This document shows, piece after piece, positions 1 through 64,000 of a DNA stretch of 64,000 nucleotides. Position 1 is the stretch's first letter. The number at the start of each line of letters is the position of its first letter. Where the stretch lies: the sequence record OR532817.1; one strand, given 5' to 3'. Made by a program: the position numbers and the translations under genes. Under the pieces are notes generated by a model, which made no database searches, was not told where the DNA came from, and was given only the letters and a program-made list of their open reading frames with translations.

Positions 1-5
1 AATGC

Positions 6-443
6 ATGTTAGGTGCATTGTTATTATCCAAAAGTTTAATACTAATGGAGTACAATAACAAAAGAGATATTTTAAATGCGAAGTACTACAATTCAAAAGT
101 CTCACAAGAGGTATATCATTTCTGTAAGTACTGTGTGAACAATCCATCAGATATAAGTTATTTTAATGAAAGTGGTAATTTAAGATACCAAAATCCTGTT
201 TTTGAATTTTATATCGAACATTATGATATGGGATTCAAATATTCATCACAATCTGATGTTGTATACTTTAAAGTTCAAAATAATTGGATGGAATTCAGTA
301 CTAACAAATATGACAAAATGTTATTGAGTTCAGTATTTTTCTGTTTATCAGAAAGAGAAAGAAATGAAAAAATTCTTTCCAATATACAAAATACAATAGA
401 TAGTAAATTGCGTTATCTTGCTATGTATAAGGAGACAAAATGA
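6..443 (+). CDS. hypothetical protein
   Basis: 145-aa ORF, ATGA overlap with next gene; start uncertain at window edge. Confidence 0.6.
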   Translation: MLGALLLSKSLILMEYNNKRDILNAKYYNSKVSQEVYHFCKYCVNNPSDISYFNESGNLRYQNPVFEFYIEHYDMGFKYSSQSDVVYFKVQNNWMEFSTNKYDKMLLSSVFFCLSERERNEKILSNIQNTIDSKLRYLAMYKETK

Positions 444-838
444 CAATTGATGATATTTACAGTACAATAAGGAATTTGGATAAGTACAAAAAAGTTTTTG
501 ATTCAATTAACCGTAACATTTTTTATGGTATTGGTACTTATGATATTATACAACTGGAATACGATCAGGAAGGAAAAAGTGGTATAAATTTCGTGTGTCC
601 ACGTGACAGTGAAAACAATTTCATGTATGTTGAAGTGAACGAAGATGGCATCAAATTTACAAAAATCTTCAAAGGTGGAATTGATTACGAAGAACTGGAT
701 TTGAATGAAGAAGATAGTTTCTTTCAACAAGATACTGTTATAAATCTTGGTTTTTCATTACAAGAGTACAGAGAAATGCATAAAGATTTTATGCGTTATT
801 ACAATGGCTTCCTCAAAGAATTAACGGTACATTTATGA
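440..838 (+). CDS. hypothetical protein
   Basis: 132 aa, AGGAG RBS, coupled to neighbours. Confidence 0.75.
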   Translation: MTIDDIYSTIRNLDKYKKVFDSINRNIFYGIGTYDIIQLEYDQEGKSGINFVCPRDSENNFMYVEVNEDGIKFTKIFKGGIDYEELDLNEEDSFFQQDTVINLGFSLQEYREMHKDFMRYYNGFLKELTVHL

Positions 839-1299
839 ATCTCAATACAAGTGAAATGTTCTTTAATGATGTAAAATCAAAATTTCTAAAAAATGATGGT
901 AGTGGTTTTGATGAAAAAATCAAAGAAGTAGTATTGCGTTGGAAAAATAGTCCAGTACTGAATAATATATGCCCTCGCTGGTCATGTCAAAGTCATGATT
1001 ATGATGATTTTAATACTTATTATTACATTATATTCTGTACCCAAAACGATGGTGCGGAATTTCTGTACAATAAAGTATTGAAAAAGCTAATCGAACTCAG
1101 TGCAAAGTACGGTGTGATGGATAATTGTTGGGAATACAAGGTAATCCAGTTAATGAACACAATTGATAATAATCACACACCCTTTGAACCACACGTAGAA
1201 ATTGCATGTAGAGTATTTGGGGATTATAATAAAATTTGTATTTTAGAAAAAGTATGGTTAGAATTACTAGAAGGTATTGAAAAAGAATATGGGCAATAA
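835..1299 (+). CDS. hypothetical protein
   Basis: 154 aa, ATGA overlap. Confidence 0.7.
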   Translation: MNLNTSEMFFNDVKSKFLKNDGSGFDEKIKEVVLRWKNSPVLNNICPRWSCQSHDYDDFNTYYYIIFCTQNDGAEFLYNKVLKKLIELSAKYGVMDNCWEYKVIQLMNTIDNNHTPFEPHVEIACRVFGDYNKICILEKVWLELLEGIEKEYGQ

Positions 1300-2533
1300 T
1301 AATTTTTTAGAACAAAATATAGTTAAACATCTTGCAGGTTCAAATGCATATGGTACTAATACCCCTGAAAGTGATGTTGATTACAGGGGTATTTTTTTAG
1401 CATCAAAAGAATATATCATGACTCCCTTTTATAATGTAAAAGAAGTCACTGATTCTTCAGAAGAAGATACAAAATTTTATGAATTGAATCAGTACATGAA
1501 ATTATATCTGGACGCTAATCCAAACATTCTCGAAAGTTTATGGGTAGATCCATCAGATATCGTTGATAGTACTGAATTTTATGATTATCTACGCAAACAC
1601 AATGCTGATTTACTAAGTTCACGAATTGCATTTACTTATACTGGTTATGCTTATAATCAGGTAACTCGTATGAAAAATCATCACGGTTGGATGGATAAAG
1701 AACGTACAGCAGAAAATAGATTAAATGAAATTATTTCTTTATATCCATATGTTATCACAAAAGAATGGATGTATGATACGTTTCCAGATTATCTGGTTGA
1801 ACGCGTATTAAAAGATGTAATCTTATCAAACATGAACATTTTAATTGATTTTGAAAAATTAATGCGTGATACTTCATTACAACTGGTTTCTATTGTTCCA
1901 CTGAAGCAATACCATTTTGTTAAATTGGTGCACAATTACAGTACTGAAAAAGTTCTTGATCGTGATTTCAATTTACTGAATTACAATAATGGTTATGAAT
2001 TAATTCACTACGGTGAAAATATTTTTGCTCTTGTAAAAAATAAAAATGAGAGTACAATTAATTCCGATGGTACATTGCGTTATTTCAATAAAGAACGTAG
2101 TACTGAAGAATTGAAAACTTATCCTGAACTTATCATCAAATTCAATAATAAAGAATGGACTGAAAATTCTGATAACAGAAAGAACTATCACAAATGGAAA
2201 AAAAATCGTAACACTAAGCGTTCTATTATGGAAATGCAATCAGGTTATGATCGAAAATTTGCAATGCATACTATCAGGTTATTGAACACCGCTGAAGAAG
2301 CGTTGGAAAGTGGTATTATTCATGTCAAACGCCCAGATGCACAATTTTTATTGGATATCAGAAATGGTAATTACACCTATGAAGAGATCATGGAAATGTA
2401 TAATACCAAACAACACAATATCCGAGAAGTTCTGTACAAAAAGTCAGTACTACCAAAGAAACCGAATATCAAATTAGCTACCAAGATTTTACTTGATATT
2501 CGTGAAATGCAATTTTATGGCAAAAAATCTTAA
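1289..2533 (+). CDS. Pol-beta-superfamily nucleotidyltransferase (RlaP/PF10127-like) with large central insertion
   Basis: GSNAYGTNTPESDVDYRGIF motif (GS..DxD); C-terminal KFAMHTIRLL...IRNG helical motif; ATG 1289 preferred to upstream TTG. Confidence 0.8.
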   Translation: MGNNNFLEQNIVKHLAGSNAYGTNTPESDVDYRGIFLASKEYIMTPFYNVKEVTDSSEEDTKFYELNQYMKLYLDANPNILESLWVDPSDIVDSTEFYDYLRKHNADLLSSRIAFTYTGYAYNQVTRMKNHHGWMDKERTAENRLNEIISLYPYVITKEWMYDTFPDYLVERVLKDVILSNMNILIDFEKLMRDTSLQLVSIVPLKQYHFVKLVHNYSTEKVLDRDFNLLNYNNGYELIHYGENIFALVKNKNESTINSDGTLRYFNKERSTEELKTYPELIIKFNNKEWTENSDNRKNYHKWKKNRNTKRSIMEMQSGYDRKFAMHTIRLLNTAEEALESGIIHVKRPDAQFLLDIRNGNYTYEEIMEMYNTKQHNIREVLYKKSVLPKKPNIKLATKILLDIREMQFYGKKS

Positions 2534-2550
2534 CACAAAGAGGTAATTAT

Positions 2551-3015
2551 ATGAGCAACTATTCAGAGTATAAACAAAAAGAAATTGAATTGAAAGAAAT
2601 GGTGAAAACCGTTGGCAAAGAACTCATTCAAGAAATGTACGAACAGTTTTTTGAAAAGTACCCAGAAGTTAAATTTGTTAGTACCGTTGGTTATATCCCA
2701 GGGTTTAATGATGGTGATGCTTGTGAATTCACATCTGATACTGAATTTAGTGGAGATTATGTTGAAAATCTTAGCGAAGAAAGTTTAGAAGATATGGTCA
2801 TTGCATTTGGTGGTGAACCAGGTGAAGATGATTTGTTTGATCTTGATACTGCGGAAAATCCAAACTGGAATTATCAACAATACAACGCCGCCGGGAAAGA
2901 TGTGGACGTCGACCTGCTGGAAAAAGTATATGGTTATGATTGGATTGTTGTTGCTTATAAAGGTATTGATGGAACAGTTTCAATTGTTCAAGAGGATTAT
3001 GATTGTGGATATTAA
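2551..3015 (+). CDS. acidic phage protein, paralog A
   Basis: GAGG RBS; GYIPGFNDGDACEF motif; ends EDYDCGY. Confidence 0.8.
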   Translation: MSNYSEYKQKEIELKEMVKTVGKELIQEMYEQFFEKYPEVKFVSTVGYIPGFNDGDACEFTSDTEFSGDYVENLSEESLEDMVIAFGGEPGEDDLFDLDTAENPNWNYQQYNAAGKDVDVDLLEKVYGYDWIVVAYKGIDGTVSIVQEDYDCGY

Positions 3016-3469
3016 TGCTATCGTTGAAAACATGAATGCAGAAATTGAAGAAGTACGTCAAAAATATGTAACTATATTTAATGATGATTTCAATATCGTA
3101 TTACAAGCTATTAAAGACAAATATCCCGCACTCGAAGTTGTTTACATTCGTGCATGGACACCTCATTGGAACGACGGCGAAGAATGTAAACACAACATGT
3201 CTGTACACGTAGATAACAATGGTAAGTATACTGATATCGAAGAGTTTTTTGAATGTACTGAACGTAATTTTGATTGGGATGAAGCACCTGATTGTATTAA
3301 GAATGTCAACAAAGGCATAAGTACTAAAATGTCGAAAGAGATTGTCGGTTTATTCGAAGCTTATCAGGATTCATTTGAAAGTATTCTAGGCACGAACTGG
3401 AAAATGACAATTGATTTTACACAAGAACGACCCATTATGGTTAAAGAAGATTATGAGTGTGGATATTAA
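3005..3469 (+). CDS. acidic phage protein, paralog B
   Basis: AWTPHWNDGEECKH motif; ends EDYECGY; GTG 3005 with GAGGA 8 nt upstream (track start 2801 is an extension). Confidence 0.75.
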   Translation: MDINAIVENMNAEIEEVRQKYVTIFNDDFNIVLQAIKDKYPALEVVYIRAWTPHWNDGEECKHNMSVHVDNNGKYTDIEEFFECTERNFDWDEAPDCIKNVNKGISTKMSKEIVGLFEAYQDSFESILGTNWKMTIDFTQERPIMVKEDYECGY

Positions 3470-4016
3470 TATCCTTAATCCAGTAGGTAGCATTAGTACT
3501 GATCTATTTCAGTTTAATGCTCCTACTGGAGTATTACCTGATTTAGTACTTAAATATGAAAATCCAAATAAGGTTCTTGATTTAGCTCATCCAGATTTAG
3601 TACCTTTGATTGAACGTATGCTCAAAGAAATTAAGAAATTTGATTCGAGAGATTGTGTTATTGATTATAAAGTACGTTCATTGAAAACTGGTGATCCTGG
3701 TAGTACTATTCCAGGATTCCATATTGATTGTTGTAATGATATTCATGATGATTTTGAACCAGAGACTCATTTGATTTATAGTACAGTACAAGGTACAGCA
3801 TTTGCTGTTAATCCAATCGATGTATCTCGTTATAATTCAGTTCATGAAGTACTTAAAAATGAATCTATAACCGAAGTCATTGGTAGTACTGAATCAGTTC
3901 ATAGATTTACATCTAAGGTATTGCACCGATGCCCAATAATTGAACACGATTGTCAACGAATTTTAATTCGTGTAACATCTGGATTTAAAGATAGATTAAA
4001 GAGAAACAGAAAATGA
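3459..4016 (+). CDS. putative 2OG-Fe(II) oxygenase
   Basis: HxD (GFHIDC), distal His (LHRCP), terminal RILIRVT; start 3453 or 3459. Confidence 0.6.
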   Translation: MDINILNPVGSISTDLFQFNAPTGVLPDLVLKYENPNKVLDLAHPDLVPLIERMLKEIKKFDSRDCVIDYKVRSLKTGDPGSTIPGFHIDCCNDIHDDFEPETHLIYSTVQGTAFAVNPIDVSRYNSVHEVLKNESITEVIGSTESVHRFTSKVLHRCPIIEHDCQRILIRVTSGFKDRLKRNRK

Positions 4017-4420
4017 ATAAATCAATTAAAGATGCTCTTAATATTCTGGAACGAGAGTATTATAAAATCAAAGGTTCAATCAACCAATACAAAGTTCGAG
4101 AAGAAATTCTCAATAGAGTAGAGGAAATGAAAAACCGTTCCATTGAAAAACAAAATATCCAAAATAATACAACAAAAGAAACAGTATTGAATGCTTTTGT
4201 CAAAATTATAGAGGATACTGGATATTCAGAAACAGATTATGAAATCACAGAAAACATGACTGTACTGAATATTAAAGAAAAATTCAATCTGGATACATGG
4301 GACTGGTTTGATATTATGGTTGAAGTATCAGAACTTTTCGATGTACACTTAGATGATGAATTGTATCTGGATGATGTAGTACTGAAAGATGTTATTGAAG
4401 AAATTTTGAAAGATATTTAA
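4013..4420 (+). CDS. acyl-carrier-protein-like protein (Thr at the Ser attachment position)
   Basis: C-terminal ~80 aa align by eye to ACP: KII..EIT....NLDTWDWFDIMVEVSELFDVHLDDE. Confidence 0.6.
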   Translation: MNKSIKDALNILEREYYKIKGSINQYKVREEILNRVEEMKNRSIEKQNIQNNTTKETVLNAFVKIIEDTGYSETDYEITENMTVLNIKEKFNLDTWDWFDIMVEVSELFDVHLDDELYLDDVVLKDVIEEILKDI

Positions 4421-4430
4421 AAATAGACCC

Positions 4431-4436
4431 TAAATA
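4431..4436 (+). promoter_or_regulatory. late promoter core TAAATA upstream of spanins
   Basis: same hexamer precedes most structural genes in the window. Confidence 0.55.
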
Positions 4437-4458
4437 TTCATATATCTTTGAAGGAGAT

Positions 4459-4833
4459 GTGAATATGTTAGAGTTTATAATCAAGGTTGTATCCGACAAT
4501 TATAAACCCATCCTGATTGTATTGGCGATGGGTTTTTGTGTTTTCGGAGGATGGAAAGCAAATACTTATTACACCGGTTATCAATTAAGTATTTCCCAAA
4601 AAATTGAGAAAAAAGTAGATGATGCTATTGATAAGCTACAACAAGAAAGTGCAAAAAATTTAGTTGAAACACAGAAGACAATTAAAGAGAATGCAACTAA
4701 AATTGTGGAAACCAAAGTACCAGTTATTATAGAGAAAAAAGTATACCAAAATGTCTGTTTAGATGAAGATGGTCTTCAGGTACTAAAAGAATTAAAACTT
4801 AATTCAACTGAAGGAAGGAGAAAACTACAATGA
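4459..4833 (+). CDS. i-spanin (Rz-like)
   Basis: single N-terminal TM helix followed by coiled coil; overlaps lipoprotein gene. Confidence 0.75.
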   Translation: MNMLEFIIKVVSDNYKPILIVLAMGFCVFGGWKANTYYTGYQLSISQKIEKKVDDAIDKLQQESAKNLVETQKTIKENATKIVETKVPVIIEKKVYQNVCLDEDGLQVLKELKLNSTEGRRKLQ

Positions 4834-5147
4834 AATTTAAATTAAAATATGTTGTACTACTGTTGGTATTATCTTTAATTGGATGCAATAGTACTGCTCC
4901 AGTTGAGATGAAACAACAAGTACAACAGGAAGTACTATTGGAACGCTGTTCAGAAGACACCCCATTACCAACACAAAAAACTGTTGACAAAGACGGAAAT
5001 GTTGGATATGATGGTAAAGAAGTCTTTAGGGTATTACGTGAATGGGATGCAATTTATTTTGATTGTGCGAGCCGTTTAGATGCACTCATTACGTATCTAC
5101 AAAAAACCCAAGATCCTAATTTTAAGGTAACTATAAAGGATAAGTAA
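4830..5147 (+). CDS. o-spanin lipoprotein (Rz1-like)
   Basis: signal peptide with lipobox LIGC; LLERC...PLP and CASRLDAL motif. Confidence 0.8.
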   Translation: MKFKLKYVVLLLVLSLIGCNSTAPVEMKQQVQQEVLLERCSEDTPLPTQKTVDKDGNVGYDGKEVFRVLREWDAIYFDCASRLDALITYLQKTQDPNFKVTIKDK

Positions 5148-5731
5148 TGAATAAGTACAAAGTACTAAAAGTATTACCTTTATCATTTTTAAATTCTTTG
5201 GATCATAATGATATCAAATCAAAAATAGGACATTGTGGTGATTCAAATTTTTTATACTATCCACAAAAAGTAAAAACATTTTCCAAGAATCACAAATGTG
5301 TAGCATGTGGAATCGAAGCCACTGAAGTACGAATTGAATACATGCAAGAGTGTTCTCATGCAATCTATAGCAAACCACACATCAATGTATATGCGGTGCT
5401 TGGTAATTATTCAGTACTAATGACAGTTGATCACGATATACTTGCATCCGAAGGCGGAAATGATTTAGACAATAATTTTAGTACCATGTGTTCCAAATGT
5501 AATAACAAAAGAGGATCAAAGTATAAGACACTCAAATCATTCCTCAAATCAATTGAGGGGCGAGATCTCTTGAAGGAATACATGTCTGTAACTAAAAAGA
5601 CAAAAACCAGTCAGAACGCGGCTGAGCAGCGTTTACACGATGAATTTTGGGAATTAGGACATAACTGGCATTACAGAGAATATCTTCGTTATCTGAAGGC
5701 CAAAAATAAAGATAAAAAGAAAGGGGCATAA
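5147..5731 (+). CDS. HNH endonuclease family protein
   Basis: CVAC...TVDH...GGND..NN..TMCSKCNNKRG. Confidence 0.8.
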   Translation: MNKYKVLKVLPLSFLNSLDHNDIKSKIGHCGDSNFLYYPQKVKTFSKNHKCVACGIEATEVRIEYMQECSHAIYSKPHINVYAVLGNYSVLMTVDHDILASEGGNDLDNNFSTMCSKCNNKRGSKYKTLKSFLKSIEGRDLLKEYMSVTKKTKTSQNAAEQRLHDEFWELGHNWHYREYLRYLKAKNKDKKKGA

Positions 5732-5749
5732 GTTGCCCCTTTACTTTTA
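5720..5749 (+). terminator. intrinsic terminator
   Basis: AAAGGGGCA/TGCCCCTTT stem then T-rich tail. Confidence 0.7.
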
Positions 5750-5804
5750 TCCAAATTTTGTTATAATATAAAAATCAAAATTTAATAAAAATGAGAAAAG
5801 AGTA

Positions 5805-6200
5805 ATGCTCAAAGAGTTTGATTACAGTACTTTAGAAGTTATTTCAGCAGTTAAAAATATCAACAATTTAGATGATGAAAAAACAGTACTAATCACGATC
5901 ACATTTGTAAACAAAGAAGATTCATATAAACATTTATCTGGTATAGAAGAAATGTTGCATAAACTTCATTTAGAAGAAAATCGGAAATATATTAAACTAC
6001 AATGTAGTTATACCCAAAATTTGAACAATTTTTTAATTATAAATAAAACAATTAAAATTAGTTTCAATGATCCAAAACAAAAATACTGTACTAAATCGTT
6101 CAACGAAGATCAGGTTAGTAATGAATTACTAATGGATATTGAATTTATCAATGATTTCTTCGATTCATGTGATAATGAATTGAAAAAAGTATATTTGTAA
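5805..6200 (+). CDS. hypothetical protein
   Basis: 131-aa ORF. Confidence 0.65.
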   Translation: MLKEFDYSTLEVISAVKNINNLDDEKTVLITITFVNKEDSYKHLSGIEEMLHKLHLEENRKYIKLQCSYTQNLNNFLIINKTIKISFNDPKQKYCTKSFNEDQVSNELLMDIEFINDFFDSCDNELKKVYL

Positions 6201-6208
6201 AAAATATT

Positions 6209-6238
6209 TTGAACAATTTTAGTGCTATGTAATATAAT
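6209..6238 (+). promoter_or_regulatory. sigma70-like promoter facing the non-coding island
   Basis: TTGAAC-N18-TATAAT; same TTGAAC...TATAAT pair occurs near 35395. Confidence 0.5.
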
Positions 6239-6244
6239 GTAATT

Positions 6245-6715
6245 AATATCAATTCGAGGACTTAATTCTGCTGAATATCTATGTATATGGATATACAAAT
6301 AAACTTGAACCTATCGAAAACGTAGAGAGGCATTTGAGTGGTTCAGCAGCACGCCTTGCAGGTAGTACCGGTGATAAAATCCTAAGTGTGAGCTTACAAA
6401 GCACAGCCTTAATTCCAGAGAGTGCACAGGAGTCATCGCAACACGGCAAGTAAAAGAGAGCTATAGACATATGCTTTCCATCACTATAATCCTCTGGTGA
6501 TGATAGATTGAACCTACGGAAAGTATTTTCCATAATTGTTAAGGGAGAATACACCAAAATTTTTACAGTAGAGTTGCGTCTAAATTTTGTTGTGTTCAAG
6601 TACTGAGATTGGTCAAATAGTCTCAGTACTTAGTGTGTGGCATGATACCTACTAAACCACATGACCTCTGCATAAGACTGAGATAGGGAGAAACCGGGCA
6701 GACCGCTTCCGTTCT
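6245..6715 (+). ncRNA. candidate large structured non-coding RNA, family unrecognised
   Basis: no + strand ORF; ~41% GC (hand count 6301-6720); several stems with G-U pairs (6479-6502, 6547-6597, 6598-6631); upstream promoter. Confidence 0.55.
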
Positions 6716-6759
6716 TTATAAAAAAGAAATTCTCAATTTGACAGTTTCGAAGACTACCA

Positions 6760-6990
6760 TCTTCAAGAAATAAAAAAAAACGTTTTAAGAACGCGTTCCG
6801 TTGCGTTTTTTTCTTCCCTCCCTGTGGGGGGGGATATAAAGTTTCTCTCCCAAACCTCTTCAAGAAATAAAAAGAAAACAAACAACAATTACCGAATAAA
6901 ATCAAATAACACAGAACGAAACGAAGTGAAGTGAATGAGTTATTTGATTTTATGAGAGATGTGTTGAACGAAGTGAAATACATCTCGACA
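6760..6990. repeat. inverted/direct repeat cluster (origin-like)
   Basis: 15-bp perfect IR 6896-6910/6939-6953; 10-bp IR 6956-6965/6977-6986; CTTCAAGAAATAAAAA direct repeat near 6761 and 6858. Confidence 0.65.
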
Positions 6991-7228
6991 TGGATAAACA
7001 ATATATACTTAATTAACAAAAACAAATCAAGTATTGAAATAAATTACAAAGGAATTACATCTAATGAATACTAAAAAAAGAACCAGATATAATTAAGTAC
7101 TGAAATTAGTTAATTAGTTCTCTTTTTAAATAACCGACTTTAAATTAGTCAAATCAAATAAATTCATTTAATAAAAAGAAATAAATATTTCTATAAATCC
7201 CATACCAAAGGACTTATAGGAGAAATTA

Positions 7229-7678
7229 ATGCAAGAACCACAAGACATAAATCAGTTACGCAATTTAATGGATTTCATAGTACAATCAGAAGAAGACGAG
7301 TCCTATGATCAATTACTGCTTACATTTATTGAAAATAGTTTATTCCTTGAATCAGCAGCACACAACTGGCATTTACAAAGCAAACACTACACAAAGCACT
7401 TACAATTAGATGAGTTATACAAAGAACTACCGGAGTTCATTGATGCATTCATTGAAGGAATTATGGAATCAAGAGGGCCATTAGTAATTGGTACTGGAAA
7501 TAGTTACCAATTCACTGAAATAAGTACTTGTATTCCTACTTTAGAAGAGTATCTAAATCAATGTGAAGCAATTCACCAGATGCTTGAATCTAATGAGGAC
7601 TATGGAAGTACTAACACGCTTGAAGACATAATGAGTTTTATTGATGGTGTTCTTTATAAATTAAAACATTTACAATAA
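7229..7678 (+). CDS. ferritin/Dps-like four-helix-bundle protein
   Basis: HNWHLQ...HLQLDELY...IDAFIE resembles Dps HW..H..LDE.Y; AGGAG RBS; TAAATA at 7182. Confidence 0.65.
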   Translation: MQEPQDINQLRNLMDFIVQSEEDESYDQLLLTFIENSLFLESAAHNWHLQSKHYTKHLQLDELYKELPEFIDAFIEGIMESRGPLVIGTGNSYQFTEISTCIPTLEEYLNQCEAIHQMLESNEDYGSTNTLEDIMSFIDGVLYKLKHLQ

Positions 7679-7683
7679 TAAAT

Positions 7684-7713
7684 GGAGAGTCAAAAGACTC
7701 TCCTTTCTTTTTG
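7684..7713 (+). terminator. intrinsic terminator
   Basis: GGAGAGTC/GACTCTCC + T tract. Confidence 0.8.
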
Positions 7714-7724
7714 GATAAAATAAT

Positions 7725-8114
7725 ATGAAAATACGAATTCATGAACACACAACTTATAATTATTGTGAAGATTGTGGTCTAGAATCTTCATTGATATATT
7801 CTGTATCTGGTGATGGAATCTCATTTAAACAGGGAGACCATGCATATTGTTATGGAACTGAATCTGGTGATATAGAAAATGTTCTAAAAGAGCTATTTTT
7901 ACGCTTGCAATCCAAGGGAATTGATGCTAGACTGCCGGAGATGATAGATAATGACATTGATTCAGTACTGAATTATGAATCTTTTATCCACTCGGGTTAT
8001 GTTCATTATCTAAACACATTAGGTGTGAATGTGAAACTAACATACAGTACTGAAGACTATCCAGATATGGATGGCGGTGATTATATTGATATTGAGGATG
8101 ATTATGAAAGCTAA
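7725..8114 (+). CDS. hypothetical protein (Cys/His-rich N-terminus)
   Basis: 129 aa, CEDC motif. Confidence 0.7.
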   Translation: MKIRIHEHTTYNYCEDCGLESSLIYSVSGDGISFKQGDHAYCYGTESGDIENVLKELFLRLQSKGIDARLPEMIDNDIDSVLNYESFIHSGYVHYLNTLGVNVKLTYSTEDYPDMDGGDYIDIEDDYES

Positions 8115-8664
8115 AGAACTTGCAGAATTACTAATGAAAAATCCAGAACAAGAAGTATATCTGGAAGAAACACATTTTGATGATTGGGACTGTTCTGTAT
8201 TTTATACACCATCTGAAGTTGTAGATGTTCAAATTACTCCAAGTGGAGTTTTTATTAAACACAATCCGATGCATAGTCAGGATACAACTTCATTAAAGAT
8301 GCCAAGTACTGAACCAGTTGTTGGTTCACTTAACGTGTTGTTAAATTGCCCAATTGGTGATCTACGATATTTCAGTAATGATACATCCAATCACGTTCAA
8401 TCATTTGTTGAAGAATTATTGAATTATGGTTCAATTAGTGATTATGTTTCATTTATGGATGCACACATTCGTTTTGTGTTACAACAAACTGACGTTGATT
8501 ACAGTACAGAAGATGGTTATTTTATAGGTCCAGATGATTGTACTTATGAAGTACTAACAAGTTATGATCCAAACACTTGGGAACCTTTTTATACTGAAAT
8601 GACCTACCAAGAAGTTTTTGATTATGCACACAAAAACTTTGAAATTAAGAAATACGAGGAATAA
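8104..8664 (+). CDS. hypothetical protein
   Basis: GAGGA RBS, ATG 8104. Confidence 0.7.
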   Translation: MKAKELAELLMKNPEQEVYLEETHFDDWDCSVFYTPSEVVDVQITPSGVFIKHNPMHSQDTTSLKMPSTEPVVGSLNVLLNCPIGDLRYFSNDTSNHVQSFVEELLNYGSISDYVSFMDAHIRFVLQQTDVDYSTEDGYFIGPDDCTYEVLTSYDPNTWEPFYTEMTYQEVFDYAHKNFEIKKYEE

Positions 8665-8665
8665 A

Positions 8666-9157
8666 ATGTATACTGTCATTTTTGTATCACAGCCGTATAA
8701 TAATGAAGATGATTATTCAAAAAGTACAGATGGTTCTATGACAATCAAGAATTCAAATTCTAAATTGGAAACAAATAAGATTATCCATGAATTGATTAAT
8801 GATTATTATCATAAAGATAATAAAAACACAGCATTAAATCATTTAGATTATGGTGATTTCGGCCTGGTCGTATTACTTGATGGTTGTGTACTACAAGAAT
8901 TCAACATGAATGATATTGATTACAGTGATTTAACATCACCAATTGAAAGTAATGATTATTTTGACATTAAATCAATTGATAATAAAGTTTCCAAGAACAT
9001 TAGTAATATTAACAAATTTGCTCATGATTTTAAACTTGAAGAATCTAATACTTTCAGAAAGTTGAAAACTATGTATCAGGCGATTGAAATGGAGAAAAAT
9101 GAACGTAGACAACTTAGTATTTTATTAGAAAAATATCCAGATATGGGTGGTAGATAA
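8666..9157 (+). CDS. hypothetical protein
   Basis: GAGGA RBS, ATG 8666. Confidence 0.7.
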   Translation: MYTVIFVSQPYNNEDDYSKSTDGSMTIKNSNSKLETNKIIHELINDYYHKDNKNTALNHLDYGDFGLVVLLDGCVLQEFNMNDIDYSDLTSPIESNDYFDIKSIDNKVSKNISNINKFAHDFKLEESNTFRKLKTMYQAIEMEKNERRQLSILLEKYPDMGGR

Positions 9158-9483
9158 TGGCATTGCGTTCAATAAAGAAATATAGTGCAACAACAAAAAT
9201 AATCAAAAAAGATGGTTATGATTTAGTACTGAAACCTGAATATCAATATATTAAAAATGCTATCTTTGAAATGCCATATGGTGCTAAAAGAAGAAAAATC
9301 ATTCTTGATATGTTAAGAGAAGGTGTTGAATTTAAAGTTAATGGTATGCATGATATCCAAACCAAAAATGATCCAGATATTAAACGATTGTTGAAGTACA
9401 AGAAAATAGAGATGTTTAATGTGAGAAGTGGTTCATGGTCAGATCGTAGTAAACATACATACTTGAGGATTAAAAATGGATGA
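9157..9483 (+). CDS. hypothetical basic protein
   Basis: TAATG overlap. Confidence 0.7.
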   Translation: MALRSIKKYSATTKIIKKDGYDLVLKPEYQYIKNAIFEMPYGAKRRKIILDMLREGVEFKVNGMHDIQTKNDPDIKRLLKYKKIEMFNVRSGSWSDRSKHTYLRIKNG

Positions 9484-9646
9484 AAATGATTTAGAAATTT
9501 TATTAGCAAATAATCTAAGTATTGAGATCAGTACTGAAGATGATTCATATGAAGATATGGATGGTAATATTGTTCGTAGAAATCATATTACTGTTAGTAT
9601 TTTATACAAAGGAAAGGTAATAAGCACAGATATTAGTACTGTATAA
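9476..9646 (+). CDS. small hypothetical protein (56 aa, not in ORF track)
   Basis: GAGGA RBS; MDENDLEILL...STV fills the gap before tdk. Confidence 0.6.
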   Translation: MDENDLEILLANNLSIEISTEDDSYEDMDGNIVRRNHITVSILYKGKVISTDISTV

Positions 9647-9657
9647 GGAAATACAAA

Positions 9658-10233
9658 ATGAGTTTGATTTATACTTTCGCGGTGATGGCCGCGGGGAAAA
9701 GTACACAATTATTACAAAATGCATATAATCACAGTAAAAATGGATTAAAAGTACTGTATTATACAAGTTCATTAGATAATAGATATGGTGTAGGAAAAAT
9801 AACATCAAGAATTGGTATTAATGCAAATGCTGAGGTGATTCCAAAAGATGATCTTTCAGTACTGCAAAATATCATCGAACTGTTGAAGAAAGACGACTAC
9901 GTTGCTATTTTTGTTGATGAGTGTCAATTTTTGAATTCAAAACAGGTTGACTTTTTGAGTGATATCGTTGATAATTACGAAATAGACATTTATTGCTACG
10001 GCATTAAAACTGACTTTGAAGGTAAGTTGTTTGAAGGTAGCAAACGATTAATAGAAATTGCTGATTCCGTTAAAGAATTGGAAAATTTATGTGAAAATCA
10101 TAAATGTAAAAACTTAGCTATTATGAATGCTCGTATAGTCGATAGTACTGAACAAGTACTGATCGGCGGTTCTGAAGCATACAAAAGTTTATGTAGAAAG
10201 TGTTATAAAAATCATATTTCTAAAAGAGGTTAA
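9658..10233 (+). CDS. tdk: thymidine kinase
   Basis: AVMAAGKST Walker A, FVDECQF, YGIKTDF, IGGSEAYKSLCRKC. Confidence 0.95.
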   Translation: MSLIYTFAVMAAGKSTQLLQNAYNHSKNGLKVLYYTSSLDNRYGVGKITSRIGINANAEVIPKDDLSVLQNIIELLKKDDYVAIFVDECQFLNSKQVDFLSDIVDNYEIDIYCYGIKTDFEGKLFEGSKRLIEIADSVKELENLCENHKCKNLAIMNARIVDSTEQVLIGGSEAYKSLCRKCYKNHISKRG

Positions 10234-10237
10234 TGCA

Positions 10238-10465
10238 ATGAAAATCATTAAAAATATTTTCACTCGCGTTGGGGAAGGTATTGTTGAATCTTTTTCTTTT
10301 ATGTTTGGCACAGCCTGTAATTTAATTGCAGTACTGTGGTTTTCTTTGGCTTTACATTTTGTTCCAGTGTGGTTTATTGCTACAGTTATAATTGTGATTC
10401 TGTTAGTGGTAATTTATTTTACATATAAAGATGAACTCGATTCAATTAAAGAATCCGATGATTAA
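10238..10465 (+). CDS. small membrane protein
   Basis: two hydrophobic segments. Confidence 0.65.
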   Translation: MKIIKNIFTRVGEGIVESFSFMFGTACNLIAVLWFSLALHFVPVWFIATVIIVILLVVIYFTYKDELDSIKESDD

Positions 10466-10470
10466 TAACA

Positions 10471-10503
10471 AAAACTTCTCCTTTTGGGGAAGTTTTATTT
10501 TTA
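10471..10503 (+). terminator. intrinsic terminator
   Basis: AAAACTTCTCC/GGGGAAGTTTT + T tract. Confidence 0.7.
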
Positions 10504-10513
10504 AGGTACTAAT

Positions 10514-10978
10514 ATGTTAATTGCTTATTTTGTATTAATGCTCTTTACTTTAGTTATTGTAGTACTGGATGGCTCTTATATTGGTTTATTCGGTAAAACT
10601 ATCCAGAACTATCGTATCGCAGGAGCAGTAAATGATTCAGAATCAAGACGTGTATCATATCTATGTGCGAGAGCATTAAATCATGAAATTGATGTTAAAA
10701 TAATCGAAGATAAACATGAATCTTATCTGGTATTCAAAGATGAATTAGTATGTCTTGATATTACAGACCGATTGAGATGGACGTTCGGTAATAGAATGAA
10801 GATGAACAGTGTAACACAGGAAACTTTTATTAAAAAATGTGATAACGGAAGCAATAATTTGTCTATTAGTACAAAAAAAGATATTGAAGAAGTTATCCAG
10901 TACTGTAAAAATAATAATCTAATTGATTCTTATAAGAGTTACGTGTCAATTAGTGATGACCATTGGTGGTTTGAATGA
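10514..10978 (+). CDS. membrane-anchored hypothetical protein
   Basis: N-terminal TM helix. Confidence 0.7.
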   Translation: MLIAYFVLMLFTLVIVVLDGSYIGLFGKTIQNYRIAGAVNDSESRRVSYLCARALNHEIDVKIIEDKHESYLVFKDELVCLDITDRLRWTFGNRMKMNSVTQETFIKKCDNGSNNLSISTKKDIEEVIQYCKNNNLIDSYKSYVSISDDHWWFE

Positions 10979-11391
10979 GAGTACGTAAACACAAATTAAA
11001 ACACTATAACAAAATTATCAAAAAATATTATTTAATTGATGATGATTTTATACGTAAAATGTATCGTTCACTACATACCAGAGTATACCCCGACTGTGTA
11101 TTGAATGATAATAAAAAATACTACAATCCTGGTAAATCCAAGTACAAGAAAAAAGTAAAAAAAGAAAAATTTAAAACTAAGAATTCTTTTGAAAAATTTA
11201 TTCCAATGAGTAAAATATATGCATGGATACCAATCACTTATTACAATCCAGTCAAAAGAAGTAGAGTAAAAGATATATCCAATGGTTATATAATGTGCAG
11301 CCGAGTTGACCTGAATGAAATTCTTGGTACTGAATACGATGAAATGGATTTCCAAAATATGAATTTAATTTCATATTTTTCAGAGTGGTGA
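10975..11391 (+). CDS. hypothetical basic protein
   Basis: ATGA overlap; Lys-rich. Confidence 0.6.
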   Translation: MRVRKHKLKHYNKIIKKYYLIDDDFIRKMYRSLHTRVYPDCVLNDNKKYYNPGKSKYKKKVKKEKFKTKNSFEKFIPMSKIYAWIPITYYNPVKRSRVKDISNGYIMCSRVDLNEILGTEYDEMDFQNMNLISYFSEW

Positions 11392-11429
11392 TTTAATTTT
11401 TTTGGATATTTTTTATTAGGTGTGATATA

Positions 11430-11771
11430 ATGTATACAAATAAAGCACAAGTTGACACAATGTACTGGAATATTCATATTGCTGGGGATTTAGCAGCAGC
11501 GGAACGTTTTTGTACTGAATATGCATTTCAAAAAGGTTGGTGTACTCAGATTTATCCATGCAAGTACATTTATACTGGTGGTCAAGAGTCTGGTATCGTG
11601 GCTCGTATTATTTCTTATCCTCGTTTTGTGAAGAGTTTTGACATTCAGAACGATGAAGTTATTGATTTTGCCAAGAAATTAGCAGAACGTCTTTGTCAGA
11701 AAAGTTTTACAATTGAAAATAAAGATACCAGTACTTATTACGAAAGTGATAATCCACTACATGGAAAATAA
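11430..11771 (+). CDS. conserved phage protein
   Basis: YIYTGGQESG...YPRF motif; AGGTG RBS. Confidence 0.75.
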   Translation: MYTNKAQVDTMYWNIHIAGDLAAAERFCTEYAFQKGWCTQIYPCKYIYTGGQESGIVARIISYPRFVKSFDIQNDEVIDFAKKLAERLCQKSFTIENKDTSTYYESDNPLHGK

Positions 11772-12251
11772 ATGAAAGCTAAAATTACTTATACGTATGA
11801 ATTTGATCCATCAGAATCTGAGTTTTGGTCACATGAAACTGAACAAGATATGCTTAATGTATTAACTAGTAATGCTGAAGCTGGATTTCATAGAGTTCGT
11901 TTGAATCATGAATATCAACATAAAGTTTCTGATTTTAGTTATTCTATAAAACATGCTAAAAATACTTTTGATATAATTATTGAAAGTGAGTATCCGATTC
12001 ATCGTTGTGAAGAATTTCTTGAAGATTTCAGTGATGATTGTTTTGAAGATCTTATGTCACAATTTTCTGTGTATTATTCAAAACATAACGTTGAGATTAA
12101 AAATTGGATAGAAATACCTACTAAACCAGGAAAATGTTCTCACATTTATCAACACTTGCAATTTATGGCAGTTGGTGATAAAATACAAGAATTGAAGAAA
12201 TGTGAAAAGTGTGAAGAAGTCTTTACATTTGACGTTAAAAAAGGAAAATAG
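11772..12251 (+). CDS. hypothetical protein with C-terminal Zn-ribbon-like motif
   Basis: CSH...CEKC. Confidence 0.7.
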   Translation: MKAKITYTYEFDPSESEFWSHETEQDMLNVLTSNAEAGFHRVRLNHEYQHKVSDFSYSIKHAKNTFDIIIESEYPIHRCEEFLEDFSDDCFEDLMSQFSVYYSKHNVEIKNWIEIPTKPGKCSHIYQHLQFMAVGDKIQELKKCEKCEEVFTFDVKKGK

Positions 12252-12386
12252 ATGAAAGGATTACGAAATTTTACATATGCTACGTACATTGCAATACGTA
12301 CTAGTTACGAAATGAACCCAGTACTGACTATTGCACTTGGAACAGTTACTGTACTTTTTGTTTTGAGTATATTTGGGGTTATTTGA
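12252..12386 (+). CDS. small membrane protein (44 aa, not in ORF track)
   Basis: AAGGA RBS; MKGLRNF...LGTVTVLFVLSIFGVI. Confidence 0.55.
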   Translation: MKGLRNFTYATYIAIRTSYEMNPVLTIALGTVTVLFVLSIFGVI

Positions 12387-12388
12387 TA

Positions 12389-12595
12389 ATGTCTGTAAAA
12401 ATCAATGCTGATATTTATTGTAGTGGTGCACCGAACTATTTTATTTTTGCAGTAAGTACATCTTATGATAGTAAAGGTGATTCTTATACTTTGATTAATA
12501 ATACTCATTGGGTACGTACAAGTAACCCTATTGATATTTCCGAATTATCAAAATATTATAGTATTGGAAAAGACAGTATTTTTGTAAACAATTGA
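12389..12595 (+). CDS. hypothetical protein
   Basis: ATG 12389, coupled. Confidence 0.6.
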   Translation: MSVKINADIYCSGAPNYFIFAVSTSYDSKGDSYTLINNTHWVRTSNPIDISELSKYYSIGKDSIFVNN

Positions 12596-12605
12596 GGAAT
12601 ATTAC

Positions 12606-13013
12606 GTGATTTCATTGGAAGGTACATTACAATATGATCCACCAAGGACTATTAAAATCAATGAACCTTATTGGTTAGTACTAAACCTACCAGACGAAAT
12701 TATTAAGTACTACCAATGGTTTGTTCGTAAAGAACTATTCATTGATATTAAAGATCCTCCACACAGTGCTCATGTGAGCATAGTTCGTGGTGAAGTTCCT
12801 CCTAATATTGATATGTGGAAAAAATATGATGGGATGGAATTACATTTCCAATATTATCCATATATTACAATTAAAAAGGATGAGAAAAATCCAGGAAATT
12901 TTTTCTTTATTAACTTTTATTCTGATAAAATAATGAGCATCCGAGACGAACTGGGATTATATTCCAAATATTCCGAGTGGCATTTTACGATTGGTAGAAC
13001 TCACTACGACTAA
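12606..13013 (+). CDS. 2H phosphoesterase-fold protein
   Basis: two Hx(S/T) motifs: AHVSIV and WHFTIG; GAGGA RBS, GTG start. Confidence 0.7.
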   Translation: MISLEGTLQYDPPRTIKINEPYWLVLNLPDEIIKYYQWFVRKELFIDIKDPPHSAHVSIVRGEVPPNIDMWKKYDGMELHFQYYPYITIKKDEKNPGNFFFINFYSDKIMSIRDELGLYSKYSEWHFTIGRTHYD

Positions 13014-13020
13014 ATATAAT

Positions 13021-13054
13021 TTGACATTAAATGAAATCAGTATTAAAATACTGA
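13021..13054 (+). promoter_or_regulatory. sigma70 promoter with operator-like palindrome over -10
   Basis: TTGACA 13021-N17-TAAAAT 13044; TCAGTATT-AA-AATACTGA 13037-13054; TAAATA at 13011. Confidence 0.7.
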
Positions 13055-13069
13055 GATTGTTAAGTCCAT

Positions 13070-13112
13070 AGTGGCTTGATGCGGAAAAGCCACTTTCTGT
13101 ATCAAGCCTTTT
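13070..13112 (+). promoter_or_regulatory. two-state RNA structure in 5' leader
   Basis: AGTGGCTT/AAGCCACT (8 bp) versus GGCTTGATGC/GTATCAAGCC (10 bp) followed by TTTT. Confidence 0.5.
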
Positions 13113-13140
13113 ATTAAACAAAAAAGGAGAAATACAGAAC

Positions 13141-14043
13141 ATGGCGAAACATAACAGAAAAACCATCAAAAAGCTTATTCTTTTAAGTGGTTTAACTGTT
13201 CTTGCTGCCGCTACATTTGAATTTAACGCTTTTTCTAATAACGATCACTTATCATCGCAAAAGGTAAGTATACAGGAACCGCATATTCAGCAAATTCAAA
13301 AGCAAGTACTTAATATTACAGTACTTAACAGCGAGAATGAAAAATACACGGTACAGGCTGGTGATACATATAAAAGTATTTCCGTTAAATATAAGCCAAA
13401 AAACGTGAAACTATCCGAGTATATCACATTAATAAAAAATATTAATTTGAATGCTCCTATTAGAACTTCTCAAGTTATCCTCTTACCTAATAAAGAGGAT
13501 TTGCAGAGCATTATGACTGATGAGGTTATAAAATTCGATTATACAAACCCAAATTTTATTTCTCACTTAAAAGAACAAGAGGGATCAAAAAAATATCAAA
13601 GTACTACTAAACGTAGATTGTTAAATGGTACTTATGGTTATTCTTACAAAAACTCTAAGTTCTATCCATACAGAGATAGCTATGGTAATTACACCATAGG
13701 CTTCGGTCATTATATTTCTCGTAATGAATCAGTTGCAATGAAGTACAAAAATGGCATCAGTACTAAGGAAGCACATGATTTATTACTTGAAGATCTTAAA
13801 GTTACTGATTTACAATTAACCAAATTATTACAAGAAAAGAATGTTAAAAATTTGAGTCCATACCAAGAGAGGGTATTATTTGAAATGACATTTATGTTAG
13901 GTTCAGATAAATTGTCAAAATTCCATACAATGTGGAGTGGTATTAAAACTGGAAATCATAAAAAGGTTAAACAGGCTATTGTCAATTCATTGTGGTATCG
14001 TCAGGTACCAAATCGTGCTGAATTGCTCGTAAACAATCTTTAA
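13141..14043 (+). CDS. LysM-domain T4-lysozyme-like muramidase with N-terminal signal/anchor
   Basis: YTVQAGDT LysM; EG...YRDSYGNYTIGFGH; SLWYRQVPNRA C-terminus; AGGAG RBS. Confidence 0.85.
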   Translation: MAKHNRKTIKKLILLSGLTVLAAATFEFNAFSNNDHLSSQKVSIQEPHIQQIQKQVLNITVLNSENEKYTVQAGDTYKSISVKYKPKNVKLSEYITLIKNINLNAPIRTSQVILLPNKEDLQSIMTDEVIKFDYTNPNFISHLKEQEGSKKYQSTTKRRLLNGTYGYSYKNSKFYPYRDSYGNYTIGFGHYISRNESVAMKYKNGISTKEAHDLLLEDLKVTDLQLTKLLQEKNVKNLSPYQERVLFEMTFMLGSDKLSKFHTMWSGIKTGNHKKVKQAIVNSLWYRQVPNRAELLVNNL

Positions 14044-14060
14044 AACATTTTTTTTTGACA

Positions 14061-14090
14061 TTGACAACATTACAGATTGTGTGTTATAAT
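14061..14090 (+). promoter_or_regulatory. sigma70 early promoter
   Basis: TTGACA-N18-TATAAT with upstream T tract. Confidence 0.75.
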
Positions 14091-14116
14091 AAAGGGACTT
14101 TAAGAGTCCCTTTTTC
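14091..14116 (+). terminator. intrinsic terminator
   Basis: AAAGGGACT/AGTCCCTTT + T tract. Confidence 0.7.
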
Positions 14117-14130
14117 TATTTGGAAAATGT

Positions 14131-14583
14131 ATGCAAGAAACAATCAAATCTATTTCATTAAAAAATGAATTACAATCTGTACTTGATATTAAAGATATTC
14201 ATTACTATAGAAAAAGAGATAAAAATAATAAATTTAGTGCAGGATGGTTTAAAATAACAAAAAATACAAGTATTTGTCAGGCACGTTGTGGTGTGAATTA
14301 TGCTTCGTATCTTTGTATTGAAGTACGTTATCCAAACAGAGATGAATTAAAATTTAAGTTATACAATGATGCAATTGTATTGGAAGTGAGAAACGGGTTT
14401 ATTAATATTTTTACGTTTAAACATGTACAACATTGTAGATTTACACCTGATTTATCTTATGATATGTACCATCAATATATGTTCATTGAAGACCATTGGA
14501 ATTTATCATACGATGAGTATTCAGTACTGAACAAGATTTATAATAAATGTAAAGATCATTTATTGAAAGAAGAAAAAAGATGA
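14131..14583 (+). CDS. hypothetical protein
   Basis: 150-aa ORF. Confidence 0.7.
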   Translation: MQETIKSISLKNELQSVLDIKDIHYYRKRDKNNKFSAGWFKITKNTSICQARCGVNYASYLCIEVRYPNRDELKFKLYNDAIVLEVRNGFINIFTFKHVQHCRFTPDLSYDMYHQYMFIEDHWNLSYDEYSVLNKIYNKCKDHLLKEEKR

Positions 14584-14594
14584 AGGATTAAAAT

Positions 14595-15701
14595 ATGAAA
14601 AAATATCTAGTAGGTGGTTATTGTCGTGACCGTCTTATGGGGTTAAAACCAAAAGACAAAGATTATGTTATTGTTGGTGCTAATGAATCAGATATAAAAT
14701 ATCTGGAAAGTGCTGGGTATAAACAAGTTGGTGTTGATTTCCCTGTGTATCTTAGTCCAAAAGGTAATGAATTTGCATTAGCTCGTGTAGAAAGAAAAAC
14801 AGGGAATGGTTATGGTGGTTTTACAGTTGAAACAAAAGGTGTCACTCTTGAAGAAGACTTATCTCGTCGAGATTTGACAATTAATAGTATTGCATATGAA
14901 CCACTAATGGGAATCCACATTGACCCATTTAAAGGAAGAGATGATATTAAAAATAAAATCTTGCGTCATACAAGTTCAGCTTTTAGTGAAGATCCACTCC
15001 GTGTTCTAAGGCTTGCTCGTTTTGCTACACGTTTTCAGGATTTTACTATTCATTCTGATACTGAACAAATGGTAATTGATATGGTACAAAGTGGTGAAAC
15101 TGATTACTTGGTACCTGACCGAGTTTATGTTGAATTTAAAAAAGCATTTTCAGAAGAAAAACCAGGTCGATTTATTAAAGTATTAAATGATATTGGATAT
15201 ATTCCCAAAGTACTACCTAAGTTTAAATGTACTAAAAAGAACATCGAATTGATTGATTATATTTCGATGAATTGTACTGAACAATGGAAAGATTATTTCA
15301 TTTGGAGTGTACTACTACAGGATGAAATTACTAATATTGAATCTAAAATCCGTGTACCACAAAAATACATTAAATTTAGTTCTTTTGTAAACCGTATGAA
15401 GGACAATATTAAAACGTTTCGTAAGAAATCAGTAGAGGAAATGTGTGATATTCTCTTTGATATGAATATCAAAAATAACGGTGGTGAAGAGTTTTTATAT
15501 AAAGTACTGGAGTATTTTATTCTACGAAAAGAAATTGATGTAGACTTAGAAGACTTGATTATTAAAGTATATGACAGATATGATAGTACTGTCATTCCTG
15601 ATATTCAGGAAATGGTAAAAACTGGGGAACTTGATCCAAAAGACATTCGTGATTTTGTTCAAAATACACGCTATCATGAAATTAAAAAAATGTTTATCTG
15701 A
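14595..15701 (+). CDS. cca: class II tRNA nucleotidyltransferase (CCA-adding enzyme), no HD domain seen
   Basis: YLVGGYCRD..KDKDYV, ERKTGNGYGGF loop, EDLSRRDLTIN, EDPLRVLR. Confidence 0.92.
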   Translation: MKKYLVGGYCRDRLMGLKPKDKDYVIVGANESDIKYLESAGYKQVGVDFPVYLSPKGNEFALARVERKTGNGYGGFTVETKGVTLEEDLSRRDLTINSIAYEPLMGIHIDPFKGRDDIKNKILRHTSSAFSEDPLRVLRLARFATRFQDFTIHSDTEQMVIDMVQSGETDYLVPDRVYVEFKKAFSEEKPGRFIKVLNDIGYIPKVLPKFKCTKKNIELIDYISMNCTEQWKDYFIWSVLLQDEITNIESKIRVPQKYIKFSSFVNRMKDNIKTFRKKSVEEMCDILFDMNIKNNGGEEFLYKVLEYFILRKEIDVDLEDLIIKVYDRYDSTVIPDIQEMVKTGELDPKDIRDFVQNTRYHEIKKMFI

Positions 15702-15761
15702 ACGTAAGACCAAAAAAACGATATAATAAATACCACAACAGCAAGCAAAAAGGAACGTCTT

Positions 15762-16196
15762 ATGCTTTATAGTTGTGGTATTATATTTTACCAAAATGGA
15801 CAAATATTATTGGGTCATTGTACTGGTCAAAAACATTGGGATTTACCAAAAGGTAAAGCTGAAAACAATGAATCATTTGTTGAAGCAGCCATAAGAGAAT
15901 GCAAAGAAGAAACTGGATTTATTGTAAAAGAAAATGAATTAATTCTATTAGGAGAAGTATCCTACCGTAAAGGAAAAAGATTAGTATTATTTTTTTGTAC
16001 GTCAAAAATTAAACCAAATCCAGATGAGCTTCGATGTAGCACTACATATGTTAACAAACATGGTAAGAGAAGACCAGATATAGATTCGTACAAATATGTA
16101 GATCTAAAAGATTGTCCAAAATATTTAACACAAAGAATGTCTAAAAGTATTTTAAAATGTACAGAGATTTATAAGAAGAAAAGGGAATCGAAATGA
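15762..16196 (+). CDS. Nudix hydrolase (T4 NudE-like)
   Basis: WDLPKGKAENNESFVEAAIRECKEETG. Confidence 0.9.
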   Translation: MLYSCGIIFYQNGQILLGHCTGQKHWDLPKGKAENNESFVEAAIRECKEETGFIVKENELILLGEVSYRKGKRLVLFFCTSKIKPNPDELRCSTTYVNKHGKRRPDIDSYKYVDLKDCPKYLTQRMSKSILKCTEIYKKKRESK

Positions 16197-16441
16197 AAGT
16201 AACTATCTATGGTCGTAGTAGTGGTTGTAAGTGGTGTGATACCGCCAAAGCAGTATGTGAAACCAATGGTTTTGATATGACATTTATTGATATCGATAGT
16301 GAAGGTATTGATGCCAATAAACTTGCTGAAATCTGTGGTGAACAAGTACGCTCAGTTCCACAAATTTTTGTGAATGGTGAATTCGTGAAAGGTGGTTGTA
16401 CTGGTTTTGTTGAAGGTCTGAAAGAAGGTAAATTCATTTGA
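16193..16441 (+). CDS. glutaredoxin
   Basis: CKWC active site, SVPQIFVNG, GG. Confidence 0.92.
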   Translation: MKVTIYGRSSGCKWCDTAKAVCETNGFDMTFIDIDSEGIDANKLAEICGEQVRSVPQIFVNGEFVKGGCTGFVEGLKEGKFI

Positions 16442-16668
16442 ATATTGAAGAAATCTCTAAACGTGCAAAAGAAGTTGCAGAACAATTAGGAACTGATTTC
16501 GTTATTCCAGATTATAATGCATCTAAAGAAAAAGCCGAACGTAATATTAAAATGCGTATGGAATACTTGTCACGCAAAGAAGAATACGATAATGTAATTG
16601 AAATGATTTTTGAAAAATACAGTCCAGAAGTCATTAATTGTTTTATTAATGATATCAAGAAATCCTAA
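16438..16668 (+). CDS. hypothetical protein
   Basis: 76 aa, overlapping TTG start. Confidence 0.6.
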   Translation: MNIEEISKRAKEVAEQLGTDFVIPDYNASKEKAERNIKMRMEYLSRKEEYDNVIEMIFEKYSPEVINCFINDIKKS

Positions 16669-16716
16669 ATAATATTGAAGGAACATGATTCCTTTGTACA
16701 ATAAGAGGATATTACT

Positions 16717-16956
16717 ATGCTTAGTTTCCGTGAAAAATTAGCTAAAGGTATTTTTGAACACTCTACTCCTGCTACTTTTATTCCTAAAAAATCAAAATTC
16801 TTAGGAACAATTACAGAAGATGGTTATTGTGATTTTGAAGCACCAGAGAGTGATTGGTATCTTACTAAGGATTCAACACGAAGTAATAGACTTTATAAAA
16901 GTACACTAGCACGACAACATCGTAAAGAAGTGAAACGTATACGTTTCAAAGAATAA
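16717..16956 (+). CDS. small late protein, possible internal head protein
   Basis: TAAATA 16666, GAGGA RBS, own terminator; N-terminus MLSFRE...IFE. Confidence 0.65.
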   Translation: MLSFREKLAKGIFEHSTPATFIPKKSKFLGTITEDGYCDFEAPESDWYLTKDSTRSNRLYKSTLARQHRKEVKRIRFKE

Positions 16957-16961
16957 ATCAA

Positions 16962-16996
16962 AAAAGGACTTCAAACATTTGAAGTCCTTTTCTTTT
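16962..16996 (+). terminator. intrinsic terminator
   Basis: AAAAGGACTTCAAA/TTTGAAGTCCTTTT. Confidence 0.8.
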
Positions 16997-17007
16997 CAGG
17001 AAAATAT

Positions 17008-17487
17008 ATGATTCAGATACACAATGGTAATCTGTTTGAAAAATACATCACACTAAACACACCCCCAGACGCTCTACACATCATTGTACACGGTTGTAAC
17101 GCACAGGGTAAGATGGGATCAGGGTTTGCTAAAGAACTCCGCACACGCTTTCCAGTGGCTTATACGGAGTATTCAGAACACATATCAATGATTGGTACGG
17201 ATAATGTATTAGGTACTGTATCATATGTTGCCATTGATGAAAAGTTGATTATTGCAAATGCCATTACACAGCAGTACTATGGATATGATTCCAAAAAATA
17301 TGTAAGTTATGATGCAGTTGACACAGCGTTTAAAAATTTGAATGCATTTTGTGATTGTGATAAAATAATACATGTGCATTTCCCTAAGATTGGAGCCGAT
17401 TTAGGCGGAGGTAACTGGAACGTTATCAAGGAAATCATTGATGGTTCACTCATCAATGCACACAAACATTTATATATTCTAAATTAA
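17008..17487 (+). CDS. macrodomain ADP-ribose-processing protein (T4 Tk.4/Poa1-like)
   Basis: HGCNAQGKMGSGFA, PKIGADLGGGNW. Confidence 0.88.
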   Translation: MIQIHNGNLFEKYITLNTPPDALHIIVHGCNAQGKMGSGFAKELRTRFPVAYTEYSEHISMIGTDNVLGTVSYVAIDEKLIIANAITQQYYGYDSKKYVSYDAVDTAFKNLNAFCDCDKIIHVHFPKIGADLGGGNWNVIKEIIDGSLINAHKHLYILN

Positions 17488-17505
17488 AAAAAAGGACTTG
17501 ACACT

Positions 17506-17820
17506 ATGACTAAAAATGTTAAACTATTCCATGTAAATTCAGTTGGTCCAGTACTGGCAATCATCCAACAAGAAACCGCCGAGGCTATTGTTGTGAATGA
17601 CCCACTACAATTGGGTACAGATGAAAAAGGTGAACTAATGATGATGGATTATCTTGATATGATTACTGAACACAAAGCAGTTGTATTTTACAAAAACAAC
17701 ATCATTAGTGTGAGTACTCCAGTACCACAACTGGCTAAACTTTATGTTGAAGCAGTCAAGGGTGAAGAAGATTCTGCTCCTAAGCTAATCGTCCCTGACA
17801 ATAAAATTATCACACGTTAA
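17506..17820 (+). CDS. possible Sm-like-fold phage protein
   Basis: beta-rich pattern (IVVNDPL, VVFYKNNII) and KLIVP tail. Confidence 0.45.
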   Translation: MTKNVKLFHVNSVGPVLAIIQQETAEAIVVNDPLQLGTDEKGELMMMDYLDMITEHKAVVFYKNNIISVSTPVPQLAKLYVEAVKGEEDSAPKLIVPDNKIITR

Positions 17821-17840
17821 TATACTAAAAAGGTACAGTT

Positions 17841-18221
17841 ATGTCCAATAAAGAAGCAGTAAACACTATTCAAGCTATTCTGATTATGGCAAATGATCAA
17901 CCAAACCCAAAAGAACTTGTTATGGCTGGCATGACTGTACTACACCAGTACAACCCAGCTTCACCTAATTTTGTAGGTCAAGCAGAAGCAGAAGAATTTA
18001 AAAAGCATTGGGACTCGTGGATTAAAAATAATATGGAACAAGTGGTATACGTATGTAACTCAGAAGAAGACATGGAACAAATCGAGTACCAGGCTAATAT
18101 GGAATCTATTCCTCTTAGTATTTTCGGTAATGGTGAAAAATGTCTTGTACTTGGACCATTCAGTGCTGAAGATATTGAACGAGTGACACATGAACTCGTT
18201 GAAGGAAGTATTCAGTACTAA
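17841..18221 (+). CDS. degenerate peptidyl-tRNA hydrolase 2 (Pth2)-like protein
   Basis: QAILIM, W...VVYVCNSEEDM, LVLGPFSAEDIERVT match Pth2 scaffold. Confidence 0.55.
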   Translation: MSNKEAVNTIQAILIMANDQPNPKELVMAGMTVLHQYNPASPNFVGQAEAEEFKKHWDSWIKNNMEQVVYVCNSEEDMEQIEYQANMESIPLSIFGNGEKCLVLGPFSAEDIERVTHELVEGSIQY

Positions 18222-18278
18222 TACAATTATAATATAGCACCTCTAAATAATGTATATAACATTAAAATGAGGTGCTAT

Positions 18279-19067
18279 ATGTACGATTATATGGCTGGCA
18301 ATCCAGATGCTCCAAATTTTGATCACAGAGAGAAAATTAAAGATACTATTACACAAATGCTTGGTGCAGGTGCTGTAAATGTAGAACTCACTGATGGTCA
18401 ACTTGAAATTGCAATAGATAATGCAGTGAGTAATTACAGAGCATGGAGTTCTGCATCAAAAGAAGAAGCATTTTTACATTTAAAAATGTTCGATTCACAG
18501 AGTGTTTATGTACTTCCTACTGAAGTTGAAATAGTACATAAAATTTATCGCTACGGAAATGGATATTTAAGTTCTGGACAAGGTTCAGCAACTGACCCTT
18601 TTAGTTTAGCATTCACCAATAGTTATGTCCTCCAATCTGCACGAAATGCAGGTGGTTATGATTTAGCTACTTATGATTTTTCATTCCAATATCAAGAACT
18701 TGTCGCCAGAATGTTTGGAAGAGATATTATTTTTCAATTCAATCCAGTAACAAAGAAATTAGTACTTGATCGTGATATTCGAGGAAATGAAGAAGTATTA
18801 ATTCATGTTTTTCAAAACTTACCAGAACCGATGTTATTCCAGAAACAACAATCGTATCCATGGTTGCGTGATTGGGCTTTATCAGAAGCCATGATCATGT
18901 TAGGTAGAAACCGTAATAAATTTGCCACTCTACCCGGTCCACAAGGTACATTTTCAATGGATGGACAACAGATGCTCGCAGATGGTCAACAATTGCAACA
19001 AGAATTAAAAGAACGATTAAGAAAATACGAAGATGGTTCTCAACCACTTGGTATGATTATTGGATAA
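18279..19067 (+). CDS. neck protein (T4 gp13-like)
   Basis: KIKDTITQMLGA..VNVELTDGQL..AIDNA; WLRDWALSEAM..LG; GAGGTG RBS; TAAATA 18244. Confidence 0.85.
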   Translation: MYDYMAGNPDAPNFDHREKIKDTITQMLGAGAVNVELTDGQLEIAIDNAVSNYRAWSSASKEEAFLHLKMFDSQSVYVLPTEVEIVHKIYRYGNGYLSSGQGSATDPFSLAFTNSYVLQSARNAGGYDLATYDFSFQYQELVARMFGRDIIFQFNPVTKKLVLDRDIRGNEEVLIHVFQNLPEPMLFQKQQSYPWLRDWALSEAMIMLGRNRNKFATLPGPQGTFSMDGQQMLADGQQLQQELKERLRKYEDGSQPLGMIIG

Positions 19068-19086
19068 TTAAAAAAATAAAAAATAA

Positions 19087-19125
19087 AAAAGTACTAATAT
19101 GGGTTTCTGTATTAGTACTTTTATT
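19087..19125 (+). terminator. terminator-like hairpin with AGTACT in both arms
   Basis: AAAAGTACTAATA/TATTAGTACTTTT. Confidence 0.65.
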
Positions 19126-19140
19126 CTATGGTACTGACAA

Positions 19141-21144
19141 ATGACAAATGAAGAATTAAAAGAATTATTAAATTCTAAGAACATAAATTCATGGCCTTAC
19201 TTGTATAAACAGAATATTGAAATACGTGATATTCTTTCAATATATAATATAATACCTAAAACCGATAAAGATATTTTTAAATTATTTTACTTATTCATGA
19301 ATTCATATACTGAAGAACCAAAAGCTTATTGTGGAAAACCAGCAGTGTATTCTAATTATAAGAATGGGTTTTATAAAGTATGTTCTGATTTTAATGTAAA
19401 AGATAAAAATTCTTGTAAAATTTGTACTGAAATGCGTTACAAATCAAGGACTGAAAATACAAAGAAAAGTAATTTGGAAAAATATGGTGTTGAAAATATT
19501 TCACAGATTCAATCCATAAAAGATAAAAAAGAAAAAACATGTATTGAAAAATTTGGTGCAAGTACCAATTTAAAGACTAAGGAAACTAAAGATAAAATAA
19601 AAAATACAAACAGAAAGAAATTTGGCACTGATTATCCTTTACAAAATACTGATATTTTATTAAAACAACAAAATACAAATATAAAACGTTATGGGGTAAA
19701 ATATCAAGGACAACGTGAAGAAGTAAAGAATAAGATCAAAGAAACGAATTTGAAAATTCGTGGAGTTCCTTATGTATTACAGGATGAAAACATTAGGTCA
19801 AAGATCAAAGATACTAATATGAAAAAATATGGTGCTTCTTGTATTTTTTCAACACAATATTATAAAGAAATAATAATTAATACTAATATTAAAAAATACA
19901 ATGCATTATATCCAATGCAGAATTCTGATATTCTTAATAAAAGATGTATGACAAATAATAAATTATATGGTGGTAATTCACCAAGTTGTGATTCTTCAGT
20001 ACTGAATAAAATGAAGAACACTACACTAGAAAGATATGGTGTTGAATATTATTCCCAAAGCGATGAATATAAAATTTATATTCAAGATTCATTGTATATG
20101 GATAGATATGATATAATTTCAACGAATATTGATTATAATTATATTCCTCTTTTTGATGAAGATGATTTGATATTCAGAACCAACATGGATTTATTACCAT
20201 TTTGGTGTAATTATTGTGATGATTTATTCTATTCTAAACACAAACAAAATAATATCAAATGTAATTGTCAAATAAAACATGGAGTATCTATTAAAGAATT
20301 AGAGTTAAGAAATTATATAGTATCGTTAATTCCAGATGAAGATATCATTTTCAATGATCGTACTATTCTTAATGGGAAGGAACTTGACATTTATATACCT
20401 AATTTGAATTTAGCATTTGAATTTAATGGTATGTATTGGCACAGTAATAATATTATAGACAAAAATATGCACCAAAACAAAGTACTACAATGTAAAGAAC
20501 AAGGTATTAATTTAATTCATGTTTTTGAAGATGAGTGGGATTCCAAAAATGAATTAATTAAAAATCGCATTAAAAGTAAATTAAATAAATCTCCAAAAAT
20601 TTATGCAAGAAAATGCACAGTTGGTAATGTCGATAATACTACATACAAAGATTTTTGTAATTTATTTCATATTCAGGGTTACACTGAAGCAAAAATCAAA
20701 ATTGGATTGTATTATGATTATGAACTGGTTGCTGTAATGTCATTTGGAGCACCGAGAAACAAAAGTGATAAAATTAAATATGAATATGAATTAATTCGTT
20801 ACTGTTCAGATGGTTCAGTTATTGGTGGTGCTTCAAAAATACTCAAATATTTTGAAAAGAAATATAAACCAAAATCACTAATGTCATATGCAGATATGAA
20901 CTGGAGTAATGGGAACTTATATTCAGTACTGGGATTCACTGAAGAGTCATATACCAAACCTGGGTATTTTTATTATAACAAAGAAACCAACGAACGAATT
21001 TCCAGACAACGTTGTCAAAAACATAAACTGGTTAAATTGGGATATGATAGTAATTTAACTGAAACTACAATCTGTTGTGATATTATTGGATATCTAAAAA
21101 TTTACGATAGTGGTAATTTAAAATACGTTAAAAAATATCAATAA
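19141..21144 (+). CDS. free-standing Hef-like homing endonuclease
   Basis: multiple N..KYG repeats; ELDIYIPNLNLAFEFNGMYWH PD-(D/E)xK-like domain; IYARKC...YDSGNLKY C-terminal domain; very AT-rich. Confidence 0.75.
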   Translation: MTNEELKELLNSKNINSWPYLYKQNIEIRDILSIYNIIPKTDKDIFKLFYLFMNSYTEEPKAYCGKPAVYSNYKNGFYKVCSDFNVKDKNSCKICTEMRYKSRTENTKKSNLEKYGVENISQIQSIKDKKEKTCIEKFGASTNLKTKETKDKIKNTNRKKFGTDYPLQNTDILLKQQNTNIKRYGVKYQGQREEVKNKIKETNLKIRGVPYVLQDENIRSKIKDTNMKKYGASCIFSTQYYKEIIINTNIKKYNALYPMQNSDILNKRCMTNNKLYGGNSPSCDSSVLNKMKNTTLERYGVEYYSQSDEYKIYIQDSLYMDRYDIISTNIDYNYIPLFDEDDLIFRTNMDLLPFWCNYCDDLFYSKHKQNNIKCNCQIKHGVSIKELELRNYIVSLIPDEDIIFNDRTILNGKELDIYIPNLNLAFEFNGMYWHSNNIIDKNMHQNKVLQCKEQGINLIHVFEDEWDSKNELIKNRIKSKLNKSPKIYARKCTVGNVDNTTYKDFCNLFHIQGYTEAKIKIGLYYDYELVAVMSFGAPRNKSDKIKYEYELIRYCSDGSVIGGASKILKYFEKKYKPKSLMSYADMNWSNGNLYSVLGFTEESYTKPGYFYYNKETNERISRQRCQKHKLVKLGYDSNLTETTICCDIIGYLKIYDSGNLKYVKKYQ

Positions 21145-21168
21145 CTCTTTTCTTAAAAGGATAATTAT

Positions 21169-21795
21169 GTGAAAAGAAATATAGTTGCAATCAATGGAAC
21201 AATAGGGAGTGGGAAAGATACTTTTGCACAAGCATTTATTGACAATGGATACACGAGATTATCTTTTGCCAAAAATCTAAAAGATACTGTATCAGCAATA
21301 TTTGGATGGGATCGTGAAATGCTCGAAGGTACAACACCAGAAAGTAGAAAAATTCGTGAAATGGTTGATCCCTACTGGTGTGAAAAATTAGGACGAAATG
21401 ATGTTTCTCCGAGATGGGTGCTACAAAATTTTGGTACAAATGTACTTCGTAAGCATTTCCATGATAACATTTGGGTTTTTAGTTTAGAAAAAACAATGAA
21501 CCAAATAGAAGGTAACATTATTATTACTGATTGTAGATTTCCTAATGAACTTGAAATGATTCGTAAAAATAATGGAATAGTTATTGAAGTACAAAGAACA
21601 ATTCCATATTGGTATGGTTTGGCATCAGAATACAATAAAGGATTTATTAATATTCTACCAGTTGAACTGGAAGATATTCATGAATCAGAATGGAAATGGA
21701 TTGGTGTAAACGAACCAGATTATGTTGTAAAAAATACAGAAACCCTTCAATCTCTTCAGGATAAAGCATTAAAAATTATTTCATTAATGAAATAA
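21169..21795 (+). CDS. deoxynucleoside monophosphate kinase (T4 gp1-like)
   Basis: GTIGSGKDT, SFAKNLK, R..LQNFGT, ITDCRFPNE. Confidence 0.9.
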   Translation: MKRNIVAINGTIGSGKDTFAQAFIDNGYTRLSFAKNLKDTVSAIFGWDREMLEGTTPESRKIREMVDPYWCEKLGRNDVSPRWVLQNFGTNVLRKHFHDNIWVFSLEKTMNQIEGNIIITDCRFPNELEMIRKNNGIVIEVQRTIPYWYGLASEYNKGFINILPVELEDIHESEWKWIGVNEPDYVVKNTETLQSLQDKALKIISLMK

Positions 21796-21890
21796 TTTTC
21801 TCATTTCTAACATCCCTCATTAATCCTCCAATAAATAATACTATACGAGAATAATCGAATAGAACCAAATTATTTTTGGAGGATTTTTTT

Positions 21891-24557
21891 ATGGCAGATT
21901 TAATCAGCCCAGGAGTTGACGTACAGATTACTGATGAAAGTATTAGTACTGCATCCACTCCAGGAACTGTACCCCTATTTGTTTTAGCCACTGCTCAAGA
22001 TAAATTAGTACCTGGATCAACTTCAATTGCATCCGCTACAACTCAAGCGAATGCTAATACACTACAACTAGTAACATCACAGAAAAATGTACTTGATCTG
22101 TTTGGTACTCCAGTTTTTCAGGTTGACAGCACCGGAAGCGTAGTTCAGGGTGATGAACTAAATGAATATGGTTTACATGCAGTATATTCCTATATGGGAA
22201 TTTCTAACCGTGCATATGTTGTACGTGCAGATCTCGATCTAGCACAACTATCACCAAGATCAACTGCTCCAACTGGCCCAGTTTCTAACGGTACCCTTTG
22301 GTTAGATATGACTTCTTCTCAAGTAGAAGCCTATATTGCTAAAGTGGCAAACCCATCAAGTTTCCATGACTGGGAATTAAAAACAGTACATATGGTAACT
22401 GCTGAGGATGTTGATGATGTTGATACTACAGAATATAATATTGACGATTTGGTATTGCGTTTTAAACCAAGTAATGGTCAATTTTTAATGTATAAACTTG
22501 AAGTACAAGGTCTGGTGCAACCAAACACCATTCTTTCACTAATCAATAAAGTACCTACTGGTGCAAATATTGCTGTTGGTGATGTGTGGATCCGTGATGG
22601 TTATACACAAAATGGTTCCAATTATTTTGGTACTCGTTTTGTAATTAAACGTTATATGTCACTTACTGGTGTATGGACTGTAGTACCAACTTATACAGGT
22701 AACAACTTCGCTGAAATCGAATCTAAGAGTGGTGTTTTCAATACAAGTTATATTGCATCTCGATTTGATTTAGATAGTAATAGTTTTTCTTTTTATCTAC
22801 AGAGTGGAAAAACAGTATCACAAAATAGTCCTGCTGTTCCAGTCGGTGAACTAACTCCGACCACTGCTACTCAAATTTCATATTTAACTTTCTCTTATCT
22901 GGATAAAGTTACAAAACTTGTAGCAGTTAAACAAGGTGAAACTATTAATACCGCAACAATAATTAGTAATATTTCTTCAAGTAAAGATATGGCTAATGCA
23001 GGTTTTAGTTTTGTCCGAGATTCAAATGGTGCTCTGGTTGTTAGCAACAAAAATGGCTATAGTTTCAAGACTACTCAAACTGGTGATGTACTATTCAGTA
23101 ATACTGAATTTGCTAAACTATCAGTTGTTGAAAGTTCAAACTATTCTATTCTGAATCCTAATAATTTCAAAGGCAACACTGATACCCCAACCAGTATTGC
23201 TAAAGATGGTACTTATTGGTATGATTTTTCGAATAGTGATAACTTGACTGTTACTATGTATACCGCTGATTATGCAACTGATTCATGGAAACTTGTTGAC
23301 AGTTCTAATCAATATGTACAAGTCGATGAACCCACTGCTGATCGTGAATTCTGGGTACTACCACTTTCACAAGGTGTTGATGGTTATGTTTTCTATCGTA
23401 ACATCAACGGTTCATGGGTTAAACTTGATACTACGGATCAAAGTACCCTTAACGGCATGATTTTCGAAGATTTTAACTTCCCTGATACTGTACCAGCACC
23501 AGAATTATATCAAAACTCTATGCTCGCTATCGACATGGGTAATACTGAAGGTGTTGTAAAGAAAATGGAAGATGGCGAATGGCACGTAGTTAGTGGTACT
23601 AACCTAAGTGGTAGTGGTCTTTTCGGTCGTGCCGCACAGCGTCAAATTGTTGTACAAGCACTTCAAGCAGTACTGGTAGGTAATGAAGATATTCGTTCTG
23701 AATGGATTAGCTATAACCTAATCTGTGTTCCTGGATATGTTGAAACACTGGATGAATGCGTGACTCTTAACGTAGATCGTAAAGAAACTGCGTTCATTAT
23801 TACTGATGTTCCAGCACGATTAGATCCAACTGGTAATGGTAATGATGTACAAGCATGGGCCAGCAATGCAAATAATGCGGCTAGTAATGGTGACGTTGGT
23901 CGTACAACCACTTATGACTATGCTGCTGAATACATGGGATGGTGCCTGAGTACTAACGTTGACGGTACCGAAATCGCAGTTCCAGGTAGTACTGTAGCAA
24001 TGCGTACTATTGCTTATAGTGATAGTATCAGTCATGTTTGGAACCCACCAGCAGGTACTTCAAACGGTGTTGTTACCAATGCAAGTTCTGTAGGTTTTAT
24101 TAACTCAGAAGGTGAATATCAATCTGTTCAGTACTCTGAAGGACAACGTGATGTGATGTACTCAAACAATATTAACCCTATTGCTATGCGTCCAACTCGT
24201 GGTCTTCTAATTTGGGGTCAAAAAACACTAAGTGCTGACAGTACTTCTGCATTAAGTCGTGTTAACGTTGCTCGTCTGATGTGTTATATTCGCAAACAAG
24301 TTGCTATCATTGCTGAACCATTCCTATTCCGACTGAATACACCAAGTACTCGTCAGGAATTCACTGGTGTGATGAATGCATTCTTCAGTGAATTAGTGCA
24401 AAATAATGCACTATATGATTTTACCGTAGTGTGTGATGAGAGTAATAACACTTCTGCCCGTATCGACCGTAACGAACTGTGGTGTGATATTGCAGTACAA
24501 CCAGTACGAGCAATTGAATTCATCTATATTCCAATTCGTATTGAAAATACTCAATAA
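21891..24557 (+). CDS. tail sheath protein (gp18-like)
   Basis: LISPGVDVQITDES start; NINPI...IWGQKTL..SALSRVNVARL; AIEFIYIPI; GGAGG RBS; TAAATA 21832. Confidence 0.93.
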   Translation: MADLISPGVDVQITDESISTASTPGTVPLFVLATAQDKLVPGSTSIASATTQANANTLQLVTSQKNVLDLFGTPVFQVDSTGSVVQGDELNEYGLHAVYSYMGISNRAYVVRADLDLAQLSPRSTAPTGPVSNGTLWLDMTSSQVEAYIAKVANPSSFHDWELKTVHMVTAEDVDDVDTTEYNIDDLVLRFKPSNGQFLMYKLEVQGLVQPNTILSLINKVPTGANIAVGDVWIRDGYTQNGSNYFGTRFVIKRYMSLTGVWTVVPTYTGNNFAEIESKSGVFNTSYIASRFDLDSNSFSFYLQSGKTVSQNSPAVPVGELTPTTATQISYLTFSYLDKVTKLVAVKQGETINTATIISNISSSKDMANAGFSFVRDSNGALVVSNKNGYSFKTTQTGDVLFSNTEFAKLSVVESSNYSILNPNNFKGNTDTPTSIAKDGTYWYDFSNSDNLTVTMYTADYATDSWKLVDSSNQYVQVDEPTADREFWVLPLSQGVDGYVFYRNINGSWVKLDTTDQSTLNGMIFEDFNFPDTVPAPELYQNSMLAIDMGNTEGVVKKMEDGEWHVVSGTNLSGSGLFGRAAQRQIVVQALQAVLVGNEDIRSEWISYNLICVPGYVETLDECVTLNVDRKETAFIITDVPARLDPTGNGNDVQAWASNANNAASNGDVGRTTTYDYAAEYMGWCLSTNVDGTEIAVPGSTVAMRTIAYSDSISHVWNPPAGTSNGVVTNASSVGFINSEGEYQSVQYSEGQRDVMYSNNINPIAMRPTRGLLIWGQKTLSADSTSALSRVNVARLMCYIRKQVAIIAEPFLFRLNTPSTRQEFTGVMNAFFSELVQNNALYDFTVVCDESNNTSARIDRNELWCDIAVQPVRAIEFIYIPIRIENTQ

Positions 24558-24561
24558 TATC

Positions 24562-24594
24562 AAAAAGGGAACTTTCGAGTTCCCTTTTTTATTT
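24562..24594 (+). terminator. intrinsic terminator
   Basis: AAAAAGGGAACT-TTCG-AGTTCCCTTTT. Confidence 0.85.
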
Positions 24595-24677
24595 TATAAG
24601 TTAGTACAGGTTGTGGTTATTTCTCCAATAAATAAATATAAAGAGAATTATATATTCCTTAGTGGAGAAATTATAAT

Positions 24678-25361
24678 ATGGCGACAATGCTTGATAAGTA
24701 TGGCGTCCCCATTAGTGGCGGCGGCAATATGATGAAAAGCCCTAAACCAAAATATCGATACAGAGTTATCTTTTTTGGTTTTGGTGCAAATGACGATGGT
24801 AACATGATTACCCTTGATACCAATACCGTAGGTGCAGTTAGTGTATCACATGAAAATGTAACTGTTCATAGTTATAACTCAAGTGCACATTACAAAGGGA
24901 AATATTCATGGAACACAATTGAAGTTGCATTCCGTGATTCTGTTGGTAATGACAGTGCTAAAGCAGTTTATAACCAAATGCGTAAAGAGTTTAACTATTA
25001 TACACAGGAATCACGCACTTCTGATTCACAATTTAAATTCGAAATGTGGATTCAGGAACTGGATGGTAGTAACTCATCTGAACGTACCAATTTATTTCAG
25101 GGTACTCTGAGTACTTGGGTTTGTCAGGGTTGTTTTATTACTGAAACCAACTTTGGTGAATGGGATTATTCCAGTTCTGATCCACAAGTTATTACCATGA
25201 CAGTTCAACCAGATGGTTGTGCTAAACTTGGGCCTACTGGTCTTCCATTCGGTGATGAAGTTTCCGGTAATGGTACTCCAGAAGGTGCTTCTTCTATTAG
25301 TGGTGCACAAACGGTCATTAATGAAACATCTATAACTGATAGTAACTTCTATACTTCATAA
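24678..25361 (+). CDS. tail tube protein (gp19-like), paralog 1
   Basis: PKPKYRYRVIF, WNTIEVAFRD, FGEWDYSSSDPQVITMTV; follows sheath. Confidence 0.8.
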   Translation: MATMLDKYGVPISGGGNMMKSPKPKYRYRVIFFGFGANDDGNMITLDTNTVGAVSVSHENVTVHSYNSSAHYKGKYSWNTIEVAFRDSVGNDSAKAVYNQMRKEFNYYTQESRTSDSQFKFEMWIQELDGSNSSERTNLFQGTLSTWVCQGCFITETNFGEWDYSSSDPQVITMTVQPDGCAKLGPTGLPFGDEVSGNGTPEGASSISGAQTVINETSITDSNFYTS

Positions 25362-25409
25362 TTTATTTGATAAATAATAAAGTATGTTTCATATAACTTC
25401 CTTGTAAAC

Positions 25410-25445
25410 AAAAGCTCCGATGTTTTTAGCATCGGAGCTTTTTTT
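25410..25445 (+). terminator. intrinsic terminator
   Basis: AAAGCTCCGATG/CATCGGAGCTTT + T tract. Confidence 0.85.
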
Positions 25446-25501
25446 GTTTATCATATTTGCTAAATAATAGATAAAACCTAATATAATACAGAGGTTAAAG
25501 T

Positions 25502-26275
25502 ATGGCTGATATGCTATCCAAATACGGTGTACCTATGCCGAGTGGTAAAAATAAAACTATGCTACAACCTAAAGCACAATATAAATTCAGAGTTATTGTA
25601 TACAATTTCGGTACCGAAATTGATGAACGAGATCATATTGCTTTAGATGTTGACAAAGTTGACAGACCAAGTATTTCATTTTCGACACATAAATTATATC
25701 AGTTCACAACTAACACATCATATATCGGTAGTTATGACTGGAAAGAAATTAAATTAACAATCAGGGATTCGATTGGTAATGACAGTGCAAAAGCAGTATC
25801 AAGACAATTACAAAAACAAAAAGATTTCCAACGAAGAATTACTTCTAAATCCGAACAGGATTATGCTGGATATAAATTCGGTATGATCATTCAGATGCTA
25901 AATGGGAGAAACTATGATGATAGTCTCGAATCATTGGGTAGGAACACGGCCACCAGTGTAGCTAGTGCAGTTACAAATAATACCGGACTGGTTAATGCAA
26001 TTGATAAATTCATTGGTGGTTCAACTTATAACACATCAGGTGTAATGGAATATTTTGTATGCACTGGGTGCATTATCACTGATATCAGTTATGATTCACT
26101 TGATTATGGGTCAAGTTCACCAGTTACTATGCAACTTACTATTAAACCAGATAGCTGTCTACAATTTGATGATATAGAAGAAATGTATAAAGTTAGAGTT
26201 AGTTCACTTCTCCCAGATAGTGTTAATCAGGGTCTTGATATTTTAGATCGTGTACTCGGTAGTACTGGAATTTAA
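25502..26275 (+). CDS. tail tube-like protein, paralog 2
   Basis: PKAQYKFRV, WKEIKLTIRD, LDYGSSSPVTMQL. Confidence 0.75.
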   Translation: MADMLSKYGVPMPSGKNKTMLQPKAQYKFRVIVYNFGTEIDERDHIALDVDKVDRPSISFSTHKLYQFTTNTSYIGSYDWKEIKLTIRDSIGNDSAKAVSRQLQKQKDFQRRITSKSEQDYAGYKFGMIIQMLNGRNYDDSLESLGRNTATSVASAVTNNTGLVNAIDKFIGGSTYNTSGVMEYFVCTGCIITDISYDSLDYGSSSPVTMQLTIKPDSCLQFDDIEEMYKVRVSSLLPDSVNQGLDILDRVLGSTGI

Positions 26276-26284
26276 GGAGAATAT

Positions 26285-28444
<2,160 letters not shown>

Positions 28445-28481
28445 ATTAAACGACAACTTTATATTAATTTTGGAGTTATTA

Positions 28482-29030
28482 ATGATTAATTTACAAAAAA
28501 TTCTCACCGATAATAAGCCTGTATATGAATACAGGATTAAATTTGCAACTGAACCGAGTACTGAAGACTTGAGTAAAATTACTCAACGACTTACAGATCG
28601 TTATGATGCATTTGAAATTGGTGCAGTTAAGAAAACTATTTTTATGGATAAACCACTTGATTTTTATGATATGGATTGTGGTGAAATCTGGATGTTTGAT
28701 TTTAAATGTAATCGTGGAGTACAAACCAATGTTCTTACTTATGAAATTGGTAATCTTCTGAGTATGAGTGAAGCACTAATTCGAGTGCGTAGTAAAGATT
28801 CACCAACTCAAATTGAAATGTCAATTAGTGAAGATGACATTGATTTTGATACAGTAGAAGTAATTGGCGTTGATGTAGGTGCGGCTGTTGATAGCACTGG
28901 AATTGCTGGTCAGGAACGTGCAGATCAAGCAGTGAAAGATTCACTTAAAGCATCTGAAGAAGTAAGGGGAGCACACAAAAAAGATAAGTACACTCACTAT
29001 ATGAGTGCGGCTTTTGGTAATAAGGAATAA
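28482..29030 (+). CDS. putative virion protein
   Basis: GGAG RBS, TAAATA 28438. Confidence 0.65.
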   Translation: MINLQKILTDNKPVYEYRIKFATEPSTEDLSKITQRLTDRYDAFEIGAVKKTIFMDKPLDFYDMDCGEIWMFDFKCNRGVQTNVLTYEIGNLLSMSEALIRVRSKDSPTQIEMSISEDDIDFDTVEVIGVDVGAAVDSTGIAGQERADQAVKDSLKASEEVRGAHKKDKYTHYMSAAFGNKE

Positions 29031-29034
29031 TAAT

Positions 29035-29580
29035 ATGAGTTTATTTGATGAAGTAATTACACATAATACCGAACTTCAAGAAGACCGTCCATATAGCCGC
29101 ACACAGGGTGCTATTGATGCTGCTAAAGGTAAAGTCAAAGGTATGTTTGGCTCGGGTCAGGTAGAGCAAGGTGCACAAGAAGTTGGTGCAGAAGCTAACA
29201 AGTACTGGAACGAATTTAAACGCTATATTGGTAGAAAATATGGTAAATCCCAAAGTACGGTTCCATATAGTGATGTTGAAGAGTTCTTTAAAGGGAATAA
29301 TCTTGATACTAAGTTTCTTGGTAACAACAATCGTCGTTCATTTACTCCCAAAGATGTAGGTAATGCACTATTACAGGCAGTTCGTCAGGAAATGAATGAT
29401 TATAAAAAACAGGAAGAACCAAAACAAGAACAACCAAAACAACAGGATGACACTACTACACAAGAACGTCCTTCTACTGGTTCAGATCAGGGACAACCGG
29501 GTTCGTCTGATTCTCTAAATAATGAAATACAGAGACTTACACCAGCAGAACGCAGTCAATTACTTTCCCTGCTGGCATAA
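29035..29580 (+). CDS. putative internal head protein
   Basis: N-terminal ELQE|D motif, low-complexity linker. Confidence 0.55.
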   Translation: MSLFDEVITHNTELQEDRPYSRTQGAIDAAKGKVKGMFGSGQVEQGAQEVGAEANKYWNEFKRYIGRKYGKSQSTVPYSDVEEFFKGNNLDTKFLGNNNRRSFTPKDVGNALLQAVRQEMNDYKKQEEPKQEQPKQQDDTTTQERPSTGSDQGQPGSSDSLNNEIQRLTPAERSQLLSLLA

Positions 29581-29591
29581 GAGGTGATTGA

Positions 29592-30539
29592 ATGTTAAAT
29601 GAATTCAAAAATGGTGTGACCGTGCCAAATGGGTATGTTTACACCAGTAAAACAGGTGCACGTTATGTTTTTCTGGAGTGTATGTGGTTTAATGAAAGTA
29701 ATATGATGCTTGTTGATCCTCAAAAATATGGTAATATGTATTTGAGTGCAGTTGCACAGATCAATGAATACAATTCATCTTCTAATGAATACAAAATTGG
29801 TAATACATATAACAAAGATAACAAAACTTGTGTTTTTCTTGGTGAATCACGATTTATTACTGAAAATGGCACTATCATCAATGAAGACGATGAAAATACC
29901 AACCAGGTACCAAATGGTATCAGAATCACATCAAAAAATGGTAATGTTTACCAGAAAAAAGATGGTCAGTGGTTTAACATTGAAACCAAAAAAGCACTGA
30001 ATAGTTCAGCGGCACAGGGTGCAGAACGTAGTGCACAAAAAATGATTCAAATTCATAATTCAAATGAAGATAACATAAAAATTGGTAGTACTGTTACTTC
30101 TAAATCAAACAAAACCTATACTTATCTTGGTGGTGATCGTTTTATGGATGCTGGTGGTAGATTATTACCAAAAAGTACTGCTCAAGCTTTAATTCAAAAA
30201 CACAAAGATGAAAAAAGTTCTGGGAAAGAAGAAGATGAACAAAAAACTGATTCATCCGATGATACCAGTACTAATACCACTGACAACACCAATACCACTG
30301 ATAATACAAATAGTTCAGATGATACTTCTGGTGGTACTGGTGATACAGATAATCAAAGTTCTGATAATCCAATGCAAGAACTTGCTGATAAAATTAATGC
30401 ATCTCCATATGCACGTAAAATTAAAGTTCTATTAACTCGTGCTGATAAAGTATCTTTGTTAGCCGCTGATATTTTTCTTAGTGGGAAACGAGAAGAAGTT
30501 ACACAATTTATCAAATCATTAAATAATAATAATGAATAA
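29592..30539 (+). CDS. putative internal head protein with duplicated TSKxxxxY modules
   Basis: YTSKTGARY / ITSKNGNVY / VTSKSNKTY repeats; T/D/S linker. Confidence 0.55.
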   Translation: MLNEFKNGVTVPNGYVYTSKTGARYVFLECMWFNESNMMLVDPQKYGNMYLSAVAQINEYNSSSNEYKIGNTYNKDNKTCVFLGESRFITENGTIINEDDENTNQVPNGIRITSKNGNVYQKKDGQWFNIETKKALNSSAAQGAERSAQKMIQIHNSNEDNIKIGSTVTSKSNKTYTYLGGDRFMDAGGRLLPKSTAQALIQKHKDEKSSGKEEDEQKTDSSDDTSTNTTDNTNTTDNTNSSDDTSGGTGDTDNQSSDNPMQELADKINASPYARKIKVLLTRADKVSLLAADIFLSGKREEVTQFIKSLNNNNE

Positions 30540-30557
30540 TTAAAAGGATTTATTGAA

Positions 30558-31472
30558 ATGTCTAAAAAAATTAACGAAGCACAAGTTAAGATTGATATCA
30601 TGAACTTAAATAGTTCAGATCTATCAACACTTGCTCGAATGATGGAACTTGCTGGACAAGCCGAACAAGGTGCAGTGCCAAGTACATCTAGTTCTATTGG
30701 CGTACCAGGTAGTATTGCAGGTGCAGTCGATTCTATGGGTAATACTGAACCATCTGAAGTTGAAGTAGGTTATGATGTTGATTCTGAACCAGATGTAAGT
30801 TCTTCTCTGGAAGTGGGTTCTGAGTCTGATGTTGATCCACTACAAAGTTCAATTGAAGAACTTGGCGGTATGACTGATTTTGGTGCACAAGATGATGAAC
30901 TAACTGATATCGACGTGGTAGAATCTGAAGAAATTGAAGACGAAGATGATATGATTGAAGAAGAGTTAAAACGTATGACTCAGTTATCTGGTATTGTCAC
31001 TGAAGATGAAGATGTTGAAGTCGATTCCGATGATGATGATGACAAAGATGAATCAGATGATGATGTAGATCTCGATGAATCTCGCATTATTCCAGATCTA
31101 AGTCTAGAAGAAGATACCAGTGATGTTACTGAGTATGGTCCTTTTGATTCTGAACAAGATGCTATCCGTGATGCAAAATGGAAGACTAATGGAGAACTGG
31201 GTGATAACTTCAACGTAGATCAAAAAGAAGATGGTCATTTCTACTGGAGTCGTGTGATGCAAGAACAAGCGTTTAGTACTGAAGCAGATCCTGAATTAGT
31301 AGATACAGATGGTATTCAGTATTCACGTCACCGTATGAAACCAAAATTTAATGGTGCTGCTCTCGGTGATAACCCACTTCGTGAAGAAGAGCAAGAAGAC
31401 GAAGAAACCGTTGATGATATCTTTGAAAGTCTACAAAAACGCTACACTGCTTTTGTTGGAGGTAAAAAATAA
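30558..31472 (+). CDS. highly acidic scaffold/core-like protein
   Basis: D/E-rich; KINE|A and other (I/L/V)xE motifs. Confidence 0.55.
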   Translation: MSKKINEAQVKIDIMNLNSSDLSTLARMMELAGQAEQGAVPSTSSSIGVPGSIAGAVDSMGNTEPSEVEVGYDVDSEPDVSSSLEVGSESDVDPLQSSIEELGGMTDFGAQDDELTDIDVVESEEIEDEDDMIEEELKRMTQLSGIVTEDEDVEVDSDDDDDKDESDDDVDLDESRIIPDLSLEEDTSDVTEYGPFDSEQDAIRDAKWKTNGELGDNFNVDQKEDGHFYWSRVMQEQAFSTEADPELVDTDGIQYSRHRMKPKFNGAALGDNPLREEEQEDEETVDDIFESLQKRYTAFVGGKK

Positions 31473-31876
31473 TGTTTGATTATCGTAAACTAATGGAAGC
31501 ACTTGATGCTATTGAAAATGGTGAAGACGTGCAACAGGACAGTGCTCCAGCAGCAAAAGAGGATGTGGTGGGGCATCTCAAGGATATCACCAATTCAATT
31601 ATCGACATTCTTGATAAACTACAAAGTGGTGATGCCGATATGAATGAGGTTTGTAAAGATTTGCAAAAAGCTAGTGACATTCTGTCAGCATTGGCATATA
31701 ATGATTCTACTGATTCAGATGAAGAATCTGATACAACTGATGATACCAGTACTGATGAAGTAACAGAAGATGTTGGTGTCGATGGTTATGAACCAACAGT
31801 GGATAATCAAGAACACCGTTCTTATAAAGAGAAAAGTGCACCATCATATAGTTCTCGCCAAGGCTTTACTGGTTAA
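31472..31876 (+). CDS. acidic putative head protein
   Basis: YRKLME|A N-terminus; TAATG coupling. Confidence 0.55.
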   Translation: MFDYRKLMEALDAIENGEDVQQDSAPAAKEDVVGHLKDITNSIIDILDKLQSGDADMNEVCKDLQKASDILSALAYNDSTDSDEESDTTDDTSTDEVTEDVGVDGYEPTVDNQEHRSYKEKSAPSYSSRQGFTG

Positions 31877-31888
31877 GTGATATGATGT

Positions 31889-32266
31889 ATGATGCCACGA
31901 GTTACCGACAGTACAAATTATCAGCTTGATGTACTTAATAAAGTTAAAGATGTTCATGAGTTAGAAGCTGATATCACTGATAGAATGCTACTAAGAAGCA
32001 TATTTAACAATTACAGAAGTGGTGCTGGGTTAAGATTAAGCAAGTTTGGATATGAAATTTGTACAGAAAATAATCTTTACGAATTTACAAAAATCCCCTT
32101 GCAACGAGAAATAAAAAGCTCTATAATCTTTACTGCGTTGGACAGAATATGTGTTAGTCCTTATTACTCTGATGGATGTTACATTTATTTGTCTGATGGT
32201 ATGGTAGTTACTGAATTGACTTTTTGCTGTGATGATTTTAAAATACTTTTTGAAATGCACATGTAA
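31889..32266 (+). CDS. hypothetical protein
   Basis: 125-aa ORF. Confidence 0.65.
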   Translation: MMPRVTDSTNYQLDVLNKVKDVHELEADITDRMLLRSIFNNYRSGAGLRLSKFGYEICTENNLYEFTKIPLQREIKSSIIFTALDRICVSPYYSDGCYIYLSDGMVVTELTFCCDDFKILFEMHM

Positions 32267-32299
32267 AAAAACACTTCGAAAAAAAAATTAAAAAAATGT

Positions 32300-32327
32300 T
32301 TGACAAAGCTGATTAATGTGATATAAT
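32300..32327 (+). promoter_or_regulatory. strong sigma70 early promoter
   Basis: A-tract UP element, TTGACA-N16, extended -10 TGATATAAT. Confidence 0.8.
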
Positions 32328-32539
32328 GCTCAGCATAAAGACAAACAACATCAACGAATTTAATGATTGAATAGTTGATGAAATGTCATCATAATTAATG
32401 ATGTACCTTTTAAGTACCAAGGATGAATTACTAAGTTAGGACTGCTAAGTTAAAAATAAAAACTTTCAGTCCTTTACTTTTGCTTACGGAAAAGCTATCA
32501 TATAAACGTAACGATTTCTTAAACCAAAAGGAAAATACA

Positions 32540-33874
32540 ATGTCTAAAGCTGATCAAAACGATATCCTGAACGTAACTCTGACCCCAAAGAAAGCAAAAA
32601 TGGCAATTGCTATTGCTGATAAAATCCAAGATTCTCTGATGATTTGGGGTTCCCCTGGTATCGGTAAATCTGCTATCGCACGTCAGTACGCTGATGAACA
32701 GTACCCGCTGCGTAAGGATAATGTTGGTAAACTCGAATTCATGCGTCAACAAGTTGAAGTTGCCGATGATTCCGAAAAAGCACAACTGCAACGCGAACTG
32801 GAAGCATTTGAAGCCAAACTGATTGACCAGGATTCAAACTTCATCGACTTCCGCCTGTCGCAAATTGAACCATCTGATCTCCGTGGTATTCCAGTACCAG
32901 AGAAAGTATATAAAGATGATAAAGGTAATATTCTGGCTGAATCTGACCTGGATCAAGTTAATAACTACATCGCAGAAACTGCTGTTGTGTGGGCTGCACC
33001 AAAAGTACTGAAACTTCCAGAAGACTGGAAAGGTGTTATCCTGTTTGATGAGATTAACTCTGCTATGCCAATTGTACAGGCTGCGTCTTATCAGCTAATT
33101 CTCGACCGCTGTGTTGGCGAAATGAAACTGCCGAAGACCGCTATGGTACTTGCGGCAGGGAACCGCGAAACTGATGGTGGTGTAACATTCGCACTGGCGA
33201 CCCCACTGCGTGACCGTATGACCCATATTGAGATGGTACCATATCATCAGGATTGGATTGACGATTACGCAATTAGTAAGCGTATTAACCCAGCAACCGT
33301 TGCGTTTATCAATAACACTGGTGCTAAGTACTTTAACACACTGTCACCAAATGATCCGTCTCATAGCGGTGGTACCTCTCCACGTTCATGGGAAACCGTA
33401 GCTCGCTACGAAGATCTGAAAAAACAGGGTGCGATTGATAAAGAAGTTTTCCGTGCACTGATTGCTGGTCGTGTTGGTGATGGTATTGCAACCGAGTACA
33501 TCGAATATGTCGAAAACGTATCTAAGCTACCAGATACCATGGCTATTCTGAATGGTGAGATTACCGAAATGGACTCTTCACTGGATATTTCAGCGAACTA
33601 CTTTGTTTCACTGAACCTGGTGTATAAGATCATCGATCTGTACTCAGAAAAACAGGCTAAACGCCTATCTGACAAAGAGTGGGGTCGTCTGGTGAACAAT
33701 TTCATCCTGTTCCTGGATCACAACTTCAGTAACTGTCAAGATGAACTGTCTGTAATGGCGATTCGTACAATCACCAAAGCAAACGTCACTGTGAAATTTG
33801 CTGATGCTCCAGCGTTCCGTGACTTTGTTAAGAAGTATGAACAACTGGTTCGTGCAGCACGCTCTCTTGGTTAA
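32540..33874 (+). CDS. MoxR-like AAA+ ATPase
   Basis: GSPGIGKS, ILFDEINSA, AAGNRETD, LRDRMTH; AAGGA RBS before ATG 32540. Confidence 0.88.
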   Translation: MSKADQNDILNVTLTPKKAKMAIAIADKIQDSLMIWGSPGIGKSAIARQYADEQYPLRKDNVGKLEFMRQQVEVADDSEKAQLQRELEAFEAKLIDQDSNFIDFRLSQIEPSDLRGIPVPEKVYKDDKGNILAESDLDQVNNYIAETAVVWAAPKVLKLPEDWKGVILFDEINSAMPIVQAASYQLILDRCVGEMKLPKTAMVLAAGNRETDGGVTFALATPLRDRMTHIEMVPYHQDWIDDYAISKRINPATVAFINNTGAKYFNTLSPNDPSHSGGTSPRSWETVARYEDLKKQGAIDKEVFRALIAGRVGDGIATEYIEYVENVSKLPDTMAILNGEITEMDSSLDISANYFVSLNLVYKIIDLYSEKQAKRLSDKEWGRLVNNFILFLDHNFSNCQDELSVMAIRTITKANVTVKFADAPAFRDFVKKYEQLVRAARSLG

Positions 33875-33898
33875 TAAAAAGTTGAAATAATACTTTAC

Positions 33899-33930
33899 AA
33901 TAAGGATACCATTTGGTATCCTTATTTTTA
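33899..33930 (+). terminator. intrinsic terminator
   Basis: ATAAGGATACCA/TGGTATCCTTAT + T tract. Confidence 0.75.
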
Positions 33931-33967
33931 TCAAGAGGAAAGTGTTTTAATATACAAAGGGGTAATT

Positions 33968-35353
33968 ATGTCTGATTTTAAATTTGAAGAACCGAGTGTA
34001 GAATTGCAACGAGAGTGTCAGAACCGTATGATCATTGCTCGTACTGCACTGATGTTGACTCATCCGTTTTTCGGTGTTCTTGCATCCCGCCTTCGTCCGG
34101 TAGCCAATAATACATGGTGCCGCACTATGGCTGTTGATGGTAAACATCTTTTCTATAACGTTGAATTCGTTATGGGTGTTCAAGATCCAGCAAAAAAAGA
34201 TATGTACAAAGAAGCAATTCGTGAAAAACTACCAGATGTTACAGAAGAGCAACTGGAAGCAATGACGAATGGACTAACGAATGAAAACATCATTGCAGTT
34301 ATTTGTCATGAAATTCTGCACTGTGCATATGATCATTTCCTGCGTCGAGGTATGCGTGATCCAAGACGTTTTAACCGTGCTGCTGACTATGCAATCAACC
34401 AAATCATTGATCGTGATGGTATTGGTAAACTACCTGATGGTTGTCTGCTGGATAAGAAGTTTGAAAACATGACCGCTGAAGAAATCTATCTTCTACTGGA
34501 AGAAGAAGAGCAGCAGGGGCAAGGTCAACAACAAAAACAGCAGGGTGGTTCAGGGGATGGCCAGGGTCAATCCAGGGGTACTATGGGTGATTTGGCTAAT
34601 GGTAGTCCAAAGGGTTCTACTATTGACCAGCACGACGTACCACAAGATGGTGAGAATGGTTCTGATGAAGAAACTCGTAAAGGTTATATGGATGATTTCA
34701 AACAAGCAATGATGAATGCTGCTCGTGCTGGTGGTACACCCGCTGAAATCGCTCGTATGATTAAGAACTTCAAAGAACCAAAAATTGACTGGCGTTCTAA
34801 ACTACAGCGTACTCTGCGTAGCTGGCTGAAATCCGATGCTACTTATCAGACTCCTTCTCGTCGTTCGTGGAGTACTGGTTTTGGTGCCAAGGGTTCATTC
34901 TATGGTTCTCCTATCTATCCGGGTATGAAACCAGATGAAGATATTGATATCGCAATTGCACTAGATGCATCCGGTTCAATTTCTGAAGATATGCTACGTG
35001 ATTTCATCGGGGAAGTACTTGGTATTACCAAACAGTTTAAACAATTCAAAATTCGTATCATGACTTTTGATACCCAAGTTTATACGGTTAAAGACTATAA
35101 AACTGGAGAAGAGAAAAAAATTCTTGAATATCCAATTTATGGTGGTGGTGGTACTGATTTCGATGCAGTTTGGGAACATATGAAACAAGACAATTATGTT
35201 CCTAAACAACTGATCATGTTTACCGATGGTGAACCATGGCAATCATGGGGTGATCCAAACTATTGCAAAACTCTGTTTGTGATTCATAGTAATCCTAACA
35301 AAGAAGCACCATTTGGTGAAACAGTACATTACGAATACGAGAAAAAACGTTAA
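33968..35353 (+). CDS. HExxH metallopeptidase-VWA fusion (DUF2201-type)
   Basis: TMAVDG, HEILH, FNRAADYAIN, MIDAS DASGS, GGGGTDF, FTDG. Confidence 0.88.
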   Translation: MSDFKFEEPSVELQRECQNRMIIARTALMLTHPFFGVLASRLRPVANNTWCRTMAVDGKHLFYNVEFVMGVQDPAKKDMYKEAIREKLPDVTEEQLEAMTNGLTNENIIAVICHEILHCAYDHFLRRGMRDPRRFNRAADYAINQIIDRDGIGKLPDGCLLDKKFENMTAEEIYLLLEEEEQQGQGQQQKQQGGSGDGQGQSRGTMGDLANGSPKGSTIDQHDVPQDGENGSDEETRKGYMDDFKQAMMNAARAGGTPAEIARMIKNFKEPKIDWRSKLQRTLRSWLKSDATYQTPSRRSWSTGFGAKGSFYGSPIYPGMKPDEDIDIAIALDASGSISEDMLRDFIGEVLGITKQFKQFKIRIMTFDTQVYTVKDYKTGEEKKILEYPIYGGGGTDFDAVWEHMKQDNYVPKQLIMFTDGEPWQSWGDPNYCKTLFVIHSNPNKEAPFGETVHYEYEKKR

Positions 35354-35359
35354 TAAGCA

Positions 35360-35396
35360 AAAAGACGGACTTTTTAATGTCCGTCTTTGTTTTTTT
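35360..35396 (+). terminator. intrinsic terminator
   Basis: AAAGACGGAC/GTCCGTCTTT + T tract. Confidence 0.75.
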
Positions 35397-35459
35397 GAAC
35401 AAAATAAATATTCCTGATATAATTATTATGGAAAATCACATTTACAAGGAAAGTGTATT

Positions 35460-35681
35460 ATGGAAAATGAAAATGTCCAACTTGAACTAGTTGATCTAAT
35501 CAATGCAGCAAAAATTATGGAACACGCAATTAAACTAAATGTCTTCACCGTAGAAGAACTGGTTTCTGTTGCTCCAGTAGTATCTAAATTTATCAAATTC
35601 GCTAATAATGCATTACAAGACTCTCAGAACCAGGATTCTGAAAATTCAGAAACCACAGAAAGTGGTGACGTAAATGAGTAA
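35460..35681 (+). CDS. hypothetical protein
   Basis: 73 aa; TTGAAC...TGATATAAT promoter upstream. Confidence 0.7.
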   Translation: MENENVQLELVDLINAAKIMEHAIKLNVFTVEELVSVAPVVSKFIKFANNALQDSQNQDSENSETTESGDVNE

Positions 35682-36324
35682 TGTAGTACGTCATAAAGGC
35701 GTGATGCGAAATACTGGTTCACGTGTGTTCGTTGTTTTTCGTGAACTACCGGGTGAACCAGAATATTGTCTGGTTGTATTTCAAGATTCTCTACCAGAAG
35801 TATATACTTGGGCCGTTCGTGATCTAGTTTCAGGCCCAGGACAAAATAGTACTGAATTACATGAAATCATGAATGCAGTTGGTGTTCTTGATGGTCGTAA
35901 AATGCTGAATGTATTACATGAAGGTAAGTACTTACGTAAAGTTCGTACTGCTGATGTGGACATGCATACTGGCGGAAATAACATTATTCCTCTTAATGTT
36001 CTTAATGAACGATTCAGTGCTAATCTTACCGAAGAATCAAAAATCAAAGATTACAACCCCTTTAATCCTGAAATGCAGGATACCAAAATCGAGGAAATGA
36101 CTATTGTTTCTGAACTGATTAAAGAAGCTCAGAAATATGAAAAACTTTCTAAAGATTACTACGAGCGTCTTTATAACCTTGAACCTTCTATGCGTCCACA
36201 GGGTGAAGTTAAAGAAAGTGAAGGTTTCTTTAGTATCGAATTTCCTAACGATATTTCACAAACTAAAGCAATTGAAAAACTGAAAAAAGTATTCTTGGAG
36301 CGTAAAAATAATGCCAACGATTAG
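35674..36324 (+). CDS. conserved hypothetical protein
   Basis: 216 aa, coupled. Confidence 0.75.
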   Translation: MSNVVRHKGVMRNTGSRVFVVFRELPGEPEYCLVVFQDSLPEVYTWAVRDLVSGPGQNSTELHEIMNAVGVLDGRKMLNVLHEGKYLRKVRTADVDMHTGGNNIIPLNVLNERFSANLTEESKIKDYNPFNPEMQDTKIEEMTIVSELIKEAQKYEKLSKDYYERLYNLEPSMRPQGEVKESEGFFSIEFPNDISQTKAIEKLKKVFLERKNNAND

Positions 36325-36616
36325 TATAGAAGAAATTATTCTTATGCTAAAAGAAGAAAGGCAAAAACAAATTCATAGTCCAAATACTTTAGGTGATACA
36401 AATAAAACAAAAAATGACTGGACTGCATTATGTGCTTACTATTTGTTTGAAGGAGCAAGTAGACCAGATAAACATGTATCATTTGATGAATTCAGAACAT
36501 CATTGATTAAAGCAGGTGCTGTTATTATTGCAGCACTTGAAACGAGTTTCGCTTTAGAAGATGAAAAACTAAAAGACTTGATGAATAAGCTTGAGAATAA
36601 TCATGACGAAGAATGA
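36311..36616 (+). CDS. MazG-like helical protein (degenerate)
   Basis: ERQKQ...DW...SLIKAGAVIIAALE. Confidence 0.45.
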   Translation: MPTISIEEIILMLKEERQKQIHSPNTLGDTNKTKNDWTALCAYYLFEGASRPDKHVSFDEFRTSLIKAGAVIIAALETSFALEDEKLKDLMNKLENNHDEE

Positions 36617-37193
36617 ACTTGATTCTTGGATCAGGTGTCAGACTAATACATTTTATAGTGGCGGAGCAGCAGGTGCTGACCGCCTTTTTACTTTATATGC
36701 AATTGAAAACGGTTTTGAATGTATCAATTTCTCTTTCAGTAAACATGTACATTATGTATCAGAAGAAACTGTACTGAGAATACCAGCAGATATATTAGGT
36801 GACAATGAAATATATAATGAATTAGTTAGAGCATCCAGAAATTTATCGAAGAAAGTCCCACAAAAAAATACATACGTATATAACTTATTAGCTCGCAATA
36901 GCTATCAAATATTCAATACTGAACGTATATATTGTATTTCTACTTTAGTTTCTCCTAATACAGTTAGTGGTGGTACATCATGGGCTGTACAAATGTTGAT
37001 TAATAAAGAAGAACACCCAGAAATATATTTGTACGACTATTATGATAAATGCGTATATTCATACGATTCAGTACTAAAACAATTCACTGAAGTATTTTTT
37101 GTTCCTACCCCTCATGGAAACTGGACTGGAATAGGGTCAAGAAATGCCGAACCAAAACATTTAGAACATTTTAAAACATTTTTCAAGGATTAA
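36603..37193 (+). CDS. SLOG-superfamily nucleotide-binding protein
   Basis: FYSGGAAGAD, LLARN..Q, SGGTSWAV, GIGSR. Confidence 0.65.
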   Translation: MTKNELDSWIRCQTNTFYSGGAAGADRLFTLYAIENGFECINFSFSKHVHYVSEETVLRIPADILGDNEIYNELVRASRNLSKKVPQKNTYVYNLLARNSYQIFNTERIYCISTLVSPNTVSGGTSWAVQMLINKEEHPEIYLYDYYDKCVYSYDSVLKQFTEVFFVPTPHGNWTGIGSRNAEPKHLEHFKTFFKD

Positions 37194-37195
37194 AA

Positions 37196-37828
37196 ATGAA
37201 ACAACTATTAGACTTATATGACAAAATCTTGAAAGAAGGAGTGAAAAGTACAGACCGAACTGGGGTTGGTACTATTAAACTCGTAGGTCAACAAATGCGA
37301 TTTGATCTAAATGAAGGCTTTCCAGCCGTAACAACTAAACGTCTTGCGTGGAAGGCGATGTTATCAGAACTACTGTGGTTCATTGAAGGTTCCCATGATG
37401 AACGTCGTTTGTGTGAAATTCTTCATGGTACTCGTGACTGGAGTAAAAAAACAATCTGGACAGATAATTATCTCAAACAAGGTGTAGATCTTGGATATAG
37501 TGACGGTAATCTTGGTCCAGTATATGGTAAACAATGGCGAGATTGGGTAGATTATAAATTTAGTTCTGATCCAAATGAAATTCAATTATTAAAAGATAAA
37601 GGTTATAAAGTATTAGATTATACCGGCTCGCATGGTGTTGTAATGCGTCGCAGTACTGATCAACTCATGAAAGTTATTGATGGTCTAAAAAATGATCCAT
37701 ATGGACGCCGACATATTCTAAGTGCATGGAATGTTGGTGAGCTTGATGATATGGCTCTTCAACCATGTCATAGTTTTGTTCAATGGGTAGTTAGTGATAA
37801 TAAACTAAGTTGTATTCTGACTCAACGT
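37196..37828 (+). CDS. thyA: thymidylate synthase exon 1
   Basis: DRTGVGT, FPAVTTKRL, ELLWF, GPVYGKQWR, SAWNV, ALQPCH, ends LTQR. Confidence 0.95.
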
Positions 37829-38856
37829 TAATCTGAGCGTCTTTATCTCGTGAGAGATATAGCAAACACCTCTAAACGGGGAAAATCCTGTTAATAAATA
37901 CAGGACAACCACCGTGCTAAAATAGAGGTTTGTAATGGGATTTGTATATAGAATTTTAAACACAGAAACAAATAAAGAATATATAGGTTCAACTTTAAAT
38001 TATATAAAAAGAAAGAAAACTCATTTTTCTAATCTTAAAAATAATAAACACCATTGTATTCATTTACAACGATCATATAACAAGTATGGTAGAGACAAAT
38101 TTATATTTGAAATATTATATGAAGGTGATGATTATAAAGAGATTGAATATAATATGATAAATGAAAATTATGATAATCTTTATAATGTTTCTAAACAAGT
38201 ATCTGGTGGTGATTTAATAAGTTATCATCCATACAAAGAAGAAATTTCCAAAAAGAAATCTGAAACAGCCAAACGTCAATATAAAGATGGTACTAGAGAT
38301 CCAAAAACAAATTCTAGACCGGGAAGCAAAAATGGAAGATGGAATGGTGGTTCAGTTGCTAAACATGAAACATGTAAGTGTGGTAAGTGGAAACAATATA
38401 GTGCTAAACAATGTATATCATGTTATGATAAAAATGGAGAAAATAACCCTTTTTATGGAAAAGAACATACAGAAGAAACCAAAAAAATATTATCAGAAAA
38501 GATGAAAAAACGTTCAGAAAATGGTTATCTTCCACCTAATACCAATAAAATAGAAATCGATGGAATAATATATAAATCACAAGCTGAAGCTGCTAGAAAG
38601 CTTGGTGTATGTGATGGTACAATAATTCATCGTTTAAAATCAACAAATCAAAAATATAAAAATTACAAACGTCTATAATGCCGAACGACTATCAAACGCA
38701 CATAGAAATATGGAAGCAAGTAGAGTACACTCAAGCGAGTGGAAACGGGGTGGGACTTCATTATGAAGTTCGTGATATAGTCTTATCTATATGGTAACAT
38801 ATAGCAGTACTGTTTAAGTACGGATACAGAGGTAGCGAACTGTATTGAAAATAATG
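37829..38856 (+). mobile_element. group I intron (IA2-like) with homing endonuclease in the P6 region
   Basis: P1 with U37828-G37837; P10 CTGA 37833-36 with exon-2 TCAG; P3 CACCTC 37867-72/GGGGTG 38747-52; P7 GACTA 38687-91/TAGTC 38778-82; terminal G38856; splicing restores QR|SADTFLGVP. Confidence 0.92.
37935..38678 (+). CDS. intron-encoded GIY-YIG homing endonuclease (I-TevI-like architecture)
   Basis: GFVY..KEYIGST, catalytic R/E/N pattern, Cys4 ribbon, NUMOD3 (NPFYGKEHTEETK), C-terminal HTH. Confidence 0.92.
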   Translation: MGFVYRILNTETNKEYIGSTLNYIKRKKTHFSNLKNNKHHCIHLQRSYNKYGRDKFIFEILYEGDDYKEIEYNMINENYDNLYNVSKQVSGGDLISYHPYKEEISKKKSETAKRQYKDGTRDPKTNSRPGSKNGRWNGGSVAKHETCKCGKWKQYSAKQCISCYDKNGENNPFYGKEHTEETKKILSEKMKKRSENGYLPPNTNKIEIDGIIYKSQAEAARKLGVCDGTIIHRLKSTNQKYKNYKRL

Positions 38857-39153
38857 TCAGCAGATACATTCTTGGGGGTTCCACTGAATATCACATCATA
38901 TTCAGTACTCACCCATATGATAGCACAAATTACTGGATTAGAAGTTGGTGAATTTATCTGGAACGGTGGAGATTGTCATATTTACTTGAATCATATCGAA
39001 CAAGTAAAAGAACAATTATCACGAGATACAAAAGAATTACCAAAATTGTGGATAGACCCAAGAGTTACAGATATTACAAAATTTACAATGGATTCTGTTA
39101 AATTGATTGGATATGATCCACACCCGGTAATCAAAGCACCAATGGCAGTATAA
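38857..39153 (+). CDS. thyA: thymidylate synthase exon 2
   Basis: [31 protein letters not shown]. Confidence 0.95.
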
Positions 39154-39156
39154 TAT

Positions 39157-39186
39157 AAAAGGGAGACATTAAGTCTCCCTTTTTTT
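39157..39186. terminator. bidirectional terminator
   Basis: AAAAGGGAGAC/GTCTCCCTTTT between convergent genes. Confidence 0.85.
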
Positions 39187-40717
39187 ATACACCTACAACA
39201 CAACGACCGAGGAATCTCATATCAGGTTCCATCGGAACTTGTAGTTTTACTTTATCCAGTTCAATTGACATATTCTCTACTGCAACATTTTCATAAAACC
39301 CATTTGACATAAGTTCTTGTACCTGTACTGACTTTGGTTCATCTACGGTAATGACCAATTCATAGTTGATACCATCACTTGAAGGTACCCACGAAGACAT
39401 ATCAGAAATGTTTATTGTTTCGGAACCACTGATGCGTTTCCATTTACCACTGATTTTTTGAATTAATGTATTAAAGCTAGGAGAAAAAGCTAACATACCA
39501 TTTTCACCTAAAGTATTATTGGATGCATCAATAAATGGTGGTCTAAACCCGATCTCTGTTAATTTAGTTTCCCCATTATAGCCATCAACCGTCGGATTTT
39601 GTGGGAAAAATAAAATTTCAGTATTTTTCCAACGCTGAACTTCTTTCGATGAGGCAGTTGCAGAAAACTCACCAGTTACCGAACCCCTGTGATATAAACC
39701 AGTACTACTATCAGACCATTTACTTGGGTCAATTCCGGGGTTTTCAGTTGGATCATAGGTCTTGTTGTTAAATGTAATCGCTGGTTTATCAACAGTACCA
39801 TATGTTGCTGCAAAACGTCCCTCAGCTTCTGAAATACCATCATCATACATTGCATCACCGGTTCTACGTAAACCATCTAAACCATATAAATCAAGTACGG
39901 ATTGTACATCGGAAACTGATGTTGGGAATTGTCGTCCATATGAATTTACTAGTTTATTATCAAATGTAACACTTGTGGCTGCAATACGGGTAGCATATTG
40001 ACGAAGACTTTGCCATTTAGTACCAGTACTGATGATCCAGTCACTATCACGTAAGCCTGGGTCATAACTAGCATTACCAACCTCGAATTGTTCTGTTAGA
40101 TCTGGGTCTGATGTTAATGATATAAGACCTTCATGACCAGTAGTTGGGATTTGATCTACATTAAATCTTGCATAAGCAGAGGTAACTGATTTAGAACCAT
40201 TACCATCTGTGGTAAAATAATATTTAATTTCCAACCAGTCACCCTCACCTGATGGGTTGGTTGGTGTGAATATAACTGGTGATGTTGAAGGATTTGTAGT
40301 ACTCATGTGAGTAGTAGCTAGATCAACAATACCACGAGTTACGTAATAATGACCTGAATTGGTTGAGTCCGTTGGTGGTAGATTATCGTAAACCGAAATT
40401 TCTGATGGTGGATCTACATCATCGGTATTTGGATTAAAAGTACCTTTATATGTCATACCATTCAATAATGTATCTGGTAAATTTGCAATTGAAATTTTAC
40501 CATTAGCATCTAATTGAACAAAACGTCGATATTCTACTGTATCATCTAATAATTGTAATGTACCTTCAAAAGCTTCCCATTCACTATTATAACGAATCAT
40601 TCCCGGACGTTTAATGTCATTTGGTGGATTTTTCAATAGTGCTTTTGGTAATTCCAAGAAGCCATTAGTACTATCGATAATAACACCAGAATCACCACGT
40701 ATTCTATATATACTCAT
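39185..40717 (-). CDS. virion structural protein (fibre/baseplate-associated)
   Basis: GMIRYNS..FEG and YKG.FNP motifs; GAGGA RBS; minus-strand TAAATA 40753-58. Confidence 0.6.
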   Translation of the reverse strand: MSIYRIRGDSGVIIDSTNGFLELPKALLKNPPNDIKRPGMIRYNSEWEAFEGTLQLLDDTVEYRRFVQLDANGKISIANLPDTLLNGMTYKGTFNPNTDDVDPPSEISVYDNLPPTDSTNSGHYYVTRGIVDLATTHMSTTNPSTSPVIFTPTNPSGEGDWLEIKYYFTTDGNGSKSVTSAYARFNVDQIPTTGHEGLISLTSDPDLTEQFEVGNASYDPGLRDSDWIISTGTKWQSLRQYATRIAATSVTFDNKLVNSYGRQFPTSVSDVQSVLDLYGLDGLRRTGDAMYDDGISEAEGRFAATYGTVDKPAITFNNKTYDPTENPGIDPSKWSDSSTGLYHRGSVTGEFSATASSKEVQRWKNTEILFFPQNPTVDGYNGETKLTEIGFRPPFIDASNNTLGENGMLAFSPSFNTLIQKISGKWKRISGSETINISDMSSWVPSSDGINYELVITVDEPKSVQVQELMSNGFYENVAVENMSIELDKVKLQVPMEPDMRFLGRCVVGV

Positions 40718-40881
40718 TTATATATTTCCTCAATAAGTAATATTGTATATGGTATTTATTTTTCGATAATAAAAAAAGTTATTCTTGGAATTATATGTTT
40801 ACACACAAACTACGGTACTTTTTCCATGAAAAATATATTCTTTATTTTTAATAAATTATTATATCAAAATCTTGAACCGTA

Positions 40882-41229
40882 TTATACAGATGGTATACTA
40901 ATAAGGGGTTTCCATATACCGTTGTCTTTGATAAAAATATTAACGATGTTGGTTGTATCAATTTGGTAATATACATTACCATCTTCACCTGTACTGGAAT
41001 CTGGAATATCTGTTCCTCGTAATATAGTACTGTTCAATTTAGTATTAAGATGGTTTAATGTAACCAGATGTTGATCTTTGGTAGGTTCACCAGCTTCCAC
41101 TGGCAATAATAGTGTGCCTTCGTAATTATAAATTTTTACATCGGTACCATCTGTGCTTAATTTTGCACCATTTTTACCAAGAACAAAATCCTTCTTCATA
41201 GTCCCTTCTAAGTTAGAAAAAATTGCCAT
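40882..41229 (-). CDS. small virion protein
   Basis: EPTKDQHLVT, P.SSTGEDGNVY motifs of fibre proteins. Confidence 0.6.
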   Translation of the reverse strand: MAIFSNLEGTMKKDFVLGKNGAKLSTDGTDVKIYNYEGTLLLPVEAGEPTKDQHLVTLNHLNTKLNSTILRGTDIPDSSTGEDGNVYYQIDTTNIVNIFIKDNGIWKPLISIPSV

Positions 41230-41241
41230 TATATCATCTCC

Positions 41242-42357
41242 TTAGATATTGTCGCTAATAGGCAGAGTTGGTGCTTGCCATGATAGTGTACAAATAATTG
41301 TCATATTACCATATGAACTTAAATTAACTGATTCATTAAAAATACAAGAAATTATTTCGTCTTTATCAGAAACAATGTGATTTGTTTCATTGATTACATA
41401 TCTACTTTGCATTGATATATCAAAATAATCATAACCAGCAATAACAGTACCACCAATATCCTCATTTGCTTCCCCACTGAAACGAATTTTCATATCAGTT
41501 ACTGGTGGTTCATACCCCTGTGTTACATTTACTTCGATATTAGTGACAAGATATCCAGCAGGACAAGTACCAATAACCAGTACTGTATTAGTGTATGAAT
41601 GATCGATAGTGTTCACTATAACAACTATATCCTTACCGGCATCTCCTTTATCACCCTTCTCACCTTGCAAGCCTTCTTTACCACGAAATTCAATGCCAGT
41701 GCTCCATTCTTTTTGTACTGGATCTGTATTTTCCACAATATCTACATAATATAATTTACCATCACTTGTGTTATAGAAACAATAATCTTCTGGAAGATTA
41801 GTAATATCAGGGAAAGTGCTTCCGGTACTATCAATGTGGAATCTACCGCGTGGACCTACTTCACCCCTGAAGCTAATACCGCTCGACCACGTTTGAGTAC
41901 TGGAATCATAAAAATAAAGTTTTCCATCATTGGTATTATAGAAAGTATAACCATCAAATAAACCCGAAGTAGGGAATACCGTACCAGAACTATCTATATG
42001 GAATGGTTTACCCTGTTCACCTTGCTCACCTTTTCCAAATTCAACCGAATTCCATGTGCTTGACTCACCTGGATTTGAAGTTTTAAAATACAAAACACTT
42101 GTGGAATTTGCTAAGCTCAGATAGCTCCACCCAATAGTTTTATCTGTATTAAAATCACTGTCAGGTATTTCAAAACCAATTTCGTTTGGATAAAAATTAC
42201 TTCCATCAGAACCGTCATGACCGACAACCAGACCTAAATCTTCAATGGTATTATCTGCATAAGTTACAATCAAATGACCATCTGTGCTGATTTTCATACT
42301 TTTAATACCAGAATTATTACATGAGCAATTGGACCCATTATTAAATGAAATTGTCAT
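41242..42357 (-). CDS. repeat-containing structural protein with short collagen-like linkers
   Basis: two FHIDS.G..FP...FYNT.DGKLY repeats; GEQGEQG, GEKGDKGDAG. Confidence 0.65.
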   Translation of the reverse strand: MTISFNNGSNCSCNNSGIKSMKISTDGHLIVTYADNTIEDLGLVVGHDGSDGSNFYPNEIGFEIPDSDFNTDKTIGWSYLSLANSTSVLYFKTSNPGESSTWNSVEFGKGEQGEQGKPFHIDSSGTVFPTSGLFDGYTFYNTNDGKLYFYDSSTQTWSSGISFRGEVGPRGRFHIDSTGSTFPDITNLPEDYCFYNTSDGKLYYVDIVENTDPVQKEWSTGIEFRGKEGLQGEKGDKGDAGKDIVVIVNTIDHSYTNTVLVIGTCPAGYLVTNIEVNVTQGYEPPVTDMKIRFSGEANEDIGGTVIAGYDYFDISMQSRYVINETNHIVSDKDEIISCIFNESVNLSSYGNMTIICTLSWQAPTLPISDNI

Positions 42358-42473
42358 ATTTATATCCTTTAATGAATATCATCTAGAAATATTTATCCAG
42401 TACTATACTCTTTTGGTTAGTATATAAAGCACAATAAATAAGTTAAAGTTCATAATAAAAGGGCTTAACGATT

Positions 42474-42971
42474 ATGGCATTACGTTCAAAAAATTTTCTA
42501 TTCAACAGAAAAGACAGAGATGGAGAATATAAAGATTTTCCAAATAGTGATGTGTGGTATCCAAACAATGTAGATTATTACTGGGATGAGCAATCAACTC
42601 CAATGGCAAGTGGTGGATATTATGGAAGTACTACAGGTTTGCACACAATTTCTTTTACACTACGCGAATTTACTGGAAGAATTTATGTACTTGCTACACT
42701 AGCAAGCAACCCAACAGATCAAGACTGGTTTCCAATTAAATTTAAAGAAAGTTGTAAATATTATCTTGAATTTACGGATATGTCGGTTTATAACCCAATT
42801 ACCGCAGAAATAAACCGCGAACGTGGTACAACTGGTACTTTTGCTGAAACATTAACTGGTAATTTTACATACATTAAAATTGGTATCGATAGAGATTATA
42901 TCAGTGAAAATCCAAGTGATATACAAAAAGGTGCAGTAGGGTACTTAGAATCTATATTAATTAATTTTTAA
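42474..42971 (+). CDS. putative virion protein
   Basis: TAAATA 42435 upstream. Confidence 0.65.
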   Translation: MALRSKNFLFNRKDRDGEYKDFPNSDVWYPNNVDYYWDEQSTPMASGGYYGSTTGLHTISFTLREFTGRIYVLATLASNPTDQDWFPIKFKESCKYYLEFTDMSVYNPITAEINRERGTTGTFAETLTGNFTYIKIGIDRDYISENPSDIQKGAVGYLESILINF

Positions 42972-42981
42972 GGAATAAGAA

Positions 42982-43587
42982 ATGCTACACAAAGAACAAC
43001 CAAAATTATTTGTAAAAGGACATGTATTAATAACTGATATCACGGATCCAAATAATGTTATTACAGTTTTAGATCGTAGTAATGCGATTCACAGTGAAAA
43101 TATGTCATATGCAATAGCGAATTCATTATCATATGTTCAAGATAGTACTGGGGTTCCTATTGGATCTATTAGTTCTATGCATTTTGGTAACGGTGGTAGT
43201 ACTATCATCGGTACTGGACGTATTTTATATAAGCAGCCAAGAGTAACATCTTTTGGTGGATTATATTCAGAAACTTATAAAAAAAATATTAATGCCAGAA
43301 TTAATCCTGGAATTGATGAACAGTACAACTATATTAGTACTGTTCATATCCCAGGTCAATCATACTCAGATGTTGTATGTATTTGTACTCTAGGTTTAGG
43401 TGAACCAGTTGATCAAAACGCAAGTAGTAGTAATGATTTAGATGGTACCTATGTGTTTGATGAATTAGGTCTGTATACTGATGGTGATAGTGGTTCACCA
43501 CTGTCTCATATTATTTTCCACCCAGTGGAAAAATCAGCCAACCGTGTTTTGCAAATTAAATACACTGTACGCATTCAATTACAATAA
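42982..43587 (+). CDS. baseplate/tail-fibre attachment-like protein
   Basis: VFDELGLY...SHIIFHPVEKSANR.LQI.YTVRI. Confidence 0.6.
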   Translation: MLHKEQPKLFVKGHVLITDITDPNNVITVLDRSNAIHSENMSYAIANSLSYVQDSTGVPIGSISSMHFGNGGSTIIGTGRILYKQPRVTSFGGLYSETYKKNINARINPGIDEQYNYISTVHIPGQSYSDVVCICTLGLGEPVDQNASSSNDLDGTYVFDELGLYTDGDSGSPLSHIIFHPVEKSANRVLQIKYTVRIQLQ

Positions 43588-43600
43588 TAAGAGGTATATA

Positions 43601-44713
43601 ATGGCAACGGTTAATTATGTAATCAAAAGAAGTGATGGTACTACATATGCTACCATCCCCAACGATGTTATACTAGGTCCAAATCAACCTGGTAGCAACC
43701 CAGTACCTCTTAATTTTGTAGGAAGGAATAAGGTTGGATATGGTCAGGCATCAAACGAAAACTTTCTACACTTAGTTGAAAACTTCACAAGTTCAAATGC
43801 ACCTTATGGTAACGTTAAAGGGCAATTATGGTATAAAGCCACTGGTAGTACACCTGGTGAATTTCTTTTAGCATTACAGGATAATGCTCAACAACCCGTA
43901 GATACTGCAACAGAAGGACAATGGGCTTCTATACCAATGATTACATTGTTTAATACCATACCAGATGGTACTAACAGTGTGATGGGTAGAATGATCCTCA
44001 CCAATAATGGTGATACTCTTCGTGTTCTTATGAAAAATAAAGAATGGAGGGAAGTTTTAACTCGTAAACCACAAGCAAAAGAATATGAAGCACTGCTTGA
44101 TATTAATTATGATAGTTCAGTAAATTATATTGAATTCACACAAACTAACAGTACTAAACCTATTGCTTATTTTAATACTGGTGGTGATATGAGCATTGAC
44201 TCAAATGGTTGGGCTAGTTTTGAAACAGGCAATGGTGTGTTCCAATTTGGAACTAACTATTTTTATGAAATGAAAATAATGTTCAGGGAAGTTTCGATGG
44301 ATAGTGGCTCATTATTATCTGTCCCTTCTAACTACAAAACGTGGAAAATTAATGGTAGCTTTTATGTTGATAATAAAGGAACCATTACACCGGGTTCTGT
44401 TCCGTGCAGTGATTTACCAGATCCACGTCGTATTGCAAGTTTGGAAACTATTAAAGATGTAATCACCAGTGCTACGCTACAAAATGACTGGGACGTTAGT
44501 ATGGTAATTAATGATATAGATTCATCCATTCCTAACCCTACTGGGGTTACTAAAGCAGCATATGAACAATGGGTTATTAATTCACTTAATAGTAGCAAAA
44601 CGCTAGGTTTTAGAGTAGATGGTACTGTATCAGGATTAAGTACCGGACAAACTGTAAAAATTCAACCTAACATTTCAATTAAAATTCTTGGGATCCCGGC
44701 ACTCGGTGTATAA
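43601..44713 (+). CDS. virion structural protein
   Basis: GYGQASNENFLHLVENF...P.G.VKGQLWY; GAGGT RBS at ATG 43601. Confidence 0.65.
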   Translation: MATVNYVIKRSDGTTYATIPNDVILGPNQPGSNPVPLNFVGRNKVGYGQASNENFLHLVENFTSSNAPYGNVKGQLWYKATGSTPGEFLLALQDNAQQPVDTATEGQWASIPMITLFNTIPDGTNSVMGRMILTNNGDTLRVLMKNKEWREVLTRKPQAKEYEALLDINYDSSVNYIEFTQTNSTKPIAYFNTGGDMSIDSNGWASFETGNGVFQFGTNYFYEMKIMFREVSMDSGSLLSVPSNYKTWKINGSFYVDNKGTITPGSVPCSDLPDPRRIASLETIKDVITSATLQNDWDVSMVINDIDSSIPNPTGVTKAAYEQWVINSLNSSKTLGFRVDGTVSGLSTGQTVKIQPNISIKILGIPALGV

Positions 44714-44720
44714 CAAAAAT

Positions 44721-44748
44721 AAAAAAGGAGCCGATTGGCTCCTTTTTT
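44721..44748. terminator. bidirectional terminator
   Basis: AAAAAAGGAGCC/GGCTCCTTTTTT. Confidence 0.85.
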
Positions 44749-44749
44749 G

Positions 44750-45223
44750 TTAAAAATATGGTTCACTATTTAAACTGTTGACAAACACAGTCCCTTTCTT
44801 TATACTTTCATACAGAGATTTAAAATCCTTCATTAAATTTTCATTAAGTAGTGTGCTTTTAGCACCCGGATGTAATCTTAGACTTTTATACGAACCAATT
44901 TCTACCCAAGAATATCCAGAGCTTTCGTGATTCAGTACAGGAATAAATTCATTTTCAACTACTATAACAAATGAATAATATTTGAATTTACCATTTTTAG
45001 TACTGAATACATCAAAAGGTATAATATCTTCAATATCGGGAACAGAATTACCTAATTCTTCTTGTATTTCTCTGTACAATGCTTGTAATGGTGTTTCATT
45101 ATTTTGAAGTTTTCCTCCTACAAATCCCCAGTTATTACTATAGGTAGCACTTTCCGAACGTAAATTGAGCATCATTCTTCCTGTATTCTTGGATAGGAAT
45201 ATAGCACCAACTGCTTCATTCAT
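44750..45223 (-). CDS. Nudix hydrolase
   Basis: WGFVGGKLQNNETPLQALYREIQEELG; LNHESSGYSW; LHPG. Confidence 0.88.
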   Translation of the reverse strand: MNEAVGAIFLSKNTGRMMLNLRSESATYSNNWGFVGGKLQNNETPLQALYREIQEELGNSVPDIEDIIPFDVFSTKNGKFKYYSFVIVVENEFIPVLNHESSGYSWVEIGSYKSLRLHPGAKSTLLNENLMKDFKSLYESIKKGTVFVNSLNSEPYF

Positions 45224-45235
45224 AGAAACTCCTTG

Positions 45236-46561
45236 TTAGTTTTTATCACGAAATGTAATACGCCAATAACCAGCAGTGTATTTTGGTTTAACCGATCTAG
45301 ACCAACCCAAACGCTTATTATATTTGTAATAATGAGTATCATCTCTGTTATAGATATAATTTGATACAGTTTCTGGATCAATCAAATCTGCACCTGTGTT
45401 GGTTATTTTAAATAGCATATTAGGTTCAATTGATGTATCTTTGTATTGAATAGAACATTTTGAATTATTAACATAATATTGTTCTGGTATAGCATTATTT
45501 AGTTCAGAAATTTTAGATACTAATTTGATAATATTAAAATTCGTACTATACTGCAAAGGATCAATTTCAACTGTTAACTTATTTGCATCATCACCACTAC
45601 CAATAGATGTTACTATCCCCTTTAATGGGTTAGTTTCTTCGATTGCAGTTTGGAATCTTATGGTGATTTCTTTATCTTCATAATCTGGATCTAAATACTG
45701 GAAATATTTTTTCCATGAATAAATCCCACCAGTATCTGCTTTTGGACTTCCTGATTGAGAGATTAAAGTAATTTCAAAAATATTATCCGTTTGTTCTTCA
45801 GTACCTATACCCAAATTCTTTGGTGTAAAAACATCAACGATTGGATCTTCAAAATCAAAGTTCATATCCTTTTCAGGAACATACGTTGTCATATTAGTGT
45901 TTATTTGGTTAATTAGTTTTGGTTTTTCAACCCTAGCAGGTAAAGAAAACCATATAGTAGTTTCGAATTTAAATACTGCAATATCCAAATCAGTATCATT
46001 ACCCTGTGGTACACCCCTTGTACTAAATGTTGTATCTACCAATTCCACATTTTCAATACTAGTCCAATCAAGTGGGTTATTGGACATTTGCATTTGTACG
46101 CTTGGTGCAAAGAGTGTACAAATTTGTTCCCACAATTCCATTTTAGCTTGCAATTGTGTAGTCCATATGTTAAGATTGAATACAAATTTATATGGTACTG
46201 GATTGTGTCGTGTAACTTTGTACATTTTATCGATTTCGTGTATATAATTACCATTATCATCAGTTTTATTAGTTGCGAATACAGAAATATCATCTGCATT
46301 AGAACGCGTTGATTTTCTATCAACATTTAAGCTTTCTACACTGATAGTCATGATAGGTGCTGAATTTATGATATTTTCACTACCACTATTAATAATATAA
46401 GCAGCCATTTTTGAAATATCTGCATAACGCACCGGAACTTCTCTGTATCGTGGTTTGCCTTCATCATCAACACCATTTTGTACAGTAAAACCACTGAATA
46501 AACGAATAAGATGAGTTAATTCTCTATGAAATTGTCCATCATAATAATAATCTAGTTTCAT
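45236..46561 (-). CDS. tail terminator / sheath stabiliser (gp15-like)
   Basis: YYYDGQF..., VPVRYAD, PVPYKFVFNLNIWT, EQICTLFAPS. Confidence 0.8.
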   Translation of the reverse strand: MKLDYYYDGQFHRELTHLIRLFSGFTVQNGVDDEGKPRYREVPVRYADISKMAAYIINSGSENIINSAPIMTISVESLNVDRKSTRSNADDISVFATNKTDDNGNYIHEIDKMYKVTRHNPVPYKFVFNLNIWTTQLQAKMELWEQICTLFAPSVQMQMSNNPLDWTSIENVELVDTTFSTRGVPQGNDTDLDIAVFKFETTIWFSLPARVEKPKLINQINTNMTTYVPEKDMNFDFEDPIVDVFTPKNLGIGTEEQTDNIFEITLISQSGSPKADTGGIYSWKKYFQYLDPDYEDKEITIRFQTAIEETNPLKGIVTSIGSGDDANKLTVEIDPLQYSTNFNIIKLVSKISELNNAIPEQYYVNNSKCSIQYKDTSIEPNMLFKITNTGADLIDPETVSNYIYNRDDTHYYKYNKRLGWSRSVKPKYTAGYWRITFRDKN

Positions 46562-46563
46562 TG

Positions 46564-48027
46564 TTATTCTTTCCTATATTTTGGTGTACTTGCAATATCA
46601 TGCAATGGCATTCTATCTGAACTGTTGACGAAATTTACAAGTTCTGGGTCTGAACCTAACCATGGAATTCTGTTACCATAATCGAATACTACCCATGATT
46701 GACTGTCGGCATTGTATTTCCAACATGTGACAGGATTATAGTCAGTTCTGAAAAAATATTCTCCATCAGTTGGTGTAGATGGAAACTCGGTACCTTCTGG
46801 TACTGAACCCCTTTGTGGTGGAATTTCCGGTCTGTAGTTATTAGGATCATCAATAATATCATTAATATTAGAAGTATTGAAATTAAATTTTCCTGGGAAA
46901 TTAGATGGAATAATCCACGAATCATCTTTGTATTGATATACTTGTGAATCACTATATTTTACATAAAACTCTATGTTGTTCTTAGGTTGTTTATCTTCCT
47001 TACTATATTCAACATCACATAGCAACCAACTATTACTTGAGTTATCGTACTGGTACAATGAAAAACCACTTACATTAGTACTATCTTCTTTAAAGAAGAA
47101 ATCACCATCAGTTGGATTGGATGGGAAGTTAATATCATACCCAGTACTGACAACATTCCACACATCATCAACATTCTCTTTAAGTACAGGTTTAGTCTTT
47201 TTAAGATATAGCATATTATTAGCTGGTTCTTCTGGGAAGTCATATCCATTTAGCATACTTTTAGATAGGTCTACATAGTCAATTCGTGGATCATAAAACT
47301 GTTCATTATCAAAATTGAGATAAGGTACATCATTTTCAGCTATTGTGATTATTTTATTCATTATATCCATTTCATTTTGATAATTACTGTTGTTATTACC
47401 ATTACCGTTGCCATTATTTGGATCATCTGGGTTATCTGGATAACTATTGTTTTGTAGTAAATCTGAGTATTCAGGTGAATCAGTAATGGGTTTGACTCGA
47501 ATTTTCCATATATGAGCTTGCCACGTAGCAGAATATCCTTCATATGTTTTAAAAGCATCCTGAACTACATAAAAACGGTTTATACCACTATCTTTACCAA
47601 TAACATCGAAATCACGTAAATTTGGTAGTTCAATAACATCACCCGGAAGAATCTTTCTTCCTAAACGTTTCATCATATCGTTATAATGAACAGTTATATC
47701 CATTGTATTAAAATCAAAAAACAGGCCAGGGAGTTTCATGTCGGGAGTTGCTTCTTGCACTTGATAGACACATGAAAATGTGATAGCCTCTAGATTATAT
47801 TTTCTATTCGAGGTGTCACCAAAAACCCAATCGCTAACACTGTTGATATCAAAGCTTGACTCTGAACTGGAAGTTGTTGTATAATCACCAGTACTGGACG
47901 TTGGTTTTTCACCACAGTACGCGTAAAGCCACATGTCAACGCCACCTATGTTGTATTGTTCGGCAATGGCAGAATCAATAAAAGAGTAATCATTCGTTCT
48001 GCCTTTTTTCCACATCTTATAAGCCAT
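46564..48027 (-). CDS. neck/head-closure protein (gp14-like) with C-terminal extension
   Basis: FID..IAEQYNIGG, GDVIELP, HIWKIRVKP; adjacent to gp15-like gene; TAAATA 48058-63. Confidence 0.7.
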   Translation of the reverse strand: MAYKMWKKGRTNDYSFIDSAIAEQYNIGGVDMWLYAYCGEKPTSSTGDYTTTSSSESSFDINSVSDWVFGDTSNRKYNLEAITFSCVYQVQEATPDMKLPGLFFDFNTMDITVHYNDMMKRLGRKILPGDVIELPNLRDFDVIGKDSGINRFYVVQDAFKTYEGYSATWQAHIWKIRVKPITDSPEYSDLLQNNSYPDNPDDPNNGNGNGNNNSNYQNEMDIMNKIITIAENDVPYLNFDNEQFYDPRIDYVDLSKSMLNGYDFPEEPANNMLYLKKTKPVLKENVDDVWNVVSTGYDINFPSNPTDGDFFFKEDSTNVSGFSLYQYDNSSNSWLLCDVEYSKEDKQPKNNIEFYVKYSDSQVYQYKDDSWIIPSNFPGKFNFNTSNINDIIDDPNNYRPEIPPQRGSVPEGTEFPSTPTDGEYFFRTDYNPVTCWKYNADSQSWVVFDYGNRIPWLGSDPELVNFVNSSDRMPLHDIASTPKYRKE

Positions 48028-48082
48028 TTGAATTCTCCAAATGCATTTTTTATATAGTATTTAGAGAAGATAAAAAAAAGAG

Positions 48083-48112
48083 TTGACATTGCAATTTAAT
48101 TTCTGATATAAT
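48083..48112 (+). promoter_or_regulatory. sigma70 early promoter of clpA-like gene
   Basis: TTGACA-N18-TATAAT with extended -10 TG. Confidence 0.8.
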
Positions 48113-48159
48113 GTAATCATAGTTCAATACAAAAGAGACATTTTACAAAAGGAAAATCA

Positions 48160-50469
48160 ATGAATCTACAAAAACTATTTAAAGTAAGCGATGATCTGGC
48201 AACTTCTCTTGGTCATACATATCTTACTATTGACCATATTAGTGCTACACTTCTTGAAGTTGATAGTATTGTAGAACTATTCAATACCATGAATATTGAT
48301 ACAAATAAACTTCACAGTCGTGTGATGAATTTTCTGAAAAGTACTGAATATCCAAATCAACCGGCTAGTATGTCAGCTAATGGGACTAACAGTAGTTCTT
48401 TGTTGGTAAATCGCGTATTCAATGAACTGTCAAAAAAATCAGTTATTGAACAACTTAAACGTGATGATTTTACAATTGATTCATACTTTGTACTATTTGA
48501 ATGCTTGTCTTTCCCTAATACAGCACTAGAAGCTGCGTTAAAAGAAGAAGGCGTGTCTCGCACTGAAGCAGCACGTGCATTACAAAAACATGTGGCGAAA
48601 ATCGATAGTTCCATCAATCTACAAAGTATTGCTGAAGATCCTAATTCATCAGATAAGAAAGCGACGGCGGGACAAATGAATGCAATTAAACAAAAAACTC
48701 TAGAAGATTTTACTGTAAACCTGACTAAACTTGCACAGGAAGGTAAACTTGACCCAATGATCGGTCGCCAAAAAGAACTTCAATCACTAATTGAAGTAAT
48801 GGCACGTAAAAACAAAAAGAATGCTATTCTTACTGGTGATGCAGGAGTCGGTAAAACTCAGATCGTCGATGGTTTTGCACAAGCCATTGCTGATGGTGAC
48901 GTACCTGACTATCTGAAAGGTGTTGAGGTATTATCTCTTAACGTTTCTGCTGTAACTGCTGGTACAAAATACCGTGGTGAATTCGAAGAACGTATGGAAG
49001 GTATTATTAAAGAACTTAAAAAACGAGAAAATGTAATTTTGTTCATTGATGAAGTACATATTATGATGGGTGCTGGTGGTAGCAGTACTGGATCTATGGA
49101 TATGAGCAATATCATGAAACCAGCACTTTCACGTGGTGATATTCGTGTTATCGGTGCAACAACTTATGAGGAATATCGCCAGAACATTGAAAAAGATGCT
49201 GCATTTTCCCGCCGATTCACCAAAATTGATGTAGTTGAACCTAGTATTAACGAAACACGTGAAATTATTAATGGACTGAAAGGTACTTATGAAAAATATC
49301 ACAACGTAACATTCAGTACTGAAACAATTAACTCAATTATTAATCTGAGTTCTAAATTTTTACAAAATAAAAAGTTTCCAGATAAAGCAATTGATCTGAT
49401 GGATAGTGCTGCTGCTAAAATTCGTTCAGAAAAACGTTCAGATCTAAAAGTTACGGTACGTGATATTGAAGAAGTTGTGTCCAGAATCACAAACCTTGAT
49501 ATTAGTGTTATTTCTTGTACTGAAAGTGAACGCATGAATAATCTACCCGATGTTCTACGTTCGCGTGTATTTGGTCAAGATGAAGCAATCGAAAAATTGG
49601 TCGATAACGTTATGGTTGCACGTGCTGGGCTACGTGATAAATCAAGTGTTCAGGGTGCTTTCATGTTTGTTGGACCATCTGGTACTGGCAAAACTGAAAT
49701 CACAAAAGCACTTGCTGAAGCAATGGGTTCTGAGCTAATTCGTTTTGATATGTCAGAGTTTTCGCAAGACCACACTGTATCTAAACTTATTGGTTCACCT
49801 CCTGGATATGTAGGACATGAAACAGGCAATGGTCAGCTTCTTGATAAAGTTGAACAATTCCCTAATGCAGTACTTCTACTGGATGAAATTGAAAAAGCAC
49901 ATCCAAAAGTACTGCTGACATTCCTACAAGTATTGGATGAAGGGCGTTTGACTGGTTCACAAGGAAAAACAGTTTACTTTAATAATATTACTGTTATTAT
50001 GACTACAAACCTTGGAGCAGCAGATTCCAATAAACGTAGTATCGGTGTAAGTACAGTGGATTCTGCACAAGAAAAAGCTATTAAAGCATTTTTACCACCA
50101 GAATTCATCAATCGCATTGATAGTATTGTTAAATTCAATGAACTATCATCAGAAGCAATTGATAGTGTAATTGACAAGTTTATGGGGGCATTGCGTGAAC
50201 AAGTTAAAGAACGTGGAATTGAAGTGGTACTGACCAAACGTGCACGAGAATATCTTGCAGAGAATGGTGTTCAGAACGGCATGGGTGCTCGTCCAATGAA
50301 ACGTTTGATTGAGCAATGCATTCGTGTACCTTTGGCAAAAGAAATGCTTCTAGGCTCTCTGGTGAACGGTGGTAAGGTAACGTTTGATGTGATTGGTGGT
50401 AAGATTGCAATTAAACAAAAAGTTAAAAAATCCACAAAGGAAATTGATTCAGCAGAATTAGAGGCGTAA
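48160..50469 (+). CDS. clpA: ClpA-like Hsp100 ATPase
   Basis: two AAA modules (GDAGVGKT, FIDEVH; GPSGTGKT, LLDEIEKAH), FDMSEF, LIGSPPGYVG, GARP; no M-domain. Confidence 0.93.
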   Translation: MNLQKLFKVSDDLATSLGHTYLTIDHISATLLEVDSIVELFNTMNIDTNKLHSRVMNFLKSTEYPNQPASMSANGTNSSSLLVNRVFNELSKKSVIEQLKRDDFTIDSYFVLFECLSFPNTALEAALKEEGVSRTEAARALQKHVAKIDSSINLQSIAEDPNSSDKKATAGQMNAIKQKTLEDFTVNLTKLAQEGKLDPMIGRQKELQSLIEVMARKNKKNAILTGDAGVGKTQIVDGFAQAIADGDVPDYLKGVEVLSLNVSAVTAGTKYRGEFEERMEGIIKELKKRENVILFIDEVHIMMGAGGSSTGSMDMSNIMKPALSRGDIRVIGATTYEEYRQNIEKDAAFSRRFTKIDVVEPSINETREIINGLKGTYEKYHNVTFSTETINSIINLSSKFLQNKKFPDKAIDLMDSAAAKIRSEKRSDLKVTVRDIEEVVSRITNLDISVISCTESERMNNLPDVLRSRVFGQDEAIEKLVDNVMVARAGLRDKSSVQGAFMFVGPSGTGKTEITKALAEAMGSELIRFDMSEFSQDHTVSKLIGSPPGYVGHETGNGQLLDKVEQFPNAVLLLDEIEKAHPKVLLTFLQVLDEGRLTGSQGKTVYFNNITVIMTTNLGAADSNKRSIGVSTVDSAQEKAIKAFLPPEFINRIDSIVKFNELSSEAIDSVIDKFMGALREQVKERGIEVVLTKRAREYLAENGVQNGMGARPMKRLIEQCIRVPLAKEMLLGSLVNGGKVTFDVIGGKIAIKQKVKKSTKEIDSAELEA

Positions 50470-50473
50470 AAAC

Positions 50474-50504
50474 AAAAGGAGAGCATAAAAGCTCTCCTTT
50501 TTTA
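50474..50504. terminator. bidirectional terminator
   Basis: AAAAGGAGAGC/GCTCTCCTTTT. Confidence 0.85.
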
Positions 50505-53500
50505 TTATATAACATTTAACAAGTTATTGAGTACCAAACCGTCAATTTTCAATGAATTAGCATACACACTTACATCAATTGGTTTGTAATAATTTTTATA
50601 AACACTAAAATTAAGTTCAACACCAAGATTGATACCAGTGAATGTATATGTTTCACCTTTAGCAAAATAGTGTTCAGCACTATACATATCTGAACGAAGG
50701 ATATTGTTATTATTTCGCACATGAACTTTTTCATATCCAAGTACGATAATATCATCATAACTAGTACTACCAGTAATGATATTATCCTTAACACTATATG
50801 TACCAACTGAAACTGGCTCCACCACATAAGTGGTATTTTCATTCTCAACTTTAGTAACACTGGTTACTGTACAAGTTGTATCACCGATATACACTTTATC
50901 TGTTAAATCATATGAGTAAGTCCATCTTACACCATCGAACACAGGTTTAATATCATCGACGTCATATTCATATACAGTAAACTCTAAACTTTCTGGAGTT
51001 CCAATACGAACCAGTTCATCTAATGTACCAACACCAGTATTTGGCATGAAATATCCACTATCAACCACACCATCAGAAGTTTCAACTAACTCATTAGAGA
51101 TTAGCCAAACATCCAAATCTAATGGATCTATTTCATCCGTGTAATCACCATTATTCAAAGAAATATCATAGAATACATCATAGTCCATAACATCAACTCT
51201 GTAATTTCTTATACTTTCATACAACAAATCACCATTGTTATTGAACTCATGGTCTGCAAAACTTCTAATACGAATAACATTTATACTTGTTTTTGTATAA
51301 GGTTCACCAGTATTATTAGTGGTTAAATTATTAAACTCAAGTTTATTTCCATTTGAATCAACCAAAGAATAAATTCCGTTATTAAGCTCAACTTCAAACA
51401 TAATAGGTCGATCATTCTCTTTGATTTTATCAGTACTGAGAATAAGTTCATGAGTAAAGTTCTGGTATCTGTAATAATCATCACCATCTGGGGTAAACAC
51501 CATAACTTTATCACCACTATTGAGATTACTATTTTTCATCAAGAATTCAGTACTGCTTATAATACTATCAATAGTACTGATATAATTATAAGAGTCTTTC
51601 TTAATTACAGTGCGGTTTACATAGTTTTGTACCAGACTATATGGAGGAATGCTCACAATAGCTTCTGTACGCTTGTATGGATTGAGAACAACAAAACCCT
51701 CTATCTGGAATCGACTAAAGTCTTTAATCTGCTGTAGAGATGTAGAATCGTTACTATAACCATCTACTGTAAAACGCATTTGTGAAATAGCATTAGCACT
51801 TGGGTTCAACTCGGAAATATCAATGAAAACTGATTCAGTCAAATCACCTTCGTAGCTCAGTGCGACAGTTTTATATTGAGATTCCAAACCTAAATTATCA
51901 TAAGCATTCATATCATTATAATACTTCTGCCCCTTGATTCCCTCAAGTACAACCATGTAGTCACTGTACATTGGATTATTATCATCCATTTCCAGATCAT
52001 CCATATCAATCTCAACTGCTGTAACTACTGAACCATCAGTAATGAAAAGATCTTCCATATATTCATCAATGCTACGATCATCAGGAATACTAACATAACT
52101 ACCGTTAATATTGAATCTAATATATTTTCTCGGGATCATTACAAATGCCTGAATATCCATTGATTTACGATTACTATTCAGAATATCCTCTGCATATGCA
52201 TAAGGATCATCACTGTCTTTATCAAACGTGTTACGAATAGCAGTTAGTACATGGATAGCATCTTTGTAATAACGACCCTGAGAATCAATATCATATTTGA
52301 AACAATAGATACCGTATTCAATTTCCATTACGCTTCTGATGGTTTCTTCATCAGCATCTGGTGTTTCTTCCAAAATAAGTTCTCTATAATGGGCGAATAA
52401 ATCCTCACTAATTTCAAAATATCCCATGTTGAAGTCAGAACTTGAACTAAAACCAAAAGGTAATCTCGTATTCGGATTATCATTGTAAATTTCACCACTC
52501 AGACCACAACCAATGGTATCATGGATTACATCTGAACTCATTGAACTATAAAGTTTTAATCTATTACTCAATGTATTATATTGTGAATACATTCTAACAT
52601 CTTGTGTTAAGTTAGAAGTACTATACAATTCAGAAGTGATTCTGTCTAAATCAGAAGTGAAACTTTCAGTTCTTTCAGCATCATCAACGTTCAATTTATA
52701 CCATGCATTGATAGCATCAACCAAATCCAGGCTTGTATCAAAATCAGAATATAGTTCAAACATATCAACAGAAATCTGAGTATAAATTTCATCTACCTCA
52801 ACAACTGGTAGTGTATACTTGAAACGCTGGATTTCATAGTACTGTACATTATCATCAGAATTACTTACATACTTAGCATTGTTCTCTTCCAGACTTGTAA
52901 CATCATATAAATCACTATCAGGCTGGCATTGAACATTATCAAATTGCATTGAGATATCAATTTCCTGGAATTTTCTATCTGGGTAAACGAAGTCGTTTGG
53001 TATTGAACCAACTACCACCCATTGTCCAGTACTTTCATTATATTCAGCATATTCATAATCCCAAATATCAGATTGTGTTTTAACCCAAATTGTACCGTTA
53101 TATTCATAACCATTTGGATCTAAATCATTACAAACACCATAAACATAATCAGTGTCGGATGTTTTCTGTTCAATTTGAGAACGAATTTTAGTCCTGTACG
53201 GTTTAACTTCATTGAAATATTCAATAATCTGATTAATCAATTCGTCATTAGTGTAATTTTGTTTAAGTGATTGTTCTAACCCAACAATATAAATGTATGA
53301 AGTTTTGAATACCCAATCAACCACACCCTGTTCAACGTGTACGTATTTAACCATGTCAAATACAATATTACTTTGAGCTAAATCGAATGTATTTTTGATT
53401 AAATCTAATGCACTTCTTACATTAATTTCCTTGTTGCTTAAAGAACCATCACTGTTATAAACTTCATACCCATCATATAAAGATGAATTAAGAGCGATTG

Positions 53501-56500
53501 TGCTGTTTTGACGCCCAATAGCATTCCAGAATACAGTATTACGTGATGATGTTTTCACATACATTGTCCATCCATCTGAATCAGTGATTCGAATAACATC
53601 ACCAACTTGATAGTTTTTGGTATTAGCTATATCCAGGCTGGCTTCCTGTGTATAATCAGTATTTTCATCATACCCATCACTATACCAGTCAGCATATTCC
53701 CAGTACTGGGTCATGTCAAGAGAAGTACCAAGTGATTCAACATAATCACTCTGTTTAATCATACTATGTTGTCCTTCACCTAGACCTTCCAGTGTGATTG
53801 TTGATGGATTAGCATCAGTACTCTTTGTAGTCATGAATCTTATATAACCATTACTATCGTAGTGGACGAAATATACTGAAGTTGTATCTAGCGGGGATGG
53901 TAATACACCAGTACTACTCAAAATTACTGCATCGTTTTCATCGAATTTATCAAAATCAGTTGAGACAACAAATTCGTTATTGTATGCCAGAACCCTGAAT
54001 GTAACTGAATTTTCATTCACCTCAGTAGTTTTAACATTGAAAACTTCACTCATTAATACCGTATCAGTTATGATATTTTGTGTTTTGTAATAATTATTTG
54101 CACTATCTACAAACGTTCTACGAGCTTCAATCAAATCCATAAACCAGGTTTTAGATGAACCCAACCCTAATTCTACATCAGGATAAACAATTTCATTTAC
54201 TACACCACTCTTCGTGGTTTCGTGTCCTTTCAGAGAATTCCACAGAGAATTCCATATATCTGAATTGAAATTATAGCTATCTCCTTCTTTACATAGCTGA
54301 TATTGTTCATGTTTAATAATATCAACACTATCTTCATGATAAGAAACTGTCAAAATGCTGGTATCATCAGTAATTTCATATTGCATATTACTAAGAATGA
54401 ATGAATTCTCGTTAATTGGTGCAAACCAAGGAACGTCCAGTAAATGTGGATCTTTAATAATACGTGCAATATCAGTACATGATTTACTTCTGGTGTTAAT
54501 TGGTGGTACATAAATTGTATCTCTTACCCAGAAATAATAATACGTAACATATGAATCAGTTGTTTCATCATACTCAATGAATGAAGTATAATTATCCATG
54601 ATTGCAGTACCAGAAGGTATATACATAGTGTTATTTTTATTATTTTTAGTTTGTTCCTGACAGTATTTGTCCCAATTATATGGCTGTACTGGAGATTTAA
54701 CCCACTCAAGAACATTAATATCACTATGTGGTAGCAATCTACCCCAGTTATAACGACGATATTCATTTGTAGCATCTTCATCAATGTCACCATTCTCATC
54801 CAGTACTGGGCGAGTGTAATCCAAATAAAATGCAGTACTGGTGTCCCACCATACTTGACCAACTTTCTCAGAACCCCATGCTTGAAGAGTTTCTCCATTG
54901 CTATTGTACTGAGCAGGGTCTACTGGAGAGATATAAGATACATCTTTCATTGCAGTCCCAGGTAAAACACCATTAATTGGGTCAAATATATTAAGATATA
55001 ATTCAGTAATGTTTGTTTTTGAATTATAAGTAGATGGTCTATCAAATAAAGTACTATCTGGAACATCAAAACTGTATTTTTTATCAATATATGCCTGGCG
55101 TTCGGTTGTATCACTGAATCTGGATGTATATTTGTACAGTTTTGGTCTTGTATCTGGATCAGTGAAATTAATTGTGATACTTGTATCAAACGGAACAACA
55201 ATTTTAGTTTTATCATCACCTGCCGTGAAATATTGACTTTCTACTGTTAATGCATCTGGCATAAAATATGTATCATCAACAAAATAATAATAATCACCAT
55301 CATCTAATGGAGCTTCGGCATCTAATTGAACAGTACAGTACTGTTCAGCATAAGTATCAGTATTTTCAATTGGAGTAATTGATAACATAGATACACCAGT
55401 ATCAACTAAATCAAAAATGTTCCATTCCTGATTCATATCAACGAACATCCACACTGAATCTGGATTTTCACCATTATTTTTAATATAATTCATGCGGTCT
55501 TCATATGAATCCTGATAAGTCCATGTAGTATAAGATACTTCATTTAAATTAACTGGGCCAATATCAGGTAAATGGATATTATCACTCTTTCCTGAACGCA
55601 TCGGGAAGCGGAATTTACCTTTAGGACGAGTAATCCATCTGGAATCTTCACCTTGTGAACCATAATAAACTATTTCAGTACTACTTGTACTTGTATTAAC
55701 ATCTTTATTAAACGTAACCAGTTGTGGTTCTTGTTTAAAATCACTGTTAATTAATTGAAATTGTAAATTTTTCTTGGCATTAACGTTTCCATAAGTACCA
55801 ACTTTAAAAGCCCACTCTTGTAGTGCTTTATATTCATCAGTATTATATGATTTAGATACACGAAGAACGCGTTCCATTACCAAATTAGAGCCTTTATCTC
55901 TAATAAAACCACGATAAAAATCAACACGGTTGGGATTATTAGTGATCATTTGCTGTAAGTAATCACGAGTTTGATATCCAATAACATGAGTACTTAGATC
56001 ATACAGTTGAACATCAGAAACAGGATCATTTGAATCATAATAATGTTGGAAATTAGTAACTAATGTTTCAAATGATGGTAATGTACCAGCTTCAAGAATT
56101 ATAAATCCGGGTGCTTGTAGGCGACCAACCCAGTTATCAGTGATATAACCGTACATTTTCACCAATTCCTGAATAGAACCGAATGTAGGTTGATAAATGC
56201 TATCACCAAAAATAGTTTTATCATCAAATACCACTGCATGTTCCCATGAACATACACCTAAACGAACCAACGCCATGCGTTTATCGGCATCTTCATTAAC
56301 TCTAACAGTGAAAACATTACCAATTCTTGATGTTTCAACTTCATATGGGTAGATACCACTGTTATCATCGTCCAACAGACTCCAGACACCACCATTTGTT
56401 TCACTAATACTTTGTACTGAGCCAAAATAAGTTCCGAATTTGGCATTTTTAGAGCTTGGTGTACATGAAATGTAATCACCAATGGTTAAATCTGTGGTAC

Positions 56501-59500
56501 TCCATTGTAAAAAGTACTTAGCAATAGTAGACCAGTCCTGTTGTACCCCAGTGTCATCAACATCTTCAAAAATCCATCCATGTTCAACAAGATATTGACC
56601 ATATCCACACAGGAATGTATAAACATCCTGGAATGTGTTAAGAATAGATCCATATTCAAGCGTATCATCTTCTTTCCATTCCATATAATGAACAACAGTG
56701 CGATTTCCTTCAGTTACGGTTACTTTTTTACCATTTTTAACTGGTAATTTATAAGTAAACGTAGCATTAACCAAATCATAACCTTTAATAATATAATTAC
56801 TACCATTGAAAGTGATTTTAACTGCACTAAGAACTTCATTTTTGATATTATTAGAGCGTACCAGTCCGATTGTTTGGTTTTCTTGTGAAATTAAACCAAA
56901 CGATTCAGATGTAAATGTTAATTCATTGCTCTTTGTAAATCCACCAAGCTTGTGTGCAATACTGATGTATGAAGTTCTAACTAAATCACCATATTTTGAA
57001 GTAATATTCTTACTTTGATAGGTTAAGTAGTTACTAACAGCCATTTGATAACCAAGAACACGAGTATTATTTTCACCATGAACCACCGTATCTGAATTAA
57101 AATTCAGTCGAGTTCTGGTTTCTTTGTACTGCAATTGTAAACCACCATTTTTTACAGTTTTTAGTGTATCATTTAGTGTATCCCAGAAATAATTACAGAA
57201 TTGTGCTGGTTTTGCACGATATATCTGCATCATTACATCATAACTAAACATTGCGTTATTCATATAGGTGAATTCGTTGTCACCCATATCACCATAAGAC
57301 CATGGTGCACTGCGTTCTTTGATCGTACCTTTTACTAAACCAAGAACGTCAGGTTGAATATAATCAACGGTACAAATTTCTTTACCATTAGTTGAATATT
57401 CACCTGTTTTAGTAATTACAAATGGTTGAGTACCAAAACGCTTGTACTTATCATGCTGTCCCTTACGATCTCCATATAAAATGGTACCAGTACTGGCATC
57501 ACCTTTAACACCATTAACATCCCAAAGACCACTTGGTACTAATTCACCACTTTCATTAACAACCAATGCTTCATATACATATAAAATGTCATCTTCATTC
57601 GTTCCTACCTGAACTTCAGTTGGTTCATATTCCTGATTCCACCAGGTTGGACGAACACCAAAGCCAAACATTTCCCATGGATGAGTTGCAGGGCGATAAG
57701 TCCCGAACTGATCAGTATATATGGCACGCCAAGAACCACGTGCAGGAAAATCGGTAATTACACCATTAACTGTATAATAGGTACCACTATAATTCCACGT
57801 CATCCAGTTTTGTTGGTCATAATTATGAGTAGTACTGTCAATTCCGTTGGTTGCAATGAAGTTAATATACCCACGTAGTAATAATTCATCACGTTCTTCT
57901 GCACTATACTCAGTATCCCTGTAATATGGTGTTGGAAACAGATCTGAACTATCAAGTTCAGGTTGATAATCTTCATCTTTGAAAGTATTATCAATACTGT
58001 TATAAATTCTATTCTCAAGTTCATAGATAACATCATCCATTTTATCTACACCGTTAATAACACGATAAGATTTGGTAATTTCACCAGTATGACGAATGTT
58101 ATATGGTACTTGTTTTGATGCCGCAGTCAGATATACAGTTTTTTCTGGTTTATGTACTTTAAGAACACCCATAAATTGTGGTGTAGGTGGAATAAAAGTA
58201 CGAATTGTAGTTGTAGTGCTCCCTACGCCATCATAATAGAACGCAAAAGTAGAATCTTTACCAACATTGATATTACTTAAAATAGCATCACAAATATCAC
58301 TACTTGAAGTGCTCAAAAATTTACTTGGGTCTTCTTTATACATATTAAGCATGTAGTTTTCAAATCTGTTATTAAAACGAAGATATTCACCTTGTAAAAA
58401 CATTAATGCTTCAAAAAGATCAATGTCACTATTAGCAGTATGTGCCATTAGTGGAAGTAGTGATCCTTCGTTTTGAATAATTTTAGTACCAACAGCATTA
58501 TCAACTAACCCTTGTTCAAGACGTTCTTCATAATTATTGATATTATCCACGGCACCAGATGTGATATTTTTTTGTACAATTTCCTGAAAATGTAAAGTAT
58601 AATTACTTTGATCAATATAAGAAATATTATCACTATATGGGTTATTTTGTAAATTTACTGGAATTTCATAACTACCAAGATCGGTATCTGGTACTTCAGT
58701 ACTACTATAAGTTCTGATTTGAATTACGCTTTCGGAGTCTAAATCAACTGAATCACCAATGGTGATGCTTTGTACTTTACCATTAGACACATTTCTAGTA
58801 TAATCTTCAACTACAACACCATTGACCTGAATTTCAATGATATCTGAACTTCCATCAATGACTTTTTGTGCCAGTTCATAACTGCGGTTATACAATTCAC
58901 TCTGGATACCTTCAGTGTTTACCATATGCCAGTCATAATAAGTTTCAGATTCTTCTTTGTAGTATTGATAGGTTGCATTGGTTTCAATAACATATGCATA
59001 CATACCATCAATGGCTTGACTGGAAAAGCTTTCCATTTCATATACAGTACTGAACACTCTGTACATATCAGTGCGTTCAACTTGAGGTGTTTGTTTTACA
59101 AATTGTTTAGAAAATTCAGTACTACGAACCCAGTCAGTTTTTAATACACTATCTTCATCACCAATGATATTGTAATAATAAAATCCTGGGATTTCTTTAG
59201 TTTCACCAGAACTGATGTATTCATAACGAGTACTTTCAATAAAATTTTCGTATATATAATAATTATAATCACCCAATTCTACATTATATCCATAATAACT
59301 ATCAACTTTGTAGTTGTAGTTAATTTTTAGTCCAAACAGAGAAGAACCACTGAAGGTACTTGACGGATATACAGTACTATCTTGTAATTTTACACCATTT
59401 CGATCATATAACTGGAAAAGAGGGAATGCATTTGTTCCATTCTTTTTCTGAGTTGCAATCCAGTTATGCCCATTCCAGTACATAGTGGTATTTCCATAAA

Positions 59501-60485
59501 CTTTACCACTTTTAATTAATACAACATCACCATCAAGTGGTTCACCACTTACACGTTCTGGTGTTTCTTCATCTGGGTCTAATGCTAAACCATAAACGCG
59601 AGTACCATCCTGCATTTGGTTGATGTATACTTTATAAATTCTGTTATTTTCACCACTGTTACCAATGCTGGTAAAAAGAATACGCATTCCGTCTAATGGG
59701 ATTTGTCCATCAATACGAATACCCTGATTAATATCTTTTTGTACGATATCTTCTGGTTTTAATGAATCACTTAGTAGATCCACCACACCACGGAACTGTG
59801 TACCAAAATTGATTAGTTCGATATCTTTGTTATATTCAATAATTGGTACTTGTGCACGTACAAAACGATTATCATATGATAATTCATCATTCAGTACTGA
59901 ACCATCTGGTAAAGTATCACCAATGGTATACCAGAAGTTTTGTAATGACCATAAGTTTCCGTTTTTAGCATTACGTTGCATTACAACATAATCAGGACTA
60001 GTGATACCATATTCATTTTCAGTATCCCAAAGATATGAACTAAAATTAATCATTTTATTTGGATTAATTGGTGGAGTCCATGAATAAATTCTTGAATTAA
60101 ACAGTCGGCTTTGATTATCAGTAATTGCACCATAATGATTCATATAAGAAACCAGATCATCATAGAATTCAATACTACGAATACTTTGATCTACATTACG
60201 GGAGACATAAGCTGGAGATAACTGATATGCTTGACGTGGTTGTGTTGATTCATTAACGAAAATCTTACCACTCGCTGCTGGAGAACCCATATCACCAAGA
60301 TACCCATCAACTATTTTTTGTTCTGTGGGATTAAAGAATTGTTGAATAACATCATCACATACCTTTTGGATATCTTCCAAGCCTTGCATCCATTCTGGTA
60401 ATCTCTTAATGAACAACTTTTGTTGTACTGCTTCAGCCGTTTTTGTTGGTTGAAACTTAAAATCATTAGCCATGTTTAGCTCCAT
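50505..60485 (-). CDS. giant baseplate wedge/virion protein (gp7-like position), 3326 aa
   Basis: uninterrupted ORF downstream of gp6-like gene; EVKPYRTKIR, WVFKTS, DEWA-like (QEWAFKVGTYG) motifs; TAAATA 60512-17. Confidence 0.75.
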   Translation of the reverse strand: MELNMANDFKFQPTKTAEAVQQKLFIKRLPEWMQGLEDIQKVCDDVIQQFFNPTEQKIVDGYLGDMGSPAASGKIFVNESTQPRQAYQLSPAYVSRNVDQSIRSIEFYDDLVSYMNHYGAITDNQSRLFNSRIYSWTPPINPNKMINFSSYLWDTENEYGITSPDYVVMQRNAKNGNLWSLQNFWYTIGDTLPDGSVLNDELSYDNRFVRAQVPIIEYNKDIELINFGTQFRGVVDLLSDSLKPEDIVQKDINQGIRIDGQIPLDGMRILFTSIGNSGENNRIYKVYINQMQDGTRVYGLALDPDEETPERVSGEPLDGDVVLIKSGKVYGNTTMYWNGHNWIATQKKNGTNAFPLFQLYDRNGVKLQDSTVYPSSTFSGSSLFGLKINYNYKVDSYYGYNVELGDYNYYIYENFIESTRYEYISSGETKEIPGFYYYNIIGDEDSVLKTDWVRSTEFSKQFVKQTPQVERTDMYRVFSTVYEMESFSSQAIDGMYAYVIETNATYQYYKEESETYYDWHMVNTEGIQSELYNRSYELAQKVIDGSSDIIEIQVNGVVVEDYTRNVSNGKVQSITIGDSVDLDSESVIQIRTYSSTEVPDTDLGSYEIPVNLQNNPYSDNISYIDQSNYTLHFQEIVQKNITSGAVDNINNYEERLEQGLVDNAVGTKIIQNEGSLLPLMAHTANSDIDLFEALMFLQGEYLRFNNRFENYMLNMYKEDPSKFLSTSSSDICDAILSNINVGKDSTFAFYYDGVGSTTTTIRTFIPPTPQFMGVLKVHKPEKTVYLTAASKQVPYNIRHTGEITKSYRVINGVDKMDDVIYELENRIYNSIDNTFKDEDYQPELDSSDLFPTPYYRDTEYSAEERDELLLRGYINFIATNGIDSTTHNYDQQNWMTWNYSGTYYTVNGVITDFPARGSWRAIYTDQFGTYRPATHPWEMFGFGVRPTWWNQEYEPTEVQVGTNEDDILYVYEALVVNESGELVPSGLWDVNGVKGDASTGTILYGDRKGQHDKYKRFGTQPFVITKTGEYSTNGKEICTVDYIQPDVLGLVKGTIKERSAPWSYGDMGDNEFTYMNNAMFSYDVMMQIYRAKPAQFCNYFWDTLNDTLKTVKNGGLQLQYKETRTRLNFNSDTVVHGENNTRVLGYQMAVSNYLTYQSKNITSKYGDLVRTSYISIAHKLGGFTKSNELTFTSESFGLISQENQTIGLVRSNNIKNEVLSAVKITFNGSNYIIKGYDLVNATFTYKLPVKNGKKVTVTEGNRTVVHYMEWKEDDTLEYGSILNTFQDVYTFLCGYGQYLVEHGWIFEDVDDTGVQQDWSTIAKYFLQWSTTDLTIGDYISCTPSSKNAKFGTYFGSVQSISETNGGVWSLLDDDNSGIYPYEVETSRIGNVFTVRVNEDADKRMALVRLGVCSWEHAVVFDDKTIFGDSIYQPTFGSIQELVKMYGYITDNWVGRLQAPGFIILEAGTLPSFETLVTNFQHYYDSNDPVSDVQLYDLSTHVIGYQTRDYLQQMITNNPNRVDFYRGFIRDKGSNLVMERVLRVSKSYNTDEYKALQEWAFKVGTYGNVNAKKNLQFQLINSDFKQEPQLVTFNKDVNTSTSSTEIVYYGSQGEDSRWITRPKGKFRFPMRSGKSDNIHLPDIGPVNLNEVSYTTWTYQDSYEDRMNYIKNNGENPDSVWMFVDMNQEWNIFDLVDTGVSMLSITPIENTDTYAEQYCTVQLDAEAPLDDGDYYYFVDDTYFMPDALTVESQYFTAGDDKTKIVVPFDTSITINFTDPDTRPKLYKYTSRFSDTTERQAYIDKKYSFDVPDSTLFDRPSTYNSKTNITELYLNIFDPINGVLPGTAMKDVSYISPVDPAQYNSNGETLQAWGSEKVGQVWWDTSTAFYLDYTRPVLDENGDIDEDATNEYRRYNWGRLLPHSDINVLEWVKSPVQPYNWDKYCQEQTKNNKNNTMYIPSGTAIMDNYTSFIEYDETTDSYVTYYYFWVRDTIYVPPINTRSKSCTDIARIIKDPHLLDVPWFAPINENSFILSNMQYEITDDTSILTVSYHEDSVDIIKHEQYQLCKEGDSYNFNSDIWNSLWNSLKGHETTKSGVVNEIVYPDVELGLGSSKTWFMDLIEARRTFVDSANNYYKTQNIITDTVLMSEVFNVKTTEVNENSVTFRVLAYNNEFVVSTDFDKFDENDAVILSSTGVLPSPLDTTSVYFVHYDSNGYIRFMTTKSTDANPSTITLEGLGEGQHSMIKQSDYVESLGTSLDMTQYWEYADWYSDGYDENTDYTQEASLDIANTKNYQVGDVIRITDSDGWTMYVKTSSRNTVFWNAIGRQNSTIALNSSLYDGYEVYNSDGSLSNKEINVRSALDLIKNTFDLAQSNIVFDMVKYVHVEQGVVDWVFKTSYIYIVGLEQSLKQNYTNDELINQIIEYFNEVKPYRTKIRSQIEQKTSDTDYVYGVCNDLDPNGYEYNGTIWVKTQSDIWDYEYAEYNESTGQWVVVGSIPNDFVYPDRKFQEIDISMQFDNVQCQPDSDLYDVTSLEENNAKYVSNSDDNVQYYEIQRFKYTLPVVEVDEIYTQISVDMFELYSDFDTSLDLVDAINAWYKLNVDDAERTESFTSDLDRITSELYSTSNLTQDVRMYSQYNTLSNRLKLYSSMSSDVIHDTIGCGLSGEIYNDNPNTRLPFGFSSSSDFNMGYFEISEDLFAHYRELILEETPDADEETIRSVMEIEYGIYCFKYDIDSQGRYYKDAIHVLTAIRNTFDKDSDDPYAYAEDILNSNRKSMDIQAFVMIPRKYIRFNINGSYVSIPDDRSIDEYMEDLFITDGSVVTAVEIDMDDLEMDDNNPMYSDYMVVLEGIKGQKYYNDMNAYDNLGLESQYKTVALSYEGDLTESVFIDISELNPSANAISQMRFTVDGYSNDSTSLQQIKDFSRFQIEGFVVLNPYKRTEAIVSIPPYSLVQNYVNRTVIKKDSYNYISTIDSIISSTEFLMKNSNLNSGDKVMVFTPDGDDYYRYQNFTHELILSTDKIKENDRPIMFEVELNNGIYSLVDSNGNKLEFNNLTTNNTGEPYTKTSINVIRIRSFADHEFNNNGDLLYESIRNYRVDVMDYDVFYDISLNNGDYTDEIDPLDLDVWLISNELVETSDGVVDSGYFMPNTGVGTLDELVRIGTPESLEFTVYEYDVDDIKPVFDGVRWTYSYDLTDKVYIGDTTCTVTSVTKVENENTTYVVEPVSVGTYSVKDNIITGSTSYDDIIVLGYEKVHVRNNNNILRSDMYSAEHYFAKGETYTFTGINLGVELNFSVYKNYYKPIDVSVYANSLKIDGLVLNNLLNVI

Positions 60486-60523
60486 AAATTCTTTCTTATA
60501 TCATATGTTTTTATTTATTACAT

Positions 60524-60550
60524 AAAAAGGCGTCCACTGTGGACGCCTTA
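60524..60550 (-). terminator. intrinsic terminator
   Basis: AAGGCGTCC/GGACGCCTT with minus-strand T tract. Confidence 0.75.
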
Positions 60551-60552
60551 AA

Positions 60553-63500
60553 TTATGAACCAATATTGATATTAGTCTTAGCAAGGGATTTGACAATTTG
60601 TACATTATCAACTGTTGCAGTACTAATAAAAATCTGATCACTTTGAGATGGTATTTCAAATAAAGAACCAAATTTAGAATCTGGATTTTGTGATACAATA
60701 ACGATTGTACTAATATACCTACCTAAATTACTTTGAATATAAGTACACAAATCAGTATAATAGAAACTTTCACCAAAGTCCCAGTTATCTATACTGAAGT
60801 ATTCATTACAAAGAGAAATAACATTTTGTCTTATTTCATCATCACTCATAGTAGTATTTGGTAGTGGTACCACTTTGAAATCAGCCCTGTATGATTCATC
60901 TGCACTATCACCAAATAAAGGAAGATATCTTGCACTGTGCCAAATTAAACTATCACTGATTACACTCCTTAACTCAACATCGCTAAATGTTTGTTTAAGT
61001 TCAACTGAAGTTGGTGGTTTAGGAATAGTACCACTTGCACCATTCTTAATCCACAATTGTACTTCATCATGATAAGATGTTGTTAATACATACATATCAA
61101 TTAGGTTAGTTTTACTTGGATCTATGCGATTATCATCTGGTGCATAATGTTTCCAGTGGAAATATACACCGCTTCTTGCACCAACTTTAACATCGTATTG
61201 AGTACTTACATCATCATATCCATAATAACTGAGTTTTTGGTTTTCATCAACATCAGATGAGCCGTTATTCATAATAGCTCTATAAAACGCAGTTTCTGGT
61301 GTAATAGCCGAAGTATCATCAGATGAAGTCATATTTGTAATTAAATTATTAAGACGATCATTGTTATTTCCCACATTTTGTTCAATGAAGTAATAATTAT
61401 CATTGTACGCAAATCCAATAACAAAACCTGAACCTTTATTGAACAAATCACTCAATAAGGTACTTCTGATTTCCACGTTTCTGGTAAATTCTTTTCGTTT
61501 ATATGCATTGGTTTCTGCTAATGCATCAGAATTAGTATATTTCCATGAAGAATCTAATAAAGTAAAATCATCATCTGGTAAATTTAATGCTTCTACTGTG
61601 AAATCTTCATTTTGCTGGAATATCAAAATTGCACCATATTTTTTGAGATCAGTTGATTCCCAGTCCGGTACTATATTACTGAATTGATTTGGCTCAAGTG
61701 GGATACCATTGGTATCTATTTTAGTACTACTGATAACTACACGAGAACCATCTATATAACCATTATCCTGTTCAATATTATCAATAATCTGGAACTGGAT
61801 ATCACTAGACAGACCCAAATTACTGGTATCAGTAGTATTTGAACTTAAAATTGTTATTTTATCGTTCTGTACTGTACCACTGTTGATATCATTAATTTTA
61901 TTTGGGTTAACAAAATAAAAACGAACTTTAGAACCACCAACGAAGATATATTCAATACCATTTGATTCAAAACTCCATGATTCAGATGTGTACTTGATAT
62001 TAACCATTACTGGAACAGTAATACCCTGATATGAGATTTCTTCTTTATCAGTACTGATTTCAACTGGAACCCAGCGTGAAATAGATGTATCATAAATGAG
62101 TACAAAATCCGTTTTTTTATCCAGTTCAGCGGAAATAGATTGAATTTCGACTGAATTGAAACTAATTCGGTAAGGTTTGATATATTCCTGAATATACATA
62201 GATGTAGGAACAGTAGTACTTAAAATATAATACCCATTCTCAAGGACATTAGTGATACTACTCCATATCGTCGTGTTTCCATCAGTGAATAAAATTAAAG
62301 TACCAACTTGGTAATCATACAAGGTCTTTCCTGTACTATCAAGTATTTTACCATATGTATTGTTTGTATAATTTGAATTATATTCAGGAGTCCAGATATT
62401 TCTCAATTCAAGTGTGACAGTATTACTTGGATATGATTGATATTTCTGTATAACTGCATTTTCACCAATTAATGGTTGGATACTATCAACTACTATACTT
62501 GCATTTGGTTTAGATGTTGGCAATGATACTGTATTTTTATAAGTAACTTTATCTTTATACATACTACCATCATCACTGAATACATCAGTGTTTTGATATT
62601 TCCCGGTTGGGTCATTAATGTCAATGAATCGTGACTGACCACTATATATTCGGTTAATAGCTTTTGCTTTTTGAACCAAATTACCCTGACTTAATGGTGC
62701 AATATCATAATCCTCACCATTGACAAATCGGTTTTGGGTGTAATATAATTGTGGAGCACGAGCTTTAATCTGTTCCAGAGTTTCAGCACTTTGTGCACGA
62801 CTACTTTCGTACTGTAATGTAAATTTAACTTCAAGGATACTCTGTTCGTAGTTTGATTGTGCATTAGTTCTGTACTGATATTTTATACTTTTATTTTGGA
62901 TATCAGTTGTTTTAATACTGTATGTCATCCCATTACTAACACGATACCACGTTCTGAATGTTCCACGTGGAACAACACCACTTCTTGAATCAGGAAACTT
63001 AATACTAATTTGATCATTATCACGCGTGGTTACAGCGAAAATAGTTTGTTTTTTTCTGTCTACACTGTTATAAGCAACACTTTCCATTGCAGGAACTTTA
63101 GTCCATTTGGTTCTTACTAAACCGTCCTGATTAATTTCTTGTACCCAAACATCTGTTTCATTAATATTATTAACATTAATATCCTGTAAACGATTTTCAA
63201 TACTCACACTATAATCGAAGTCTTGTTTAGAAAGTGTGCCTTGTTTGAAATAAACGAAAAATCCAGTATTGATTGAATTAAAACCATTACCATCATTCTG
63301 ATAAATGATATATTTTTGTTCTTGTGGTTCAGGATGACGTTCATCGACACCAGAAGAGCTAATATCAGGGTTTACTACTTCAAATTTCATACTTTCACCA
63401 TTTACGTTTGCACTAAATGGGATAGCTGGTGATTGCATTTGATTAGTATTCATTTTATACAAATGAGTACTCAGCCCATTCACATTAGTTTTCTTAACTG

Positions 63501-64000
63501 GATTACCAAACTGGTTGGTACTCACAAAAACATTGTTCATAACCAGAATAAAGTTCTCGTACCAGTTAGGATCAGTAGGGTCATTCCATCTAATCGTTTT
63601 ATCTTTAAGTGATTTATTAAAACTATTTCGTACATCCTGGTTTGTTTTTATTTCAGTGACTTTAGCTAATGCACGACCTGGATATGAACGTCTTGGAGCA
63701 TAAGAGATCATTTTAGCAAGTTTAAGTACCGAAGCCCTGCGGGTTGCAGTATCCATAAAGTTTTCACGAGTGTTCATGTCCATACGAAATGCAAGGTTTT
63801 GACCAAGCATGGCAATCGTGTCCAGAATGAATAAAAATTCATCATTTGCAATCCAGTCATTGAATGTATCAGGATAGTTAGTACTAAGATAGTCAACCAT
63901 ACTTTGACGTATACTATCGAAATCATATGAATTCAATGAAATTTGATAAAAACTTTCATATATTTGCGACCAGTCTTCACCAGCGTATAAATTAGATTGT
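60553..64000 (-). CDS. baseplate wedge protein (gp6-like), 5' end just outside window
   Basis: YDFDSIRQSMVDYL, E+FMDTATRRASVLKLAK..SY.P, AETLEQIKARAP..Y.TQNR.V..EDY; frame stays open to the edge (QSNLYAGEDW). Confidence 0.88.
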   Translation of the reverse strand, partial: QSNLYAGEDWSQIYESFYQISLNSYDFDSIRQSMVDYLSTNYPDTFNDWIANDEFLFILDTIAMLGQNLAFRMDMNTRENFMDTATRRASVLKLAKMISYAPRRSYPGRALAKVTEIKTNQDVRNSFNKSLKDKTIRWNDPTDPNWYENFILVMNNVFVSTNQFGNPVKKTNVNGLSTHLYKMNTNQMQSPAIPFSANVNGESMKFEVVNPDISSSGVDERHPEPQEQKYIIYQNDGNGFNSINTGFFVYFKQGTLSKQDFDYSVSIENRLQDINVNNINETDVWVQEINQDGLVRTKWTKVPAMESVAYNSVDRKKQTIFAVTTRDNDQISIKFPDSRSGVVPRGTFRTWYRVSNGMTYSIKTTDIQNKSIKYQYRTNAQSNYEQSILEVKFTLQYESSRAQSAETLEQIKARAPQLYYTQNRFVNGEDYDIAPLSQGNLVQKAKAINRIYSGQSRFIDINDPTGKYQNTDVFSDDGSMYKDKVTYKNTVSLPTSKPNASIVVDSIQPLIGENAVIQKYQSYPSNTVTLELRNIWTPEYNSNYTNNTYGKILDSTGKTLYDYQVGTLILFTDGNTTIWSSITNVLENGYYILSTTVPTSMYIQEYIKPYRISFNSVEIQSISAELDKKTDFVLIYDTSISRWVPVEISTDKEEISYQGITVPVMVNIKYTSESWSFESNGIEYIFVGGSKVRFYFVNPNKINDINSGTVQNDKITILSSNTTDTSNLGLSSDIQFQIIDNIEQDNGYIDGSRVVISSTKIDTNGIPLEPNQFSNIVPDWESTDLKKYGAILIFQQNEDFTVEALNLPDDDFTLLDSSWKYTNSDALAETNAYKRKEFTRNVEIRSTLLSDLFNKGSGFVIGFAYNDNYYFIEQNVGNNNDRLNNLITNMTSSDDTSAITPETAFYRAIMNNGSSDVDENQKLSYYGYDDVSTQYDVKVGARSGVYFHWKHYAPDDNRIDPSKTNLIDMYVLTTSYHDEVQLWIKNGASGTIPKPPTSVELKQTFSDVELRSVISDSLIWHSARYLPLFGDSADESYRADFKVVPLPNTTMSDDEIRQNVISLCNEYFSIDNWDFGESFYYTDLCTYIQSNLGRYISTIVIVSQNPDSKFGSLFEIPSQSDQIFISTATVDNVQIVKSLAKTNINIGS

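What the first reader, a model, noticed from the sequence alone, without database searches (positions are those of the whole stretch)
1..64000. Highly iterated palindrome AGTACT throughout the genome
I count at least 33 AGTACT sites in bases 1-10000 versus about 3-4 expected at ~31% GC, and about 20 in 40-50 kb. Sites occur in genes on both strands (as Ser-Thr and Val-Leu codon pairs) and in hairpin stems (6599/6625, 19089/19114). Phages usually avoid palindromes, and this is the ScaI site with an RsaI GTAC core, so enrichment implies selection or a generating mechanism. Analogies are cyanobacterial HIP1 and GATC in Dam-encoding genomes. Hypotheses: target of a phage methyltransferase/repair loop, or binding sites for a DNA-organising, packaging or recombination protein.
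Basis: partly seen in the sequence, partly recalled or inferred. Interest (0 to 1): 0.75.

Follow-up and report, generated by a model that had tools for sequence, protein, structure and literature searches.

The report
Iterated AGTACT palindrome in jumbo phages
A whole clade of ~350-kb jumbo phages of enterobacteria carries the palindrome AGTACT (best form CAGTACTG) about ten times more often than chance, in every reading frame and between genes. This happens in a genome that otherwise purges palindromes, so some still unidentified protein probably reads the word on double-stranded DNA.

Summary

- **Source:** the window is Klebsiella phage RCIP0023 (RaK2-like), genome positions 248001-312000.
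- **Enrichment:** 148 AGTACT sites against 15.5±3.7 expected in the window; 954 against 79 genome-wide.
- **Codon controls:** with protein sequence and codon usage fixed, the count is 666 against 210 (z=35, top hexamer).
- **Frame independence:** enrichment is about 3-5x in all three frames and 12x in non-coding DNA.
- **Fuller motif:** CAGTACTG (about 10x), fading into TTCAGTACTGAA.
- **Effect on proteins:** Ser-Thr is the most over-represented dipeptide.
- **Contrast with other palindromes:** thirteen palindromic hexamers with 10 or more copies expected have zero copies.
- **Distribution:** the trait is shared by Alcyoneus-, Asterius- and Eneladusvirus and is absent from more distant relatives. 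Site positions turn over while density stays constant.
- **Fixed positions outside the window:** pairs 20 bp apart flank the -35 and -10 elements of clade-specific early promoters. The densest array abuts the terminal-repeat boundary in two genera.

My best reading is that AGTACT is the recognition site of a clade-encoded, symmetric DNA-recognising protein, either a binder or the conserved Dam-family methyltransferase. I rejected codon bias, SlmA, Mom and single-base VSP-like repair.

The parts
1..64000 (.). 148 dispersed AGTACT sites (2.3 per kb), essentially Poisson-spaced, in genes on both strands and in intergenic DNA
   Evidence: 148 against 15.5±3.7; frame and strand breakdown; synonymous shuffle gives 139 against 50.1, z 14.6; spacing CV 0.87, against 0.99±0.08 for random placement.
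953..62056 (.). 33 copies of the extended palindrome CAGTACTG, the first at 953-960 and the last at 62049-62056; these are the strongest form of the motif
   Evidence: 33 against 0.55±0.78 expected; about 10x over the synonymous-shuffle null in each reading frame genome-wide.
6597..6632 (+). Hairpin whose two arms each contain AGTACT (sites 6599 and 6625). It lies in a 1-kb stretch (6201-7228) with no annotated gene in RCIP0023
   Evidence: sequence context; 14-bp stem, -18.7 kcal/mol; no Rfam family at gathering score.
19087..19122 (+). Intrinsic-terminator-like hairpin with AGTACT in both arms (sites 19090 and 19114), followed by a T run, downstream of the head-tail connector gene
   Evidence: 16-bp stem, -16.8 kcal/mol; the homologous stretch is annotated as a terminator in phage Muenster.
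19141..21144 (+). Hef-like homing endonuclease gene (DUF7487 plus a C-terminal restriction-endonuclease-like domain; the Muenster record notes an HHpred match to Vsr). I considered it as a possible driver of biased repair and consider it unlikely
   Evidence: Pfam; record note; a multi-copy mobile family found in many phage groups; absent at this locus in phages A4 and fHe-Yen9-04, which have the same enrichment.
37828..38856 (+). 1029-bp insertion in the thymidylate synthase gene relative to RaK2. It is intron-like and carries an 'intron-associated endonuclease' gene at 37935-38678. It holds one AGTACT/CAGTACTG site at 38806
   Evidence: alignment break against RaK2; annotation; site context.

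Best explanation
AGTACT is a genuine DNA-level iterated palindrome specific to the RaK2/121Q/fHe-Yen9-04 clade of jumbo myoviruses. Its optimum in this phage is CAGTACTG, fading into TTCAGTACTGAA.

I think it is most likely the recognition site of a clade-encoded protein with two-fold symmetry that reads double-stranded DNA.

**Shown**
- The word is enriched about 10x independently of reading frame and coding status, strongly enough to change codon pairs and amino-acid pairs.
- Density is held at about 2-2.7 per kb across genera while individual positions turn over.
- The word sits at fixed positions in three regulatory contexts:
  - two copies 20 bp apart, abutting the -35 and -10 elements of conserved early promoters;
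  - copies at 10-bp phase in a non-coding array;
  - the densest array in the genome, immediately upstream of the terminal-repeat boundary, with sites at about -98 and -28 from a conserved CCACTA|AGT junction in two genera.

**Inferred**
- One protein binds these arrays cooperatively, to define the genome end or start packaging and to control early promoters.
- The roughly 750 isolated copies inside genes are kept by very weak additive selection as marks that keep this factor on phage DNA (self-marking, organisation or protection).
- Accidental clusters are selected against.

The enzyme candidate is the conserved Dam-family adenine methyltransferase, which would recall the Dam-methylated hexamers of the phage P1 pac site.
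For: **Enrichment**
-.
- Synonymous-shuffle controls: 666 against 210, z=35, rank 1.
- By frame, 2.9x, 4.9x and 3.4x; CAGTACTG is about 10x in all frames.
- The stricter shuffle that also preserves junction dinucleotides gives 666 against 299, z=18.8.
- Non-coding DNA holds 84 sites against 6.9 expected.

**Symmetry and extent of the motif**
- Each flanking C/G raises the enrichment, and the effect of the two sides multiplies.
- An unbiased 8-mer scan returns only windows onto TTCAGTACTGAA.
- There is a weak symmetric A/T signal 9 bp either side of the core.

**Effect on proteins**
- Ser-Thr observed/expected is 1.70, the top dipeptide; the reverse order Thr-Ser is 0.99.
- 377 of 771 Ser-Thr pairs are encoded AGT-ACT, against 118 expected.

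**Specificity to the clade**
- Every tail-sheath relative at 62% identity or more has AGTACT as a top hexamer, at 5-8x.
- Relatives at 47% identity or less, and a Klebsiella T4-like phage, do not.

**Fixed positions**
- Promoters of the form AGTACTTG-N12-AGTACTGNATAAT occur in several genera and in no other IMG/VR contigs.
- Inter-site distances of 20 bp (21 pairs) and 10 bp (6 pairs) stand out.
- The densest cluster, 6 sites in 126 bp at genome 123563-123688, ends 13 bp before the position homologous to the start of Muenster's PhageTerm-predicted repeat.
- Phage fEgEco12, whose termini were confirmed by restriction digests (PMC13070987), has the same arrangement and junction.

**Other**
- Close pairs (under 30 bp apart) are depleted outside the regulatory region: 15 against 30.5, p=0.001.
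- Palindromic hexamers are otherwise purged.
Against: - No reader protein has been identified. The candidates are leads only:
  - the H-NS/StpA-like 166-aa protein encoded in the terminal repeat;
  - the unannotated gene upstream of the large terminase subunit;
  - the Dam-family methyltransferase.
- Among four closely related genomes, sites are not individually conserved. There were 17 losses against 12.5 expected if neutral, and only 5 gains. Any selection per site must therefore be extremely weak or episodic.
- The sharp hexamer core, with a flank preference that differs by genus (C at -1 in Klebsiella and E. coli phages, A in the Yersinia phage), looks more like enzyme specificity than an operator.
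- The benefit of isolated intragenic copies is entirely inferred.
- The terminus position in RCIP0023 itself was mapped by homology, not measured.
- The promoter search fixed both AGTACT positions, so their conservation within the matches follows from the pattern used.
Confidence: 0.5

Rival explanations
1. **Methylation mark.** AGTACT (or its GTAC core) is the target of the clade's conserved orphan Dam-family N6-adenine methyltransferase. Methylation protects this one palindrome from restriction. Hemimethylated or unmethylated states after replication would then time early promoters and cleavage at the terminus, as Dam does at the phage P1 pac site and at oriC/SeqA. This overlaps with the best explanation, because the methyltransferase would itself be the symmetric reader, or one of two.
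For: - A PF05869 methyltransferase next to a cytidylyltransferase gene is syntenic in Alcyoneus-, Asterius- and Eneladusvirus.
- The genome purges other palindromic hexamers and tolerates 954 AGTACT, which suggests these sites are protected.
- The hexamer core is strict while the flanks vary by genus.
- Hexamer arrays lie on both sides of the repeat boundary, resembling the P1 pac site (my own knowledge of P1).
- RaK2 DNA was reported to resist methylation-sensitive enzymes, as data not shown (PMC3622015).
Against: - PF05869 enzymes are widespread in phages (1730 records), and the characterised ones are, to my knowledge, GATC-specific.
- Protection explains tolerance of the word. It does not explain a 10x enrichment that changes protein sequence.
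- CGTACG has zero copies, so any protection cannot cover every GTAC.
- fEgEco12 DNA is cut normally by ten enzymes.
- No raw long-read runs were available to test for modification.
Confidence: 0.25
2. **Molecular drive.** A sequence-specific repair or gene-conversion bias creates AGTACT from near-matches without any benefit per site. One candidate mechanism is VSP-like T:G repair by a Vsr-like endonuclease domain.
For: - Site positions are random (Poisson spacing) and turn over.
- Loss rates look neutral.
- The window encodes a Hef-like endonuclease with a Vsr-like domain according to the Muenster record note.
- The transition precursors AGTATT/AATACT are the only transition neighbours that are depleted (0.89).
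Against: - Precursor depletion is only 11% while the product is enriched 3.2x (10x for the 8-mer). In a simple flux model, a bias at one position cannot exceed about 2.9x even if the precursors were completely depleted (my calculation). All eight or more positions, flanks included, are biased.
- The Hef-like gene is a mobile family found in many phage groups and is missing at this locus in enriched relatives.
- Observed gains (5) do not balance losses (17).
- A drive does not explain the fixed positions in promoters and at the repeat boundary.
Confidence: 0.08
3. **Sites for a replication or topology enzyme.** Examples are a primase with an unusually long recognition word, or preferred cleavage sites of the phage's T4-type topoisomerase II. 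The sites would be dispersed because the enzyme must act every few hundred base pairs.
For: - Density is uniform and independent of orientation and reading frame, with gaps of at most about 2.9 kb.
- The clade encodes gp61/gp41-like primase-helicase and gp39/gp52-like topoisomerase II.
Against: - Known primases read three bases and type II topoisomerases have weak consensus sequences (my own knowledge).
- There is no regular spacing.
- This does not explain the promoter positions or the arrays at the repeat boundary.
Confidence: 0.07
4. **Host protein.** A host DNA-binding protein reads the sites. SlmA, whose binding site GTGAGTACTCAC has the same core, is the obvious candidate. On this model the phage recruits or titrates it.
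For: - The AGTACT core is shared with the SlmA site (PMC3020112).
- All named isolates of the enriched clade that I examined infect Enterobacterales; the enriched IMG/VR contigs carry no host label.
Against: - SlmA needs G, T and a purine at positions 1-3. The phage sites prefer T, T and C, with G at -1 in only 6%.
- Only 2 sites in 350 kb fit GTNAGTACTNAC.
- The phage encodes no SlmA homologue.
- Flank preferences differ between phage genera.
Confidence: 0.05
5. **By-product of composition.** The excess follows from codon usage, dipeptide usage or dinucleotide bias.
For: - Codon usage (AGT, ACT, GTA, TAC) raises the expectation from about 15 to about 50 in the window.
- A fourth-order Markov model predicts 134 of the 148 sites from the pentamers, but those pentamers themselves contain most of the motif.
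Against: - The excess persists with protein sequence, codon usage and junction dinucleotides fixed.
- It is similar in all frames.
- It is 12x in non-coding DNA.
- It is symmetric in its flanks.
- The dipeptide bias is directional (Ser-Thr 1.70 against Thr-Ser 0.99), so it is a consequence of the motif and not its cause.
Confidence: 0.02

Closest known systems
HIP1 (GCGATCGC), the highly iterated palindrome of cyanobacteria
   Same: A short palindrome enriched far above expectation across coding and non-coding DNA. It is found in related genomes and co-occurs with orphan methyltransferases, and its function is unresolved.
   Different: - The host is a phage clade, not a cellular lineage.
- The sequence is A+T-rich and unrelated.
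- Here the word also has fixed positions in promoters and next to the terminal-repeat boundary.
- No cognate methyltransferase specificity has been shown.
Phage P1 pac site: arrays of TGATCA/G hexamers flanking the terminase cut, active only when Dam-methylated (my own knowledge, not tested here)
   Same: Several copies of one palindromic hexamer lie on both sides of the point where the genome end is made. The phage also encodes a Dam-family methyltransferase.
   Different: - To my knowledge the P1 hexamers are not enriched genome-wide.
- These phages have 20-kb direct terminal repeats, not headful pac packaging.
- Neither terminase binding nor dependence on methylation has been tested.
Chi, and the uptake sequences (USS/DUS) of Pasteurellaceae and Neisseria
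   Same: Dispersed, over-represented oligomers inside genes, frequent enough to bias codon and peptide usage. Density is maintained while individual sites turn over. They act as marks of 'self' DNA for a DNA-processing machine.
   Different: Those words are asymmetric and depend on orientation, and their readers are known (RecBCD, the uptake receptor). This word is a palindrome and its reader is unknown.
SlmA-binding sites (GTGAGTACTCAC) of E. coli
   Same: The central AGTACT is identical. It is a palindromic site for a dimeric helix-turn-helix protein, scattered over a genome.
   Different: The outer positions that SlmA requires are not those preferred here, only 2 sites fit, and there is no phage homologue.
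Stoperators of cluster A mycobacteriophages (my own knowledge, not tested here) and GATC clusters bound by SeqA
   Same: One short site is reused many times over a genome. It acts in promoters and also away from them, and phased clusters give cooperative binding.
   Different: Stoperators number about 30, are asymmetric and lie between genes. GATC is not enriched genome-wide. Here there are about 950 sites, mostly inside genes.

Membership tests
Highly iterated palindrome (HIP1-like) | A palindromic word of 6-8 bp, many-fold over-represented genome-wide | tested here: met
   AGTACT 954 against 79 (12x). It is the only one of the 64 palindromic hexamers above 2x. CAGTACTG has 248 copies.
Highly iterated palindrome (HIP1-like) | The excess is not explained by codon or amino-acid usage and is present in all frames and in non-coding DNA | tested here: met
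Highly iterated palindrome (HIP1-like) | Shared by related genomes | tested here: met
   Enriched 5-8x in all relatives with 62% or more tail-sheath identity, and absent beyond that.
Highly iterated palindrome (HIP1-like) | A cognate DNA methyltransferase acts on the motif | not testable with these tools
   A Dam-family methyltransferase is conserved but its specificity is unknown. No raw long-read runs were available.
Dam-type methylation target | Sites in virion DNA carry N6-methyladenine | not testable with these tools
   Only assembled contigs are held for the public runs. The RaK2 paper reports resistance to digestion only as data not shown.
VSP-repair-driven word bias | The single-transition precursor words are strongly depleted relative to the product | tested here: not met
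   AGTATT+AATACT: 455 against 514 (0.89), while AGTACT is at 3.2x. Every position in the motif is biased.
VSP-repair-driven word bias | A Vsr-type endonuclease is conserved wherever the bias occurs | tested here: inconclusive
   The Hef-like gene with a Vsr-like domain (by record note) is absent at this locus in phages A4 and fHe-Yen9-04. Paralogues exist elsewhere in Asteriusvirus, and the family is common in unrelated phage groups, whose AGTACT content I did not check.
SlmA-binding site | G, T and a purine at positions 1-3, flanking AGTACT | tested here: not met
   Only 2 matches to GTNAGTACTNAC in 350 kb. G at -1 occurs in 6% of sites.
pac-like terminus recognition array (P1 type) | Several copies of one hexamer flank the site where the genome end is cut | tested here: met
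   Six sites lie 18-138 bp upstream and two lie 47 and 80 bp downstream of the boundary in the RCIP0023/Muenster sequences. In fEgEco12 there are three upstream (-98, -48, -27) and two downstream. The junction is the same, CCACTA|AGT. The boundaries come from PhageTerm and restriction digests reported by others.
pac-like terminus recognition array (P1 type) | Terminase binds the hexamers, and cleavage depends on them | not testable with these tools
   This needs biochemistry or genetics.
Sigma-70 early promoter element | A fixed position relative to the -35 and -10 hexamers, conserved across genera | tested here: met
   28 promoters from about 10 contigs share aAAaAGTACTTGCAtTa...ttcAGTACTGTATAAT. 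The two AGTACT were fixed by the search pattern, but the pattern matches only this clade. The CBB paper describes the same promoter class as RpoD-like with an UP-like element and does not mention AGTACT.

The most novel reading that the evidence does not exclude
RaK2-like jumbo phages use one palindromic word as a genome-wide 'self' tag. On this reading the same clade-specific protein system does three things:
- it defines the terminal-repeat boundary for packaging;
- it gates the early promoters;
- it is kept on phage DNA by about 750 weakly selected intragenic copies, at a measurable cost to protein sequence.

The system could be a binder, possibly coupled to adenine methylation. This would be the first HIP- or Chi-like architecture-imparting sequence described for a virus, with a reader that has not been described.
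Probability: 0.3. Interest if true: 0.85.

Novelty: new variant of a known kind. Interest (0 to 1): 0.7.

Why it matters
Over-represented oligomers such as Chi, KOPS, uptake sequences and HIP1 have each pointed to a DNA-processing machine that reads the genome. I found no such word described for phages in the papers searched.

Here the signal is very strong, reshapes the proteome and defines a clade that includes candidates for phage therapy against Klebsiella and E. coli. It also gives concrete handles on three poorly understood processes in these phages:
- how the 20-kb terminal repeats are cut;
- how early promoters are controlled;
- how a 32% G+C genome that purges restriction sites tolerates about 950 copies of one palindrome.

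Simple experiments can test it: ScaI digestion, a methylome and an oligonucleotide pull-down.

Tried and rejected
- **Codon, dipeptide or dinucleotide artefact:** rejected by three shuffling nulls, frame analysis and non-coding density.
- **Mom-like adenine modification:** a genuine Mom-family protein is encoded at genome 33808-34392. Within this clade it occurs only in Alcyoneusvirus, so it cannot explain a clade-wide trait.
- **SlmA:** the flanks are wrong, only 2 sites fit, and there is no phage homologue.
- **Hef-like or Vsr-like endonuclease as a repair driver:** the family is mobile, is absent at this locus in enriched relatives and is common in other phages. A single-base drive is also quantitatively insufficient.
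- **Regular spacing or selection for even coverage:** spacing is Poisson.
- **Positional bias relative to gene starts or stops:** flat.
- **Purifying selection on individual sites:** not seen among close relatives, with 17 losses against 12.5 expected. Against phage A4, 16 of 17 sites are retained where the amino acids are identical, but the sample is small.
- **Modification calls from public reads:** impossible, because all runs are held as contigs, so I did not use read laying.
- **Rfam scan of the window:** no match.
- **Pfam scans of 20 early-region proteins and of the gene upstream of the large terminase subunit:** no helix-turn-helix regulator was found. The only lead is an H-NS/StpA-like N-terminal domain.
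- **Second RaK2 methyltransferase (gp194 in PMC3622015):** I could not locate it. The extra methyltransferase of fHe-Yen9-04 (g080) has no homologue in RCIP0023.
- **Contig L033 (38% tail-sheath identity):** it shows 5x enrichment, but the sites look like in-frame Ser-Thr pairs in structural genes with different flanks, so I left it unresolved.

Full report
**Identity of the window.** The window is 100% identical to Klebsiella phage RCIP0023 (OR532817.1), positions 248001-312000. This is a 350-kb RaK2-like jumbo myovirus, and RaK2, K64-1, Muenster and KP13-7 are about 98% identical to it. I retrieved the whole genome in pieces and joined them for genome-wide statistics.

**The observation.**
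- AGTACT occurs 148 times in the window, against 15.5±3.7 in dinucleotide-preserving shuffles.
- Counts per 10 kb are 35, 25, 19, 16, 21 and 25, with 7 in the last 4 kb.
- AGTACT is the top hexamer under Markov models of order 0 to 2. Only a fourth-order model, which already contains the pentamers AGTAC and GTACT, predicts it.
- The core GTAC occurs 481 times against about 190. Among the sixteen NGTACN words, AGTACT has 148 copies and the next has 54.
- Among the 180 permutations of its letters the median count is 20.

**Is it codon usage?** Using the annotated genes, 85 sites read AGT-ACT, 40 read xxA-GTA-CTx and 14 read xAG-TAC-Txx. Nine lie in 3.8 kb of intergenic DNA, the same density as in genes.

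| Test | Observed | Expected |
|---|---|---|
| Window coding sequence, synonymous shuffle within genes | 139 | 50.1±6.1 (z 14.6, rank 1) |
| Genome minus 118-150 kb, same shuffle | 666 | 210 (z 35, rank 1) |
| Same, also preserving every codon-junction dinucleotide | 666 | 299 (z 18.8) |
| Non-coding DNA outside the hot region (30.3 kb) | 84 | 6.9 |

- The three frames are enriched 2.9x, 4.9x and 3.4x.
- Ser-Thr is the most over-represented dipeptide in the proteome (observed/expected 1.70; Thr-Ser 0.99). Val-Leu follows at 1.52 and Gln-Tyr at 1.44.
- 377 of 771 Ser-Thr pairs are encoded AGT-ACT, against 118 expected.

The force therefore acts on DNA and is strong enough to change proteins.

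**The real motif.**
- C is preferred at -1 and G at +1, symmetrically.
- CAGTACTG has 33 copies in the window against 0.55 expected and 248 in the genome.
- Against the synonymous-shuffle null it is about 10x in each frame.
- One C/G flank gives about 3.5x and none gives 1.4-2.2x.
- An unbiased 8-mer scan returns only windows onto TTCAGTACTGAA, a 12-mer with 31 copies.
- The -1 preference differs by genus (C in the Klebsiella and E. coli phages, A in the Yersinia phage). G at -1 is disfavoured in all of them.

**Contrast with other palindromes.** Thirteen palindromic hexamers with 10 or more copies expected have no copy at all in 350 kb; CTTAAG, for example, is 0 against 80. The median observed/expected ratio over the 64 palindromic hexamers is 0.54. 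AGTACT is the only one above 2.

**Distribution in relatives.**

| Phage or set | AGTACT observed | Expected |
|---|---|---|
| Escherichia phage A4 (Asteriusvirus), 50 kb | 101 | 15.3 |
| Yersinia phage fHe-Yen9-04 (Eneladusvirus), 50 kb | 111 | 12.7 |
| Stenotrophomonas jumbo phage RAS14 | 8 | 11.5 |
| Klebsiella T4-like phage RCIP0008 | 4 | 3.4 |

In IMG/VR, every contig whose tail sheath is 62% or more identical has AGTACT as a top hexamer at 5-8x. Those at 47% or less do not, with one ambiguous exception.

**Evolutionary dynamics.**
- In orthologous genes, 18 of 64 aligned sites are shared with A4 and 7 of 58 with fHe-Yen9-04. This is typical of frequent hexamers, and the totals in the two genomes are equal each time.
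- Where the amino acids are identical in A4, 16 of 17 sites are kept, against a median of 50% for other words.
- Among four Alcyoneusvirus genomes I counted 17 terminal-branch losses (12.5 expected if neutral) and 5 gains (2.4 expected). Other words run at about 0.7 of expectation.
- Individual sites are therefore nearly neutral in the short term while density is held over long times. That fits very weak additive selection, or an episodic drive.
- Spacing is Poisson, but gaps under 30 bp are depleted, 15 against 30.5.
- Density is flat around gene starts and stops.

**Fixed positions outside the window.** Genome positions 120-150 kb hold 72, 74 and 49 sites per 10 kb.
- **Early promoters.** In this region AGTACT occurs in pairs 20 bp apart inside strong sigma-70-type promoters of the form AGTACTTGACA ... 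CAGTACTGTATAAT. The pattern matches only contigs of this clade in IMG/VR, across several genera, with a conserved 5' hairpin and ribosome-binding site downstream. The CBB paper describes this promoter class but not the AGTACT feature.
- **Terminal-repeat boundary.**
  - The region coincides with the 20-kb direct terminal repeat that PhageTerm predicts in Muenster.
  - Muenster position 1 corresponds to RCIP0023 genome position 123701.
  - The densest AGTACT cluster in the genome has six sites 138, 98, 58, 38, 28 and 18 bp upstream of that point. It lies immediately before a CCACTA|AGT junction, and two more sites lie just downstream.
  - Phage fEgEco12, whose termini were confirmed by restriction digests, has sites at -98, -48 and -27 and the same junction.

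**Candidate readers.**
- The only recognisable methyltransferase conserved across the three genera is a 172-aa Dam-family enzyme (PF05869) next to a cytidylyltransferase gene.
- A Mom-family protein is present but restricted to Alcyoneusvirus.
- A 166-aa protein with an H-NS/StpA-like N-terminal domain is encoded inside the terminal repeat. It is found only in the Klebsiella, Escherichia and Salmonella members of the clade.
- The clade also encodes T4-type primase-helicase and topoisomerase II.
- Three Hef-like homing endonuclease genes are present, one of them in the window at 19141-21144.
- SlmA is excluded.
- No public raw reads allowed a test for modification.

**Conclusion.** The finding is real and apparently undescribed in the papers I searched. 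I read it as a word recognised on double-stranded DNA by a clade-encoded symmetric protein. That protein would have specialised roles at the repeat boundary and at early promoters, and the dispersed intragenic copies would be maintained by weak selection.

Noticed in passing
window 1-64000 (both strands); genome-wide in coding sequence: The non-palindromic hexamer GATGTC/GACATC is completely absent from the window (0 against 29±4.8 expected). It occurs once against 34 expected in coding sense strands genome-wide. It may be the target of a host type IIS or type III restriction system, or of a nuclease encoded by the phage itself.
   Followed up: partly
whole RCIP0023 genome (L001-L008): Palindromic hexamers are strongly avoided. 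AGCGCT, AGGCCT, CAGCTG, CCTAGG, CGATCG, CGTACG, CTGCAG, CTTAAG, GAGCTC, GCATGC, TCCGGA, TCGCGA and TGCGCA all have zero copies although 11-80 are expected.
   Followed up: partly
outside the window: genome 123450-125230 (L005:23450-25230): A 1.8-kb non-coding region at the terminal-repeat boundary holds several near-perfect Fur-box-like repeats (GAGAATGATAATGATTCTCATT). They overlap promoter-like elements next to AGTACT sites, which suggests iron-responsive early transcription or small RNAs.
   Followed up: no
outside the window: genome 129553-130053 (L005:29553-30053): An early gene inside the terminal repeat encodes a 166-aa protein with an H-NS/StpA-like N-terminal oligomerisation domain and an unassigned C-terminal half. 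It is found only in RaK2-like phages of Klebsiella, Escherichia and Salmonella.
   Followed up: partly
outside the window: genome 33808-34392 (L003): A full-length Mom-family DNA-modification protein (PF25680, E=6e-37). Its closest relatives are in Vibrio phages such as ICP1. Within this clade it occurs only in Alcyoneusvirus, so it looks horizontally acquired.
   Followed up: yes
window 37828-38856: In RCIP0023 the thymidylate synthase gene is interrupted by a 1029-bp intron-like insertion carrying an endonuclease gene. RaK2 and Muenster lack the insertion, and KP13-7 has a longer thyA annotation. Rfam found no group I intron at gathering score.
   Followed up: partly
window 19141-21144: A 667-aa Hef-like homing endonuclease (DUF7487 plus a Vsr/restriction-endonuclease-like C-terminal domain) is inserted between the head-tail connector and dNMP kinase genes. 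The insertion is seen only in Alcyoneusvirus. The family has 3-12 copies in several unrelated phage groups.
   Followed up: yes
window 6201-7228: A 1-kb stretch with no annotated gene in RCIP0023; RaK2 and Muenster annotate small ORFs on the opposite strand. It contains the 14-bp-stem hairpin made from two AGTACT-bearing arms. No Rfam family matches.
   Followed up: partly
coding sequence genome-wide: TAAATA (104 against 289) and AAAAAA (631 against 979) are strongly avoided on the sense strand of genes. The first fits the ATAAATA late-promoter motif proposed for the related phages CBB and GAP32.
   Followed up: no
whole genome: The E. coli Chi octamer GCTGGTGG occurs 16 times on the + strand and 5 times on the - strand. 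Base composition predicts under 1 per strand (my own estimate from base frequencies). This is probably helped by GGT-rich codon usage, but I did not test it against the codon null.
   Followed up: no
outside the window: genome 125702-125719 and 135842-135859 (L005): An 18-bp perfect palindrome, GGAATCAGTACTGATTCC, occurs twice. One copy lies in the 5' leader of an 83-aa early gene, just downstream of a double-AGTACT promoter. It could be a high-affinity operator or an RNA hairpin.
   Followed up: no
L033 (IMGVR_UViG_3300027985_000659): A distant contig (38% tail-sheath identity, 33.8% G+C) also shows 5x AGTACT enrichment. Nearly all sites there read as in-frame Ser-Thr pairs and the flanks differ. 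It is unclear whether this is the same phenomenon.
   Followed up: partly

Follow-up and report, generated by a model that had tools for sequence, protein, structure and literature searches.

What does a stretch of about 1 kb encode in a jumbo phage when no conserved gene can be found in it? The gap analyzed here lies in a 64-kb window (the whole stretch of DNA under study), which matches the Klebsiella jumbo phage RCIP0023 of the RaK2 group at 100% and the phages RaK2, K64-1 and Muenster at 95-99.5%. In the genomes of RaK2-like jumbo phages the places where such an RNA lies have so far received no annotation or one as short hypothetical ORFs. An earlier note, made from the nucleotide sequence, had placed a large structured phage ncRNA there. 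Conservation, covariation and a conserved promoter bear this out, and it is strongly supported that the gap harbors a large structured ncRNA of the jumbo phage on the + strand, unrecognised so far. The gene-free stretch, the promoter, the GC content, the inverted repeats and the strand given in that note all held, whereas its pseudoknot, its direct repeat and its 3' boundary had to be given up.

Gene-free gap, promoter and expected transcript length

The gap was verified for positions 6201-7228 (1,028 nt), within which neither a + strand ORF of at least 75 aa nor any conserved ORF is present. Two ORFs on the - strand (6279-6599 and 6630-7025) were considered as genes and dropped, as they are not conserved; both are devoid of a Pfam match and the reading frame of the latter is broken by frameshifts in close relatives. 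In RCIP0023 the neighboring genes encode DUF7325 and DUF5856 proteins, and an HNH gene (194 aa) upstream of the RNA is found at only some loci of the family. The rise in GC content was reproduced with 41.4% over 6301-6720, compared with 33.1% for the whole window and 20-24% in the flanks. The GC skew does not switch at the RNA locus; skew in phages mostly tracks transcription.

The promoter scan recovered the TTGAAC-N18-TATAAT promoter described before (Table 1). Nearly all members of the aligned family have a TATAAT box and a -35-like TGrrAC at this position, irrespective of the gene that lies upstream, and the -10 box has the extended form TGnTATAAT in 33 of 50 members. Host RNA polymerase would read the RNA gene rightwards from here, probably from the start of infection, and from the position of the promoter we infer a transcription start at about 6245. 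Promoter-like sites on the - strand were restricted to 6243-6216 and 6201-6172, both upstream of this presumed start, and the scan detected no antisense promoter inside the 5' part of the RNA.

The expected length of the RNA varies with its 3' end: about 520 nt are obtained if only the covarying core is counted, about 567 nt with a stop at a terminator-like site, and at least about 620 nt once a conserved 3' extension is included, so that our overall estimate is about 570-640 nt. In the interval originally proposed, 6245-6715, the 3' end was set too early by approximately 100-150 nt; covarying structure continues to about 6765 and conserved sequence to about 6865, and two more conserved hairpins reach 6986.

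Table 1. Features of the RNA locus, in coordinates of the 64-kb window.
Feature	Position	Strand	Basis or remark
Sigma-70-type promoter (TTGAAC, 18 nt, TATAAT)	6209-6238	+	site scan and family alignment
Structured ncRNA core	6245-6765	+	homology, covariation, + strand z = -3.75; 5' end inferred from promoter
5' leader hairpin, preceded by conserved UCUG...AAU stretch	6275-6294	+	MFE fold
Hairpin P-a, conserved loop GAAAAnGUA (6316-6324)	6310-6330	+	covariation
Short hairpin P-b, 6338-6340/6350-6352, after conserved UGAG	6338-6352	+	covariation
Helix P-c, 6355-6359/6446-6450	within 6355-6450	+	covariation
Helix P-d, 6369-6375/6432-6438	within 6355-6450	+	100% paired
Hairpin GAGAGC/GCUUUC, equivalent of a covarying family helix	6456-6478	+	sequence and MFE fold
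Extra hairpin CAUCAC../..GUGAUG, Klebsiella-phage lineage only	6479-6502	+	MFE fold
Hairpin GGAAA/UUUCC (6518-6531), then invariant UAAGGGAG (6540-6547)	6518-6547	+	covariation
16-bp helix enclosing conserved module UACAnnAnAGnUnCGUCU	6547-6597	+	inverted repeat
Long hairpin Ha, 6599-6608/6621-6630, extendable to 6611/6618	6598-6631	+	covariation
PK1, 5' strand: Ha loop GUCAAAU, pairs with 6736-6742	6612-6618	+	covariation
PK1, 3' strand: AUUUGAC	6736-6742	+	covariation
Hairpin Hb, 6634-6638/6659-6663	6634-6663	+	covariation
PK2: UCUGC 6667-6671/GCAGA 6698-6702 (in Hd loop)	6667-6702	+	covariation
Three-way junction containing the family's most conserved sequence, GAUAGGGAGAAACCGGGCAGACCGCUUCCG	6679-6735	+	covariation and model R1
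Junction helices	Hc 6679-6683/6731-6735; Hd 6686-6690/6706-6710; He 6713-6715/6725-6727	+	
Closing hairpin GAAGA/UCUUC, ending in first copy of repeated motif (CUUCAAG)	6749-6764	+	read by eye
Terminator-like element: A-run, hairpin AACGC/GCGUU, U7	6774-6812	+	sequence and inverted repeats; candidate 3' end
Conserved 3' extension: C-rich/G-run hairpin 6818-6822/6827-6831 and second motif copy 6851-6864	6816-6864	+	
Two downstream hairpins, GAACGAAGUGA in both loops	6896-6953, 6956-6986	+	inverted and direct repeats
DUF5856/Dps-like gene	7229-7678	same as RNA	downstream

Strand and fold of the RNA

Compared with shuffled sequences the + strand folds better (z = -3.75), which is not the case for the - strand (z = -1.11). 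At many positions a G-U pair of some members is replaced by A-U or G-C in others; since this variation is tolerated only on the + strand, the strand of the RNA is fixed as +, the one already preferred in the earlier note. Covariation was analyzed by domain, because RNAalifold on a full-length MAFFT alignment proved too noisy. A segmentation of the family based on anchors was unsuccessful because one module has two alternative positions. The core consists, in this order, of a 5' leader hairpin, a 5' domain, a central module, a 3' pseudoknotted domain and a closing hairpin, and the fold predicted for the transcript combines many helices with two pseudoknots and with long unpaired segments that do not vary.

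The 3' domain shows strong covariation: of its 40 pairs in seven helices, 32 have compensatory changes. Altogether 96.5% of its cells are paired, versus 75.8% in shuffles and 36-47% in slid controls, and its covariation score amounts to 0.607 versus 0.211. The long hairpin Ha contains the inverted repeat 6598-6608/6621-6631 noticed before (11 nt, 100%), whose extension to 6611/6618 is possible; all ten of its pairs show compensatory changes, and 11 of 13 do so in a second analysis. The loop of Ha takes part in PK1, with covariation at 7/7 pairs and pairing in 98.9% of cells. Four of five pairs covary in Hb and likewise in PK2, the latter being 100% paired and differing in the window by two compensated changes from the consensus GUUGC/GCAAC. 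Model R1, built from 27 sequences including that of the window, yields 80.5 bits at 6632-6745, its sole strong match in the window, and the core motif GATAGRRAGAAACMGRRYARMCCGCTT is present inside the three-way junction (6682-6708). PK1, PK2 and the helices P-a to He are all formed in the window copy, several of them via compensated changes, and this lineage has in this way preserved both pseudoknots. The closing hairpin is maintained with differing sequences (GACGA/UCGUC and UCGAU/AUCGA, by eye). A helix closing the 5' part onto the 3' part, CUUGAA (6304-6309) with UUCAAG (6859-6864 or 6762-6767), was left out because the lower stem of P-a accounts better for its 5' arm.

PK1 and PK2 are thus supported, but the pseudoknot or alternative folds hinted at previously are not. 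The long-range complement ACTTGAAC/GTTCAAGT (6303-10/6594-6601) does not exceed chance: by our own estimate about one to two such 8-mers are expected in 476 nt, its arms lie inside other helices, and no covariation was seen there. The direct repeat TTGAACCTA (6305 and 6508) is identical at 13/15 positions, about chance level by our own estimate, and is not conserved.

The 5' domain is 97.1% paired overall, with compensatory changes in 10 of 16 pairs. At the site of the leader hairpin other members also carry a hairpin of differing sequence, as judged from the alignment by informal comparison. Compensatory changes affect 3/4 pairs of P-a (e.g., AU 12, CG 7, GC 4), in which the window copy has one A-G mismatch. 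P-b is 100% paired and P-c 99%, with covariation in 2/3 and 3/5 pairs, respectively (for P-c GC 14, CG 9, UA 2 and AU 16, UA 10). Conserved internal-loop residues are flanked by P-c and P-d, which also surround an insert (6376-6431) that is specific to the lineage and differs among members in type and length.

Within the central module the coordinates of the hairpin 6456-6478 were taken from the sequence and the MFE fold; the alignment row of the window is misaligned there, and in the matching family segment 9/10 pairs covary. The adjacent hairpin, previously read as 6479-86/6495-6502, appears in the MFE fold. It is missing from other genera in the alignment, and its comparison among seven close relatives is uninformative because they are identical. 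The helix equivalent to 6518-6531 covaries (AU 14, GC 10), and AAGGGA is invariant in 27/27 sequences. The 16-nt inverted repeat 6547-6562/6582-6597 described earlier is present (88%), and G6594A among close relatives converts a U-G pair of this helix into U-A; the alignment is unreliable at this segment and deep covariation does not confirm the outer stem. The sequence of the enclosed UACAnnAnAGnUnCGUCU module is conserved, and each RNA has one or two copies of it, at differing positions. The window copy is diverged in the a5 block, and its lineage alone has one long insert and an extra hairpin.

Downstream of the core, the terminator-like element remains below the threshold of the terminator scan. 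A T-run of at least five bases, taken as a sign of a terminator, is found at this position in 25 of 50 members, and a few have a canonical hairpin followed by a U-run (by eye). Five G in the hairpin of the 3' extension are invariant (window positions 6827-6831); the only variation in this hairpin is C-to-U, which leads to G-U pairs on the + strand. The repeated motif has the family consensus YCGUCAR, represented by CUUCAAG in the first copy of the window, and where lineages have diverged (the window, L118 and L097) both copies have changed in step. Like this concerted motif, the T-run between core and extension may be a sign of processing or of a role played by the DNA itself. The GAACGAAGUGA motif was detected nowhere else in the window at the stringency used, and similar hairpins also follow other family members.

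Distribution in jumbo phages and chromosomal islands

Homologs were identified in every genus of RaK2-like jumbo phages searched. Of 50,697 phage records searched by BLAST with one copy, 71 gave matches, at 278 places in total; all belong to the RaK2-like clade, which includes RaK2, K64-1, 121Q, PBECO4, GAP32 and CBB. Conservation in related jumbo phages and covariation, both of which the earlier note proposed to check, speak in favor of the RNA. The RaK2 group has a single copy, and no second one was found in the window; other RaK2-like phages carry three to five copies, usually four or five. In other genera the homologs fill gene-free gaps of 650-850 nt or more at no fewer than three different loci. 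The window RNA is the single copy, in the Klebsiella RaK2 group, of this RNA family, and its most divergent one.

The core motif was found in 33 viral, 53 metagenomic and seven bacterial-genome stretches, and roughly 54 distinct sequences of the family were assembled in all. Single copies of the RNA are carried by integrative islands of Enterobacterales; among complete E. coli genomes only 2 of 5,426 gave a partial match, and the plasmids searched gave none. The island RNAs nest inside one clade of phage paralogs. As the phage RNAs are far more diverse and syntenic across genera, phages look like the older home of the family. The islands adjoin or carry integrases, repressors and defense genes, with Kiwa KwaB among their cargo, which links the RNA to conflicts between phage and host or between phage and satellite. 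The RNA converges there on a repressor gene, and the island parts seen so far contain no replication genes. Downstream of the RNA a protein is encoded that is weakly conserved between two island types (24% identity, E = 6e-6). Hydrophobic N-terminal stretches of this protein, p286, were read by eye as membrane-spanning. It has no assignment in Pfam, PHROG, PADLOC or NCBIfam and no homolog in phages, and for the latter reason it was rejected as a partner shared by islands and phages. Paralogs in related phages and homologs in islands were beyond the reach of a reader who saw one sequence only.

No description of this RNA family was found in the literature searched. Since the RNA occurs in every genus of a well-studied group of jumbo phages that are candidates for therapy, an ncRNA should be newly annotated in at least 70 phage records, and spurious ORFs deleted from them.

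Relation to known RNAs and possible function

At the gathering threshold, cmscan with Rfam 15 retrieved nothing from the whole window, and nothing relevant over 6100-7300 at E up to 10; ten diverse homologs remained without a match at E up to 5. Group I and II introns, RNase P RNA and tmRNA were rejected, as no covariance model matched, and ARAGORN detected neither a tRNA gene nor a tmRNA in the window. The earlier failure to recognize any of these classes is thereby corroborated, and the RNA is probably a new family. ROOL and GOLLD, named before as possible relatives, are large ornate RNAs of phages and prophages, mainly in Firmicutes. The RNA resembles them in a length of several hundred nucleotides, in many helices and pseudoknots and in its free-standing genes in phages and prophage-like elements. 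For ROOL and GOLLD, cryo-EM has revealed RNA-only multimeric cages (bioRxiv 10.1101/2024.12.08.627333). The RNA described here differs in its hosts (Enterobacterales jumbo phages and islands), in having several paralogs per genome, in sequence motifs and in the lack of a tRNA neighborhood in the window. That it is a divergent member of either family is hardly credible, for the likeness is a general one (large, ornate, phage-associated) and their Rfam models gave no match even at the permissive E-values above; a loose analogy is what is left.

Pseudoknotted large RNAs with highly conserved cores are rare, and past cases were ribozymes, guide RNAs or self-assembling particles. Like OLE, HEARO (the IscB omega RNA) and raiA, the RNA is large and its structure is conserved with invariant junctions, and conservation of this kind implies a sophisticated partner or activity. 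Unlike these, neither the window RNA nor the ten homologs matched any of their models, and no IscB- or TnpB-type gene consistently adjoins the loci of the family, whose neighbors differ by locus. In phage PA5oct, which is related to the RaK2 clade, RNA-seq has revealed abundant lncRNAs of 236-619 nt from ORF-free regions (PMC7318152), so that such phages do make long ncRNAs. Its ncRNA001, 002 and 004 were rejected as homologs, as R1 matches none of them.

On balance we favor a gene for a large, early-transcribed ncRNA with a two-pseudoknot fold that acts in trans in conflicts between phage, host and mobile elements. Such an RNA would most likely serve as the core of an RNP, as a self-assembling scaffold or as a catalytic RNA, and would bind or sequester a partner in the contest between the phage, its host and rival mobile elements. 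The conflict role is suggested by context, i.e., the early-type promoter, the several copies and the Kiwa gene in islands. More tentatively, and with less than even probability, the RNA may represent a new class of large functional RNA, either a ribozyme or the core of a novel RNP or RNA-only assembly, of which the phages would express several specialized paralogs from the first minutes and which islands would have captured in order to sense, mimic or exploit phages.

The RNA is neither an mRNA nor a leader: downstream genes differ between loci and the island RNA converges on a repressor gene, which argues against a cis-regulatory element. A long structured leader or cis element of the DUF5856/Dps-like gene is very improbable, even though the RNA lies upstream of this gene on the same strand here and in the E. 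coli phage WPEC3, as paralogs precede unrelated genes or converge on genes, and the RNA is set apart from the Dps-like gene by a terminator-like site plus some 350 nt of AT-rich, variable sequence. The main rival is a primer RNA of a replication origin, comparable to ColE1 RNA II, the T4 ori transcripts and the mitochondrial CSBII primer. In this reading DNA synthesis would start from the promoter-driven, structured transcript (about 570-620 nt), which would stay on the DNA as a lasting RNA-DNA hybrid through its G-rich 3' part; a genome with several copies would then have several origins, and an island copy would be an origin of the helper type. ColE1 RNA II (about 550 nt) resembles the RNA in length and in layout, with a promoter, a structured transcript and a G-rich element near the 3' part, and T4 uses several replication origins. 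Several observations would suit a primer: genomes of this clade, whose replisome is T4-like, have as many as five scattered copies; an invariant G-run lies near the 3' end in very AT-rich surroundings; and no replication genes are seen in the known parts of the islands. We nevertheless regard it as unlikely. Two pseudoknots and long invariant junctions exceed the needs of any known primer RNA, and RNA II, which pairs with an antisense RNA I, has no pseudoknotted core as complex as this one. Neither the orientation of genes at loci A and B nor the skew at the locus shows a switch (though phage skew mostly follows transcription), and C-to-U variation opposite the invariant G suits an RNA hairpin better than a hybrid.

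Rather unlikely, too, is a self-processing or catalytic RNA in which the core is a ribozyme and the YCGUCAR copies mark sites recognized by it for cleavage, ligation or removal of the intervening segment. Large ribozymes are typically pseudoknotted and rich in invariant unpaired nucleotides, as is this RNA with its size; both motif copies are altered in concert in the window, L118 and L097, and the first copy lies within a hairpin whose 5' arm could be a guide. No ribozyme family of Rfam matched, however, and likenesses by eye to a hammerhead core (GAUGAG...GAA), a kink-turn and P4 of RNase P were dropped, since they fail to hold up in the window copy or their elements follow one another differently along the RNA. 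Still less probable is the RNA of a defense module, an antitoxin or sensor working with the island membrane protein, with the phage copies as decoys in the manner of pseudo-ToxI against ToxIN. ToxI, a type III antitoxin RNA, is an array of 36-nt repeats beside an endoribonuclease gene, and pseudo-ToxI is a phage mimic that neutralizes ToxIN. As in that system, the RNA is common to a chromosomal element and to phages of the same hosts; in two island types it is followed by the putative membrane protein, KwaB is among the cargo, and the island RNAs nest in one phage clade. Against this, the phage RNAs are far more diverse and kept at syntenic loci across genera, the membrane protein has neither a PADLOC model match nor a phage homolog, and a single RNA of about 600 nt without such an endoribonuclease gene is unlike ToxI; a repeat search over 6150-7250 detected no tandem array of short repeats.

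For the favored RNA acting in trans, the presence of only one copy in the RaK2 group makes a clean knockout feasible, and the E. coli phages of the clade offer laboratory hosts.

An RNA gene in the gap before a Dps-like gene

The RNA lies in a gap of 1,028 nt downstream of genes encoding spanins and an HNH endonuclease. The surrounding 1.9 kb are 100% identical to Klebsiella phage RCIP0023 and 94.7-99.5% identical to Muenster, KP13-7, RaK2, phiKp_21 and K64-1, which are jumbo myoviruses of about 350 kb belonging to the genus Alcyoneusvirus. The gap is gene-free, as described in the earlier note, with no plus-strand ORF of at least 75 aa, and GC content is raised inside it, with 41.4% at 6301-6720 compared to 20-24% in the flanks and 33.1% in the whole window. 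Across seven close relatives, conservation of 6245-6770 is roughly equal to that of the flanking genes, and 6990-7200 is variable with many indels. The sole other stretches of the window with at least 250 nt and no ORF of at least 75 aa on either strand are 12252-12605 and 35354-35673.

Minus-strand ORFs, whose translation the earlier note had named as evidence that would refute an RNA, were rejected: the ORF at 6630-7025 carries frameshifts in five of six relatives, the one at 6279-6599 is disrupted in phiKp_21 and, in K64-1, contains an N-run that interrupts it, and both are without a Pfam match. The public records of Muenster, K64-1 and WPEC3 (L001, L002 and L003) place three to five "hypothetical proteins", each just 21-142 aa long, within the RNA gene and elsewhere in the gap; they lie on either strand, vary from record to record and are almost certainly spurious calls. 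The K64-1 record also shows a short deletion with an N-run inside the RNA, at the equivalent of window positions 6348-6373, which is probably an assembly problem and not biology.

Rfam 15 gave no match in the whole window at the gathering threshold and only chance-level hairpins at E-values up to 10, ten diverse family members shared no recurring sub-threshold match, and ARAGORN found nothing. Of the two options offered before, a ROOL/GOLLD-like class or a new family, novelty to Rfam stands and the family lies outside every Rfam 15 family. Within the literature searched it is new as well, as no paper describing it was found; fragments of it may be among the unnamed viral RNA candidates of one large catalogue (PMC10690425). 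The core is not homologous to three of the four ncRNAs defined by RNA-seq in the related phage PA5oct.

Features of the RNA locus (window coordinates) and loci of its homologues
Feature	Position	Strand	Remark
DUF7325 gene	5805-6200	+	left border of the gap
Promoter-like TTGAAC-18-TATAAT	6209-6238		
Repeated motif (consensus YCGUCAR; CUUCAAG in the window)	6758-6767; 6851-6864 (6855-6864)	+	copies 1 and 2
Terminator-like hairpin with U7	6790-6812	+	candidate 3' end
Hairpin with five invariant G	6818-6831	+	past the terminator-like site, conserved
Two adjacent hairpins, GAACGAAGUGA in both loops	6896-6986	+	end of conserved downstream sequence
DUF5856/Dps-like gene	7229-7678	+	right border of the gap
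Locus A	upstream of Dps-like gene		the window's own locus; also E. coli phage WPEC3
Locus B	upstream of hypothetical gene and Dam methylase		GAP32, EJP2, Serratia BF, Salmonella Munch
Locus C	adjoins endonuclease VII		UE-S1, CBB
Further loci			e.g. XaC1
Enterobacterial integrative island	L065:3733-14033; also L081, L120, L077, L110, L114, L116 (contigs)		RNA, CI-like repressor, Cro-like HTH_35, 286-aa protein

Boundaries, structure and covariation

The promoter proposed in the earlier note is conserved far beyond the window: a -35-like TGrrAC and a TATAAT precede nearly every member, island copies included, regardless of the upstream context, and 33 of 50 members have an extended -10 box (TGnTATAAT). 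Judged by this conservation, the RNAs look like independent units transcribed by the host sigma-70 polymerase. In relatives with locus B the terminator hairpin of the upstream gene is located just past the -10 box of the RNA and would thus make up its 5' end. The DUF7325 gene has a promoter-like TTTACT-16-TATAAT with TG of its own (5740-5767), preceded by a bidirectional terminator-like hairpin at 5720-5742.

The 3' boundary is less sharp. At the terminator-like position a T-run of at least five bases is present in half of the members, a canonical hairpin with U-run is readable in a few, and sequence conservation continues downstream. The extent of 6245-6715 given before was too short: conserved blocks run well past its end point. 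The two copies of the repeated motif, about 97 nt apart, were changed together in three divergent lineages (the window, L118 and L097, the latter two being homologous records); in the window their similarity spans a 38-nt direct repeat (6743-6780 / 6840-6877). The pair of hairpins at 6896-6986 may belong to the RNA or form a separate element; similar hairpins follow other family members, and within the 64-kb window GAACGAAGUGA is confined to this pair at the stringency used.

The helices noted earlier are present in the sequence, and the plus strand folds 3.75 sd better than its shuffles, the minus strand just 1.11 sd. The structure was studied by domain with 21-53 sequences, the majority of which share less than 93-97% identity. 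In the 5' domain (6298-6458) 97.1% of the cells of 16 pairs are paired, compared to 79.5% in shuffles and 25-49% with slid partners, and ten pairs show compensatory changes. The same was found for nine of ten pairs in the segment 6446-6552 and for all ten pairs of the hairpin 6598-6631 (a second alignment gave 11 of 13). An all-against-all column scan detected two pseudoknots: in PK1 the loop of this hairpin (6612-6618) pairs with 6736-6742, and in PK2 6667-6671 pairs with 6698-6702 within the loop of a different helix. For the 3' domain with seven helices including both pseudoknots, 51 distinct sequences gave 96.5% pairing, compensatory changes in 32 of 40 pairs (432 cells) and a covariation score of 0.607 (shuffles 0.211, slid controls below 0.11). 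Many pairs alternate G-U with A-U or G-C, which is compatible only with an RNA read from the plus strand.

All scored helices form in the window copy. Its PK2 (UCUGC/GCAGA, consensus GUUGC/GCAAC) and PK1 depart from the consensus through compensated changes, so that the divergent Klebsiella phage copy is under the same constraint. Long unpaired stretches which are invariant or nearly so comprise GAAAAnGUA, AAGGGA of UAAGGGAG, GACCGUUG and GAUAG..AGAAAC.G...A..CCGCUU. Peripheral hairpins and one insert occur in several interchangeable types, and a module UACAnnAnAGnUnCGUC is found once or twice per RNA at alternative positions. The large structured RNA read in the earlier note is real and had not been annotated before, and both its strand and its promoter were named correctly. 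It measures 520-640 nt, is conserved and promoter-driven, and has a pseudoknotted core on which purifying selection acts. Its extent, the true pseudoknots, the paralogy and the island homologues are added here.

Homologues in jumbo phages and enterobacterial islands

In a BLAST search the gap matched other jumbo phage genera over short but specific stretches. These lie at differing loci, inside gaps that carry no annotation and measure 650-850 nt or more. Alignment of these gaps revealed roughly twelve conserved blocks whose order is constant, beginning at the promoter. The GAP32 copy matched 278 places in 71 of 50,697 phage records, exclusively in the RaK2-like clade and mostly at three to five places per genome. 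Each RaK2-group phage was matched at one place across the 62-nt core only, and a core covariance model, whose training set included the window sequence, found a single copy in the window (6632-6745, 80.5 bits); the window copy is thus the sole and most divergent one in its genus. A 27-nt degenerate core pattern retrieved 33 stretches from IMG/VR, nearly all on contigs of ~350-380 kb or fragments of 109-174 kb, of which the best-sampled have three or four copies, as well as 53 metagenome stretches and seven in bacterial genome assemblies. A very divergent member (L097:7128-7780) is located on a metagenomic phage contig encoding a Thg1-like tRNA-His guanylyltransferase; the range of the family may be wider than the RaK2-like clade.

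Chromosomal homologues derived from Enterobacter, Silvania, Buttiauxella, Serratia and unclassified Enterobacteriaceae. They occupy gaps of 1.3-2 kb that contain no genes and have a GC content below that of the surrounding DNA; plasmids contained no copies. One further homologue is on a contig of 2.8 kb assigned to Clostridium, possibly through an error in binning. Sixteen loci carry parts of one module. It combines a large serine recombinase, for which several unrelated types occur, with variable cargo and the RNA; these are joined by a CI-like repressor convergent to the RNA, a Cro-like HTH protein and a protein of 286 aa whose hydrophobic N-terminal stretches were taken by eye as membrane-spanning. 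A Kiwa KwaB gene is found farther along the L065 locus, and this type of island may be a satellite or defence island. Within E. coli two of 5,426 genomes harbor the RNA; the copy examined (LR-29-1 chromosome, L123:4753-15647) is part of a different island adjoining ffs, with an IS3-disrupted tyrosine integrase, DUF4326, DUF488 and dual-OB-domain proteins, and the RNA in a 1.4-kb gap (8830-10259) directly upstream of a distantly similar membrane protein. In the RNA tree the island copies are nested in one jumbo-phage paralogue clade, which indicates transfer between phages and islands with common hosts. The RNA was duplicated and diversified in giant phages and exchanged with islands.

Possible functions

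As neighboring genes vary by locus and the RNA converges on genes in the islands, we infer that it acts in trans. During takeover, or in conflict between elements, it would bind or sequester a partner. It could be the core of an RNP, a particle that assembles itself as ROOL or GOLLD do, or a catalyst; we hold this broad reading to be somewhat better than an even bet.

Its main rival, a primer or origin RNA, would account for the length and copy number of the RNA, for its invariant G-run and for the seeming absence of replication genes from the islands, but leaves the elaborate core unaccounted for and appears unlikely. A ribozyme for which the repeated motif provides the processing sites is improbable to a similar degree, and a defence module or mimic acting together with the island membrane protein is put slightly lower still. 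Both are special cases, inseparable on current data.

The broad reading, in which the RNA binds or sequesters a partner, fits the early host-type promoter, the several paralogues with exchangeable periphery and the occurrence on mobile elements carrying defence genes.

Follow-up and report, generated by a model that had tools for sequence, protein, structure and literature searches.

A conserved RNA leader predicted to close the endolysin gene's ribosome-binding site in RaK2-like jumbo phages, with a terminator-like form in the Klebsiella lineage

The 127-bp spacer preceding a lysozyme gene in a 64,000-nucleotide stretch of phage DNA (sequence record OR532817.1, hereafter called the window; all features given below lie on the + strand) is judged, from comparison with related phages, to encode a real cis-regulatory leader for the endolysin mRNA. 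This leader's principal conserved role is the sequestration of the ribosome-binding site, a role overlooked in an earlier, sequence-only reading of the same DNA, which had proposed an operator-covered promoter and an attenuator or riboswitch-like element. The more general part of that proposal, a regulatory RNA leader with mutually exclusive pairings ahead of a cell-wall hydrolase, is supported by the alternative folds and by the covarying helix A described below. The leader most likely holds back a dangerous lysis enzyme until a late stage of infection, and the overall model, held with moderate confidence, is that of an ancestral cis-acting RNA lock on the endolysin, to which the Klebsiella lineage adds a terminator, giving a double lock.

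The 1.5 kb around the spacer was found to be 100% identical to Klebsiella phage RCIP0023 and to share 98-99.5% identity with phages K64-1, RaK2, Muenster and KP13-7 (genus Alcyoneusvirus, 346-358 kb); by this identity the window phage is a RaK2-like Klebsiella jumbo phage. The 127-bp spacer is preceded by thymidine kinase, a number of small ORFs and a 135-aa ORF that ends at 13013; after it come the gene for a 300-aa protein (13141-14043) and then tRNA nucleotidyltransferase, NUDIX and glutaredoxin genes. The 300-aa protein starts with a basic stretch, continues with a weakly hydrophobic Gly/Ala/Ser/Thr-rich segment that may act as an anchor, and contains a LysM-like region (weak match) and a T4-type lysozyme domain (Phage_lysozyme match, E 3e-8). 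It is predicted to be the signal-anchored, SAR-type endolysin (transmembrane segment, LysM and T4-type lysozyme) of RaK2-like phages. Its homologue CBB_187 has been described as the enzyme predicted to serve RaK2-like phages as endolysin, and as carrying at its N-terminus a transmembrane domain of the signal-arrest-release type; induction of CBB_187 inhibited growth of E. coli, and its toxicity defeated attempts at cloning and expression (PMC5259590). Full-length homologues of the lysozyme were found in 71 phage records, every one of them a RaK2-like jumbo phage. As a side observation, the next gene after the endolysin in most relatives (121Q and BF among the loci) encodes an HPF/RaiA-type ribosome-associated protein, and in the window the slot after the endolysin is taken by an unrelated 150-aa ORF (14131-14583) having no Pfam match.

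Homologous versions of the leader were found in at least seven RaK2-like phage lineages. Every lineage examined contains a box of the form TGTAGAAAGTCC, short loop, GRCTTTGTGCA, which hardly varies between genera over its 27 nt, in contrast to the drifting remainder of the leader, and which stands 79-96 nt upstream of the start codon in every lineage. The box is present in leaders of Asteriusvirus (121Q, UE-S1, A4, Ecwhy_1 and CMSTMSU), Eneladusvirus (BF and Yen9-03) and Mimasvirus (GAP32, CBB, XbC2 and Kaldavass), as well as in those of Munch-like phages, EJP2, Hallingskeid and several metagenomic contigs. The window carries a diverged copy at 13057-13082, which can form a hairpin, H0. The first 11 bases of the box, GTAGAAAGTCC, occur in one exact copy in each of five genomes, and because of this single occurrence per genome a general promoter or repeat motif was ruled out.

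A covariance model was built from eight leaders of the BF/GAP32 clade only, with helices A and S (see below) as its structure. It recovered the 121Q, A4, Munch, EJP2, Hallingskeid and metagenomic lineages end to end, and it matched the window at 13048-13147 with 25.7 bits and an E value of 0.0067. A wide pattern scan of viral contigs returned 116 stretches, of which 11 were true matches after filtering, the pattern being too loose. Within Alcyoneusvirus, nine leaders are identical except that a 98% strain has a single additional A within the A-run at 13119; because of this identity the terminator hairpin cannot be tested by covariation inside the genus. Among the leaders compared, the terminator form, that is, a long hairpin followed by a U-run, is confined to Alcyoneusvirus, the Klebsiella lineage. 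As a separate observation, the first 30 nt of the lysozyme ORF differ by a single nucleotide across BF, GAP32, CBB and XbC2, despite an identity of only about 75% between the proteins; these 30 nt can form a hairpin holding the UUG start, and they show complementarity to the box's 3' arm as well. The near-identity suggests an RNA-level constraint inside the lysozyme ORF.

In its general form the leader would be read in the order hairpin P0, near-invariant box, helix A with an SD-like decoy in its loop, anti-SD strand, and finally the SD sequence and start codon. In the window, H0 pairs 13059-66 with 13073-80 (-6.4 kcal/mol), and helix A pairs 13070-77 with 13087-94 (8 bp, -11.2 kcal/mol), exactly as in the sequence-only reading; helix A excludes both H0 and the terminator hairpin. 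The second helix of that reading, B, is likewise present, with its U-run and terminator-like character, and only the length given for it was too short: the full hairpin, B/T, pairs 13073-87 with 13094-108 over 15 bp (-22.8 kcal/mol), with a loop at 13088-93 and a U-run at 13109-15. This hairpin with its U-run, UUUUAUU, was the best terminator-like site in a scan of 9-18 kb and is a credible intrinsic terminator on the folding models. The reported duplication of AAGCC was found at 13087-91 and 13104-08. The GATGC/GTATC pairing, which had been taken for an extension of helix A to a pseudoknot, is no more than the interior of helix B; as an H-type knot stacked on helix A it would have a first loop of 0 nt and a loop of 4 nt crossing an 8-bp stem, and is sterically doubtful.

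The same nucleotides that make up the 3' arm of B/T and its U-run form the anti-SD strand (13089-13112), which makes up the 5' side of helix S. Its partner on the 3' side is the translation initiation region (TIR, 13122-13145), including the SD AAGGAG at 13124-29 and the ATG at 13141. Helix S pairs 13095-102 with 13132-39, 13107-12 with 13122-27 in the SD region, and 13089-92 with 13142-45, the last segment taking in two bases of the start codon. A 12-codon mini-ORF, from AUG 13079 to UAA 13115-17, runs over the terminator loop, 3' arm and U-run and has no good SD. The leader of 121Q likewise has a 12-codon ORF, from the box loop to the anti-SD strand and again lacking a good SD, and no counterpart of the mini-ORF was found in the BF, GAP32 and Munch leaders. 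A start-stop or leader ORF at the box itself was rejected, since the NUG-UAG of several lineages is part of a stem and is not accompanied by an SD.

Folding of the 90-nt leader gave z = -3.5 against shuffles, and both partners of the shared strand pair beyond shuffles, with z = -4.8 for B and z = -5.6 for S. Helix S belongs to the minimum-energy fold of the leader, the combined energies being -23.5 kcal/mol for A + S and -26.4 kcal/mol for H0 + S with outer pairs. When the transcript is grown from 13056, the minimum-energy fold passes from H0 to A, then to T (3' ends 13108-13140), and finally, from 13146, to A or H0 together with S. T is thus the minimum-energy fold exactly when polymerase would occupy the U-run. 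The overlap is of the antiterminator type, since A and H0 share 13073-80 and 13087 with T; T and S are also mutually exclusive, T freeing the ribosome site and S closing it. In the window T and the closed fold are nearly isoenergetic (-24.1 vs -27.8 kcal/mol), because helix B has been lengthened to 15 bp with a U-run in Alcyoneusvirus. With the whole leader present, opening the TIR at equilibrium costs only 4.5 kcal/mol because T competes, against 16.6 kcal/mol once the box region is removed, and therefore the translational lock is expected to be weaker here than in relatives.

Eighteen sequences were aligned to the covariance model. In this alignment 91.6% of the cells of A + S were paired, with double changes in 10 of the 18 pairs (35 cells), counts that are favoured because the alignment had been fitted to the A + S structure. 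The pairs can also be read directly in the raw leaders; pairing as high was reached in 0 of 500 shuffles, and partners slid by 1-3 columns were only 36-66% paired. At one pair of helix A, for instance, nine leaders have C-G, eight have A-U and the window has U-A. On these alignments, helices A and S are supported by covariation across genera. Covariation among homologous leaders was the check recommended in the sequence-only reading, and its outcome was divided: helix A covaries, whereas helix B, formed by the decoy and the anti-SD strand, had 83% of its cells paired and covariation no better than shuffles, with a single compensatory event, in one metagenomic leader. For H0, 98% of the cells were paired and 7 of 10 pairs never vary; because the arms of the box are almost invariant, covariation says little about this hairpin. 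Helix B and H0 are compatible with the data, and unproven. As for the attenuator that had been proposed, the hairpin with its U-run and the exclusive upstream helix speak for it, while the terminator is not conserved and helix B lacks significant covariation. Alignment of the raw leaders by MAFFT followed by RNAalifold gave nothing beyond H0 and a hairpin at the start codon, owing to a wrong alignment of the variable middle; the covariance-model alignment was used instead.

The duplex between anti-SD strand and TIR was stronger than in mononucleotide shuffles in 15 of 16 scored leaders (z -2.6 to -7.4), the scoring pattern having left out EJP2 and Hallingskeid. Opening the TIR costs 6.6-15 kcal/mol in the relatives, to be compared with a median of 4.4 and a 95th percentile of 12.4 kcal/mol over 52 genes of the window, a background based on crude gene starts. 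Three putative starts in this crude list, at 18279, 21891 and 4465, were far more deeply buried than all the others, with opening costs of 22.0, 18.8 and 14.1 kcal/mol against the same median of 4.4, an observation that concerns other genes. The SD-like decoy opposite the anti-SD strand recurs in every lineage, and in most lineages forcing the TIR open makes the anti-SD strand pair with this box-adjacent decoy; the decoy-paired open state lies 4-14 kcal/mol above the closed state. A relay in which removal of the 5' arm of the box opens the TIR was considered and rejected as a general mechanism, as such truncation opens the TIR in some lineages only.

The consensus sigma70 promoter of the sequence-only reading is present at 13021-13049 (TTGACA 13021-26, 17-nt spacer, TAAAAT 13044-49), with 11/12 consensus matches and an A/T-rich upstream stretch at 13010-20. 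It ranks second among 60 promoter-like sites in 9-18 kb, and its transcription start would lie near 13056. A second candidate sigma70 promoter (TTGGTA-18-TATAAT, 12991-13020), recognised by consensus match only (10/12), lies 29 bp upstream of the first within the same spacer. Sigma70-type promoters upstream of the box were also found in 121Q, UES1 and Ecwhy1 (Asteriusvirus), in EJP2 and in Hallingskeid. The motif TAAATA, previously regarded as a late element, is indeed present at 13011-16, and the late-promoter reading of it did not hold: a search for the T4-type late promoter TATAAATA with at most one mismatch, from -120 to +100 of the box, found none in or near 17 leaders. TAAATA followed by four bases and the -35 element is an arrangement common to the window and Asteriusvirus, and the other strong promoters of the window likewise carry A/T-rich upstream stretches; for these two reasons TAAATA was read as an A/T-rich upstream element. 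It also overlaps the perfect TATAAT (13015-20) of the second candidate promoter.

The perfect palindrome over the -10 element was confirmed, with 8-bp arms at 13037-44 and 13047-54 and a 2-nt centre, covering 13044-49. Its interpretation as an operator was not sustained, the site being unique in the genome and the relatives keeping the pairing and not the sequence. Within 3 mismatches it is the single site in the 64-kb window, and within 2 mismatches the single site in the 350-kb genome of RCIP0023. As RNA the same stretch (P0, 13037-13054) forms a hairpin of 7 bp (-6.1 kcal/mol). At the P0 position every lineage has a small hairpin, 5-8 bp long and with its end 2-5 nt upstream of the box, in at least five unrelated sequences, mononucleotide shuffles serving for comparison. 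Because the lineages hold unrelated hairpin sequences at the same position, P0 was read as an RNA hairpin, and the palindrome is more likely a local copy of this small hairpin than a protein operator. P0 sits upstream of the probable start of the 13021 promoter and would therefore be present only in transcripts begun further upstream; the tandem promoters of the spacer would thus yield leaders with and without P0. Moreover, the palindrome is made up of CAGTACTG divided into its halves by TTAAAA. This word, itself a palindrome, occurs at 33 sites in the window (e.g. 953, 12319 and 14522) against 0.55 expected, and 248 times in RCIP0023, 194 in 121Q, 68 in Munch, 72 in BF and 130 in GAP32, with 2-5 occurrences of the reversed control; its sites have no flanking consensus. 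Phage A4 carries an intact CAGTACTG where the window has the palindrome. Because the arms are halves of so highly iterated a word, such palindromes are common here.

In the spacer that follows the endolysin gene, a perfect sigma70 promoter (TTGACA, 18 nt, TATAAT with TG; 14061-14090) was observed immediately before a terminator hairpin (14091-14113), which is included in the Muenster annotation. The promoter's own start, at about 14097, would be within the 5' arm of this hairpin, so that upstream transcripts would stop at 14091-14113 and its own transcripts would not.

Searches for known families gave no match to the leader or to a releasing factor. In Rfam 15 nothing in the window reached the gathering score, the best riboswitch-like match being preQ1-II with 18.5 bits against a threshold of 47, and the loci of four relatives gave no match; the suggestion of a riboswitch-like element thus found no family to support it in the window or in these four loci. 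Antiterminators of the Q family (PF06530, PF03589) were not found in the 350-kb genome, controls being positive, and the Com-like zinc ribbon PF10122 gave no match, but its control genomes were silent too. Within the window, RNA complementary to the box or to the anti-SD strand did not go beyond chance extremes. The sequencing runs in which the sequence was found, from wastewater and from isolates, consist of contigs that probably derive from DNA, and they yielded neither transcript ends nor strand information. A literature search found no transcriptomes of the RaK2-like clade.

The mechanism proposed is as follows. The 127-bp spacer would act as the 5' leader of the endolysin mRNA and as an RNA lock inherited from a common ancestor of the RaK2-like phages. 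In the ground state, A + S, the anti-SD strand would lie on the SD and start region and, because of this pairing, ribosomes could not load, so that the gene would stay closed despite strong early-type sigma70 promoters. In the alternative state the anti-SD strand would pair with the decoy region as helix B, and the ribosome site would be freed. In the Klebsiella lineage helix B, having grown to 15 bp with a U-run, would double as an intrinsic terminator. The order of folding (H0, A, B/T, A or H0 with S) leads to two predicted fates of the transcripts, which would either end near 13112-16 or, where helix A persists, be read through with the ribosome site closed. An open mRNA would come only from a polymerase passing T while B stays formed, which would amount to a double lock. 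We infer where transcription starts, that it does terminate, that the leader is off by default in vivo and that release comes late. Release late in infection would be brought about by a putative factor, most likely a protein or RNA recognising the invariant box, or a termination-resistant late polymerase; recognition by a factor is suggested by the invariance of the box. It is tempting to speculate that the box is the docking site of a putative phage factor, protein or RNA, that flips A + S to the open form, and that it so acts as an RNA 'lysis clock' in all RaK2-like jumbo phages, with the double lock in those of Klebsiella, although we regard this as a tentative possibility. On the same speculative view, the leader of the Klebsiella lineage may in addition give off a terminated leader RNA some 58 nt long.

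Several other explanations were weighed against this RNA lock. The spacer might be ordinary punctuation, in which the terminator of an upstream early operon is combined with an independent restart promoter and the extra pairings are by-products that switch nothing. T does score best among the terminator-like sites, the next spacer too has a promoter and a terminator (14061-14113), B is devoid of covariation and T is lineage-specific, and the equilibrium accessibility of the TIR in the window is average. The promoter, however, lies upstream of the terminator, so that its own transcripts hold the whole hairpin, whereas at 14061 the start falls inside the hairpin; besides, the 3' arm and U-run of the terminator are the anti-SD strand of a helix covarying across genera, and homologous leaders exist in which the terminator is missing, which makes punctuation rather unlikely. 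Only a little less probable is a constant damper, by which A + S would keep endolysin translation low and fixed, nothing would release it, and a holin would set the time of lysis. SAR-type endolysins can build up harmlessly while tethered to the membrane, and the protein has a SAR-like N-terminus; the searches for a trigger (Q-type proteins, complementary RNA in the window, late promoters) were negative, and the closed state is favoured by 4-14 kcal/mol across lineages. Against this, a 27-nt box near-invariant across genera exceeds what a damper needs, and an SD-like decoy faces the anti-SD strand in every lineage.

Control by a dimeric phage or host repressor, which would bind the 18-bp palindrome and time the promoter, would agree with the perfect coverage of the -10 element and with the different palindrome that overlaps the -10 in EJP2 and Hallingskeid. 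It is nevertheless judged very doubtful in view of a site unique in 350 kb, of relatives whose unrelated sequences keep the pairing ability alone, and of arms that are halves of the iterated CAGTACTG. A ligand riboswitch, with the box and helix A as a small-molecule aptamer choosing between A + S and B/T, would account for the mutually exclusive helices, the covarying conserved core and the absence of the leader from Rfam; yet no aptamer family was matched (preQ1-II, 18.5 of 47 bits), the invariant part is one small hairpin, and there is no metabolic logic between a ligand and an endolysin, so that this explanation is unlikely, and more so than the operator. The slightest probability was given to the two roles that might be assigned to the short transcript itself. 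Ribosomes on the mini-ORF (13079-13117), which covers precisely the loop, 3' arm and U-run and has its stop 6 nt upstream of the SD, might block T and S and couple into the endolysin gene, but the ORF has no usable SD and is not kept in BF, GAP32 and Munch. Likewise, a promoter, a 17-nt single strand and a terminator hairpin are the usual layout of a small-RNA gene and might yield a trans-acting RNA of about 58 nt, but the relatives have no terminator and no target complementarity stands out in the window.

The RNA lock, if correct, touches on a subject that is little understood, namely how giant phages with very long cycles silence their endolysin and time lysis. Ahead of the predicted endolysin, about 70 sequenced jumbo phages carry a covariation-supported leader some 130 nt long for which Rfam has no family, and the hosts of the leader-bearing phages comprise Klebsiella, Escherichia, Salmonella, Erwinia, Serratia, Yersinia, Cronobacter, Pectobacterium and Xanthomonas. 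The invariant box offers a testable handle on lysis timing. Since the toxicity of CBB_187 blocked its expression, knowledge of the regulation may also help groups that produce such enzymes.

The arrangement in the window can be compared with that of lambda pR'-tR'/Q, in which a strong sigma70 promoter is also followed by an intrinsic terminator within about 60 nt and then by a lysis gene; with such a layout expression would need a polymerase that ignores the terminator. Unlike lambda, the 350-kb genome gave no detectable Q-family protein and the relatives have no terminator, and in lambda the terminator arm has no RBS-sequestering partner. With attenuators (BglG/SacY RAT, trp, pyrBI) the leader shares the overlap of A or H0 with the 5' arm of T, which results in mutual exclusion, and with the BglG/SacY RAT sites in particular a conserved small hairpin overlapping a terminator. 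It differs from them in that the analysis turned up neither a cognate antiterminator protein nor a conserved leader peptide nor a ligand and, moreover, in that blocking of T by A or H0 here leads to a closed ribosome site and not to expression.

In the com-mom operon of Mu and the maturation gene of MS2, a lock that sequesters the TIR is opened by a factor binding on its 5' side or transiently on the nascent RNA. The likeness to the present leader lies in a toxic or late function placed under a TIR-sequestering structure; in contrast, there is no sequence similarity, and no Com homologue was matched in a search whose control was silent.

The closest parallel is gene e of T4, the TIR of which is held in a hairpin, as are those of soc, 49 and I-TevI; on early T4 transcripts this sequestering structure cuts lysozyme synthesis about 100-fold (PMC3014915). 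In both systems the lysozyme gene is present on early-type transcripts, an upstream strand sequesters the SD and start, and the purpose would be to prevent premature lysis; in the manner of gene e, helix S was found to join the SD and start region to a more upstream part of its own mRNA. The two differ in the way the structure would be bypassed or elaborated: T4 late promoters start inside the 5' strand of the hairpin, whereas no TATAAATA-like site occurs in the 17 leaders studied here, and the present leader is far larger, with P0, the invariant box, helix A, the decoy and helix S, and has a terminator form in one lineage. The leader of the RaK2-like phages thus extends the principle of T4 gene e by means of a different and more elaborate architecture.
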